Origin: a virus
Taxonomy: Duplodnaviria > Caudoviricetes
Virus record (IMG/VR): IMGVR_UViG_3300030372_000592
Coordinates: 1-38,403 of that record
Reading direction: 5' to 3' (one strand)
Length of the DNA stretch: 38,403 bases
Shown: positions 1 to 38,403 of the stretch, one piece after another
Layout of the letters: each line of letters begins with the position of its first letter
Numbering within the stretch: position 1 is the first letter of the stretch
Position numbers and translations under genes: made by a program
Notes under the pieces: model-generated
The model's database searches: none
Told to the model about the DNA's origin: nothing
Seen by the model: the letters and a program-made list of their open reading frames with translations, nothing else

Positions 1-49
1 CTGTGGATGTGTCTCTGAATGTGAGAATTGGAGACGCTAAAAAAATATG

Positions 50-78
50 TTGCATAAGTCAATATAATTGTTTAATAT
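50..78 (+). promoter_or_regulatory. sigma70-type promoter
   Basis: TTGCAT(50-55)-17 nt-TAATAT(73-78); ATG at 85 lies 6 nt downstream. Confidence 0.6.
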
Positions 79-84
79 AGAGTA

Positions 85-420
85 ATGTCAAACACTAAAA
101 AAAGAAAAGGAGATGTTATGACACTAGAAACTAAAAAAATCACTGGTAAAATCAAACAGAGCCAGTTTAACGAATACGAGGTAATCAATAAGGGTATGGA
201 AAAAGCCTACGGGAAACCTATGTATGACCTGTCAGAAGCTACGATAGACTTAGGCTCTATCGTTGAGCAGTTTCTCAATGCAGTTGAGCGAGAAGAGATG
301 AAACTCAAGAAGGGCGAACAAGCTCTTAGTGAGTTAATCTCAGAGCATGGGACACAATTTCCCATGAAGCTCAATGGTCAAGAGGTTGTTATCCGTATCA
401 ACGGAGCAGTCTCGAAATAA
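85..420 (+). CDS. Hypothetical protein (alternative start ATG 118 behind AAGGAG)
   Basis: 111 aa ORF with promoter upstream and a hairpin downstream; no recognised motif. Confidence 0.7.
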   Translation: MSNTKKRKGDVMTLETKKITGKIKQSQFNEYEVINKGMEKAYGKPMYDLSEATIDLGSIVEQFLNAVEREEMKLKKGEQALSELISEHGTQFPMKLNGQEVVIRINGAVSK

Positions 421-433
421 AACCCTTCCACAT

Positions 434-469
434 GAGACAGCCTCAGCCATCTCGGCTGGGGCTCGTCTC
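434..469 (+). terminator. GC-rich stem-loop, possible terminator
   Basis: GAGAC-AGCCTCAGCC / GGCTGGGGCT-C-GTCTC with 5-nt loop, 13 nt after the stop at 420; U-tract is poor. Confidence 0.45.
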
Positions 470-504
470 GCCCCTTGTCTTGTCTCGCAAAAATTCTCGT
501 CTCG
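462..504. repeat. Three CTYGTCTCG direct repeats with 17-bp period
   Basis: CTCGTCTCG 462-470, CTTGTCTCG 479-487, CTCGTCTCG 496-504; further GTCTCG at 409-414. Confidence 0.75.
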
Positions 505-737
505 AAAAAAAAATCGAGCCACGTTATAAACTTTTCTGAACGAAGTACATTATTAATCTTTTATGATACTGGGCGAAGCACCTTTTTCAACCTAACTCTA
601 GTTTTTACAACTAGACTATGGGGGAGGGTATAAAGAAAAAAAAGACTCACACACAATTTTGCCCTATTTTTTACTACTGGTATGTGTATCTATAGAATCT
701 AAGGTACAGTTCGAATATAGATATAGTCTTATTTGGC

Positions 738-986
738 TCAAATTACCCTCAAATCCTTCGTTTTTTGTTTTCTTCGAGGATAAGTACCAATATTGTATTT
801 TTCTAGTCGTTTTCGGAGTTCTACGAGCTCATGTTTTTCGTGTATCTCGCAATAGTTTTCTTTATTGTATTCTAATTTGTAATAAATATGTTTTTTTCCA
901 GTAATATCCTTAATTACTGTGAAGCCTGGTAGTGCTGCAAAGAGCAGTGTTGATAGGATTACCACTACAAAGAGTATTTTTTTCAT
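738..986 (-). CDS. Small exported or membrane-anchored protein
   Basis: MKK plus hydrophobic stretch typical of a signal peptide; AAAGG upstream; candidate promoter TTGTTT(1049-1044)-17-TAAGTT(1026-1021). Confidence 0.7.
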   Translation of the reverse strand: MKKILFVVVILSTLLFAALPGFTVIKDITGKKHIYYKLEYNKENYCEIHEKHELVELRKRLEKYNIGTYPRRKQKTKDLRVI

Positions 987-1219
987 GTGTTTGCCTTTTA
1001 TGTAACATTTCCAACGTTATAACTTACAAATAATAAATCTTAGAAACAAGAACCTTTTTTAAAATTTAGTATTTTTTTCTATGAGGTAGCTTTTATTCAT
1101 ATCCCAAAATATTTTTGTAAAAATTTTCTTTTCTTTTTGGATATTACGTAGTAATATCTTTTTTCTTTAGTTAAGAATAGTTAGTATATTTAAGAATATT
1201 TAAGCCCCTACGTAGTTAC

Positions 1220-1248
1220 AATATAAGTAAAAAACAACACTTTGTCAA
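1220..1248 (-). promoter_or_regulatory. sigma70-type promoter (leftward)
   Basis: TTGACA(1248-1243)-17 nt-TATATT(1225-1220). Confidence 0.8.
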
Positions 1249-1274
1249 GTAAAATAATTAAAAAAAATAAATAC

Positions 1275-1303
1275 TTGCAAAACATACTAGTTTGTTGTAT
1301 ATT
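1275..1303 (+). promoter_or_regulatory. sigma70-type promoter, probable leaderless transcript
   Basis: TTGCAA(1275-1280)-17 nt-TATATT(1298-1303)-6 nt-ATG(1310); no SD. Confidence 0.7.
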
Positions 1304-1309
1304 GTTTAT

Positions 1310-1507
1310 ATGAAAAATTACGGAAAAAACGATGCACGTGACTATTGTGCAAACTGGAACAGTGGTGAATGCCTTGGCTGCATGATGCGTACTGACGGTA
1401 ATGTTTTAAAGATTCGTGTCGATTCAAAACTTGCAGGCAAAGATTGTATTATCAATCAAGGGTGCGACTACTTTGATATGGTAGTTGTACCTTCAATCCC
1501 TAAATAG
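1310..1507 (+). CDS. Cys-rich small hypothetical protein
   Basis: ATG 1310 preferred over TTG 1292, which lies inside the promoter; five Cys suggest metal binding. Confidence 0.75.
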   Translation: MKNYGKNDARDYCANWNSGECLGCMMRTDGNVLKIRVDSKLAGKDCIINQGCDYFDMVVVPSIPK

Positions 1508-1516
1508 AGAGAAAAT

Positions 1517-1864
1517 ATGAAGGACATAGAAGTAATAGATTATATAGAAACAAAGTATCCTGAAATGGCGAAAAGATTCAAAGAGATACTAGATGAAGAG
1601 TACAGGCTCTTTTGTCGAAAACAACATGATTACGGAAGCGACAACATAACTCTAGGAGAAGATATCAGTACCGAAGAAGGTCGCATGGTATCTTTGACTG
1701 CTTTGGTTGTTCGCATGAATGATAAGATTAATAGATTAAAAACTATTATTATCAAGAACAAAGGTCGTAACGCAGTTACACAAGAAACATATATGGATGC
1801 ATTTGTTGATTTGTCTATATATGGAATTATAGCGCAGCTAGTGGCAGAAGATAAGTGGGGTTGA
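1517..1864 (+). CDS. DUF1599 / nucleotide modification-associated domain 1 protein
   Basis: KQHDYG..N, RMNDKINRL and ET..D...DL..Y.II motifs. Confidence 0.85.
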   Translation: MKDIEVIDYIETKYPEMAKRFKEILDEEYRLFCRKQHDYGSDNITLGEDISTEEGRMVSLTALVVRMNDKINRLKTIIIKNKGRNAVTQETYMDAFVDLSIYGIIAQLVAEDKWG

Positions 1865-1938
1865 TAAAAACAATCAAGCTTAGACTAGAAGCTGTAATAA
1901 TTAAAATACTACTTAAACTACTATTTAATCGGAAGTAA
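1861..1938 (+). CDS. Putative 25 aa peptide MIKTIKLRLEAVIIKILLKLLFNRK
   Basis: TTGA overlap with the upstream stop; fills the gap exactly to the next ATG at 1941. Confidence 0.4.
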   Translation: MIKTIKLRLEAVIIKILLKLLFNRK

Positions 1939-1940
1939 TT

Positions 1941-2906
1941 ATGAAATGGAAACAAGAAGAGCTTAGTGTCTTAAACCTGTATAGAGACGGAACAAAGACA
2001 ATAGAACAAATCAGAGGTTATCTAAAAAAATCTGGATATAGAAGAACTTATAAGTCTGTAGCCAGAAAACTAGAAACCTTAAATATAAAAAAACCTTTAA
2101 GCAATTACAGTAACATTGATTTACCAAAAATATTAATTCTAGATATTGAGACCACTCCTATGGGTGTGTGGACTTGGAGTCTTGGAAAACAATATGTTGG
2201 TCATCACGCAATTATGAAAAACAAAAATGGTGCAATGATGGATTGGCATCTACTAAGTTGGTCAGCTAAGTGGTTGTATGATGGCGAAGTGATGAGTGAC
2301 GTGTTGACACCTAGAGAAGCTAGAGCTAGAAATGATAAGCGTATCATGAAGTCTGTCTGGAAGTTACTAAACGAAGCAGATATTATCATAGCTCATAATG
2401 GAGATAGGTTTGACCTTAGAAAAATAAATGCTAGATTTATAGCTAATGATATAAAAGCACCTCTACCATTTAAAACTATAGACACACTAAAACAAGCAAG
2501 AAAAGAATTTGCGTTCTCTTCTCACAAGCAAGACTTTATAACTAAATTTTTAAAGTTAGAAGAAAAGCTAGATACAGAGTTTCAATTATGGATTGACTGC
2601 ATGAGTGGAAATCAAAAAGCTTTAGATAGAATGGAAGAATACAATCGTGGAGATGTTGTAGGTCTTGAAGATATGTATCTTAAATTAAGACCATACATGA
2701 AATCTCATCCGAACATAGCTGTTATGATTGATGATGACTGCTGCACTGTTTGTGGAAGCACACAGTTAAAAGCTACTAAAAAGTTTTATTATACTGGTAG
2801 TAGTAGATATAGATTATATAGCTGCAAAAGCTGTCATTCTCCATACATTAGAAGTAAAAATAGTCAAAGCAATAAAGAAATTACAAAACGTTCTGTTTCG
2901 AGATAA
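1941..2906 (+). CDS. RNase H-fold (DEDD/DnaQ-like) 3'-5' exonuclease with C-terminal zinc ribbon
   Basis: ILDIET (ExoI), HNGDRFD (ExoII), YNRGDV (ExoIII); CTVC...CKSC. Confidence 0.88.
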   Translation: MKWKQEELSVLNLYRDGTKTIEQIRGYLKKSGYRRTYKSVARKLETLNIKKPLSNYSNIDLPKILILDIETTPMGVWTWSLGKQYVGHHAIMKNKNGAMMDWHLLSWSAKWLYDGEVMSDVLTPREARARNDKRIMKSVWKLLNEADIIIAHNGDRFDLRKINARFIANDIKAPLPFKTIDTLKQARKEFAFSSHKQDFITKFLKLEEKLDTEFQLWIDCMSGNQKALDRMEEYNRGDVVGLEDMYLKLRPYMKSHPNIAVMIDDDCCTVCGSTQLKATKKFYYTGSSRYRLYSCKSCHSPYIRSKNSQSNKEITKRSVSR

Positions 2907-2907
2907 C

Positions 2908-2936
2908 TTGACTTTTGTACACTTTTTGATTATATT
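2908..2936 (+). promoter_or_regulatory. sigma70-type promoter, probable leaderless transcript
   Basis: TTGACT(2908-2913)-17 nt-TATATT(2931-2936)-5 nt-ATG(2942); no SD. Confidence 0.75.
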
Positions 2937-2941
2937 ATAAT

Positions 2942-3706
2942 ATGATAACTAGAAAAATAAATAAAATTAATCATCCGATATATAGTAGTATAGATGAGTT
3001 TCGAAAGGATAACCCTAATTTGTTATTAGTTAATAATTGGAGGGAAGGCACCGAAGGTAGCTGGGTAGTTTCAGACGACGGACAAGTTTGTGAGGTTTTG
3101 AAACGTGGGACAATGCTCAGAAGAGCAGGTAGTAAGCAAAAAAACTATTACATTAGGGTTCCTCTCGGAACGTTTATATGCGGTGATAATATTAAAATGG
3201 AAGGTGAACCTAGAAGAAACCTTTATTCTTTTGGCTTGACTGACACTAGTGTCTATGAACACAAGGTCGAAAAGAAAAAGACCACGCAAAGAGAATTCCT
3301 TTTTGCTCAATACGTAGCAAAAGGGGAGGATGTAGTAGATGCTTTTGTAAAAGCATTTCCAACGAATAATAAATCGTACGCTGAGGGTCAAGCCAAAATA
3401 TTAATGAAGGCTAAAAGGATTCAAAACATGATTAGAGAAGAAATAGATAAAGTATTAAATGATGCAGATATAACTCCACTATATCTTTTAGAACAAATGA
3501 GAGATATTGTTGACAAGTCAGATTCTAATGATAGAGATAAAATACAGGCTTTAAAAACATTAATGCAAATTAGCGGCATGATGGACACAGAAAAGAAAAC
3601 AGAGTCTGTTGCTGTATTCCAAGGATTTACAAAAGAACAGTTAGATGCCATAGGGGGTGGTAATGTCAAGGAACTTGCGTCGGTTGAAAGAGAGATTGAA
3701 AACTAA
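2942..3706 (+). CDS. Terminase small subunit with N-terminal extension
   Basis: C-terminal half resembles TerS (FAQYVAKGEDVVDAFVKAF helix-turn-helix, DKIQALKTLMQISGM); upstream of TerL. Confidence 0.7.
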   Translation: MITRKINKINHPIYSSIDEFRKDNPNLLLVNNWREGTEGSWVVSDDGQVCEVLKRGTMLRRAGSKQKNYYIRVPLGTFICGDNIKMEGEPRRNLYSFGLTDTSVYEHKVEKKKTTQREFLFAQYVAKGEDVVDAFVKAFPTNNKSYAEGQAKILMKAKRIQNMIREEIDKVLNDADITPLYLLEQMRDIVDKSDSNDRDKIQALKTLMQISGMMDTEKKTESVAVFQGFTKEQLDAIGGGNVKELASVEREIEN

Positions 3707-3869
3707 GAATTGTTATTTTTGCTATACAAAGTTAATGAATAATGTCATAGTTATTCACGATATTGATGTTAATCAATACTTTGCTCAATGCTCTCATTGT
3801 ATGACAGTTTATAATCATGATTTTAATATTGAACATCTAGGAGTTCCTAGGCAAATTGGGATATGTTAA
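3696..3869 (+). CDS. Small zinc-finger protein
   Basis: CYFC...CSHC; start uncertain (TTG 3696 or upstream). Confidence 0.55.
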   Translation: MKTKNCYFCYTKLMNNVIVIHDIDVNQYFAQCSHCMTVYNHDFNIEHLGVPRQIGIC

Positions 3870-4228
3870 TGAGTAAAGAAAAAAATAAAATAGCCGTTTA
3901 TGGAACCCTAAGAAGAGGTGAGGGTAATTTAGGTAGAATAGAAAATACATCTTTAGTTTATCCAGGTCATCAAACATTTCCAGCTATAATACAAAACTCA
4001 AAAGGAAAAGGAACTGTGGTTGAGGTAAGAGATGTTACGGAAGAGCAGTTGATGAGATACGATATGTATGAAGGGGTTGCATCTGGACTATATAAAAGAA
4101 TAAAAACCAGTGTTGATATGCAAGACGGAACAAAAGAAGATGCGTGGGTATATGTAGCTGGAGATGAAATGATGCAAAGAAGTACTTCATTTCAAGTAAT
4201 TCAAAGCGGAGATTGGTACGATAGATAG
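3869..4228 (+). CDS. Gamma-glutamylcyclotransferase (AIG2-like/GGCT)
   Basis: AVYGTLRRG N-terminal motif, D.YEG...LY.R, AWVY; TAATG coupling. Confidence 0.9.
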   Translation: MSKEKNKIAVYGTLRRGEGNLGRIENTSLVYPGHQTFPAIIQNSKGKGTVVEVRDVTEEQLMRYDMYEGVASGLYKRIKTSVDMQDGTKEDAWVYVAGDEMMQRSTSFQVIQSGDWYDR

Positions 4229-5792
4229 TTTTAACATAAACTCAAGTGGTCAAAAAGAAAAAGACCGAGTCCTTAGCATTGTTGCAAATGATTTAATTGC
4301 ATTTGGTCAATTATTTTTGCCAGATGATTTTATGAAATCATCCCCAGCTCCATTTCATTATGAAGTAGGCAAAAAACTTTTAGACCCAAAATCAAGAAAA
4401 ATGTGTATCGTACTTCCTCGTGGTCACTCTAAGTCTACAATGGCTAAAGCAGCACTGCTGCATAAAATATATTTTAACCCACAAGGAAAAAAAGAATTTG
4501 CAGCTTGGGTATCTGAAGAACAGGGTCAAGCTGTAGACCATTTAAAATATATTAAAAACCATATGGAATATAACAACGCATTGAACTATTACTTTGGAGA
4601 TATGGTTGGTGACAAGTGGACTGAAAAAGAAATAACTACTAGTCGTGGTGATAGAATTATAGCAAAAGGTACTAGTCAAAGACTGCGTGGTAGGTCTGAA
4701 CTTGGTACTAGATATACAAAAATTATTCTTGACGACTTTGAATCAGAATTAAATACAAAAACTCCAGACAGAAGACGTGAGATAAAAGAATGGTTGATGT
4801 CTACTGTCTATCCGTCTTTAGAAGAATCAAAAGGCAACGAGGGCTCTATTTGGTTAATTGGCACTATCGTACATTACGATTCAGCATTACAGGCTATATA
4901 CGATGGATACCTCGAAGCTAAAGATAAAAAAGAAGAATACACATGGGATGTTATATTTCACAGAGTATTGGAAGATGGAAAGCCTCTTTGGGAATCTTAT
5001 TTTAATAAAAATAAAATAAATCAAATACGAAGAGACTATGAAAATGTAGGTCAGCTGCATAAGTTTGCCCAGGAGTATATGAATGATGCTAGGGACTTGG
5101 CTACTGCTAAATTTAAAATAGATAAGATACAACATCACGACTATGAACTTGTTAGCAATTCGAGTCAATGTTATCTTAAGGGGAATGAAACAGTAATACC
5201 TGTTAATGTTTATATGGGTGTAGACTTAGCTTATGAGTCAAATGCTCATAACGATTATCAAGTAATTATGGTTACTGCAGTTGACAGCGATAAGAACTTT
5301 TACGTGATTGATTACTACCATGAACACTTGCCACTTTATGAGATGCCACAAAAGATTTTTGAGCTAGCTAAGCTTTACTCTCCTATAAGGAGAGTAAACG
5401 TAGAGCATGTTGGAGCACAGGGAATTATAAAAGATTCTGTTAATCAAATTAGCGGATATGATAGAAAAATGGCTCCTGGCATAGCTAGAGGCGTTAGACC
5501 ACCACAAGGAATAAAAAAAGAAGATAGAATAGAATCATCATTATGTCCTATTGTAAACCGTGGAAAGCTTTATATAAAAAAGAACCATCAAGAACTTATA
5601 GATGAAATGTTTCACTTTCCAAAGGGAAAGCATGATGACCTGCTCGATGGTCTTTGGTATTCGATAACAAACGCCAGAGCACCACTAAGTAAAAGCTTTG
5701 ATGTTGCTAATTTTGACCTTGAAGATAGCAAGAATAAAAGAAGTAAAAAGAAGTCTTCAATAAGAAGTTGGATTACAGGGCAAAGAATTTAA
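4221..5792 (+). CDS. terL: Terminase large subunit (probable ATA start at 4221; ORF track start TTG 4317)
   Basis: Walker A PRGHSKST, Walker B IILDDFE, coupling motif IGTIVH, nuclease GVDLA and FPKGKHDDLLD; frame open from 4200. Confidence 0.95.
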   Translation: MDSFNINSSGQKEKDRVLSIVANDLIAFGQLFLPDDFMKSSPAPFHYEVGKKLLDPKSRKMCIVLPRGHSKSTMAKAALLHKIYFNPQGKKEFAAWVSEEQGQAVDHLKYIKNHMEYNNALNYYFGDMVGDKWTEKEITTSRGDRIIAKGTSQRLRGRSELGTRYTKIILDDFESELNTKTPDRRREIKEWLMSTVYPSLEESKGNEGSIWLIGTIVHYDSALQAIYDGYLEAKDKKEEYTWDVIFHRVLEDGKPLWESYFNKNKINQIRRDYENVGQLHKFAQEYMNDARDLATAKFKIDKIQHHDYELVSNSSQCYLKGNETVIPVNVYMGVDLAYESNAHNDYQVIMVTAVDSDKNFYVIDYYHEHLPLYEMPQKIFELAKLYSPIRRVNVEHVGAQGIIKDSVNQISGYDRKMAPGIARGVRPPQGIKKEDRIESSLCPIVNRGKLYIKKNHQELIDEMFHFPKGKHDDLLDGLWYSITNARAPLSKSFDVANFDLEDSKNKRSKKKSSIRSWITGQRI

Positions 5793-5801
5793 AAAAAACA
5801 C

Positions 5802-5830
5802 TTGACTTTTTAGGTGTTTTACATTATATT
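5802..5830 (+). promoter_or_regulatory. sigma70-type promoter for the morphogenesis operon
   Basis: TTGACT(5802-5807)-17 nt-TATATT(5825-5830); SD AGGAG at 5851-5855. Confidence 0.8.
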
Positions 5831-5862
5831 ATATAGTATATATATATTTAAGGAGTTCGACT

Positions 5863-7875
5863 ATTAACTACGTAGAAACTTTTGCAGAGAACGACGAAGC
5901 TCAAAAGAATAGAGATTTATGGAGAAGGTGGAGAGATGCCAGGTCTGACTGGGAAGTAGAAGCACGAGATGCTATAGACTTCTCTTTGGGGAATCATTAT
6001 TCTTCAGAAGAGTCAGATATGCTTCAATCAGTGGGGCAAGGCGATTTTATTATTGACAGGGTTTATGCTGCTGTTGACAAACTAAAATCTCTTCTTACTT
6101 CTCGTAATCCAAAATTCTCAGCAGTAGCTAGAGAAGATTCTGATTACAAACTTGCTAATGTTTGGAGAACAATACTAGAGTATGTTTGGGATGTATCAGA
6201 CTGCAACACTCATTTTAAACAAATAGTTCACGATTATTCAGTAGCTGGTCTAGGTTACTTTTACGTATACCTTGACCCAGAATCTGATTATGGTAGAGGT
6301 GATGTTAAAATTACCCATATCAATCCTTTTAGAATATACGTAGACCCAGCCTCAAGAGATAGATATTATGCAGACTCATCTGCTATGATTTTATCTACAA
6401 TACTTACAAGAGACCAATTACTTGGCTTATATCCACAACTTTCTGAAATGATTGATAGTATAGAATCGTCTAGCGACGAAGAAGACTATCCAGCATCAAA
6501 ACGTAAAAATTCATCAGCGTCATTTACACCTGATGTTACAAAAGATTACGATAGAGGCGGTTATGAAAAGTACAGGATATTAGAGAGATTTGAAAAAATT
6601 AAAGTTCCTTTTTATAGGATATTCAACAGAGAGACACAAGAAGAGAAAATAGTTGACCTTGATACTTTCCAGGGCATAGCTCAGGACAATGGTCATCTTT
6701 TAGAATCGGGACTGGTAGAAGCGGTTGAAGTTCTGCAGACACGTATTCGCCACGTAGCTACAGTCGGTCAAGTTCTTCTTTATGAACAAGTTCTAAACAC
6801 CGACATATATCCTATCGTTCCAGTCCCAAATATTTGGACTAACACTCCATATCCAAAGTCTGATGTAACAAAAGTAAAAGACTCGCAGAGATTAATTAAT
6901 AAGTTATTCTCATTAACATTGAGTCATGCTCAGGCTTCTGCTGGATTAAAGCTGTTAGTCCCAGAAGGAAGCGTGGATGACATAGGTCAGCTCGAAAGAG
7001 ATTGGGCTAATCCAAATGCTGTTATTGAGTATAATCCAGAGTTTGGAGAACCTCATTACCCAGCACCACAACCATTGGCTTCTGAATTTTATAATTTAAT
7101 TTCGAGAGTAGAGTTTTATATAGATTTAAATTTTGGTATCTCAGAGCTTATGCAAGGCTTTAAATCTGGTGCTCCAGATACAGTTAGAGGTACTTACTTA
7201 TTACAAGAAATGGGAGAGAGTAGAGGTCGCTCAAAATTGAGAGACATCGAAGGAAGCTTGGATATACTTGGTAAAGTTGTTTATAACTTTTCCAAAGGAC
7301 ATTACAAGTTTAAAAAGACTTTTAGAATTGTGCAACCTAATAATGATATTACAGAGTTTACAATAAACAATAGAATGTATGACGATAAGACGAATGAACT
7401 AATGACTATTGAAAACGATATCACATTAGGACAGCACGATATTCGGATAATATCAGGCTCAACGCTACCATCAAATAGGATGGCTGAGTACAATATGTAT
7501 TTAGATGCGTATAAATTGGGCTTGGTAGATGATGTCGAGGTTTTAAAGAAAACAGAAATCTACGACAAAGAAGGCGTATTGCAACGTAAAGGTGCTATGC
7601 AACAAATGCAAGGTTATATTAAACAACTAGAATCTGAGGTTAAGAAACTAAGTGGTGATTTACAAACTTCTGAGCGTGAAATGATAAACGCTAGAAAACA
7701 AACCATCACTCAGAAATTCAAGACTAATCTTGATACAGCCCTTAATCAAATTAAAGATAAGGAAAGAAAAAATCTCAACAAGATGGAAAATATAATTGAT
7801 AAAGCAGATTTACAGTCCAGATATGGAAGCAATGCCAACGAAGGCACGGATACAGAAGAAGGCGTTGAAGGTTAA
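5863..7875 (+). CDS. Portal protein, P22-like (probable ATT start at 5863; ORF track start TTG 5986)
   Basis: Follows TerL; YVDP, PIVP, KDSQRLIN motifs; C-terminal coiled-coil barrel. Confidence 0.9.
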   Translation: MNYVETFAENDEAQKNRDLWRRWRDARSDWEVEARDAIDFSLGNHYSSEESDMLQSVGQGDFIIDRVYAAVDKLKSLLTSRNPKFSAVAREDSDYKLANVWRTILEYVWDVSDCNTHFKQIVHDYSVAGLGYFYVYLDPESDYGRGDVKITHINPFRIYVDPASRDRYYADSSAMILSTILTRDQLLGLYPQLSEMIDSIESSSDEEDYPASKRKNSSASFTPDVTKDYDRGGYEKYRILERFEKIKVPFYRIFNRETQEEKIVDLDTFQGIAQDNGHLLESGLVEAVEVLQTRIRHVATVGQVLLYEQVLNTDIYPIVPVPNIWTNTPYPKSDVTKVKDSQRLINKLFSLTLSHAQASAGLKLLVPEGSVDDIGQLERDWANPNAVIEYNPEFGEPHYPAPQPLASEFYNLISRVEFYIDLNFGISELMQGFKSGAPDTVRGTYLLQEMGESRGRSKLRDIEGSLDILGKVVYNFSKGHYKFKKTFRIVQPNNDITEFTINNRMYDDKTNELMTIENDITLGQHDIRIISGSTLPSNRMAEYNMYLDAYKLGLVDDVEVLKKTEIYDKEGVLQRKGAMQQMQGYIKQLESEVKKLSGDLQTSEREMINARKQTITQKFKTNLDTALNQIKDKERKNLNKMENIIDKADLQSRYGSNANEGTDTEEGVEG

Positions 7876-7884
7876 CATTAAAAA

Positions 7885-7943
7885 GAGTCAAGTCTTACCT
7901 AGGAATATCGAAAGGTAGAGTCCACTTTAGAGTAAGAAGATTC
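7885..7943 (+). promoter_or_regulatory. Long imperfect hairpin with GAAA tetraloop in the scaffold leader
   Basis: Nested pairs GAGTC/GATTC, TCTTAC/GTAAGA, CTA/TAG, GGA/TCC, TATC-GAAA-GGTA; ends right before SD GGAAAGGA. Confidence 0.55.
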
Positions 7944-7954
7944 GGAAAGGAAAT

Positions 7955-8839
7955 ATGGAAAACCAAACAACACAAGAGCAAAAAGGTAAAACTTACGAGG
8001 ATAAGTTAGCTGATGACCGAAAAGGTCTGGATATAGCAATGCCAGACGTGGAAGTGGTCAGTAAGGAGATTCCAGTTGATGAAAACATGGAAGCTCAAAG
8101 CGAAGGAACAGATAGAGTTCCTAGCGAAATTACAGCAGAAGGTAATGAAGAACAAATTGAGTATGCTACTGATTGGGAGAATGAAACTAAAAAGTTTCAA
8201 TCTATGTATGATAAGCAGAAATCTGAGTATGATTCATTGCAAAAGCAAGTTAACTCCTTAGAACCATTAAAACAGTTACAATCTGTTTTAGAATCAAGAC
8301 CTGATGTAGTTCAGGCGATTCAAGAGAAATTGGAAGGTAAGCCTGCTCAACAAAACAATGAGAGTTCATCTGCACCAGAAGGTATTGATGAAGCCTCTTT
8401 TGACCCTTGGGAAGCCTATTACAAGCCTGAATCACCGTCGTATAAATTACGAGTGGCTCAGGAAAAAGCTTTGGTTCAAGAAGCTGTTTCAGAACAGATG
8501 TCTGGAATCCAAAGTCAGGTTGCTATGCAAAATCTGAAAAATGAATTGAGACAAAATTACGGCATTACAGATGATAATGAAATGGAAGACTTTATTCAGT
8601 TTGCTACAAATCCAAGAGAACAACTACCTGTTGACTTTTTGATTAATGTATTTAGACAGTATAAGAATAAAGACAATCCACAACCAATAGATTCTGAAAA
8701 TTTAGAAGCTGTAAAAAATGTTCAGTCAATGCCCAAGTCTGCTGGAGTTCTCCAAGGTGGAGACCCACAGAAAAAAAGCGAATTAGATGTTTCTTGGGAT
8801 AGGATTTTAAAGGCAGGCAACGCTGGAAGATTACTCTAA
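7955..8839 (+). CDS. Capsid scaffolding protein
   Basis: Acidic N-terminus, coiled coil, located between portal and capsid. Confidence 0.8.
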   Translation: MENQTTQEQKGKTYEDKLADDRKGLDIAMPDVEVVSKEIPVDENMEAQSEGTDRVPSEITAEGNEEQIEYATDWENETKKFQSMYDKQKSEYDSLQKQVNSLEPLKQLQSVLESRPDVVQAIQEKLEGKPAQQNNESSSAPEGIDEASFDPWEAYYKPESPSYKLRVAQEKALVQEAVSEQMSGIQSQVAMQNLKNELRQNYGITDDNEMEDFIQFATNPREQLPVDFLINVFRQYKNKDNPQPIDSENLEAVKNVQSMPKSAGVLQGGDPQKKSELDVSWDRILKAGNAGRLL

Positions 8840-8861
8840 AATAAACTAACGGAGAAATAAA

Positions 8862-10265
8862 ATGTCTGTTACACAAGGAATAAAACTCTCTAGTGACATC
8901 ACAGCAGCCGCTACTAGTGCTGGTGTGGGACAAGCTCCTGATAGAAGACGGTTATACGATTTTAGTGATAGAGTTGCTGAACTAGCTCCCGAAGAATCAC
9001 CTTTTTTTGTATACCTAAATCAGGTTGCTAAAACACCAACGGATGACTCTGTCTTCCGCTATCTAGAGAATAGGTCAAAAATTAATATGACCACTAGGAA
9101 TTTCTTACTAGCCGCTGCCGTAAATGGCGGTTCAGCTGTTTCTGCTGGAAGTGCTTACACTTTCACAGTTGATGCTGATACAGCTACTGGCGGTGTTAGC
9201 TCTGGTGGAGCTTCAGTTGACTTTTTAATTAAAGGTATGGTATTTGTTGTTAATACAACTACTGGCGCTGAAACATCAGGATACGCTCAAACAATGGTAA
9301 GAATAGAAAGTGCACCTACTGATAGTGGTACAAGCACTACATTTAGTGGTAAAATTATTGACGTATCAAACTCAAATGTTTCTGGTTATAACGTTCTAGC
9401 TGATAATGACGTATGTCAAGTTATCGGTACCGCATTCGGAGAAGGAACTGCTTCACCAGATACATTTTCAACTGAAATCGAAGATGACTTTGGATACACT
9501 CAAATCTTTAAAACATCTTGCGAACTTTCAAACACAGCTATTGCAACACGTTATCGTGGTTATGCAAATGAATTTGAAAGAATTTGGGCAACCAAACTTC
9601 GTGAGCATAAAGTAGATATTGAGCGTGCTATGTTATTTGGACAAAAAGCTCGTGTTGGCGGAGTTCAATATACTGAAGGTCTAGTAGGTCACATTGTAAA
9701 AAATGCAAACCCAACAACCGATGATAGCGCATTTTCATATTCATCTGGAACACCTTACTATCGTAGTGTAGCTCAATCTGAGTTAACATATGATAGACTG
9801 CTTTCTGACTTAGAAGTTATATTTGACCCAGCTCGTGGTGGTTCATCTGACAGATTAGTCTTAGCTTCATTACCTGTAATCACCTTCTTTAACAAGCTAG
9901 GTGATGGTGCATTTATGGATGCTTCTATGGGTTCTGCTTCTAATATGGTTAATCGCTATAACTTTGAAGAAAGAGAAGGTGCTTTTGGTCATAAGATTAT
10001 GACTATTGATACCGTTCACGGAACAATGCACTTAGTCAAAGAACCATTATTTAGAGGTCTGTCCTCTGGATTTATGTTAATGGCTGATATGAGCAAACTA
10101 CAATACCGCCCATTAGTTGGAAACGGTCTAAACAGAGATACTCATATTATCACTAACGTACAGAATTCAGATGAAGACTTACGTAAGGATATGGTTATAA
10201 CCGAAGCTGGTCTTGAAGTAACACTTCCTGAGTGTCATGCACTCTACGAAGTAGAATCAGCTTAA
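8862..10265 (+). CDS. Major capsid protein (DUF5309-like, HK97 fold)
   Basis: PEESPF, YTQIFKT, REHKVDIERAMLFG, TEAGLEV motifs; SD GGAGA; position. Confidence 0.9.
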   Translation: MSVTQGIKLSSDITAAATSAGVGQAPDRRRLYDFSDRVAELAPEESPFFVYLNQVAKTPTDDSVFRYLENRSKINMTTRNFLLAAAVNGGSAVSAGSAYTFTVDADTATGGVSSGGASVDFLIKGMVFVVNTTTGAETSGYAQTMVRIESAPTDSGTSTTFSGKIIDVSNSNVSGYNVLADNDVCQVIGTAFGEGTASPDTFSTEIEDDFGYTQIFKTSCELSNTAIATRYRGYANEFERIWATKLREHKVDIERAMLFGQKARVGGVQYTEGLVGHIVKNANPTTDDSAFSYSSGTPYYRSVAQSELTYDRLLSDLEVIFDPARGGSSDRLVLASLPVITFFNKLGDGAFMDASMGSASNMVNRYNFEEREGAFGHKIMTIDTVHGTMHLVKEPLFRGLSSGFMLMADMSKLQYRPLVGNGLNRDTHIITNVQNSDEDLRKDMVITEAGLEVTLPECHALYEVESA

Positions 10266-10276
10266 GGAGGTTTTAA

Positions 10277-10738
10277 ATGTATACTAATTATCTAAACTCA
10301 AATAGTGGTATAGCTGGACACGCTTTAAAAATCAAAAAAGTAACTGCTAGCTCAACTTTAACTGCAAATGATAGCGGAGCTATTGTTTTAGTTAATCCAG
10401 CAGCAGCTACTGATGTTACTTTACCAACCCTAGCAAATGCTGGTGTTGGTTGGTACTGTAAGATTGTACTAACAGAAGATACTGATGGTTCAGACCAAGG
10501 TATGGCTGCTAAAGTTAATATTGATTTTGGTTCTGGCAATGACGTAGTAGGTATGATTTCAGACGAAGTAGACGGAGCTGCTGGTGATTATGCTGTAAAT
10601 AATGATGACTTCATTAACTGCAGTGCTAATTCAAGCCCTGGCGACTTTATAGACATCTTTACAGATGGTGAAAGATGGTACGCTTATGGCGTAGCTAAAG
10701 ATGCAACTGAGATGGTATTTAATACTGCCGCTGCTTAA
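10277..10738 (+). CDS. Putative capsid decoration / minor virion protein
   Basis: Strong SD AAGGAGG directly after MCP; TLTANDSG..VTLP..G and TDG.RWY beta-rich pattern. Confidence 0.6.
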   Translation: MYTNYLNSNSGIAGHALKIKKVTASSTLTANDSGAIVLVNPAAATDVTLPTLANAGVGWYCKIVLTEDTDGSDQGMAAKVNIDFGSGNDVVGMISDEVDGAAGDYAVNNDDFINCSANSSPGDFIDIFTDGERWYAYGVAKDATEMVFNTAAA

Positions 10739-10740
10739 TA

Positions 10741-10814
10741 AATCCGAATAAATAAGGATTGACAGTTTTGGATACTGTGGGGCTATTCGTAAAAAGGTTT
10801 AGCCCCAAACATCC
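10741..10814 (+). ncRNA. Candidate structured cis-RNA (three hairpins plus possible pseudoknot)
   Basis: AATCC/GGATT, ACAGT/ACTGT, GGGGCTA/TAGCCCC; loop GGAT (10770-10773) complementary to ATCC (10811-10814). Confidence 0.5.
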
Positions 10815-10842
10815 TAATAATTTTTAAATATAAGGAAAAGAA

Positions 10843-11052
10843 ATGGCTGATTATAATTCATCAAATACAGATGTAAAAGTTTTTGTCCACGCTGCTAAGC
10901 CTGGAACTAAATCTAATTCTGCTGGAGATTTATCTAAAGATGTCTATGATTACATTGTTAGTTTAGATTCAACAAACAATGCAATTATATCAATTTCACA
11001 TTGCCCTATGCACGGTGAAAGAGTAATGACAATGGTAGTCTCTGGTTCGTAA
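10843..11052 (+). CDS. Small hypothetical virion-module protein
   Basis: SD AAGGA; TAATG coupling to next gene. Confidence 0.75.
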   Translation: MADYNSSNTDVKVFVHAAKPGTKSNSAGDLSKDVYDYIVSLDSTNNAIISISHCPMHGERVMTMVVSGS

Positions 11053-11258
11053 TGAACTGTCAACATTGTAATAAGCCAAATAAAGAAAATTGGTTCTATT
11101 GCAGAGCATGTGGAAAGAGAGCATCAGCTCCAAAGTTTACCACAAACTCTTGGATGAGAACTGACAGAGGAATGAGAACTGACGTAGAATTTAATACTAT
11201 TGGGATGGAAGAGAGTGTTAATAAAATGAGAAACCAAGCTTGGGGTATGGATGAGTAA
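11052..11258 (+). CDS. Zinc-ribbon protein
   Basis: CQHC...CRAC. Confidence 0.75.
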   Translation: MNCQHCNKPNKENWFYCRACGKRASAPKFTTNSWMRTDRGMRTDVEFNTIGMEESVNKMRNQAWGMDE

Positions 11259-11418
11259 GTTTGGCAAAGGTTTAAAAACTGTTTCTAGTGCAAGCTGTAC
11301 TGGAGGAAAGGAAAGCGATATGCCTTATCATACAGGTAGTAAAAAAAATGGCGGTAAAAAGATGAAGAAGAAAAAAACTGCTAAGAAAAAAAGTTCTAGA
11401 AAAGGAATGAGATACTAA
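11251..11418 (+). CDS. Lys-rich 55 aa peptide (not in ORF track; alternative start 11320)
   Basis: MSKFGKGLKT...MPYHTGSKKNGGKKMKKKKTAKKKSSRKGMRY fills the gap to 11422. Confidence 0.65.
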   Translation: MSKFGKGLKTVSSASCTGGKESDMPYHTGSKKNGGKKMKKKKTAKKKSSRKGMRY

Positions 11419-11421
11419 TAA

Positions 11422-12696
11422 ATGGCAACTTTTGAAGCACAAGTAGAAGGATTAACTAGTCTGTCTATAGATGGCAGTAGTGCACCTACACAAACTGAGC
11501 TAACTCAGTTTTTAACAGATGGTGCAAAAGAAATACTTACGTCTTTACCAGACTCAAAGAAAAGATTATTTACCACTTCTAACGAATTAAATGGTAGCTC
11601 TACTAATTATACTGTTGCTGGCTCTGAAGTATTTGCAGTTACGAGAGATGATGGAACTATAAATCAACCATGTCGTGCTGTACCAGCCGAATTACAAGGC
11701 AGGGTTAGAGATTCTGATGATATGATGGCAGCAACTACAACAGACCCTGTTTACTATATTGCTAACAATCTTTTATCTGTAGTGCCAGAACCATCTAATT
11801 CACAAAACGCTCATGTTCAAGCACTAGCTTATCCAGCTGTTGCTTTTGGAGATAGTGCTATAGCTAAATTTCCAGATGAAGCTGAATATTTAGTTCCAGT
11901 ATATGCTGCAATAAAATCATTACAAAATGCACTAGCGGCAAAATCTGGTAACACAGATATTACTACAGCTTTAACTGCTATAAATACTGAAATAGATGAA
12001 ACTCTTACTATTGCAGACAGTGCTGCTACTGAGATAGGATTAGCAAATGCAGAGATAGATAAAGCTACAGCTGAAGTTGCATTAGCTAACACAGAAGTAG
12101 ATTTAATGAACGCAGAAGTTGATTTATCCAACGCAGAATTAGATGAGGCTTTAGTATTAGTAGACTCAGGTATAGATACAGCTACAGCTGCAATAGCTAC
12201 AGCAGCGGGTAGGGTTAACACTGCTGTCGCCCTAGCTAATGTACAATTTGATAGTGCGGTGACAGCTAATACGGCAGAAGATGTGGAACTAGCATCATCT
12301 CACGTAAACGCTGGAAATGGGTTTTTAAGTGAAGCTCAAGGTAGCTTGGGAGAAGCTTCAGGGTATGTAAACGAAGTATCAGCCAGAGTGAATCAAGTGC
12401 AGGCACAGATATCAGTAGCTCAAGGATTTTTGGGAACTGCTGGAGGCTATGGGAATGTAGCTCAAGGATATCTAGGTACTGCTTCTGCATTTATTAACAC
12501 AGCACAAGGTTTTATAGGAACTGCTAATGCTTACCTTTCGCAAATACAATCAAAGTTAAATATCGCACAAGCTTATAGCAATGAAGCTCAAGCTAGGCTT
12601 AGTGTATTAAGTACAGAGTATTCTTGGATGGAAAAGCAACAAGCAAAATTACAAGCTGATTATGATAAAGGTATACAAATAGTGAGGGGTGGATAA
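11422..12696 (+). CDS. Virion neck/adaptor-like protein with long Ala-rich helical repeat region
   Basis: Globular N-terminus (DPVYY, P.P, FPDEAEYLV) followed by 7/14-residue repeats. Confidence 0.6.
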   Translation: MATFEAQVEGLTSLSIDGSSAPTQTELTQFLTDGAKEILTSLPDSKKRLFTTSNELNGSSTNYTVAGSEVFAVTRDDGTINQPCRAVPAELQGRVRDSDDMMAATTTDPVYYIANNLLSVVPEPSNSQNAHVQALAYPAVAFGDSAIAKFPDEAEYLVPVYAAIKSLQNALAAKSGNTDITTALTAINTEIDETLTIADSAATEIGLANAEIDKATAEVALANTEVDLMNAEVDLSNAELDEALVLVDSGIDTATAAIATAAGRVNTAVALANVQFDSAVTANTAEDVELASSHVNAGNGFLSEAQGSLGEASGYVNEVSARVNQVQAQISVAQGFLGTAGGYGNVAQGYLGTASAFINTAQGFIGTANAYLSQIQSKLNIAQAYSNEAQARLSVLSTEYSWMEKQQAKLQADYDKGIQIVRGG

Positions 12697-12968
12697 TGGC
12701 ATTAACTAGCGTAGCTTTAAACTCTTCACCAAGTTGGACTGCTGTTACTTTAAATAGCTCTCCATCTTTTACTCAGGTTGCTTTAAATACATCTCCTTCT
12801 TGGACTGGTGTTGCTTTGAACACATCACCGTCTTGGACTGGTTTTACTTTACCAACATCTGTAACTTTTATAGTTCCAGGTTCTTGGAATGATATGACTG
12901 TAAATAACTGGGAAGATGAAACGAGAACATGGAAACAAATAGGGTTGCTAGGAAAGGATTCTGACTAA
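12696..12968 (+). CDS. Small repeat protein (TxV(A/T)LNxSPS(W/F) x4 plus Trp-rich C-terminus)
   Basis: 33-bp tandem repeats; TAATG coupling on both sides. Confidence 0.8.
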   Translation: MALTSVALNSSPSWTAVTLNSSPSFTQVALNTSPSWTGVALNTSPSWTGFTLPTSVTFIVPGSWNDMTVNNWEDETRTWKQIGLLGKDSD

Positions 12969-13276
12969 TGGCAGTACACAGCTTAACAGTTAAAAAAATT
13001 ATATCTAGAGTAAGGCAAGCTTTTCCAACTGCACCAGAGAATTACATTATGAACTTAATAAATGAAGGTTTGGTTGAACTAGGTAAGTATAATACTAAAA
13101 TAGAATACGCTAAACTTACTACAGTTGCAGACCAACAATGGTACACATTGAGTGATACTAATGCTGGAGTGGAGATAAATAAAGTTTATAGGTGTGACTT
13201 TATGGATTCAAAGGGTGATTACGTAAAGATACCTAGATTATTAAATAATGAAATACAAACGATGGATATAGACTAA
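12968..13276 (+). CDS. Putative head-tail adaptor-like protein
   Basis: IISRVR..LINEG..EL..TVADQQWYTL pattern resembles adaptor N-termini; position. Confidence 0.55.
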   Translation: MAVHSLTVKKIISRVRQAFPTAPENYIMNLINEGLVELGKYNTKIEYAKLTTVADQQWYTLSDTNAGVEINKVYRCDFMDSKGDYVKIPRLLNNEIQTMDID

Positions 13277-13707
13277 TGGCAAGTAGTTATAACAACCCAG
13301 AAGATTTTATTGCTTGGTTTATTACTGGAGACCATTTAGCAATAGTAACAACGGATGGTTCTGATAATGATACCATCCATCAAAGATTAGGTGATTATAA
13401 ACCTATCAATGAAGCAGTAACGAATGGTGTGTTAATACATTATTCTGGAGAGCCTAATGCTGTAACAGAAATTACAGATACTCCAGACATAGATAATAGT
13501 ATGCACTCATCATTAATAGATTATGTAAAATTTAGATTATACCAAGATAAAGCTGGAATATCTATAGATGGAAATGCATCTGCTGTAGCAATGAGCATGG
13601 CAAGGTCGCACGAAGGAAAATGGAATGAAGCTATTAGAAAATATGGTATGAAAAAACGGGATAAGACTGGCGCCCCAAGAAGAATTATGCCAGCAGATTT
13701 AAGATAG
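13276..13707 (+). CDS. Putative head-tail adaptor-like protein (C-terminal type)
   Basis: LIHY..P..TDTPDIDNSMHSSLIDYVK pattern; TAATG coupling. Confidence 0.55.
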   Translation: MASSYNNPEDFIAWFITGDHLAIVTTDGSDNDTIHQRLGDYKPINEAVTNGVLIHYSGEPNAVTEITDTPDIDNSMHSSLIDYVKFRLYQDKAGISIDGNASAVAMSMARSHEGKWNEAIRKYGMKKRDKTGAPRRIMPADLR

Positions 13708-13742
13708 CCCTAGAGGCGGTGGCGGAGGATTAGGAGTATATT

Positions 13743-14930
13743 ATGGCTTTTCCAAAATATCAAAGTAAAGAAGTATTAAACAAAGTTTTAAACTCAGGCG
13801 AAGATGCGTTAAAAGTAGATATAGATAACGTAACTCTTAAGACCGAAGGGTCTGATATAACTGTAGAAGTGCATACTGATAAAGCCGAAGACAGTATGTT
13901 AATTTTTGCTAATACGAACAAAGCTGGTAGTGGTACTAGTTATGTTCCTTTAGTAGATAGTGATGGGCATTTACAAGTAGATGCTATGTCGTCTGCTTTA
14001 CCAAGTGGAGCGGCAACAGCAGCAAATCAATCTACTATCATTGGTCATGTTGATGGTTTAGAAACTTTAATTACATCTAGCAATACTAAGCTAGATACAT
14101 TAGAAACTACATTAACAGCTATTGAAACTGATGCAGCAGCTATTGAAGTATTGTTAACTGCGGCTAATGTAGACCACGCAGCAAACGAAGCTTTACTTAC
14201 TACGATAGATGCAGATACAGGAGCAATTAAAACAGCTGTAGAAACTATTGATAATGCTATTGACGGAAGTCAAATGCAAGTAGATGTAGTTGCTATTTCA
14301 GCTCAATCAGATGGAACCTATATAGGTGATATTAAATTTGGAGAATCTTTACCAGCTGGTTCAAATGCGATTGGTAAGCTAGCAGCTAATAGTGGCGTAG
14401 ATATTGGCGATGTAGATGTAACGAGTTTACCAGCTTCTACTAATACTATTGAGGTTGTAGGAGATGCGGCTGAAGATGCAGCTGTAGCAGGAAATCCTTT
14501 ACTTGCAGGTGGTAGATATGACGCTACTCAAAGAACTTTAGACGATGGAGATGCTGGAGCTTTAGCAATAGACCCAAGTGGTGCTTTATACACAAGGGAA
14601 TATACAGGTCAAGACGGTGCTGTTTACACAACAGCTAGCTCTGATGCCATAAAACCCCCAACAGGTAAAGCGTTTGTAGCTGTTCAGATGTTAGAAGATA
14701 CTACATTTGACAGTACTGGTGGTCTTATTTCGGTAACTGCAACAAAATGGTTTAATACCGCAGACGCTGCTGGTGACTTAGCAGATGGTTCCGAAAGCAC
14801 CGCTGAAGGTTCAGGTGGTAAACAAATTAGTAACTCCGTTACATTTCCACAGGGAATGACTGTTTTTGGTAGGTGGAATGAAATAGATGTTAATAGCGGT
14901 TCAGTTATAGCTTATATAGGTGATTTTTAA
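13743..14930 (+). CDS. Virion structural / fibre-like protein
   Basis: SD AGGAG; acidic Ala/Gly/Thr-rich with coiled-coil segment; AIGKLAANSGVDIGDVDV motif. Confidence 0.65.
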   Translation: MAFPKYQSKEVLNKVLNSGEDALKVDIDNVTLKTEGSDITVEVHTDKAEDSMLIFANTNKAGSGTSYVPLVDSDGHLQVDAMSSALPSGAATAANQSTIIGHVDGLETLITSSNTKLDTLETTLTAIETDAAAIEVLLTAANVDHAANEALLTTIDADTGAIKTAVETIDNAIDGSQMQVDVVAISAQSDGTYIGDIKFGESLPAGSNAIGKLAANSGVDIGDVDVTSLPASTNTIEVVGDAAEDAAVAGNPLLAGGRYDATQRTLDDGDAGALAIDPSGALYTREYTGQDGAVYTTASSDAIKPPTGKAFVAVQMLEDTTFDSTGGLISVTATKWFNTADAAGDLADGSESTAEGSGGKQISNSVTFPQGMTVFGRWNEIDVNSGSVIAYIGDF

Positions 14931-15061
14931 TGATAGCTCTAAGTAACGCATTGCACAATGTAGCTATACAAACAGCTCGTCTTGCAAGAGATATGTGGAA
15001 CTCTACAAATCTTAATGACGTATGGGAAAATGAACAACGTAATTGGGATGATATAATATGA
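14930..15061 (+). CDS. 43 aa Trp-motif peptide (not in ORF track)
   Basis: MIALSNALHNVAIQTARLARDMWNSTNLNDVWENEQRNWDDII; TAATG coupling; C-terminus resembles that of 12696-12968. Confidence 0.7.
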   Translation: MIALSNALHNVAIQTARLARDMWNSTNLNDVWENEQRNWDDII

Positions 15062-15086
15062 AAAATTTTAATACAGGAAAATTATT

Positions 15087-16892
15087 ATGGCAACATTAGC
15101 AGGAAATACAATAGCGAGTACGTATCCGCTATTATTAAAAGTAGACTCAAATGGACTTGATGGTACATTAAGAGCTATACAAGATGGAGATGCTACTGAT
15201 AGTGTTTTATATTTAGCTACAGACAGTGCATTAATAAGTGGTAATGGAACTAAACTTTACTTTTTTGATGCTGATGGTGGTGAGCATATATCAGCTGATA
15301 ATGCTGGAAACCTTACAATAGCAGCTGGAGCTGATACAAGTGATTTAATAACACTAGACTCAACTGGTTCAATCGTTTTAAATGCTGATGGTGGACAAGT
15401 ACAATTCCATGATGGTTCTGATGAAATTGGTGTCTTTGAAAATAGTAGTTCTAATTTTGTTATAGAATCAAAAGTACAAGATAAAGATATTATCTTTAAA
15501 GGTAATGATGGTGGTTCAGGTATAACTGCTATGACTATTGATATGGATGTAGGTGGTACGATAGGCGTTGGAACCACAAGCCCCACTGGCAATGTGGAAA
15601 TTTCAGGTGCTAATGGTGCGCAGTTAGATTTAAGTAGTGTAAAAACTTCTATTGGTGGTACTGACCCTTTAGGTACTATAAGATTTAGAAGCCATGATTC
15701 TGACAATAGTGGTGTTCTTGGTCAAATTTCAACCACTATATTTAAAGCAAATCCAACTCATACAACAAATATTGATGGTACAGATGGTGAACATACTGAA
15801 ATGATATTTAAACTTGGTGATGATGTTGGTAGTGGTATTTCAGCTAATATGAAAGAAACTCTTAGATTAAGAGGTGATGCAGGAAATTTTGCAGCGAGCA
15901 TTGATGCACATGGTGCTTATGGATTAAGTATTGATTCACAAGGTTCTACATCAAGCCATGATGCTTTTAATATTACCAATGCTTCTGATTCTGCAATACA
16001 TACAATGTATGGGGATGGTTCTTATAGAACTACTGGTGGTGTAAGATTACAAGGAAGTGCGTTATCAACTGGTGATACTGGTATATCCTCAAGTGGTAGT
16101 GGTGGTAATTTGAGAATGTTTCATAATGGTACACAATTAGCAACTTTAAGTCAATATGGTCTTGGTATAAATTGTAATAATGCTGGAGAAGTAACAACAA
16201 GTGGTACATCTCAAAGATATTTAGCTGTTGATGGTGGTAGTGGTGGTGGTGTAGTTGCATTAAGAACTTCAACAAATGCTGATGATACATTTATGGGGGC
16301 TGTTGATTGGGTAAATGCCGCTAATGGTGATAGTTCTACAAATAATGCGGCTGGAAGATTATCAGCGGCGATAAGAGCATATACAGATACGGATGATAGT
16401 AACGCAAGTGATGATTCTGGTGCTCACATGCTATTTTACACAAAGCCAATGGCTGGAAGTTTAACTTTAAGATTTTCAATAAACGCAGAAGGATTTTTAA
16501 CTTCTTATGGGAGTTTTCTCCCAGCCTCTAACAATTCTTACAACTTAGGTTCAGCAAGTCTTAGATGGTCAGTATTATATACAAGCAACTCTGTAAATGT
16601 GTCAGATGAAACGCTAAAAACAGATATACAAGATTGTGATTTAGGAATTGATTTTGTTAATACATTAAAACCTAAATCTTTTAAGATGAAAGACTTAGAA
16701 GAAGAGCATGATGATTACGATAAAAAGCATTATGGATTAATAGCTCAAGACCTAAAAGATGGAAAGTTTAAGGATTCAGTTTATGGTGATAAAGACGGTG
16801 AATATGGTTTAGCCTACAATGATTTAATTGCACCGCTAATAAAAGCAGTACAAGAATTGTCAGCAAAAGTAGAAGCGTTAGAAAATGCGTAA
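15087..16892 (+). CDS. Tail fibre / receptor-binding protein with C-terminal intramolecular chaperone (peptidase S74)
   Basis: IGVGTTSP, YNLGSASLRW, SDETLKTDI autocleavage motif, GLIAQD, LIKAVQELSAKVEALE. Confidence 0.9.
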   Translation: MATLAGNTIASTYPLLLKVDSNGLDGTLRAIQDGDATDSVLYLATDSALISGNGTKLYFFDADGGEHISADNAGNLTIAAGADTSDLITLDSTGSIVLNADGGQVQFHDGSDEIGVFENSSSNFVIESKVQDKDIIFKGNDGGSGITAMTIDMDVGGTIGVGTTSPTGNVEISGANGAQLDLSSVKTSIGGTDPLGTIRFRSHDSDNSGVLGQISTTIFKANPTHTTNIDGTDGEHTEMIFKLGDDVGSGISANMKETLRLRGDAGNFAASIDAHGAYGLSIDSQGSTSSHDAFNITNASDSAIHTMYGDGSYRTTGGVRLQGSALSTGDTGISSSGSGGNLRMFHNGTQLATLSQYGLGINCNNAGEVTTSGTSQRYLAVDGGSGGGVVALRTSTNADDTFMGAVDWVNAANGDSSTNNAAGRLSAAIRAYTDTDDSNASDDSGAHMLFYTKPMAGSLTLRFSINAEGFLTSYGSFLPASNNSYNLGSASLRWSVLYTSNSVNVSDETLKTDIQDCDLGIDFVNTLKPKSFKMKDLEEEHDDYDKKHYGLIAQDLKDGKFKDSVYGDKDGEYGLAYNDLIAPLIKAVQELSAKVEALENA

Positions 16893-16920
16893 AAAATTAA
16901 ATATAACATGGAGTTAAAAA

Positions 16921-17259
16921 ATGGCAGCTAAATGGTCAATAAGAGAAGTAGAATACGAGATTTCAAAAGATAGTAAATCAAACGTAGTTACATCCGTTCA
17001 TTGGAACTCTACTGATTCAAAAGAAGTAACAAAAGACGGTGAAAAAGTAACATATTATGGTGGAATTTATGATGTTACTGGTTTAGATACATCTGACTTA
17101 TCAAGTTTTGTAGAATATGACAAGCTTGATGAAGATACAGTTGTTGGTTGGGTAAAAGCAAAACTTGGAGATGATAAAGTAAAATCAATAGAAGATGGAA
17201 TTGCAAGTCAAATAGATAAACAAGAAAATCCAACTCAAGGAAAAGGAAAGCCTTGGTAA
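16921..17259 (+). CDS. Tail-fibre-associated small protein
   Basis: VTSVHW, FVEYDKL.E..V.GWVK, C-terminal PW; directly follows the fibre; SD GGAG. Confidence 0.65.
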   Translation: MAAKWSIREVEYEISKDSKSNVVTSVHWNSTDSKEVTKDGEKVTYYGGIYDVTGLDTSDLSSFVEYDKLDEDTVVGWVKAKLGDDKVKSIEDGIASQIDKQENPTQGKGKPW

Positions 17260-17612
17260 AAAAGATACTATATACGACAATCTTAGTCCTATTAACGCCT
17301 TTATTTGCTCAGTTAACTGATACTGATAAAGAAATTACTAGACAAGAACAAAGAGATAGAAGAGCAAATTCTATTAGTGCGTATAGAGATACTCTTTATT
17401 ACAGGGGTTATTCTCGACCTGTTAATAAAGAAGTTTATATTGCTGATAAAATACAGCAAAGAAAAGAAAAAAGAGTAAATGCGAGAAAATGGATACTAAT
17501 TGGAGGAGTTGCAATAGTTTCTTATTACGTTGGATATACTCAAAATAAATATAATAAAAAAAGAAAATTTTCTAAAGGAAAAGTAGGTGATAAAAATTAT
17601 GGAAGATACTAA
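17253..17612 (+). CDS. Membrane protein with signal peptide and second TM segment
   Basis: N-terminal hydrophobic leader; WILIGGVAIVSYYVGY then basic tail. Confidence 0.6.
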   Translation: MVKKILYTTILVLLTPLFAQLTDTDKEITRQEQRDRRANSISAYRDTLYYRGYSRPVNKEVYIADKIQQRKEKRVNARKWILIGGVAIVSYYVGYTQNKYNKKRKFSKGKVGDKNYGRY

Positions 17613-17853
17613 AATAAATATTATTTTACCTTTTTTAAAAGGAATGCTTACTGCATCTTTAGTTATTTTAATAGGAACACTTGCAATAGTCTCTTGTGAA
17701 GATATAAGTATTGGAAAAACAAAAGAAGAAATTGCAAGAGAAATGTTTGAAGTAGATTCTTTAATTAAAACAATACATATGCAACTTGATAGTACTGCTA
17801 TTGATTTTAATAAAATTTATATTGATGCTCAACGTATTAATAATGGACATTAA
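17599..17853 (+). CDS. Putative lipoprotein
   Basis: Hydrophobic leader ending IVSC, then helical domain. Confidence 0.6.
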   Translation: MEDTKINIILPFLKGMLTASLVILIGTLAIVSCEDISIGKTKEEIAREMFEVDSLIKTIHMQLDSTAIDFNKIYIDAQRINNGH

Positions 17854-17929
17854 GCATCAAGTTTACGGATTAATTGTTACCATATTAATTTTTGGAATAT
17901 TTGTATATATAATAAATAAAACAAAATGA
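17843..17929 (+). CDS. 28 aa single-TM peptide (not in ORF track)
   Basis: MDIKHQVYGLIVTILIFGIFVYIINKTK; ATGA overlap with next gene. Confidence 0.55.
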   Translation: MDIKHQVYGLIVTILIFGIFVYIINKTK

Positions 17930-18204
17930 AGCCCATAGGTCAAGATTCAAGTTTAAACATATCACTTCCAATGCTTTTTCAAGCGGTTGCCGTCATAGGT
18001 GCGATGGTCTGGGGTTATGGAGAGTTAAATGGTCGTATATCATTTCTTGAATACCAAGTAAGAATAAATGAAGAGCATATAGAAGCTATTGAAGAAGATG
18101 CTAAAGAGAGTCAAAATGCTGAAATACCTGCTGATATAAGACAGAATGAAAAGATTAGAGTGCTTGAAGAAGAAGTAAGTAAATTAAGAGAACAAAGGAA
18201 ATGA
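17926..18204 (+). CDS. Single-TM coiled-coil protein
   Basis: One TM helix followed by heptad repeats. Confidence 0.75.
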   Translation: MKPIGQDSSLNISLPMLFQAVAVIGAMVWGYGELNGRISFLEYQVRINEEHIEAIEEDAKESQNAEIPADIRQNEKIRVLEEEVSKLREQRK

Positions 18205-18365
18205 CATGGTTTTATACATTATGTGTGATTGCGATTGCGATTGTTGTTGCGGATAAAAAGGGAACTTTAGAACCTGCAGTAAATAAGTTTGAAGAAAAAA
18301 TTGGAATTAGAACTGAATTACCACCAGACACAACGGAGTTTGAAATAGATGTCGAAAGCTATTAG
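18201..18365 (+). CDS. 54 aa N-terminally anchored peptide (not in ORF track)
   Basis: MTWFYTLCVIAIAIVVADKKG...; ATGA overlap; AAAGGA upstream. Confidence 0.6.
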   Translation: MTWFYTLCVIAIAIVVADKKGTLEPAVNKFEEKIGIRTELPPDTTEFEIDVESY

Positions 18366-18612
18366 TGAAGACGCTCAAATACACATTAGCGTAGCTTTTC
18401 TTATCAAAGCTATGGTGGCAGTTGCGATTGTTACTGGCTCTTGGTATCAAGCACAAATGAAGTTTGCAGAGCAAGAGAGAAGGATAGAAGATTTGGAAAA
18501 TAAAGTTACTGTATTAAATGCTAGTGTCGAAGGAATGGAAACACAGCACATACAGAAACTTGAGGAAGAAAACAAAACCCTAATGCAAAAGTTAGGATTA
18601 AAGAGAAAGTAA
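18349..18612 (+). CDS. Single-TM coiled-coil protein, probable paralog of 17926-18204
   Basis: KAISEDAQIHISVAFL versus KPIGQDSSLNISLPML; same architecture. Confidence 0.75.
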   Translation: MSKAISEDAQIHISVAFLIKAMVAVAIVTGSWYQAQMKFAEQERRIEDLENKVTVLNASVEGMETQHIQKLEEENKTLMQKLGLKRK

Positions 18613-18621
18613 GGAAATATA

Positions 18622-18882
18622 ATGGCTAAAAAAGAAAATAAAAAAGAAAATGCCCCAATGTTAAACCTTGATGGGAAAGAGTATGATATCAATCTAATGA
18701 GTGATGAACAAAAAACAATGGTTAATCATATTTCAGATTTAAATAGAAAGATTGAGACATCAACATTTAATATTCAGCAGTTACAGTTTGGAAGACAAGC
18801 GTTTATAGACGGTCTTAAGGCTGCACTATCTGAAAAAAATAAGTATCCTTATAATAAAGAACAAGAGTCTGGTAAAGATTAG
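18622..18882 (+). CDS. Hypothetical coiled-coil protein
   Basis: SD AAGGA; LDGKEY..MSDEQK..NHI.DL.RK. Confidence 0.75.
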   Translation: MAKKENKKENAPMLNLDGKEYDINLMSDEQKTMVNHISDLNRKIETSTFNIQQLQFGRQAFIDGLKAALSEKNKYPYNKEQESGKD

Positions 18883-18923
18883 TATGTTTTTTATGCTTTG
18901 GATTAGAAAGAAGGGTTGGTAGT

Positions 18924-19103
18924 ATGGCTAAGAACTTAAAGAATGTAAACCTTAATGGATTATCTGCTATGCAAAAAAAGCAAATGCAGAAACATAAAGT
19001 TCACCATACTAAAAAACACTTGTCAGTAATGGCATCAGAAATGAGAAAGGGTAAAACCTTTAAACAGTCACACAATAAAGCCCAAAAGATTGTTGGGAAG
19101 TAG
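18924..19103 (+). CDS. 59 aa basic His-rich protein (not in ORF track)
   Basis: MAKNLK...KHKVHHTKKHLSVMASEMRKGKTFKQSHNKAQKIVGK; in operon orientation. Confidence 0.75.
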   Translation: MAKNLKNVNLNGLSAMQKKQMQKHKVHHTKKHLSVMASEMRKGKTFKQSHNKAQKIVGK

Positions 19104-19249
19104 TGATTGATAAAGCAATTCTTGCAGGAAAATTTATTATGTCTATTGTAGTCGCATTTAGCATTAGACAAGAAATGCTCCTGCAAGTTATGCTTGGATT
19201 TTTATTTTTAATTGGTTTAAAAACAACTAAGAAAGTATTAGATGATTGA
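19103..19249 (+). CDS. 48 aa hydrophobic peptide, holin-like candidate (not in ORF track)
   Basis: GTG start overlapping the previous TAG; two hydrophobic segments. Confidence 0.55.
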   Translation: MIDKAILAGKFIMSIVVAFSIRQEMLLQVMLGFLFLIGLKTTKKVLDD

Positions 19250-19547
19250 AACATATGCTGAGTACGGTGCTGTTGGTGTTATTGTCTCATTATTTGTAAT
19301 GATGATAGTAAATCTTATGAAAAGCCAAAAAGCTCAAAATGAAGATTTAGACAATATAAGACAAGCTATGGCTAAGATGGAGTCTACAATAGAGAATGTA
19401 GAGGGTATAGTTATAAAACTAATAGAGAGATGGAATAAATCAGATGATACAAGCCAAAGACACAGAGAAGATATAGTAAAAGAATTAAATGATGTAACCG
19501 ATGATTTAGCGTACCTTAAGGGTCGCATTAATGGAAAGGCTAGTTGA
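19242..19547 (+). CDS. Holin-like protein (one TM plus coiled coil)
   Basis: EYGAVGVIVSLFVMMIV; C-terminal LAYLKGRING; upstream of endolysin. Confidence 0.6.
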   Translation: MIETYAEYGAVGVIVSLFVMMIVNLMKSQKAQNEDLDNIRQAMAKMESTIENVEGIVIKLIERWNKSDDTSQRHREDIVKELNDVTDDLAYLKGRINGKAS

Positions 19548-19550
19548 TAA

Positions 19551-19700
19551 ATGGTAGATTCAACTAAAGCAGTAGTTAATGGTGTAGTTGGAGTAGGTGT
19601 TTGGTGGGTGAACTTACCAATGTTACTGCAAATGGCTGTATCTATTGCAACTTTAGTATACTTAATAGTTAAAACAAATAATGAGATTAGGAGAAAATAA
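19551..19700 (+). CDS. 49 aa two-TM holin-like peptide (not in ORF track)
   Basis: MVDSTKAVVNGVVGVGVWWVNLPMLLQMAVSIATLVYLIVKTNNEIRRK; TAATG coupling. Confidence 0.65.
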   Translation: MVDSTKAVVNGVVGVGVWWVNLPMLLQMAVSIATLVYLIVKTNNEIRRK

Positions 19701-19927
19701 TGGGTTTAAAAGAAATGTTAGTAGCTGCGGCTGAAAGTCAAGCGGATTCAATTAAAAAACAAATGGTTGACCAGCTTACTTCAGATGAAATGGCTAAGAC
19801 AATCGCTACAAAAATTAATGAGAAGATTGATATTCCATTTGTAAGCGAAGATAAAGAGCAAATCTTTTTTGAGAAGTGCGTTGACGTTGTTACTGACCTG
19901 GTAGAAGGTTTAATTAAGGGTAAGTAA
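19700..19927 (+). CDS. Hypothetical protein of the lysis region
   Basis: SD AGGAG; INEKIDIPFVSE motif; coupled to endolysin. Confidence 0.75.
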   Translation: MGLKEMLVAAAESQADSIKKQMVDQLTSDEMAKTIATKINEKIDIPFVSEDKEQIFFEKCVDVVTDLVEGLIKGK

Positions 19928-20319
19928 TGCCAAGATTTAGCACAAAAAGCAAAAACAAACTATATACTTGCGATGAAAGGCTGGTTGAATTGTTTAATGA
20001 GGTTGTAAAAGGCTTTGATTGCACAATATTAGAAGGTCATAGAGGACAGAAAGCTCAAGATGAAGCATATAATAGAGGAAATAGCAAAGTTAAGTTCCCA
20101 AATGGGAAGCATAATAAAAGCCCCAGTATCGCTGTTGATGTTGCTCCTTATCCTATTGACTGGGATGATAGGGATAGGTTTCATTACTTTGGCGGCTACG
20201 TTCTTGGAATTGCTAGACAGATGGGACTCAAGATAAGATGGGGCGGAGATTGGGATATGGATACCAAAACCAAAGATAATAAGTTTGACGATTTAGTACA
20301 TTTTGAGATAAAGGAATAA
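19927..20319 (+). CDS. Endolysin, M15 family (L-Ala-D-Glu-type) Zn peptidase
   Basis: EGHR..Q, KHN..S.AVD, RWGGDW, DLVHFE. Confidence 0.92.
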   Translation: MPRFSTKSKNKLYTCDERLVELFNEVVKGFDCTILEGHRGQKAQDEAYNRGNSKVKFPNGKHNKSPSIAVDVAPYPIDWDDRDRFHYFGGYVLGIARQMGLKIRWGGDWDMDTKTKDNKFDDLVHFEIKE

Positions 20320-22661
20320 TGCCTAAACAGTTTAAAACCTATACACGATTTGATGGTGGTTTAAACACCAAAACTAACGCAAGGTCTATTGCAGATAATG
20401 AGTTAGCACAAGCTAATAATGTTATTGTAGATGAGTTTGGAGTAGTAAAGTCATCTGGTAAAGTTACAGACAATACAAGTGACTACACAGCTCCTAGCTT
20501 AGATGCGTCTCAGGCTGGATTTGGTTTGTTCCAAGCTAGAATGGACTATACTGGAGTTAGTGGCTCTGGAACTAATACATCTACAATAAAGACGTTTTTG
20601 GCTGATACAGATGCTACTTCTGATACTAGAATAGATGTAGCTGATGGTAGTGGTAGTTTTTCAGAAGCTATAGACTTGGGTAGTACTGCAAATGGTAAGG
20701 TAATATATGACTTAGCTGATGGTGTGGTAAGAGTTTGTGATACTAATTTTGGTGCTGGCAACAGCGTAAAATGGTATGGATATGTAAATAAAAAGCTATG
20801 GTTAAAAGACGACCTGACTCAGTTAAATGTTGGTGGAGGTAGTGCTCAAACAGTAAATCAATGGGTGGTGTCTGATGCCCCACCAAAACAACCATTTGAT
20901 GGCACAGCTGCAACTGGATTAGTTAGCGCTGTTCTTGGAATTGATGACACTCTTGAAGGCGTTGCAAGCGGAACTACAGTTACATTAGCAAATAATATAA
21001 CAGATACTGGTAACACATCTGGAACAGACACTCAACTAGATACTGGTTTATACGTTCTTATAAACGGCCCAGGTCTTGATACAGTAGGGATAGTTAGAAG
21101 AGATAGCAATACACAGTTAACAATAGATTCATCAAAAACTTGGAATGCTGCTGGCTCTGATATTAAGCTATATATAGCTCCTGATGCTGGACTTGGATTT
21201 AATCTTCAAGCAATAGCAACTGGAAGTGATGGTAGTATACCAGCTGGTACGTATGAATTTGCCCAAACATTTATTTATGATGGTGTTCAAGAATCTTTGC
21301 CTACAGTAATGACTGGACTAATAACTGTTTCTGCCAATCAAAGAATCGACCTGTCTATTATAGCTTCGCATGGTTATGACGAAAGAATTACTGGTGGTAG
21401 AATATACTTTAGAGATTCTACCTCAAAGGGAGAATTTCAACTTGCAGCTGATATAGATTTAACCTATGGATGTAGAACAAATTTAGAGGCAAGGTACGTT
21501 GGTTGGTCAACTATATATAGCCAAGCTTCTTTTTTATTCTGCACAGTATCAATACAAGACCCAAATGCTGATACATATAGCTCACTAAATGGATATAACG
21601 CTGATTTATCTAGCATATCAATAGGAAATACTGGAGAAGGGTATAAGACTAGCGTAGTGTCAAATAGAAGAAGGTTTGTAGCTAATGTAAAGTCTATCAA
21701 CGACAAAGGACAAACAGTTGTTCAGTCAGATAGATTAATGTATAGCGAGATAAATAGATTTGATACGTTTCCACCTACAAACTTTATTGATATAGGTGTT
21801 AACGATGGAGAAGACTTTGTAAAGATAGAGTCTTATGCTGATAGATTGTTAGCATACAAGAATAGAACATTGTATGTTATTAACGTGGGTGGTGGTTCTG
21901 ATACTCAATGGTTCTTAGAATCAGAGCATAAAAATATGGGGGTAGACTTTCATGCAGCAGTCGTAAAAACAGACTTTGGAGTTGCCTGGGTAAATAAGAA
22001 TGGTTTATTCTTTTATGATGGTTCACAAATAAGAAACTTGCAAAGCAAGGTACTGGAGTCAGAGTGGACAAGTTTTGTAAACGATGATACTATTATTGGA
22101 TATGAACCAACTCATAAACATTTAGTTATAGTTAGAGACGCTGCTGCTTCTGGTGGTACAAGTGGTGATGCTTATGTTTATAGTTTTATTACAAACAGCT
22201 TTACTTTTGTAGAAGATATGGTTGATAACGCTGTAAAAACTAATATTATTACAGACCTACATAACAATATGACTTTAGGTGTAGGAACAGATGAGTTAGA
22301 ATCTTATGATGGAGAGCCAGATTCTGGAGCTACGTTTGACATAAAGTTAAAAGACGATGACTTTGGTTTGCCTAATATAGTTAAAAAGATTTACGGTGTA
22401 ACTGTAGAATATGCTAGTGGAGCATCTAATAGTAATGGTGTTAAATATTTTTACACAAATGATAGTGGTACAAAACAAGGAACTGCTAATGCTGGGACTT
22501 TAGCTAGTACAAGCAATGACTTAGATGTAAATAGAATTACATTTGGTTCTCCATTATTAGCTTCTTCTTTTCAGGTTCAGATAGATTTAGATGGAAGTAG
22601 TGTTCAAAAAGTAAATAGTGTTGGTGTAGAGTATAGACCATTATATAAGAGAATTACATAA
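20319..22661 (+). CDS. Tail nozzle / stabilisation protein (P22 gp10, T7 gp12-like position)
   Basis: N-terminal FDGGLN, beta-propeller-like repeats (RLMYS, GLFFYDG); 780 aa. Confidence 0.7.
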   Translation: MPKQFKTYTRFDGGLNTKTNARSIADNELAQANNVIVDEFGVVKSSGKVTDNTSDYTAPSLDASQAGFGLFQARMDYTGVSGSGTNTSTIKTFLADTDATSDTRIDVADGSGSFSEAIDLGSTANGKVIYDLADGVVRVCDTNFGAGNSVKWYGYVNKKLWLKDDLTQLNVGGGSAQTVNQWVVSDAPPKQPFDGTAATGLVSAVLGIDDTLEGVASGTTVTLANNITDTGNTSGTDTQLDTGLYVLINGPGLDTVGIVRRDSNTQLTIDSSKTWNAAGSDIKLYIAPDAGLGFNLQAIATGSDGSIPAGTYEFAQTFIYDGVQESLPTVMTGLITVSANQRIDLSIIASHGYDERITGGRIYFRDSTSKGEFQLAADIDLTYGCRTNLEARYVGWSTIYSQASFLFCTVSIQDPNADTYSSLNGYNADLSSISIGNTGEGYKTSVVSNRRRFVANVKSINDKGQTVVQSDRLMYSEINRFDTFPPTNFIDIGVNDGEDFVKIESYADRLLAYKNRTLYVINVGGGSDTQWFLESEHKNMGVDFHAAVVKTDFGVAWVNKNGLFFYDGSQIRNLQSKVLESEWTSFVNDDTIIGYEPTHKHLVIVRDAAASGGTSGDAYVYSFITNSFTFVEDMVDNAVKTNIITDLHNNMTLGVGTDELESYDGEPDSGATFDIKLKDDDFGLPNIVKKIYGVTVEYASGASNSNGVKYFYTNDSGTKQGTANAGTLASTSNDLDVNRITFGSPLLASSFQVQIDLDGSSVQKVNSVGVEYRPLYKRIT

Positions 22662-22852
22662 TGCCTATTGATAGAGAAAAAAGATTTTTATATAACTCTA
22701 AGGGAGTTAAAACAAAGTTAGAGCAAGGATATCCATCAAACGATTCTGGTAATGATGGAGAAGAAAGAATAGTGAAAACACCAGATGGTAAGCTTAGGCT
22801 TTATAGAAAAGAAATTGGTGCATGGCACTACTTAGAATTTACAAGGAGTTAG
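22661..22852 (+). CDS. Small hypothetical protein
   Basis: TAATG coupling; G.DG.......LY.K..G.W pattern. Confidence 0.7.
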   Translation: MPIDREKRFLYNSKGVKTKLEQGYPSNDSGNDGEERIVKTPDGKLRLYRKEIGAWHYLEFTRS

Positions 22853-22853
22853 T

Positions 22854-23606
22854 ATGACTTTAGCAGAATTATTAGCAATGGTAAGAGGAACTATGGGGGC
22901 TGGTTTTGCACAAACAGGAAGAGCCTTAACCTCAGCTGCTCAGAAAGATAGAAGAACAATTCAAAGAGGTTTGACAGGATTAAAAGACGCTTATAGAGGT
23001 GCTGGAGAACAGTTTGAAGACATAAAAAAAGACTCTTCACTTGGAAGACTTATAGGAAAAGGAGTTGGATTTTTAGTTGGAGGAGCTCCTTTGGCTAGTA
23101 TTCTTGGAACTGTTGGAAGCGAAGTTGGCAGAGCTGGTAGAAAGGTTAAGTCAATACCAACAGAGTTAGCGGATACTACTTTTTTTCAAGGTGGTAGGGA
23201 AAAATTTGATGCATCAAAAGCAGATTTAAATAGATTTATAAGTAGAGCTAACGCAAGTTTCTCAGACAGTCTTATTTCGAATGCAATATCAGATTTTATA
23301 ACATCTTCTCAACTAGAAAGGGCTGGTATAACACCAGAAAAACTTCGTTCTATACCAGGATTTGCTAGGAGCACAGATGCTGAGGGCAATGTTCTTGGAT
23401 TAAGAAGAGGGGTTCAATCTGCTTTTACAGGCTCTAGTGCTGAAGACTTAATTGCTTCACTAACTGGAGGTAGGGCTCAACAACCTGAAATTTCTTTGCG
23501 AGATTTTTTACCAGCAGGTAGGATGATGGCTGCCCCACCTAACATCGCTCCCCTTGGAGAAGATGAAGCGTTAAGAAGACTTATGATGTATGAAGGGTTT
23601 AGATAA
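22854..23606 (+). CDS. Putative ejection / internal virion protein
   Basis: SD AAGGAG; Gly/Ala-rich hydrophobic hairpin; position after nozzle. Confidence 0.55.
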   Translation: MTLAELLAMVRGTMGAGFAQTGRALTSAAQKDRRTIQRGLTGLKDAYRGAGEQFEDIKKDSSLGRLIGKGVGFLVGGAPLASILGTVGSEVGRAGRKVKSIPTELADTTFFQGGREKFDASKADLNRFISRANASFSDSLISNAISDFITSSQLERAGITPEKLRSIPGFARSTDAEGNVLGLRRGVQSAFTGSSAEDLIASLTGGRAQQPEISLRDFLPAGRMMAAPPNIAPLGEDEALRRLMMYEGFR

Positions 23607-24316
23607 TGAATTTTCAAGAATTATTAGATAGAGTAGGCTTTGGTCAGTATGCAGATTATTTTGACAGCGCTCCTAAAGTTGCAGAAGCCTTTGGATTTAC
23701 TGGAGACAGAGCTCAACAGTTTGGAAAATTTTTTCAACCATTTGACCGAGATAGAGCGTTAGAAGCTTTTCAAGAAATAGGTAGTAGGGTAGGAACGAGA
23801 ACATCTAACCTAATGTCTGATGTTAGTTCTGGTCTTGGTGGTGCAATATCTGACATACTAGGTACAGGAGCTCAAACAGGATTTACTAGGTCTGGAGCTA
23901 CGCAAAGGCTAGTTTCTGGAGCAAGGGGAACAGCTGAAGATGCACTGTCTAGAGGTCGGTATCAAATAGACCAGCAAAGGGGTCAGGAAATGGCTGGATT
24001 AACTGGTTTATTCCAAAATTATTTAACAGGAACGTTTGGAAGAGCAGAGAGAATAGATGCATTAGACCCAACGCAACCAGTTTCTGGCTCTACACCACCT
24101 CTTTTAGACATTAAAATTCCTGGAACTATTGACCAACCTGGAGATGAGCCAGTTCAATTCAGAAGAGCTAGAAGTATGCTTTTTAATTATTTTTCTGCTA
24201 CAAATAGTTTTCCATCACAAGAAGAATATGATAGATTAATACAGGGATTGGGAAGTCGTTTGCTGGAAGATGGCTCTATGACTGCAGAAAGATATCTAGA
24301 AGAAACAGGAGGCTAG
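23606..24316 (+). CDS. Putative ejection / internal virion protein
   Basis: Gly/Gln-rich helical; coupled; position. Confidence 0.5.
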   Translation: MNFQELLDRVGFGQYADYFDSAPKVAEAFGFTGDRAQQFGKFFQPFDRDRALEAFQEIGSRVGTRTSNLMSDVSSGLGGAISDILGTGAQTGFTRSGATQRLVSGARGTAEDALSRGRYQIDQQRGQEMAGLTGLFQNYLTGTFGRAERIDALDPTQPVSGSTPPLLDIKIPGTIDQPGDEPVQFRRARSMLFNYFSATNSFPSQEEYDRLIQGLGSRLLEDGSMTAERYLEETGG

Positions 24317-24319
24317 TAA

Positions 24320-25990
24320 ATGGCAAATGGATTTGATTATAAATCACCTATAGATACATTGTTAAGTGTTACTCTACCTAGGTTTTTAGACAGCGAGCTC
24401 AATAGGCAAGAGAGGTCTCGTCAGTTTGACGAGAGATTAGCTTTCAATGAACAGCAAGCTTTGATTAATCAACAGCAAGCTGAAAAAAGTTTTAATTTAA
24501 GAAAAGACCAATTTGAGTTTCAACAAGGATTGCAGCAAACAAAAGAAGATGAAGAGTTTGACGAACAGTTAATGTCTACATTAGAAAATGTCAGAAGCTA
24601 CCCAGACTATGAAAAACAAGCTAAAGCAATTAAAGATAGATTGAAGACAGATAAATTTAGAACTATTTTAGATAGAGGTCTTATAACTGCTCAATCAAAT
24701 AGTCAATTTACAAAAAGAGAAATAGATAGTTTGGCTAATATTCTTGGTGATGATTTTAGAGACTATGCTGAAAACAGGCTTTCTGGTAGAGTCAATGTTA
24801 GCGATGCAGATTTTTCAAGAGTAGCTCAAAACTATATTAGCACTAAAGCGACTATAAGAGCTGAAGATAGCGCTAGATTCAGTCAGCTTTACAAAACAGC
24901 AAATCAAGCAGCTGAAGATTTAAAATCTATAATTGATTTTAAAGACGCTAAACAAATTTCAGACCCAGCTACACAAAAATACCTTACAGAAAGGTTTCCA
25001 GTTCTTTTGGGATTGAGCGATGATGAGCTTGACAAAAGATTAAAGAGCACTAGCACACTACTAAGTGAGAGTAGACAAGAGCTATATAATTTTGTAAAGA
25101 AATCAAACCTACCTACTAACGAAGCATTTAACCCAGATTTAGCCAAAAGCACTGCAGGTAGCAGTATAGGAATAGAAACCTTTCAAAGTATAATGGGTTC
25201 AACGCCCAAATATGAAATTCCAAATTATAACAGCGTTGACACTAAAAACTTAGAAGGAGGCTCTACGGTTAGGATTGGAGACACTACATCTGGATATGTT
25301 GGAGTGATTAATGACGATGGAAATATAACATTAACAGTAGATAATGCAGATGCTGAGATTATTCAAAAAGCATTAGCTGAAGATACTGGTGAAGATATAT
25401 ATGTAGACGGGAATCAAGCAACAGATGTAAGAGATTTAAGTACAGCGCCCGTAGAGTCTGTAGAAACTAAAGGCGACGATGAAGACGCAGAGAGAAGATT
25501 GGCTAATAAATATCAGACTGATGAAGAAGCTGTTCAAAAAACATTGTTAGGATTTTTAACTGGAGGAGCTGTAAATCAATCTTCAGACATACCTACAATA
25601 TCAGAAGGGGTTAAGGCTGCTAAAGATGTTTCTGAGTCTATTGTTTCTGGAGGAACAAGAGAACAAACTCAAGCAGTTAGAAACGCTAGATATGGCATAA
25701 ACAATGCTGTTAATGTTTTGTTAGCTGGAAAAAGAAAAGGTTTGCCAGAAGAAGAGGTAAGTCAGGCTAACGAAGAAATAAAATCTTTGATAACAGAAGC
25801 TGCTAAAACTGCTGAAAATTCAAATAATCCAGCAGTAAGAAGAAATTTAATATCATTAATTAACAACACACATTCAAGGGTTAATAAAGCAATAGCTAGA
25901 ATGCAAAAAACAGATGATGATATCAGCTTTTTTTATGATGATACAGTAGCGTTAATAAACGCAATGAAAGCAAAAGTATCTGGCAATTAA
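24320..25990 (+). CDS. Putative ejection / internal virion protein
   Basis: SD GGAGG; N-terminal Gln-rich coiled coil; 556 aa. Confidence 0.55.
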   Translation: MANGFDYKSPIDTLLSVTLPRFLDSELNRQERSRQFDERLAFNEQQALINQQQAEKSFNLRKDQFEFQQGLQQTKEDEEFDEQLMSTLENVRSYPDYEKQAKAIKDRLKTDKFRTILDRGLITAQSNSQFTKREIDSLANILGDDFRDYAENRLSGRVNVSDADFSRVAQNYISTKATIRAEDSARFSQLYKTANQAAEDLKSIIDFKDAKQISDPATQKYLTERFPVLLGLSDDELDKRLKSTSTLLSESRQELYNFVKKSNLPTNEAFNPDLAKSTAGSSIGIETFQSIMGSTPKYEIPNYNSVDTKNLEGGSTVRIGDTTSGYVGVINDDGNITLTVDNADAEIIQKALAEDTGEDIYVDGNQATDVRDLSTAPVESVETKGDDEDAERRLANKYQTDEEAVQKTLLGFLTGGAVNQSSDIPTISEGVKAAKDVSESIVSGGTREQTQAVRNARYGINNAVNVLLAGKRKGLPEEEVSQANEEIKSLITEAAKTAENSNNPAVRRNLISLINNTHSRVNKAIARMQKTDDDISFFYDDTVALINAMKAKVSGN

Positions 25991-26003
25991 CAAGAGGGAG
26001 TTA

Positions 26004-29000
26004 ATGAACGGACAAAATAAAATAACACTTACGCCTGAACAGGCTGACAGATTAAATCAATATTTCATAAATAGAAATGATTCTTTAAACCTATATGGAG
26101 GTATGCCTGAAACTAATATACCTGAAGAAGACTTGTCTTTTGAAGAAAGTGGTGAGAAGAGCTGGCTTTCTAATAAAGTTGATGAGTGGCTACCAAATAT
26201 AGTTAAAAAAGCTTATAATGAGTCAATACAAGGTATGGGTAAAGAGCTTATTACTGGTGAAAAAAGATTTAATTTAGATGGGTATGACCCAGGAGTAAAG
26301 GGAGATATAGGAGCAACAGTTCTATCTTTCTTTATGCCAGTTGATTTGCTTACAACAGTAGCTGGTGGTGGATTCGGTGGATTAGCTGCTAAAGCAGGTG
26401 CTAAAAATGCTCTAGGAAGAGCAGTTACAATGGGTTCAAAAAAACTCATGCAAGCTGGTATAAAAAAAGAAACTGCTAGAGAGGTAATAGAGGCTGGCTC
26501 AAAAAAAATATTAGATGAAGCTGGAACTCAAGCTGGAGCAGCGTTTACATATTCTGGCTTACAATCAGCCCTCAGTCAAAAGATGAAAGATGAGAGAGTA
26601 GACTGGTCTGAAGTGTTAACAGATGCGTCAAGAAATAGTTTGGTTGCTGGTTTAGGTGGTTCTGTACTAGGAAGAGCTAAGGGTAGAGGTCAGGGTAAAC
26701 TAGCTGGATATACTCAAGAAGCATTCACAATAGGAACATTAGACCCAGTATTAAGAGGTGAGTCTCCAACAGTCGAAGGTTATATACAATCGGTTGGATT
26801 TGCTATGGGTCTTACTGGAGCAGCTAATACAGCTAGGTCTTTAAGAAAATACAAGGATAACATTAACAAAGTTTACTTGCTAGATGAGCAATCAAAAGTA
26901 AATCCTATAAGTAAGTTAAGTGTTGAAGATAGAGCAAAGCAAGCTGAGGTTGCAAGAGAATTTACTGAAGCAAAATGGCAAAGTGAGAGAGGTGCTAAGC
27001 TTTGGTCTAAAAAAACAGGTTCGGAAACAGTCAGGATAATAAAGAGCGGAGAGGATAAGAAAGGTAAGTTTTACAAAGTTATAGATAACCAAAGCCAAAA
27101 GCAAAAGAAAATTTATAAAAATACTTTCTTTAGAAATTACCAAGAAGAAAATTTATCCAGAATAAAAACTCAAAAAAGTATAGCTAGTATAGCAAAAAAT
27201 CTAGGAATAAATCCAGAAACAGAAGCTTTTATTCTTTTAGGTAAAGCTACTTCACTATTATCAGATAGAGAACTTTTAAATTATAATCAAAAACTATTTA
27301 ATAAGTATATCAATAGAGACTTTAGAAGAGAGTTTGCAGATTACTCGGATTCAATACCGCAGCAAGATTTATTAGATTCTTGGCTCGGAACATCTATTGC
27401 TAATCTCATAAAAACAGCTCCAAAAACTTTTAAAGATAGAGGTTCTCAGGCAATAGTAAAAACTTTTTACCAGATATCAGATAACGTATCTTTGTTTGAG
27501 GCTAAGTCCAGAAAAGAAGTAATAAAGCTTAGAGAACTTTTAGGTACAAACGAAAACGAACTAAGACAAGTATTTTTAGAAGCTACTGGAAGAAAAAAAG
27601 CTACAAAGAAAAACGCTGCTAAGTTACAAGAAATAAAAAAAATATTTGACGACAGATTAGAGTATGCTAAACGTGGAAATATAGCTGCTGCTGGAAAGAT
27701 ATCAAAGTTTTTACCTCAATATTTTAGACATGATATAAAAGATTTATTGTTTGACGACTATATAAAAGTTGAGAAGGCAACAGCTTTAATGTACAAATCA
27801 GGTGAACTGCAAAAGTTTGAAAAAGATTTAATACAGACTATAGTTCTTGATAAAATGGCAAACAATAAACTTAGTGCACCTTTTAGAGAGTTAATGGATG
27901 ATATTATAAGGCAAGAACAGCAGAGAACTGGAAAAAAGATGAGTTATGCTGAAGCGTATGCTTTATTTAGAGAGGATGCACTACCCAGCAAGGTAAATCC
28001 GCACGGAAGTATAGAGAACCCTAGAAAATTTGAGATACCCACAAACTTACTAGAAACTGACCCTGTAAAGCTATTGGCTATATACGATTCAAGGCTTGGT
28101 AGGAGGGTTGAAACAGCTAGAGTTTGGGGTAATAATAATCAGTTTATAACTAAAGCCATATCAAATATTAAAAGCTCAGATGAGCAAATAAGATTAAGGG
28201 GTATGGTAGATAAAATGACTGGCTATTCCAATGTAGAAGCTTTTCAAAAAATGAATCCAAATCTTAGAAAGTTTGTTGATAACGTAATGGCTTTTGAGGC
28301 TATAACAAAAATATCTCTTGGTGATGCAACTATAAAAAATGTAGGTCAGACTCTCATATCTACAATGCCTATGCTTGGAATGATGAGAACTGGAAAAGCT
28401 TTTATAAAGATAACAACAGATAAAGAGTTTAGAGATTCACTTCCATATGTATATCAGGATTTTATAAGAGAGATGGTTGGAAGTGTGGGTTCTAGTGGTG
28501 GTAAATTTGATATGCTTGGAGCAGCTCAAATAGCCTCTAAGCTTGGATTTGAGCAAGCAAATAAATTTAACGCTTTATTATCTGCTGCTACTGCAAAACT
28601 AGCAATAGATGATTACATAAAAATGTACAAAAAAAATCCAGATGGGGTTAAGGGTAGATATGCAAAAGAAAAGCTTAAATCATTTTTTAGTCTAGATGTA
28701 GATAAAATTGATTCTTTAGATAACAATAAAATACAGGGTGCTATTAGTGCATTCTCAAAACGGTCTCAGGTTCAAAGAGATTTTTTAAGAGAACAAGACT
28801 GGCTTAGTAAGCCTGAAGTAAGACCTTTTGTACTTTTCAAAAGTTTTGGTCTCAAACAAGCACAGCTAATGACAGAATCAATAAAAGAAGAGTTAAGGCT
28901 TGGTAATCCTATGATTGTAGCAAGGATGGCTATTGGCGGATATGCTGGCTCTCAGTTAGTTGGAGCAGGATTAGATTTAATTAGCAGAGTAACCTCAGGT

Positions 29001-29567
29001 AGATGGAACTACGATGATAAAGACCCGATACCAAATCAAATAGCTGAAGGTATAGCAACCATAGGAGCATTTGGTATGTTGTCAGATTTTATGGCTGCTG
29101 AAGATAAATTTAATGCTTTATCGTTTGCTGTAAAGCCAGTGCTATATGATGATTTAGTTAGAGCGGTAGGTAGTTTTCAAGAGTTAACTAAAAGTTTTGA
29201 TGAGTTTGGTTACAACTCAATAGCCGTAAGAAGAGCAACTCATAAAGCATCAAGAATATTTGGAAGTAATGCTAGAAGATTATCTGAAAGATTTATTGCA
29301 ACTGAAGCTCAAAAAAGACAGAGAACTCAAGGAGAAAAGCAGAGAGTTGTTGACAAGATGCATAGGTTTATGATGGCTGGTAATCAAAAATTAGTTATTG
29401 AAAATCTTAAAAGATGGAACAATCTAAATCCATCTAATCCAATCAGTATGAACGATGTAAATTACGAGACTATAGCTACAGCAGCGTTAAGAAAAAATAT
29501 GAAAATTAATACTGAAGACTTAACACCTGAAGAGTTAGAGATATACAAAAGAATAATGAGAAGGTAA
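26004..29567 (+). CDS. Large internal virion / DNA ejection protein
   Basis: 1187 aa helical; Gly/Ala-rich segments; last and largest of the size-ordered series, as for T7 gp16. Confidence 0.6.
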   Translation: MNGQNKITLTPEQADRLNQYFINRNDSLNLYGGMPETNIPEEDLSFEESGEKSWLSNKVDEWLPNIVKKAYNESIQGMGKELITGEKRFNLDGYDPGVKGDIGATVLSFFMPVDLLTTVAGGGFGGLAAKAGAKNALGRAVTMGSKKLMQAGIKKETAREVIEAGSKKILDEAGTQAGAAFTYSGLQSALSQKMKDERVDWSEVLTDASRNSLVAGLGGSVLGRAKGRGQGKLAGYTQEAFTIGTLDPVLRGESPTVEGYIQSVGFAMGLTGAANTARSLRKYKDNINKVYLLDEQSKVNPISKLSVEDRAKQAEVAREFTEAKWQSERGAKLWSKKTGSETVRIIKSGEDKKGKFYKVIDNQSQKQKKIYKNTFFRNYQEENLSRIKTQKSIASIAKNLGINPETEAFILLGKATSLLSDRELLNYNQKLFNKYINRDFRREFADYSDSIPQQDLLDSWLGTSIANLIKTAPKTFKDRGSQAIVKTFYQISDNVSLFEAKSRKEVIKLRELLGTNENELRQVFLEATGRKKATKKNAAKLQEIKKIFDDRLEYAKRGNIAAAGKISKFLPQYFRHDIKDLLFDDYIKVEKATALMYKSGELQKFEKDLIQTIVLDKMANNKLSAPFRELMDDIIRQEQQRTGKKMSYAEAYALFREDALPSKVNPHGSIENPRKFEIPTNLLETDPVKLLAIYDSRLGRRVETARVWGNNNQFITKAISNIKSSDEQIRLRGMVDKMTGYSNVEAFQKMNPNLRKFVDNVMAFEAITKISLGDATIKNVGQTLISTMPMLGMMRTGKAFIKITTDKEFRDSLPYVYQDFIREMVGSVGSSGGKFDMLGAAQIASKLGFEQANKFNALLSAATAKLAIDDYIKMYKKNPDGVKGRYAKEKLKSFFSLDVDKIDSLDNNKIQGAISAFSKRSQVQRDFLREQDWLSKPEVRPFVLFKSFGLKQAQLMTESIKEELRLGNPMIVARMAIGGYAGSQLVGAGLDLISRVTSGRWNYDDKDPIPNQIAEGIATIGAFGMLSDFMAAEDKFNALSFAVKPVLYDDLVRAVGSFQELTKSFDEFGYNSIAVRRATHKASRIFGSNARRLSERFIATEAQKRQRTQGEKQRVVDKMHRFMMAGNQKLVIENLKRWNNLNPSNPISMNDVNYETIATAALRKNMKINTEDLTPEELEIYKRIMRR

Positions 29568-29809
29568 TGGCTAGAAAATTTAAACCAGTAAAGAAAACAA
29601 GGAGAGGAACTCCGTTAAAATACGTGAGGGGTTCAAAGAATCCATCAGCTAGAGAGGCTGAAATACGAAGAACAAGAGAGTTATATAGGATGGGAAAGCT
29701 AACACCAGCTATGATGGATAGAATATCAAAACTAAGGAGTGAAAGTGCCACGAAAAAAAGCAAGCCCAAGAAAAAAAGCAAGTCCAAAAAGAAAAACATC
29801 AGGGGGTAA
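29567..29809 (+). CDS. Highly basic small protein
   Basis: Lys/Arg-rich; G.P.KY..G motif; TAATG coupling. Confidence 0.7.
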   Translation: MARKFKPVKKTRRGTPLKYVRGSKNPSAREAEIRRTRELYRMGKLTPAMMDRISKLRSESATKKSKPKKKSKSKKKNIRG

Positions 29810-30053
29810 AGCAGCTGTATTAGCTAAGTACTCTAAGAGCTCTGGTATATCTAAGGGTACGTTATCTAAGGTCTACTCTAGAGGGTTGGGAGCCTACTAT
29901 TCGAGCGGTTCGAGACCTGGAACTAGTGCTCATGCATGGGCAGCTGGTAGAGTAAGAAGTTTTGCAACAGGAAAAGGTGGAGCTAGAAAAGCTGACGCTG
30001 ATTTAATTAGAGGTGGTAAGAAAAGAAAAACCACTAGAAAGAAGAGGAAGTAA
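29739..30053 (+). CDS. Basic protein, DUF5824-like
   Basis: VYSRGLGAY.SSGSRP...AWA..RV.SF motif; start 29739 or 29745. Confidence 0.7.
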   Translation: MKVPRKKASPRKKASPKRKTSGGKAAVLAKYSKSSGISKGTLSKVYSRGLGAYYSSGSRPGTSAHAWAAGRVRSFATGKGGARKADADLIRGGKKRKTTRKKRK

Positions 30054-30054
30054 T

Positions 30055-30174
30055 ATGCCTGGAAGACATAGTAAAAAGAAAAAAGCAAATGGATTAACGG
30101 CTAAGCAGAGAACATTACCTAAGAAATTACAGCAAAAGATTTTAAAATCTAAAGCTAGAAGAAAGAAAAGATAA
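30055..30174 (+). CDS. 39 aa basic peptide (not in ORF track)
   Basis: MPGRHSKKKKANGLTAKQRTLPKKLQQKILKSKARRKKR; TAATG coupling. Confidence 0.7.
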   Translation: MPGRHSKKKKANGLTAKQRTLPKKLQQKILKSKARRKKR

Positions 30175-30470
30175 TGCCTGCTAAGAAGAAGAGAGACTCA
30201 CGACTAGCTAGAGCTGGTGTATCTGGTTTTAATAAGCCAAAGAGAACACCAAGTCATCCTAAGAAGAGCCATATTGTGGTAGCTAAAGTCGGAGATAAAA
30301 TTAAAACTATTAGATTCGGACAGCAAGGAGCGAAGACTGCTGGTAAACCTAAAGCTGGAGAATCTCGTGCAACTAAAATGAAACGCAAGTCGTTTAAAGC
30401 AAGACATAGAAAGAATATTGCTAAAGGAAAAATGAGCGCAGCTTATTGGGCTAATAGGGTCAAGTGGTAG
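30174..30470 (+). CDS. Basic phage protein
   Basis: KTIRFGQQG, RKSFKARH, SAAYWA..W motifs. Confidence 0.8.
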   Translation: MPAKKKRDSRLARAGVSGFNKPKRTPSHPKKSHIVVAKVGDKIKTIRFGQQGAKTAGKPKAGESRATKMKRKSFKARHRKNIAKGKMSAAYWANRVKW

Positions 30471-30599
30471 ATGCCAAATAAAAAAGCCAAAGAAAGAAAG
30501 CGTAGAAAAAGAAAACTTGCGATTGAGAATAAATCTATTAAGAGATTAATAAAAAAGAAAAAGAAAGAACAAAGAGATGAACAACAAATCTATAGATGA
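30471..30599 (+). CDS. 42 aa basic peptide (not in ORF track)
   Basis: MPNKKAKERKRRKRKLAIENKSIKRLIKKKKKEQRDEQQIYR; abuts the previous stop. Confidence 0.65.
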   Translation: MPNKKAKERKRRKRKLAIENKSIKRLIKKKKKEQRDEQQIYR

Positions 30600-30936
30600 T
30601 ATAATGAGAGAGGCTAGCTTAGCTGAATTTATTTCATCTGCAACAGCAGATAATACAAATGTTGATGTTGGTAATCCAACCATAAAGCCATCTAACATAG
30701 GTACGATGGATATAAGCACCTTAATGGAGTTATTAAAAATGGTTGAACCAATGCAACAAAAAGATATGAGTACGTATGGAGGTGGTAGCGTTGGAGTAGT
30801 TGATAGTCCTATGACTATGCAAATGCTAATGAGAACACAAGAGCCAGTACCTCAAGATACTTCTGGAGTAGGTAGAATGGATATAAATACTCTTATGGAA
30901 ATATTAAGAATGCAGGAGCCTGTTGCTCCTAGATAA
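30577..30936 (+). CDS. Met-rich acidic protein with internal repeat
   Basis: GTMDISTLMELLKMVEP / GRMDINTLMEILRMQEP. Confidence 0.7.
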   Translation: MNNKSIDDIMREASLAEFISSATADNTNVDVGNPTIKPSNIGTMDISTLMELLKMVEPMQQKDMSTYGGGSVGVVDSPMTMQMLMRTQEPVPQDTSGVGRMDINTLMEILRMQEPVAPR

Positions 30937-30942
30937 AGTTTA

Positions 30943-30973
30943 GGGGTGCAGCAAGCAGTAAAAACTACACCCC
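30943..30973. terminator. Stem-loop between convergent operons
   Basis: GGGGTGCAG / CTACACCCC, fully paired (one G-U) on the minus strand. Confidence 0.55.
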
Positions 30974-30994
30974 ACTTCACAGCCGAGGATAAAA

Positions 30995-31171
30995 TTATTT
31001 TTTATTTAATCTTTTAATCTTTTTCTCTCTCTCCCTCCTGAGCTGGGAGGGTTTAGTGTAAAAGCGACGCTCTTCCAGCTCTTCTTTAATACCAACTTCT
31101 CTTACCTTCTTTTTGAACTCAGTAATCATTTTCTGAACTGTTTTATTTTTAGTCTTCTTCACTATTACCAT
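30995..31171 (-). CDS. rpsU: Phage-encoded 30S ribosomal protein bS21 (not in ORF track, 58 aa)
   Basis: MVIVKKTKNKTVQKMITEFKKKVREVGIKEELEERRFYTKPSQLRREREKKIKRLNKK matches the bS21 signature FK.K....GI..E...R.FY.KPS..RR. Confidence 0.9.
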   Translation of the reverse strand: MVIVKKTKNKTVQKMITEFKKKVREVGIKEELEERRFYTKPSQLRREREKKIKRLNKK

Positions 31172-31529
31172 TGTATAAATCTTTCCATTTAGTTTTCATT
31201 TCTTGTTCTGCAAATTTCTCTGCTCTCAGCTCCCATTTATTATCTTTGTATGGGTCATCTCCATAGTTAGCGGCAACAGTTCCAGCTTGATTGTACTTCT
31301 TTTGAAACTTAGCTCTTCCGTATTTCATGGCATCCATCACGTGCTTTGCTTCGTGTAGTACAGTTTTAATCAACAGCTCTGGCTTTAATTTTTCGCTAAT
31401 CAGAACCTTGTCTTGGTCTGGTATATACATACCATCACAGTCCATATTTTTTTCTATACTTATTACTGGGTCTAAGTCATACTGATTCATAACCCACTTA
31501 GCCACTACTCTTTTTATATTATTGGGCAT
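31149..31529 (-). CDS. HExxH zinc metallopeptidase-like protein
   Basis: GMY..I.I, TVLHEAKH, N.WE..A third-ligand helix. Confidence 0.75.
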   Translation of the reverse strand: MPNNIKRVVAKWVMNQYDLDPVISIEKNMDCDGMYIPDQDKVLISEKLKPELLIKTVLHEAKHVMDAMKYGRAKFQKKYNQAGTVAANYGDDPYKDNKWELRAEKFAEQEMKTKWKDLYNGNSEED

Positions 31530-32856
31530 CTAACTCTCTTTTCTTTTCTTCATAATCTTTTGCACTTCTTATATCGTCAAACAGTAAACAGCTATCACCA
31601 GAGTATCCCATCTCCACACTACCAGGAGTTCCATATCTATTCTTAGATACGATTAACATCATTTCATTCTTACCCCATACTCGACCATCTGAATCTGCCT
31701 GACCGAATCTAGACACATAAGGATAGTGTGTAAAGACTACCATCTCTGCATCTTGCTCTAAAGAACCAGACTCTGCTAGGTCTGATAACCTAGGTGTAGC
31801 ATCTATCCTATGCTCTATATTTCTATTAAGCTGCGATACTAATATTACGCACATATCATGTGCTTTAGCAAGCCATTTATACTTCATCGTAGTTTCTCTT
31901 ATCTTATGTCTTAAGTCCCTAGTATCCCTAGATGGAAACTCAATAAGTCCTATATGGTCATCAATCACAACATCAGGTTTTATTCTTTTTATTTCTTCAA
32001 ATGTAGATTGCAAATCACTAACAGAATCATACATAAATAATTTATCTTGATAATTTTCTTTGATAAACTGCATAGCAGTATGTACCTCAGTAGGTGATGA
32101 TGTAGCTCCATGTCTTAGGTTCCTATAAGATAGGCTCATAGACTCCATAGCAATAAACTTCTTCATCATCTCTGTGTTAGGCATTTCTCTGTTGAACATC
32201 ATAACTCTTTTACCAGACAATACTAGCTGTCTAGCTATGTTAGCAGCAACAGTTGTCTTACCATTGGCTGGTCTACCAGCTACGATTGTTATCTCTCCCC
32301 TTGTCATTCCATGTATCACAGAATCAAGAGTATTTAAGCCTGTCTTTATAATGCCTTTACTTTTGAATATTGAGTCATCAGTATCATGAAGCAATGTTTC
32401 GAGGTTAAACTCGTTTTTAGACGGCTTGGTGTTGATTATATTAGATGTATCTGTATTTATCTGCTCTATTATATCATCAAAATCTACAGCGTTATCTTTT
32501 GCTTTGCCTATTAGCTTATGACAGTTATTTACTATACTTCTTCTAAGAAAATCCTCATACATATTCTTAGCTAAATACTCTGCATTTGCAGTCGTAGCTC
32601 CACTGGTTGCTATTCTAGTTAGCTCATAAGACGGTAGCTTTCCATCTAATCTGTTCTTTGGTAGAACTCTTGATACCGATAAAGCATCAACTGGCTCATT
32701 GTTATTGTAAAGCTTGTAACATTCTAACCATACCTGTTTATTAAAAGAGTTATAGAATACATCTTCTTCAGGTATCCATCTTCTTATATCTTCTATACAC
32801 TCTGGCTTGTTAAGTATGCAGAACAACAAAGCTTCTTCTGTTTCTAAATTGTACAT
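31519..32856 (-). CDS. dnaB: Replicative DNA helicase (DnaB-like)
   Basis: AGRPANGKT, VVIDDH, SQLNR, PRLSDLAESGSLEQDA, KNRYG; DnaB N-terminal domain. Confidence 0.96.
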   Translation of the reverse strand: MYNLETEEALLFCILNKPECIEDIRRWIPEEDVFYNSFNKQVWLECYKLYNNNEPVDALSVSRVLPKNRLDGKLPSYELTRIATSGATTANAEYLAKNMYEDFLRRSIVNNCHKLIGKAKDNAVDFDDIIEQINTDTSNIINTKPSKNEFNLETLLHDTDDSIFKSKGIIKTGLNTLDSVIHGMTRGEITIVAGRPANGKTTVAANIARQLVLSGKRVMMFNREMPNTEMMKKFIAMESMSLSYRNLRHGATSSPTEVHTAMQFIKENYQDKLFMYDSVSDLQSTFEEIKRIKPDVVIDDHIGLIEFPSRDTRDLRHKIRETTMKYKWLAKAHDMCVILVSQLNRNIEHRIDATPRLSDLAESGSLEQDAEMVVFTHYPYVSRFGQADSDGRVWGKNEMMLIVSKNRYGTPGSVEMGYSGDSCLLFDDIRSAKDYEEKKRELDAQ

Positions 32857-33246
32857 TTATCCTCTGTCTATTCTTGGTGGAATCCTATCCAGCATTTTAA
32901 ACTCGTGCTCTTGCTTAGATTTCTTTGTCATGGTGGCATTGTTTATTATAGCTGCTAGGTATGGTAATCCCTTACCTTCTCTAGCGACATTGTTTTCTAT
33001 GTATTGATTCATAGATATAATAGCCATCTCCTCATCGGATTCTCTTGTGCTCTCTAAGAATGAATATATCTCCCTATTTGATAAATCAACAGTTCTACTT
33101 TTGTTTATCTCGGATTTTACATATTCGTATAGCTTACCATACTCTTTACTGCGAGACAAAAGAATGGTATCTATTTGTTTGTTTAGATTCTTAGACTTAA
33201 GAGTCGAGCCGCAACTAGGGCATCTATCTGCAGATTTCCTACTCAC
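32857..33246 (-). CDS. Hypothetical protein, possible helicase loader or initiator (GTG 33246 likely start)
   Basis: CPSCG knuckle; YLAAII.N reminiscent of DnaD-like C-termini; abuts dnaB; function speculative. Confidence 0.55.
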   Translation of the reverse strand: MSRKSADRCPSCGSTLKSKNLNKQIDTILLSRSKEYGKLYEYVKSEINKSRTVDLSNREIYSFLESTRESDEEMAIISMNQYIENNVAREGKGLPYLAAIINNATMTKKSKQEHEFKMLDRIPPRIDRG

Positions 33247-33544
33247 AGTTAGGACAAGGCTCTTTCTCCAGGGGAATATTGACGAAGCTTTCCTCATCTA
33301 GATAATAAAAATCATCTACAGTTCCTTCGCTGAAATAACACCAACCTTTCTCGCAGTGCTCACACCTCCTAGGTGGATTACTAGTTCTTTTCTTAGATGC
33401 TGCTATACCTCTCCTTAGAGTTCTATCTCCCTGAAGGTCAAACCATTCATCACTAAAATAGTAAACTAAAGACTCTTGTTTTGCCACCTCTCTAGCTTTG
33501 TATAATAATTCATCCTCTTTTTTCCATCCTGTAACAGGTGTCAT
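33239..33544 (-). CDS. Zinc-binding hypothetical protein
   Basis: ATGA overlap at 33541-33544 gives the start; CEHC...CPNC. Confidence 0.7.
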   Translation of the reverse strand: MTPVTGWKKEDELLYKAREVAKQESLVYYFSDEWFDLQGDRTLRRGIAASKKRTSNPPRRCEHCEKGWCYFSEGTVDDFYYLDEESFVNIPLEKEPCPNCE

Positions 33545-33852
33545 TTCTGAGCTTGGAGAACACTCACCATTTCTAACCATTCGTCGTACCTCTGAATCAA
33601 ATAAATTTGCCCACGGTCTTCTTTCACTAACTGTATGTCTACTTCCTCGCTTGGTTTCAACCATTTTGCTACTCTCTTTCTTACTTTACATTGTGCTTTA
33701 TATTTATCTATTAGTATGTCAACTTCTGATGTTAATCCTAAAGACCTACCATCAGAACCCCAAGCTCTGATAGCTCTTACATCTTTATCTTTTGCTACCT
33801 CAACACACTCTCTTTCAAATCTATTTCCCTTTTGTTTACTTTTGCTTGACAT
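33541..33852 (-). CDS. Holliday junction resolvase (Hjc-like PD-(D/E)XK)
   Basis: KQKGNRFERE, EVDIL, QCK; SD GGAGA before ATG 33852. Confidence 0.8.
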   Translation of the reverse strand: MSSKSKQKGNRFERECVEVAKDKDVRAIRAWGSDGRSLGLTSEVDILIDKYKAQCKVRKRVAKWLKPSEEVDIQLVKEDRGQIYLIQRYDEWLEMVSVLQAQK

Positions 33853-34153
33853 ATATTTCTCCAAATGATGTTTCTTTAGATTCGACACCTATATACCCAA
33901 AATTTCCTCTACGATAATTTTGCTCTGCTATACTCATTTTATTGTATTGCTTAGAACACTTATCGCAAAGAACATAATTTTTATATCCTGACATCTCTGG
34001 CATTTTATTATCATCATCCTCATGCAGCTCTACTTTTGTTGGTGTCTCGGAAGATAGTATAGCGTGCCAATACTCACTTCTTTGAACCCCACAGTGAGAG
34101 CAATACTTAGGTAGGTTTATTTTCTTTAGACTCTTCGCTTCTTTGATTAACAT
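33836..34153 (-). CDS. Zinc-binding hypothetical protein
   Basis: CSHC...CDKC; SD GAGG. Confidence 0.7.
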   Translation of the reverse strand: MLIKEAKSLKKINLPKYCSHCGVQRSEYWHAILSSETPTKVELHEDDDNKMPEMSGYKNYVLCDKCSKQYNKMSIAEQNYRRGNFGYIGVESKETSFGEIYVKQK

Positions 34154-34343
34154 TCTTCAATTCCTCTGCTTTGTTCTCTATGAACTTAGCTAATTTATCA
34201 GTATCTTTTTTCATTTCCAAATAGTTTTCTAGCAGCACTCTCATAGATTCCATCGTAGAACCCATAGCACTTACTACCCTAAACAATGTTCCTACATCTG
34301 CGTAAACTTCTTTCATGGTAGGCTTTTGTTTTTTTCTTTTCAT
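34107..34343 (-). CDS. Hypothetical helical protein
   Basis: SD GGAGA before ATG 34343. Confidence 0.75.
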   Translation of the reverse strand: MKRKKQKPTMKEVYADVGTLFRVVSAMGSTMESMRVLLENYLEMKKDTDKLAKFIENKAEELKNVNQRSEESKENKPT

Positions 34344-34360
34344 ATTATCTCCAAAAAGTT

Positions 34361-34469
34361 TTGGTAGAGAGAAGACGCCAATCCCCTTATCAAATGCCAA
34401 CCTAAAAACCACGATTTATATTATTAGTACCCTGGTTAATTAAGTCTTTATTTAATATCTCTCTACCAA
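34361..34469 (-). ncRNA. Candidate structured intergenic RNA closed by a 12-bp stem
   Basis: TTGGTAGAGAGA (34361-34372) / TCTCTCTACCAA (34458-34469) enclosing 85 nt; spans almost the whole intergenic gap. Confidence 0.5.
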
Positions 34470-34472
34470 TTA

Positions 34473-34718
34473 TTATTCAGCCTCGTATCCGTAAGAAGCT
34501 GGTGAATTCTTATAATTTGTATATCTCTTTCTAAGTTTATGTATTAAATATTTATCATCTCTCTTGGATAGTTCATAGATAGGAGTGCTAGGTTTTATCT
34601 CACGCTTAGCATCTACACAAGCCTCTATTCCCTTATCATACCCCATCAAGTCGCACATCTTATCCATAATCTCATTCCACGTTTCTATCTTCACTCTGAC
34701 TCTCTTTCGTGTTAACAA
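34473..34718 (-). CDS. Hypothetical protein
   Basis: TTG start with GAGG; operon orientation. Confidence 0.65.
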   Translation of the reverse strand: MLTRKRVRVKIETWNEIMDKMCDLMGYDKGIEACVDAKREIKPSTPIYELSKRDDKYLIHKLRKRYTNYKNSPASYGYEAE

Positions 34719-34842
34719 CCAGACCTCTAATCTCTGCTTGTCTCCATATAAACTTTTTAAATTCTTCTATGTCATCATCTGTGCTGCCATTTCCTTTCGT
34801 CACATACATAGACTCTAGCTCTTCTATATGTTTAAACTTCAC
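34672..34842 (-). CDS. 56 aa hypothetical protein (not in ORF track)
   Basis: GTG start behind GGAGG; MKFKHIEELESMYVTKGNGSTDDDIEEFKKFIWRQAEIRGLVV... Confidence 0.65.
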   Translation of the reverse strand: MKFKHIEELESMYVTKGNGSTDDDIEEFKKFIWRQAEIRGLVVNTKESQSEDRNVE

Positions 34843-34975
34843 TATAACTATCCTCCAATAATTTAATTATACTATTCCAAAATTCTTCATTTTTATCAGA
34901 ACATGACCCACATACTTTGTCATCAACTATATCTTTTGATGGGTCTAAATCTTTAAAACAATCTCTGCAACTCAT
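34832..34975 (-). CDS. Small zinc-finger protein
   Basis: MSCRDC...CGSC; SD AGGA before ATG 34975. Confidence 0.65.
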   Translation of the reverse strand: MSCRDCFKDLDPSKDIVDDKVCGSCSDKNEEFWNSIIKLLEDSYSEV

Positions 34976-34997
34976 ATATATCCTATGATTATGGTAT

Positions 34998-35051
34998 AGA
35001 GGGGTGGAAAAAAGGAATGTCATGTAACTACAATAAAAACACCACCCCTCT
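34998..35051. other. 10-bp inverted repeat with 34-nt loop downstream of ssb
   Basis: AGAGGGGTGG (34998-35007) / CCACCCCTCT (35042-35051). Confidence 0.7.
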
Positions 35052-35062
35052 TACTCAACTAA

Positions 35063-35635
35063 TTAAAACGGCAGCTCTTCTTTCTTAGGAGCTTGACCCT
35101 CCCATACAAAGATAGCTTTAGCTTTTGGTGTGACCATAGCATCGCCCTCTCTAGAAGTCCAATGTTCGTGGACAATTTCTAGTATAACAGCTTTGCCACT
35201 AACGTCACTCTCATTGATATGTGGAAGGAAGTAGCGACCTTCTTCATCCTCTTCAGTCTCAATAGAGAATGAATTTAATAATTCCATATAGGATTTATTA
35301 GACGCTGTATTCATCTCTAAACCATCATGTAGAGAATTACTTGGGTCTGGCTTCTTAAATCTAAAGAAACCTTTAGAGCGTACTGTTTTGCCAGCATACC
35401 CACCTTTGTCTACGGCTTTACCATCTATTTCTACACTCTCTCCTTTGTTATCTTCTGCTAGTTCGAACTCGATATCGAATACATCTGCTACGTATTTGTC
35501 TCTTACAATCACCTCCCTCTCAGACAGTTTAGTAGCGTATGCTTTAAACATACCCTCTGGAACTATAGATGGAACATCTTTAGATGGGTCGTAATATGCC
35601 TCATTACTTCCCATTATAGAGTTTACATCACTCAT
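35063..35635 (-). CDS. Single-stranded DNA-binding protein (phage type)
   Basis: OB-fold-like beta pattern, acidic, C-terminal EELPF; follows Sak; SD AAGGAG. Confidence 0.75.
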   Translation of the reverse strand: MSDVNSIMGSNEAYYDPSKDVPSIVPEGMFKAYATKLSEREVIVRDKYVADVFDIEFELAEDNKGESVEIDGKAVDKGGYAGKTVRSKGFFRFKKPDPSNSLHDGLEMNTASNKSYMELLNSFSIETEEDEEGRYFLPHINESDVSGKAVILEIVHEHWTSREGDAMVTPKAKAIFVWEGQAPKKEELPF

Positions 35636-36197
35636 TATCATTCTCCTTCTTACTAATTGCGAGATTCTCTAGGGCAGACATTGTCTTATCTAGATTACTC
35701 TTGTTTATATTTCCAACTTCTAAAGCCTTTCTAACTCTCTCTAATTCTTCTTTACCTATCTTATCAGCTAGATTGAGTAGCTCTGATACATCGTTACTTG
35801 ACAAAGAGTTATCAGGCAAATCTTCTCCTGCAAATATATATAGACCAAGACCATGTAGAGCGATAGCTTTAGCTAAACATCTTTGTATAGATGTATTTAT
35901 TTCAAAAGCATTAGGCTCTTTGATAGGTTGGTTTCTATTGTCTAGTACAGGGTGTACTTGCTCTCTTGTTATACCATCAACTGTTAGAGAGACTTTGACA
36001 AAACATCCAGCTTGTGTTTGCATATACGGCTGCTTATTGCCTTCAATTCCCCACTCGTGGACTACCCACGTAGAGTCTGGAGCAATTCTCAGTAACTCTC
36101 TTACTGCCCATGCCCAACTGAGATAAGTAAACCTACCTTTTTTCTCAGCTTTCTTTGAGACATCTACGCTATCTAGTTTCTCAAATACACTATTCAA
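35628..36197 (-). CDS. sak: Sak / Rad52-like single-strand annealing protein (DUF1071)
   Basis: YLSWAWA, PVLDNRN, INTSIQRCLAKAIALHGLGLYIFAGEDLP. Confidence 0.92.
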   Translation of the reverse strand: MNSVFEKLDSVDVSKKAEKKGRFTYLSWAWAVRELLRIAPDSTWVVHEWGIEGNKQPYMQTQAGCFVKVSLTVDGITREQVHPVLDNRNQPIKEPNAFEINTSIQRCLAKAIALHGLGLYIFAGEDLPDNSLSSNDVSELLNLADKIGKEELERVRKALEVGNINKSNLDKTMSALENLAISKKENDNE

Positions 36198-37091
36198 TTA
36201 ATCATCTCCTTCTATTGTGTATGGTGATATATGTGGACAGAACTCTCGTACAGGACAAAATCTCTCGCACTTTATACCTCCCCATGTTTCAGAATCGCTA
36301 CATTTATCAGGAATCTCTCTTGATTCTAGAGCTTCCAATAGCAAGTCTCTTTTACTTGTAAATTTTTCTTTTAGGTGGTCGTCGTGTATATACGGAATTT
36401 CTATTAGATATATATTTCTATCTATTCCTCTGTCTCGTGACGCTGCTACTCCTCCATCTCTGACTATCATCTGCACATACATCTTATCTACTTGCCTACC
36501 CTGAGACTGCAGCATTAGTCTATACATATTAATTTGCCATGACCAATCTCCTAGCTCAGCCTTCTCTGGATTTCTCCAGTATCTCTTCACTTTCTTTGGC
36601 TCTCCCTTCTTTCCCCATCTACCACTTCTCTTGTATACTTCTCCCGTTGGGTCATCTGCCAAGTAAAAGTCTAGACCTAAAACCTTAGACGCTTTGTAAG
36701 AGCCTGTGCTTTTATAGTCTACTAAATTTTTTGTCTTGCTGTCGTACAAGTCTACAATTCCTGTTATATCCCAAAGCTCTAGCTCTTGCTCAGCATCACT
36801 CTCTTCTGCATTTACTTCTAGAGATTTATGATGTGTAGTACCTAGTAATGCAAACGCTTGCTCTTGTGGGTCTATATAATAATCTCTAGTTCTTTCTAGA
36901 TATGCCTGACAAGTTCCATTTAAGAGTTCTGTAACGCTAGGCTTCCTATCAGACTCTCTGACCTTCGCCATCTCTTTTAATGCAGGAGTATATATTCCCA
37001 TTCTCTCTACATCTAGTTTGTTCTCTATGCCTAGAATATCCTCGAATAATATCTTGTCTCCTTCAGGGTATTTAAATCCTATCGCTGGCAT
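36198..37091 (-). CDS. Cas4-like PD-(D/E)XK exonuclease
   Basis: PSVTELL..C, GT.HH, GIVD, VDYKS, QINMY, C-terminal C...C..FC....C. Confidence 0.85.
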   Translation of the reverse strand: MPAIGFKYPEGDKILFEDILGIENKLDVERMGIYTPALKEMAKVRESDRKPSVTELLNGTCQAYLERTRDYYIDPQEQAFALLGTTHHKSLEVNAEESDAEQELELWDITGIVDLYDSKTKNLVDYKSTGSYKASKVLGLDFYLADDPTGEVYKRSGRWGKKGEPKKVKRYWRNPEKAELGDWSWQINMYRLMLQSQGRQVDKMYVQMIVRDGGVAASRDRGIDRNIYLIEIPYIHDDHLKEKFTSKRDLLLEALESREIPDKCSDSETWGGIKCERFCPVREFCPHISPYTIEGDD

Positions 37092-37118
37092 ATATTTTCC
37101 TTTCTATTTCCATCCTCT

Positions 37119-37147
37119 AATATACAATTTATAAAATTGTGTGTCAA
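37119..37147 (-). promoter_or_regulatory. sigma70-type promoter for the recombination/replication operon
   Basis: TTGACA(37147-37142)-17 nt-TATATT(37124-37119); SD AAAGGA then ATG 37091. Confidence 0.85.
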
Positions 37148-37148
37148 G

Positions 37149-37304
37149 TTATTTATCTTTTTTCTGCATATCTTCAAGAGTCTGTATTAACATTCTAAGA
37201 GCTAGTTTTTCACCTCTATTTTCACGACTATAAACTTTATCATCACCTTGCTCATCAATAATATTTTTGGCAATCTCTTTAATTAATTCTAAAGTTATCT
37301 CCAT
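37149..37304 (-). CDS. 51 aa hypothetical protein (not in ORF track)
   Basis: SD GAGGT; MEITLELIKEIAKNIIDEQGDDKVYSRENRGEKLALRMLIQTLEDMQKKDK. Confidence 0.7.
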   Translation of the reverse strand: MEITLELIKEIAKNIIDEQGDDKVYSRENRGEKLALRMLIQTLEDMQKKDK

Positions 37305-37333
37305 TACTCTACCTCACTTTCTTTATATTTTAC

Positions 37334-37362
37334 TTGACAATCTACCGATTTTCACTTATATT
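37334..37362 (+). promoter_or_regulatory. sigma70-type promoter, antisense to neighbouring genes
   Basis: TTGACA(37334-37339)-17 nt-TATATT(37357-37362); inverted twin of the 1220-1248 promoter. Confidence 0.75.
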
Positions 37363-37401
37363 GTAAGTACGTGGTCGGCTAGATATACTATACTATTCTA
37401 A

Positions 37402-37599
37402 CTATTCTACATCAACGTAGTTTATAGTAACAGGCATCGAGATACTAATTCTTTTACCATTCGGTGTTATTCTATCAGTATCGAATTCTATAATCCAATT
37501 ATGAATTTCGCTCTCAGTAATTTTTACGCTTCTAATCTCGTTTACTTCATACTGAGATAGTATAGTTGATATAGCTCTGTGTAAGTTGCTATCATTCAT
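37402..37599 (-). CDS. Hypothetical protein
   Basis: SD GAGGT; 65 aa. Confidence 0.7.
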   Translation of the reverse strand: MNDSNLHRAISTILSQYEVNEIRSVKITESEIHNWIIEFDTDRITPNGKRISISMPVTINYVDVE

Positions 37600-37620
37600 G
37601 TAGTACCTCTTTCTATTATT

Positions 37621-38403
37621 TTAAATGCTTGTAGTAGTCTCGATATGAGGAGATTCTATCTCAAAAAATCCTATCATATCATAATCCTCTTGGATGGAGG
37701 AATCATAGAATTTTCTAATTCTATTATGTATATATGCTCTCACAAGTATATGTAAATCTAGAATCACTCCCATCTCGTAGATATTGCAGTACCTATCCTT
37801 AGGGTCTCTGTTCATCATAGTTTTCCATATTTTCATAAGCTGCTTAGCTCTAGAGAGAGACATACTCTGTCCTGACACCTGTTTTCTTTCTACTAGATTG
37901 TGTAAATCTAGACCTGCCTTAACAATAGACTGACAAATCTCTATCCAATTTATTATCTTTTCAGGGTTAAGAGTTCCAGAGTGATGCCTAAACTCTATCG
38001 AGCCATGTATTACTCTGGAGTGCATATTGACTCCACAATATCTAGAGTCGTTGTACTTCTCCATACTAGGGCTAGTTCCATGAGAGCGATACCATGCGTC
38101 TATAAAATCTTCTTCGTCGTGTATTCTGAGTATCTTTTCTATGGACATAGGTATACGCTTTGCCCATCTAGTATTACCTCTGGAGGGAGGCATCATCTTG
38201 TAGATAACAGGTTCGCATAGTTTGGCAACTGCTAGTATGTATGCAAGTTGTCTTGCACGTAAGTCTCTGGCATCTATATGAACATGGAGACCACAAGACT
38301 TGTTTACATACCAACCTCGATTTGCAAGTATGCTAGTGATATTATTAATTGATAGATATAATTCATCTCCACTAAGACCACCTCTAGTTACAAACTCTCT
38401 ACC
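37621..38403 (-). CDS. Putative amidoligase (COOH-NH2 ligase), 5'-truncated by the window edge
   Basis: Frame open to 38403: GREFVT, NKSCGLHVHID, RY.GVN, SIEFRHHSGTLN.EKI.NW. Confidence 0.88.
   Translation of the reverse strand, partial: GREFVTRGGLSGDELYLSINNITSILANRGWYVNKSCGLHVHIDARDLRARQLAYILAVAKLCEPVIYKMMPPSRGNTRWAKRIPMSIEKILRIHDEEDFIDAWYRSHGTSPSMEKYNDSRYCGVNMHSRVIHGSIEFRHHSGTLNPEKIINWIEICQSIVKAGLDLHNLVERKQVSGQSMSLSRAKQLMKIWKTMMNRDPKDRYCNIYEMGVILDLHILVRAYIHNRIRKFYDSSIQEDYDMIGFFEIESPHIETTTSI

Follow-up and report, generated by a model that had tools for sequence, protein, structure and literature searches.

The locus analysed here raises the question of what sets the output of packaging and head genes in a tailed phage that also encodes a ribosomal protein. 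The window, a 38,403-nt stretch of DNA (IMGVR_UViG_3300030372_000592, Caudoviricetes), belongs to a widespread, uncultured phage family and is missing an early region of ∼8–10 kb, near-complete relatives having genomes of about 46–48 kb. Its TerL shares at best 26% identity with cultured phages, and neither bS21 nor the scaffold protein had a match among them. A short contig in one MAG, the only match of the species-genome scan, was not accepted as host. The initial annotation proposed that phage bS21, placed in host ribosomes, sets late timing and stoichiometry through graded start signals, no phage RNA polymerase or sigma factor being visible; 43 additional ORFs from three complete relatives likewise gave no match to either, and most of these ORFs matched nothing. 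The graded signals on packaging and head genes proved to be conserved across relatives, whereas their link to bS21 did not hold. On balance, we favor a reading in which these genes carry separate translation signals independent of bS21, namely a likely weak ATH start on the portal gene, a likely ATA start on terL, and a leader RNA that would repress the putative scaffold gene.

Unusual start codons are rare in the window, with an ATH start required in only 2 of the 57 genes examined. An ATT at 25986 was rejected as a third case: an ATG with an SD lies 18 nt downstream (26004), and the sole usable relative has AAT. Given that internal ATA codons align with isoleucine, valine or leucine, recoding of ATA as methionine was ruled out. 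SD sequences occur throughout the phage genome, and the annotated TAATG coupling was found at 11 of 41 late-gene junctions. Promoter-like sites were not enriched (69 in the window vs. 73.7 in shuffles), and because the scan alone was at chance level, the promoter calls rest on conservation in relatives. ATG starts with an SD were confirmed for the capsid gene and the gene that follows, but the "decoration" label found no family match. The features concerned are:

1275–1312, plus strand: promoter-like site of the first rightward gene, 6 nt ahead of its ATG; a leaderless start is predicted
8862–10265, plus strand: major capsid protein (SU10-like), ATG start with an SD at 7 nt

Four features define the starts of the two terminase genes:

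2908–2944, plus strand: promoter-like site adjoining the terS ATG, predicted leaderless or very short leader
2942–3706, plus strand: terminase small subunit (terS)
4208–4228, plus strand: terL SD and the ATA start codon, the latter overlapping the GGACT gene's stop
4221–5792, plus strand: terminase large subunit (terL)

The terS ATG (2942) lies 5 nt past TTGACT-N17-TATATT (2908–2936) and has no SD. This agrees with the leaderless start that had been annotated, but the transcript end is a prediction, and a very short leader would fit as well. For terL, the annotated ATA start is likely, judging from the reading frame: the ATA at 4221 has GGAG 9 nt upstream, no in-frame ATG, GTG or TTG occurs before codon 33, and invariant TerL residues are encoded ahead of the first ATG. 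In 29 of 41 related contexts, however, an in-frame ATG or GTG lies five codons ahead of the ATA. No start other than the ATA is shared by every context, yet some may initiate elsewhere, and terL shows only in part the infC-type pattern, in which a conserved ATH lies at SD distance and canonical start codons are lacking. A +1 frameshift joining GGACT to TerL was thought unlikely, since outgroup TerL begins with ATG or CTG at the same position. Ribosomes that terminate at the upstream stop codon would likely reinitiate on terL. In SPP1, the terL start also overlaps the upstream stop codon, an arrangement proposed to set protein ratios; however, the available text on SPP1 describes an AUG without a ribosome-binding site, whereas here an ATA follows GGAG (PMC6316719).

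The portal gene offers the clearest non-canonical start:

5802–5865, plus strand: portal promoter-like site, short leader, AAGGAG SD and ATT start
5863–7875, plus strand: P22-like portal protein

The ATT at 5863 lies 7 nt from AAGGAG and has its own promoter-like site (5802–5830), and the Pfam match starts at residue 18, ahead of the first in-frame ATG, in line with the start annotated earlier. This start misleads gene callers, public calls of the portal ranging from 514 to 702 aa. Across 77 distinct portal contexts, 63 have an ATH 5–8 nt from the SD (ATT 37, ATC 22, ATA 4), and the remaining 14 have an ATG just 3–4 nt from it. No context has an ATG at 5–8 nt, although this is one substitution away; T, C and A interchange at the start codon while G is missing from 63 of 63 well-spaced contexts. 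The ATH codon class is retained among portals with identities as low as 64%, and the portal shows the infC-type start pattern described above. Short-spaced ATG starts originated at least twice on the portal tree and apparently four times on the TerL tree, of which we adopted the lower count, and capsid genes in five of the genomes with such portals have ATG at 7–9 nt. The absence of well-spaced ATG suggests that this essential gene is under selection to initiate weakly, with ATH likely serving as a non-standard, weak codon. Given its own promoter-like site and good SD, portal output is probably limited at the start codon by the bias that host ribosomes normally show against ATH; an ATG too close to the SD would give the same weak output. 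From 5853 onward, across the portal start, the sequence also resembles the leader motif described below; this further match was rejected, as it folds in few relatives and overlaps conserved codons.

Two other readings of the ATH start were weighed. That it is neutral, the host ribosome discriminating poorly among start codons, is very improbable given how few window genes need ATH and that only G is avoided where the other three bases interchange. Alternatively, instead of throttling portal synthesis by a fixed amount, the ATH could act as a sensor that makes it respond to host IF3 level, ppGpp, nutrients or temperature. The conservation of the codon class would fit such a role, and in E. coli extracts, nutrient limitation, ppGpp and excess IF3 selectively affect AUU and AUA mRNAs, according to the available text (PMC5499595). 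Nevertheless, lineages with a short-spaced ATG would lose sensing, yet they persist, and we consider a sensor distinctly unlikely. The same available text reports that AUU and AUA in an optimized context give 0.5–0.95 of AUG output in vitro, so that they are not always weak, and that infC is well expressed despite its AUU-type start (PMC5499595). The infC-type AUU/AUC starts read against IF3 resemble the present case as non-canonical, SD-preceded and lineage-conserved, as far as that text describes them (PMC5499595), but here they occur in a phage, on its portal and terminase genes, and no feedback loop is involved; ATT, ATC and ATA replace one another, and the alternative state is a short-spaced ATG.

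Downstream of the portal gene, the window encodes:

7885–7943, plus strand: scaffold-leader RNA motif, called from covariation and fold
7902–7923, plus strand: part of the upper hairpin where the internal-loop motif recurs in inverted form; some relatives have lost this second copy
7955–8839, plus strand: putative scaffold protein, candidate ligand of the motif; acidic, with an all-helical model and an invariant KFQSMYD stretch

The hairpin annotated ahead of the scaffold gene was thus confirmed, with a z-score of −2.3 when the window sequence is taken alone. The motif comprises a basal stem with G·U and U-A pairs, a 3×1 internal loop and a variable upper stem; the stem base lies 11 nt ahead of the scaffold ATG, leaving the SD outside the stem in the window fold and in most relatives' folds. 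It was found in 84 of 85 distinct portal–scaffold junctions, down to 48% portal identity, a count for which the anchors were chosen using the pairing. When 31 leaders were aligned with MAFFT, pairing was seen in 98.9% of cells, compared with 40–51% in slid controls, and compensatory changes occur at 10 of 15 pairs, although covariation counts are inflated by relatedness. Leaders sampled through a scaffold peptide carried it in 89 of 94 cases (57 canonical, 32 a U·C variant; 0–1 in shuffles), with classes widened after a stricter rule gave 37 of 94. A covariance model returned eight matches at E < 0.001 in 53 sources, all in different genomes and at the scaffold leader wherever coordinates were at hand, whereas Rfam 15 models had no match in the window and 10 related loci. 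Among contigs from 4 of 14 RNA runs, one (7699–8945) spans the leader, such contigs carrying no ends, strand or level.

A kink-turn has a 3-nt bulge followed by tandem G·A and A·G pairs; here the loop is 3×1 and is followed by Watson–Crick pairs, and the motif was rejected as a kink-turn. It was also rejected as an intrinsic terminator, being absent from the terminator scan matches and followed by a purine-rich SD region instead of a U tract. The RNA could still be a processing or stability element, the scaffold–capsid message outlasting the portal part, or be bound by capsid, portal, TerS or a host ribosomal protein. Its position at the boundary of low-copy and high-copy genes, its unpaired SD and the acidity of the scaffold protein (net charge −15 to −31 in relatives, atypical for an RNA binder) are compatible with this. 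However, minimal forms of the motif span ∼25 nt with only about 4+4 base pairs, and RNase III needs a longer duplex. The missing U tract also argues against this reading, as does the motif's architecture: because the G·U and U-A pairs and the geometry of the loop are kept whereas stems differ freely in length, the RNA fits a protein-binding site. We therefore regard the processing or other-protein reading as rather unlikely.

From this analysis, the most probable role of the scaffold-leader RNA is that of a translational operator responding to free scaffold protein. The leader offers one or two G·U-flanked 3×1 internal loops directly behind the ribosome site, and free scaffold protein would likely bind there and repress its own translation, blocking 30S entry while scaffold exceeds capsid protein. 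The scaffold itself is a putative identification that rests mostly on gene position, with which its acidity and its helical model (mean pLDDT 64) agree. A weak match to PHROG 1879 (E 0.004) occurs in 3 of 26 family members and is absent from the window protein, and there was no PDB sequence match at E ≤ 1. A more specific version, which we put forward tentatively, is that the family carries two portable ribosome-level devices: a two-fold symmetric operator read by a scaffold dimer through the KFQSMYD helix, and a weak portal start achieved by either of two interchangeable means.

Scaffold autoregulation in P22 has been known genetically since 1985, when Wyckoff and Casjens reportedly described translational autoregulation of the scaffolding protein gp8. 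The available text of later reports likewise has the P22 scaffold translationally autoregulated (PMC5529062; 10.1101/2022.12.13.520362). Our phage resembles P22 in portal–scaffold–coat order, in its P22-like portal and in the scaffold start as a candidate point of control, but has no detectable gp8 similarity, whether in PDB sequences or among cultured phages. Whereas the accessible text on P22 shows regulation and names no RNA site, here an RNA element is evident from covariation and its regulatory role is a prediction.

The remaining element of the initial proposal is the ribosomal protein gene:

30995–31171, minus strand: bS21 (PF01165, 30.9 bits vs. a cut-off of 27; PHROG 21469)

As annotated, bS21 lies on the strand opposite the head genes, as the final gene of a leftward operon behind DnaB and a putative metalloprotease and ∼20 kb from those genes. 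An intact bS21 was found in 13 related genome units, every one of which starts its portal gene with ATH. The terL ATA and short terS leader, with its promoter, appeared on the same branch as bS21, although as a single event; furthermore, phage bS21 can enter E. coli ribosomes, according to the available text (PMC6375957). Four genomes (G003, G004, G017 and G019) nevertheless retain only a 5′-deleted, frameshifted or stop-containing bS21 remnant at a contiguous dnaB-to-late junction. Together with G002, whose bS21 state was not scored as its dnaB junction is absent, they form one clade nested in the bS21-positive group (TerL tree, support 98/94; G069, with a partial TerL, was excluded, and G013, an 80-kb record with two related phage halves, was scored as two units). 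Two remnant sub-lineages diverged at 30–33% of terL fourfold sites, and the clade retains the terL ATA, the portal ATT and the terS promoter and short leader, so that every signal survives bS21 decay. The suggested co-occurrence checks gave the same picture: the portal start is ATH in 4 of 4 decayed genomes and in 17 of 35 relatives in which bS21 was never present, and leaderless-type junctions number 0–3 per genome, alike in bS21-positive, remnant and bS21-negative groups. In outer loci, dnaB adjoins the last late gene in 44 of 46 cases, leaving no space for bS21; portal ATH and the scaffold motif are older than bS21 in the family. Because the portal start and scaffold RNA persist in relatives without bS21, control of ATH, leaderless and hairpin starts by phage bS21 is largely refuted on comparative grounds and appears extremely improbable, although bS21 may have a modest modulating effect.

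Phage bS21 encoded opposite the structural genes has been described before (Mizuno et al., 2019, PMC6375957; Chen et al., 2022, PMC9723584), as far as the accessible text goes. The phages of Chen et al. are 293–331 kb myoviruses with predicted Bacteroidetes hosts and bS21 within the TerL–portal–capsid cluster, and a C-terminal aromatic residue (Tyr54 equivalent) of their bS21 masks the anti-SD (PMC9723584). In contrast to that clade, in which bS21 lies no more than about five genes from TerL, portal or capsid in a genome of ∼300 kb, the present genomes are small, carry bS21 after dnaB, use SD sequences throughout and have lost bS21 within the family. The window bS21 has no aromatic residue beyond position 38, as read without alignment to the Flavobacterium protein.

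Judged by its distribution, bS21 stands apart from the start signals as an auxiliary gene that one branch acquired a single time; it was lost once and is dispensable in this family. The remnant clade is a natural bS21 knockout and provides a clean negative for a bS21 requirement in unusual phage starts, at least in this family. If our reading of the portal and scaffold signals is true, the family would provide a structurally defined operator for scaffold autoregulation together with an essential virion gene in which selection disfavors an efficient start, and hundreds of natural motif variants would offer a direct handle on how a scaffold protein might recognize its own message.

The window is a 38.4 kb piece of an uncultured podovirus-like phage; near-complete relatives on the bS21 branch span 46–48 kb, and no TerL identity to cultured relatives exceeded 26%. 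A rightward operon carries terS, terL, a P22-like portal, a putative scaffold, an SU10-like capsid protein, and tail and lysis genes. A converging leftward operon carries genes for amidoligase, exonuclease, Sak, a RusA-like resolvase and DnaB, with bS21 last. The following features of the window are referred to below or were observed alongside:

420–1270: stretch of some 850 bp devoid of long ORFs; may be an origin or a genome end
409–512 (vicinity): GTCTCG repeats
1248–1220, leftward: promoter-like site inside 420–1270, pointing away from the late promoter
2942: ATG start of terS
3869–4228: gamma-glutamyl cyclotransferase gene, directly 5′ of terL
4221: ATA start of terL
5863–7875: portal gene, with ATT start at 5863
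7885–7943 (+): hairpin of the scaffold leader
7955–8839 (+): putative scaffold gene
29567–30470: series of short, strongly basic Lys/Arg-rich ORFs at the late-operon end, matching PHROGs of unknown function
30577–30936: last late gene, of a family (also L307:6692–8961, a related locus) with several tandem paralogous copies in relatives
31022–31051 (−): bS21 codons 41–50
37621–38403, with L307:17871–19034 in a relative: amidoligase and glutamine amidotransferase genes of the early region

Every feature named in the initial annotation was found in the sequence. The terS ATG lies 5 nt after TTGACT-N17-TATATT, the terL ATA has GGAG 9 nt upstream and no canonical start codon before codon 33, the portal ATT has AAGGAG 7 nt upstream and a promoter-like site of its own, a hairpin is present upstream of the scaffold gene, and TAATG occurs at 11 of 41 late junctions. 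An ATH (ATT, ATC or ATA) start was needed by just two of the 57 genes examined in the window, terL and portal. Given that the TerL residues encoded 5′ of the first ATG do not vary among 16 homologues and that the portal Pfam match begins at residue 18, both N-termini are coding; internal ATA codons are read as Ile. Public gene calls for the portal family span 514 to 702 aa, a spread consistent with gene callers missing the ATH start.

The proposed link between phage bS21 and ATH or leaderless starts is not supported across relatives: the portal ATH start and leaderless-type junctions occur both after bS21 decay and in bS21-negative genomes. In 100 related virus records, searched as two sets of 50, bS21 was present in 9 and 12 records, and in a TerL tree of 55 rows it was limited to a single branch of 18. 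Outside this branch, 44 of 46 loci have dnaB directly next to the final late gene (the remaining two end too soon), and therefore bS21 is truly absent there. Four genomes (G003, G004, G017 and G019) keep DnaB and the neighbouring late genes and carry only a bS21 remnant, its 5′ half lost and the remainder frameshifted or stop-containing. Together with G002, whose contig does not include the dnaB–late junction, they form one clade (support 98/94) with two sub-lineages that differ at 30–33% of terL fourfold sites. All five retain the terL ATA, the portal ATT and the terS-adjacent promoter. The portal ATH start was found in 13/13 bS21-positive units, 5/5 remnant-clade genomes and 17/35 outer genomes, and leaderless-type promoter–ATG junctions numbered 0–3 per genome in every group (27 genomes scanned). 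Strict terS leaderlessness is not conserved, since anything from 5 to roughly 14 nt separates the −10 box from the ATG among relatives. The terL ATA and the terS-proximal promoter first appear on the bS21 branch, which counts in favour of the proposal; their joint appearance with bS21 is a single event, and both outlive bS21. A bS21-linked start-signal system is thus not supported, and the translation signals present are a bS21-independent set.

Hairpins were also observed inside bS21 itself. Codons 41–50 have frozen synonymous sites (8/10 codons identical in 16 distinct genes; elsewhere 6/18 invariant-residue codons) and fold into a CCCTCC/GGAGGG hairpin accompanied by an SD-like AGGAGG and a purine tract, which may terminate late transcription coming from the opposite direction or act as an SD element lacking a start codon; a similar hairpin persists in the bS21 remnants. 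Longer bS21 forms of an intermediate clade (78–86 aa; L334/G058, L327/G061, L206/G023) have a different G+C hairpin in the 3′ half, which in G058 is followed by a T run when read along the late strand and is likely a late terminator.

Short spacing between SD and start codon makes for weak initiation. Among 77 distinct portal contexts (at least 58% identity), ATT, ATC or ATA stands 5–8 nt from the SD in 63, and the other 14 have an ATG only 3–4 nt from the SD, shifted 5′ of the ATH site by roughly one codon. The third base of the well-spaced codon varies between T, C and A and is never G, though G is one change away. The short-spaced ATG has at least two origins (portal tree, 51 rows), and in five genomes that carry it the capsid-gene ATG lies at 7–9 nt. 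From these patterns we infer selection against efficient initiation of the portal, which is used in 12 copies and is encoded behind a promoter-like site of its own. The effect may be large or small, given that reported AUA/AUU/AUC efficiencies run from 5–7.5% of the AUG level for one phage gene up to 0.5–0.95 of AUG in an optimised context (PMC5499595). In a far outgroup (~52% portal identity) the portal start is mostly ATG. Evidence for the terL start is less clean: ATA was found in 41/41 contexts, 29 of which also carry an ATG or GTG located five codons further 5′; this codon falls at a position that is synonymous in the overlapping gene, and the window reads GCG there.

The scaffold hairpin of the window is one case of a family-wide RNA motif. 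Its short basal stem pairs R-G-U-Y with R-A-U-Y, including G.U and U-A pairs; above it three unpaired bases face a single A, followed by an upper stem free in length and sequence. The motif was seen at 84 of 85 distinct portal–scaffold junctions, the sole miss having a deletion, a generous count in that a pattern was used to place the anchors and pairing to settle ties. In a plain MAFFT alignment of 31 leaders, four misaligned outer leaders being excluded, pairing held in 98.9% of 453 cells and compensatory changes affected 10 of 15 motif pairs (92 cells vs 29 in shuffles), both counts being inflated by relatedness; pairing fell to 40–51% in a slid-partner control. A second sample, overlapping the junction sample in part, comprised 120 loci found by scaffold peptide (an estimated 1100 or so stretches in IMG/VR match it); 13 were unusable and the remainder gave 94 distinct leaders. 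The strict motif rule recognized 37 of these, and a rule widened afterwards placed 57 as canonical, 32 as a U.C-mismatch variant and 5 as neither, with 0–1 in each of 10 shuffles. With a covariance model, 8 matches at E<0.001 were obtained in 53 sources, at most one per genome, and the motif was without match in Rfam. In leaders of the 85-junction set, 9–21 nt separate the motif from the scaffold ATG, and the SD falls immediately beyond the motif; in outer clades the motif often shares sequence with the last portal codons. Long leaders, including that of the window, hold a second, inverted loop copy in the upper hairpin, deleted in some relatives. Four outer-clade loci (L376, L379, L382, L385) have an additional hairpin between the portal stop and the motif.

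Because loop geometry is conserved, the upper stem is free and the position behind one gene's ribosome site is fixed, the leader fits a protein-binding translational operator. Its ligand would most likely be the product of the downstream gene, the putative scaffold. Passages on P22, which has gene order and portal family in common with the window phage, describe free scaffold repressing scaffold translation, with the scaffold N-terminus implicated (PMC5529062, 10.1101/2022.12.13.520362). In the present family, the putative scaffold has an invariant KFQSMYD stretch at the opening of a long predicted helix, and the two-fold loop arrangement would suit a scaffold dimer. The protein is acidic and its scaffold label weakly supported, and the motif is possibly a processing or stability element or bound by another ligand. 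By analogy with P22, the candidate operator may serve scaffold autoregulation.

Neither the ATH portal start nor the scaffold-leader motif was described in the titles or abstract openings searched, mostly of non-subscription journals. Two of the bS21-independent translation signals are deeply conserved and apparently undescribed; in putative function the set resembles known kinds of control. The four loci with bS21 remnants (L224–L227, from G004, G003, G017 and G019), at the junction after dnaB and a metalloprotease gene, represent a natural bS21-loss clade in which the role of phage bS21 could be studied.

Follow-up and report, generated by a model that had tools for sequence, protein, structure and literature searches.

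Phage-borne copies of ribosomal protein genes raise the question of what they do for the virus, and the locus described here raises a second one: why the codons of such a gene should be conserved beyond the protein that they encode. Genes for the ribosomal protein bS21 have been counted in 1,310 viral contigs, with genomes of more than 130 kb as the only cultivated carriers, according to the accessible text of Mizuno et al. 2019 (PMC6375957). The same text reports that E. coli 70S ribosomes take up the bS21 of pelagiphage HTVC008M and are then ~5% active. Since the phage protein left the ribosomes with so little activity, the benefit of phage bS21 is unsettled.

The window, that is, the whole stretch of DNA analysed, is a linear record of 38,403 bases, estimated to be 90% complete and with 35.6% G+C. 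Its plus arm encodes terminase, portal, capsid, tail spike, endolysin and internal virion protein families, with the TerL, portal and capsid genes located at 4.3–10.3 kb, while the minus arm encodes amidoligase, exonuclease, Sak and DnaB families. Among the 63 proteins scanned, no match was found to integrase, sheath, tape measure or primase families, and neither tRNA nor tmRNA genes were found. The portal, internal virion protein and tail spike matches, in the absence of sheath, tape measure and integrase matches, agree with the small podovirus-like genome described in a first-pass annotation of this DNA. The late arm ends in a run of small, very basic, Lys/Arg-rich genes (29567–30599, +), which possibly encode DNA-condensing core proteins; in marine sequencing runs, of both RNA and DNA, numerous contigs match the 98-aa gene among them (PHROG 7595). 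Genes for a gamma-glutamyl cyclotransferase (3863–4228, +) and an amidoligase (37621–38196, −) lie on opposite arms, a pair often tied to cell-wall modification.

The minus-strand run of exonuclease, Sak, DnaB and bS21 is headed by a predicted sigma-70-type promoter (37119..37147, −), which matches 11/12 consensus positions. The end of the DnaB-like replicative helicase gene (31519..32856, −; Pfam DnaB_C, E 3.8e-50) is overlapped by a gene for a HExxH metallopeptidase-like protein of 126 aa (31149..31529, −; PHROG 87, E 5.9e-5), the 3′ end of which overlaps the start of the bS21 gene by 23 nt. The bS21 (rpsU) gene (30995..31171, −), with an ATG start and 58 codons for amino acids, faces the last gene of the late arm, a variable, convergent gene of 119 aa without a family match (30577..30936, +). 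Between the two lies a hairpin (30943..30973, −), found in 36/42 distinct loci and more stable on the bS21 strand in 36/36. Because it is always more stable on that strand, this hairpin is the predicted end of the early (DnaB–bS21) transcript, past which a late polymerase would read. The overlapping run of genes followed by such a hairpin bears out the proposal of the first-pass annotation that bS21 terminates the replication operon, although this setting is not unique: in the accessible text of Chen et al. 2022 (PMC9723584), a DNA helicase lies within ten genes of bS21 in 30 of 900 bS21 phages.

Some variation surrounds this arrangement. The intergenic hairpin motif is absent from the remaining 6/42 loci (L002, L003, L045, L048, L063 and L064), and in L002–L004 the convergent stop codons are 3 nt apart, with the in-gene element described below still intact. 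In many loci, the hairpin is preceded on the bS21 strand by a short motif resembling TGTG (30955–30990 of the window), and an additional small hairpin is found near its place in loci that lack bS21. In L100 (L016), a gene of 93 aa is inserted between the HExxH gene and bS21.

The 58-aa ORF is a genuine bS21 gene under purifying selection. A search with Pfam Ribosomal_S21, proposed as a check when the ORF was first read as bS21, gave a significant match (PF01165, 30.9 bits, E 2.2e-7; gathering cut-off 27), and PHROG 21469, "ribosomal protein S21", matches as well (E 1.3e-7). The top matches of a PDB sequence search are bS21 chains (best E 9.8e-5). The TIGR00030 equivalog model stays just below its cut-off of 28.95 (25.5 bits, E 8.6e-6). 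An AlphaFold2 model (mean pLDDT 73) places helices at residues 12–26, 28–38 and 41–57, and Foldseek ranks the bS21 chain 8fmw_U first, at E 0.093, with no match at E 0.001 or better. Across 32 distinct genes, dN/dS is 0.147 in codons 2–29 (dS 1.4) and 0.158 in codons 30–51; the last six codons (52–57) are unconstrained, with a value of 1.4. No conserved overlapping protein or frameshift product was found in the other frames. The identification made from the ORF alone is thus upheld, whereas its description as a hidden gene holds only for the ORF length cut-off then applied, since JGI gene calls already label relatives "ribosomal protein S21". By analogy with HTVC008M, the protein likely exchanges into host 30S subunits. 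The gene's own SD is weak (−3.9 kcal/mol). The clade's bS21 sits on a long branch of the bS21 tree, and the nearest bS21 outside the clade scores 59.8 bits against 114 bits.

Promoters and ribosome-binding sites bear on the host. The exact pattern TTGAC[A/T]-N17-TATATT occurs five times where 0.08 are expected, a pattern chosen after earlier scans, in which loose consensus counts were at chance (33 vs 31.8 and 24 vs 24.3). The copies lie at 1220–1248, 2908–2936, 5802–5830, 37119–37147 and 37334–37362, all with TATATT; the two that head the packaging and capsid genes have TTGACT and the other three TTGACA. SD motifs precede 21/46 genes against a background of 11.5%. In Bacteroidota, promoters are of the TTTG/TANNTTTG type and SD sequences are lacking, as stated in the accessible part of PMC6847099. 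Furthermore, the residue at the position of F. johnsoniae Tyr54, in the register of the KPS motif, is Arg here (Phe or Tyr in 10/33 clade genes), so that the protein lacks the aromatic residue 54 of the Bacteroidota-type, anti-SD-sequestering bS21. Given the sigma-70-type promoters, the SD motifs and this Arg, a Bacteroidota host seems unlikely, in line with the argument from promoters in the first-pass annotation. The bS21 phylogeny that it had suggested as a pointer to the host gave unresolved trees and named none. Relatives derive from Tara and seawater data, the best terminase matches in cultured phages have ~26% identity, and no close terminase relative was found in GTDB genomes. An exact search for a 27-nt piece of the element found no copy in GTDB genomes either; with no cellular copy there and no integrase match among the 63 proteins, an attachment site in host rpsU was rejected.

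The distribution of the gene was followed in viral loci anchored on DnaB. The best 80 of 103 such loci comprise 19 with bS21 and the element, four with the element and no bS21, nine with a distant bS21 and no element, and 48 with neither, five of which have <500 nt downstream. In the DnaB tree, the 19 and the four form one clade and the nine its sister clade, and bS21 occupies the same place in all 19 clade loci that carry it. The lineage consists of ~38-kb marine phages, and bS21, where present, is the last gene of the DnaB operon. The bS21 tree is compatible with one shared acquisition by both subclades (p-AU 0.323) but does not demonstrate it. One 80-kb IMG/VR record (G003; L006, L017, L082 and L090) carries two terminases beside its two bS21 genes, and is for that reason most likely two related genomes joined in assembly.

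Constraint on this gene extends beyond the protein. Of 61 loci examined, 58 have a full bS21 gene, 33 of them distinct. For 36 distinct loci in which the DnaB, HExxH and bS21 genes are all complete, synonymous changes in bS21 were counted along a tree, with codons for these same amino acids in its two neighbours giving the expectation. Codons 30–51 have undergone 16 synonymous changes where 62 are expected, with 0/200,000 resamples as low, and the resulting ratio of 0.26 compares with 0.69 in the lowest of 203 DnaB windows. Within codons 31–50, 12/19 codons show no synonymous change at all. The frozen codons are often rare (CCC 3.8%, TCC 2.0%, CTG 3.9%, AGG 15.8%) and are interleaved with freely varying codons of the loop described below. 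This freezing was not selected by the search, because the locus patterns allowed all synonymous codons. Codons 45–50 are without synonymous change in 33/33 distinct genes; the SD-like purine tract at codons 45–51 of the mRNA is, on the late strand, an invariant pyrimidine tract (31020..31039, +). A second copy of this tract was not found in the genome at up to 3 mismatches, and no Rfam family reached its gathering score, the six matches (best E 0.31) all falling well short of it. Three extra pattern matches (L175, L181 and L183) look like chance and were set aside.

Immediately 3′ of the tract, the RNAalifold consensus of the late-gene (+) strand contains a 13-bp stem (31040–31052 with 31069–31081; 31040..31081 overall) closed by a 16-nt loop and antisense to bS21 codons 31–44. 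In 17 chosen distinct copies, 97.3% of 221 cells are paired on the plus strand versus 81.4% on the mRNA strand, and 0/500 shuffles were as high, in a test whose shuffles ignore relatedness and whose structures were read from the same sequences. Four compensatory pairs have changed on both sides with + strand pairing kept, three of them mainly owing to a single lineage without bS21. G–U pairs fall on the late strand at 7/13 stem positions and the reverse is seen at one terminal position; on the mRNA strand, the long stem has internal A–C mismatches. The length of the loop is constant and part of its sequence is invariant, and the pyrimidine tract is mostly unpaired in the late-strand fold of 13/13 distinct elements. 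The late-strand element folds at −23.9 kcal/mol, a stability reached by 0/5000 recodings under phage codon usage and 6/5000 under uniform usage; the structure of the mRNA strand, too, is rarely matched by recodings (7/5000 as stable). What comparison of the sequences shows is frozen synonymous sites and a pairing biased to the late strand, together with compensatory changes. An H-type pseudoknot or switch through CCCUCC:GGAGGG was tried and rejected, with no compensatory pair on either strand.

The element also exists without the protein. No bS21 was found in L102, L104, L105 and L115, where the element overlaps the HExxH gene at its end or follows it directly. The remnant in these loci reads in frame like bS21 residues 31–49 and contains an internal stop codon, while the pyrimidine tract is retained in all four non-coding copies. 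Two G–U pairs have become Watson–Crick pairs, and new G–U pairs again favour the plus strand. As the stretch of residues 31–49 is the canonical bS21 motif of solved structures, bS21 codons are the most likely source of the element, and the bS21 gene would have been lost later in one lineage. This lineage falls inside the clade in the best DnaB tree (SH-aLRT 88); a sister position is not rejected (p-AU 0.158).

What the element does is a separate matter. The reading we favour, with belief and doubt in about equal measure, is that of an intact, selected bS21 gene whose second half carries a late-strand stem-loop where the convergent late transcript would pause or have its 3′ end. The early operon would be read from the sigma-70-type promoter through DnaB and bS21, and its transcript would end with the intergenic hairpin, a structure that is well folded on the early strand alone. 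The late polymerase would pass this hairpin, enter bS21 antisense for ~100–150 nt, cross the C/U-rich tract and pause at the 13-bp stem, from which it may be released by Rho or by head-on collision. Such a signal would spare the replication genes from antisense RNA; it would have been built out of bS21 codons and then have outlived the protein in one lineage. Late transcription over the element, its termination there and its timing are what we infer from the arrangement of genes and folds. In favour, 15 C and 4 G are counted in the 64 nt before the stem on the late strand. The same 64 nt hold 13 YC dimers; the last late stop codon lies 103 nt away, and a weak hairpin falls within this distance. 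The stem is stable and G+C-rich, as in intrinsic terminators, but a U-rich tail (≥5 U in 8 nt) follows it in only 11/42 loci of the clade, and the loop is long. For these two reasons the element is not a classical intrinsic terminator, and the scarcity of U-rich tails means that release would need Rho or collision. A stem-loop at a convergent gene pair, as found here, is also a feature of collision-driven bidirectional terminators. Contigs of RNA libraries from one study cover the bS21 of relatives, and these contigs carry neither strand nor ends. The termination reading leaves the invariant tract, the length of the loop and part of its sequence unaccounted for.

The sister clade offers a parallel. 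There, the late gene abuts bS21, and a different antisense stem is present in 7/8 distinct bS21 genes; it folds at −16 to −18 kcal/mol, is followed by a U-rich run and shows 5 compensatory pairs, in terminator geometry. An antisense stem reaching −16 kcal/mol was found in 0/33 other phage bS21 genes (54 of 67 loci examined), 30 of which have a same-strand neighbour and two a convergent one. L227, one of these two, an unrelated bS21 gene that abuts its convergent neighbour, has no antisense stem. The window clade and the sister clade amount to two lineages, not to many independent trials. The sister clade also shares an intergenic hairpin of 9–10 bp with a long loop (L114:1680-1743, L107:1672-1737 and L110:1673-1741, +); on the early strand, ~2.3 kb upstream of DnaB, it immediately precedes an SD and a start codon, and it matches the element model weakly (E 0.11–4.1).

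Other readings of the same data have to be weighed. It is doubtful, though not far-fetched, that the late read-through RNA is itself the effector, its stem presenting the anti-SD-like tract to silence bS21 and the early operon in an excludon-like manner, or to pair with SDs in trans. The CCUCCU core of the tract, its unpaired state in the late-strand fold, its invariance even where it has no coding role and the complementarity, by position, of the last 100–150 nt of the predicted late RNA to bS21 mRNA would all fit. However, the element persists where no bS21 mRNA exists to silence, no dedicated promoter was seen adjoining it, and the single occurrence of the tract in the genome and the lack of an Rfam match weigh on the same side. 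Complementarity to E. coli 16S, 23S and 5S rRNA is not above that of shuffles, which also led to the rejection of an rRNA mimic or rRNA antisense. A small stable RNA was rejected as well, as its 5–7% word shares in RNA runs traced to contigs of relatives or to other parts of the window. A signal in single-stranded DNA, where a hairpin on the plus strand would place host primase at the C-T-purine triplet ending the tract, as a priming or origin site, is somewhat improbable. It would explain how a sequence-specific tract outlives its gene; the phage has DnaB and no primase match, and in 17/17 aligned copies the last triplet of the tract, adjoining the stem on its 5′ side, is CTG or CTA. Triplets of the CTG/CTA type are used by bacterial DnaG. 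Against it, the stem folds as DNA at only −5 to −9 kcal/mol compared with −21 to −24 kcal/mol as RNA (9/9 copies folded), no copy occurs in the sister clade or in the 48 more distant loci, and the sister-clade hairpin has the geometry of a terminator.

An element acting on the mRNA is unlikely: there, an internal SD (AGGAGG), an anti-SD hairpin and a GA repeat would cause ribosome pausing or frameshifting and autoregulate bS21, as for Flavobacterium rpsU, where autoregulation through SD pairing is known from the accessible text of PMC9976891. The excess structure of the mRNA strand over recodings speaks for it, as does a 6-bp SD hairpin that is possible in 98% of cells, yet this hairpin has no compensatory pair, mRNA folds vary among copies and the long stem carries its A–C mismatches on this strand. 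Moreover, stronger pairing with the anti-SD is available at no fewer than 15 genomic sites, the other frames yield no conserved product and the element persists in non-coding copies. That the bS21 frame is a mere passenger of the element, or that its low variation reflects a recent functionless recombination sweep, is very improbable. Four close relatives lack bS21, the clade's bS21 has its long branch and its TIGR00030 score below cut-off, and the last six codons are free to vary; nevertheless, the alternation of frozen with freely varying codons, stem changes that preserve pairing and the low dN/dS of codons 2–29 largely refute it. A bolder possibility, of low probability, is a new type of phage RNA signal made from ribosomal-protein codons, in which the late-strand stem, the fixed 16-nt loop and the exposed anti-SD-like tract would be read by a host or phage factor to shut the bS21–replication operon as late transcription arrives; such a signal would be more indispensable than the captured bS21, and antisense stems would have arisen twice in the bS21 genes of this family.

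The gene and its element can be set against known systems. Like the Pelagibacter myovirus HTVC008M and the contigs of Mizuno et al., the present phage is aquatic, carries a bS21 family gene under purifying selection and has no integrase match; unlike HTVC008M, it has a podovirus-like genome of ~38 kb, and the two bS21 proteins share ~42% identity over 43 aa. No in-gene RNA element is described in the accessible text of Mizuno et al. The freshwater jumbo phages of Chen et al. likewise have a clade-wide conserved bS21 position, on the strand opposite to neighbouring structural genes. As described in the accessible part of that study, they are Bacteroidota myoviruses of 293–331 kb, in which bS21 carries an aromatic residue at position 54 and lies among genes for TerL, portal and capsid, whereas here bS21 follows DnaB, promoters are of sigma-70 type and residue 54 is Arg; at 38.4 kb, the record falls outside this ~300-kb type. 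None of six contig prefixes or five sample numbers from relatives occurs in the part of the Chen supplement consulted, whose marine rows use other names, and clade members may be counted in its Table S9, which holds many short marine contigs.

In E. coli, hairpins without an intrinsic-terminator sequence position RNAP collisions at convergent genes, according to the accessible text of Wang, Ju, Liu et al. (10.1101/2022.10.23.513370). The present stem-loop resembles these in sequence type and location, and differs in lying inside a coding sequence, pairing well on just one strand and having a loop of constant length, 16 nt, next to a tract that is invariant; its role in termination is a prediction. 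The Bacteroidota rpsU system of McNutt et al. 2023 (PMC9976891, as far as accessible) also has an SD-like purine tract in the bS21 transcript, but there the extended SD is the ribosome-binding site upstream of the start, not a tract at codons 45–50. A structured-RNA screen of IMG/VR was restricted to intergenic DNA (PMC10690425, accessible part); the pyrimidine tract has no match in the files searched of its supplement, so that the screen could still include the non-coding copies. In the accessible literature on phage bS21, rpsU antisense and phage RNA structure, no description was found of an RNA element that lies within a phage bS21 gene.

Phage bS21 itself is well described, usually for large phages and late expression, and the gene studied here extends this known class to a small genome, at the end of the replication operon of a ~38-kb marine lineage. 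What is new is the antisense element within the gene, kept after gene loss and paralleled in the sister clade, a less ordinary feature that the first-pass annotation had overlooked. Screens limited to intergenic DNA, such as that of PMC10690425 to judge from its accessible part, cannot see the coding copies of such an element. The conserved C-terminal half of a phage bS21 can reflect RNA structure rather than ribosome binding. Finally, the four close relatives without bS21 provide a natural with-and-without comparison, and the locus clearly illustrates how a gene captured from a host can take on a second, non-coding role that outlasts its protein.
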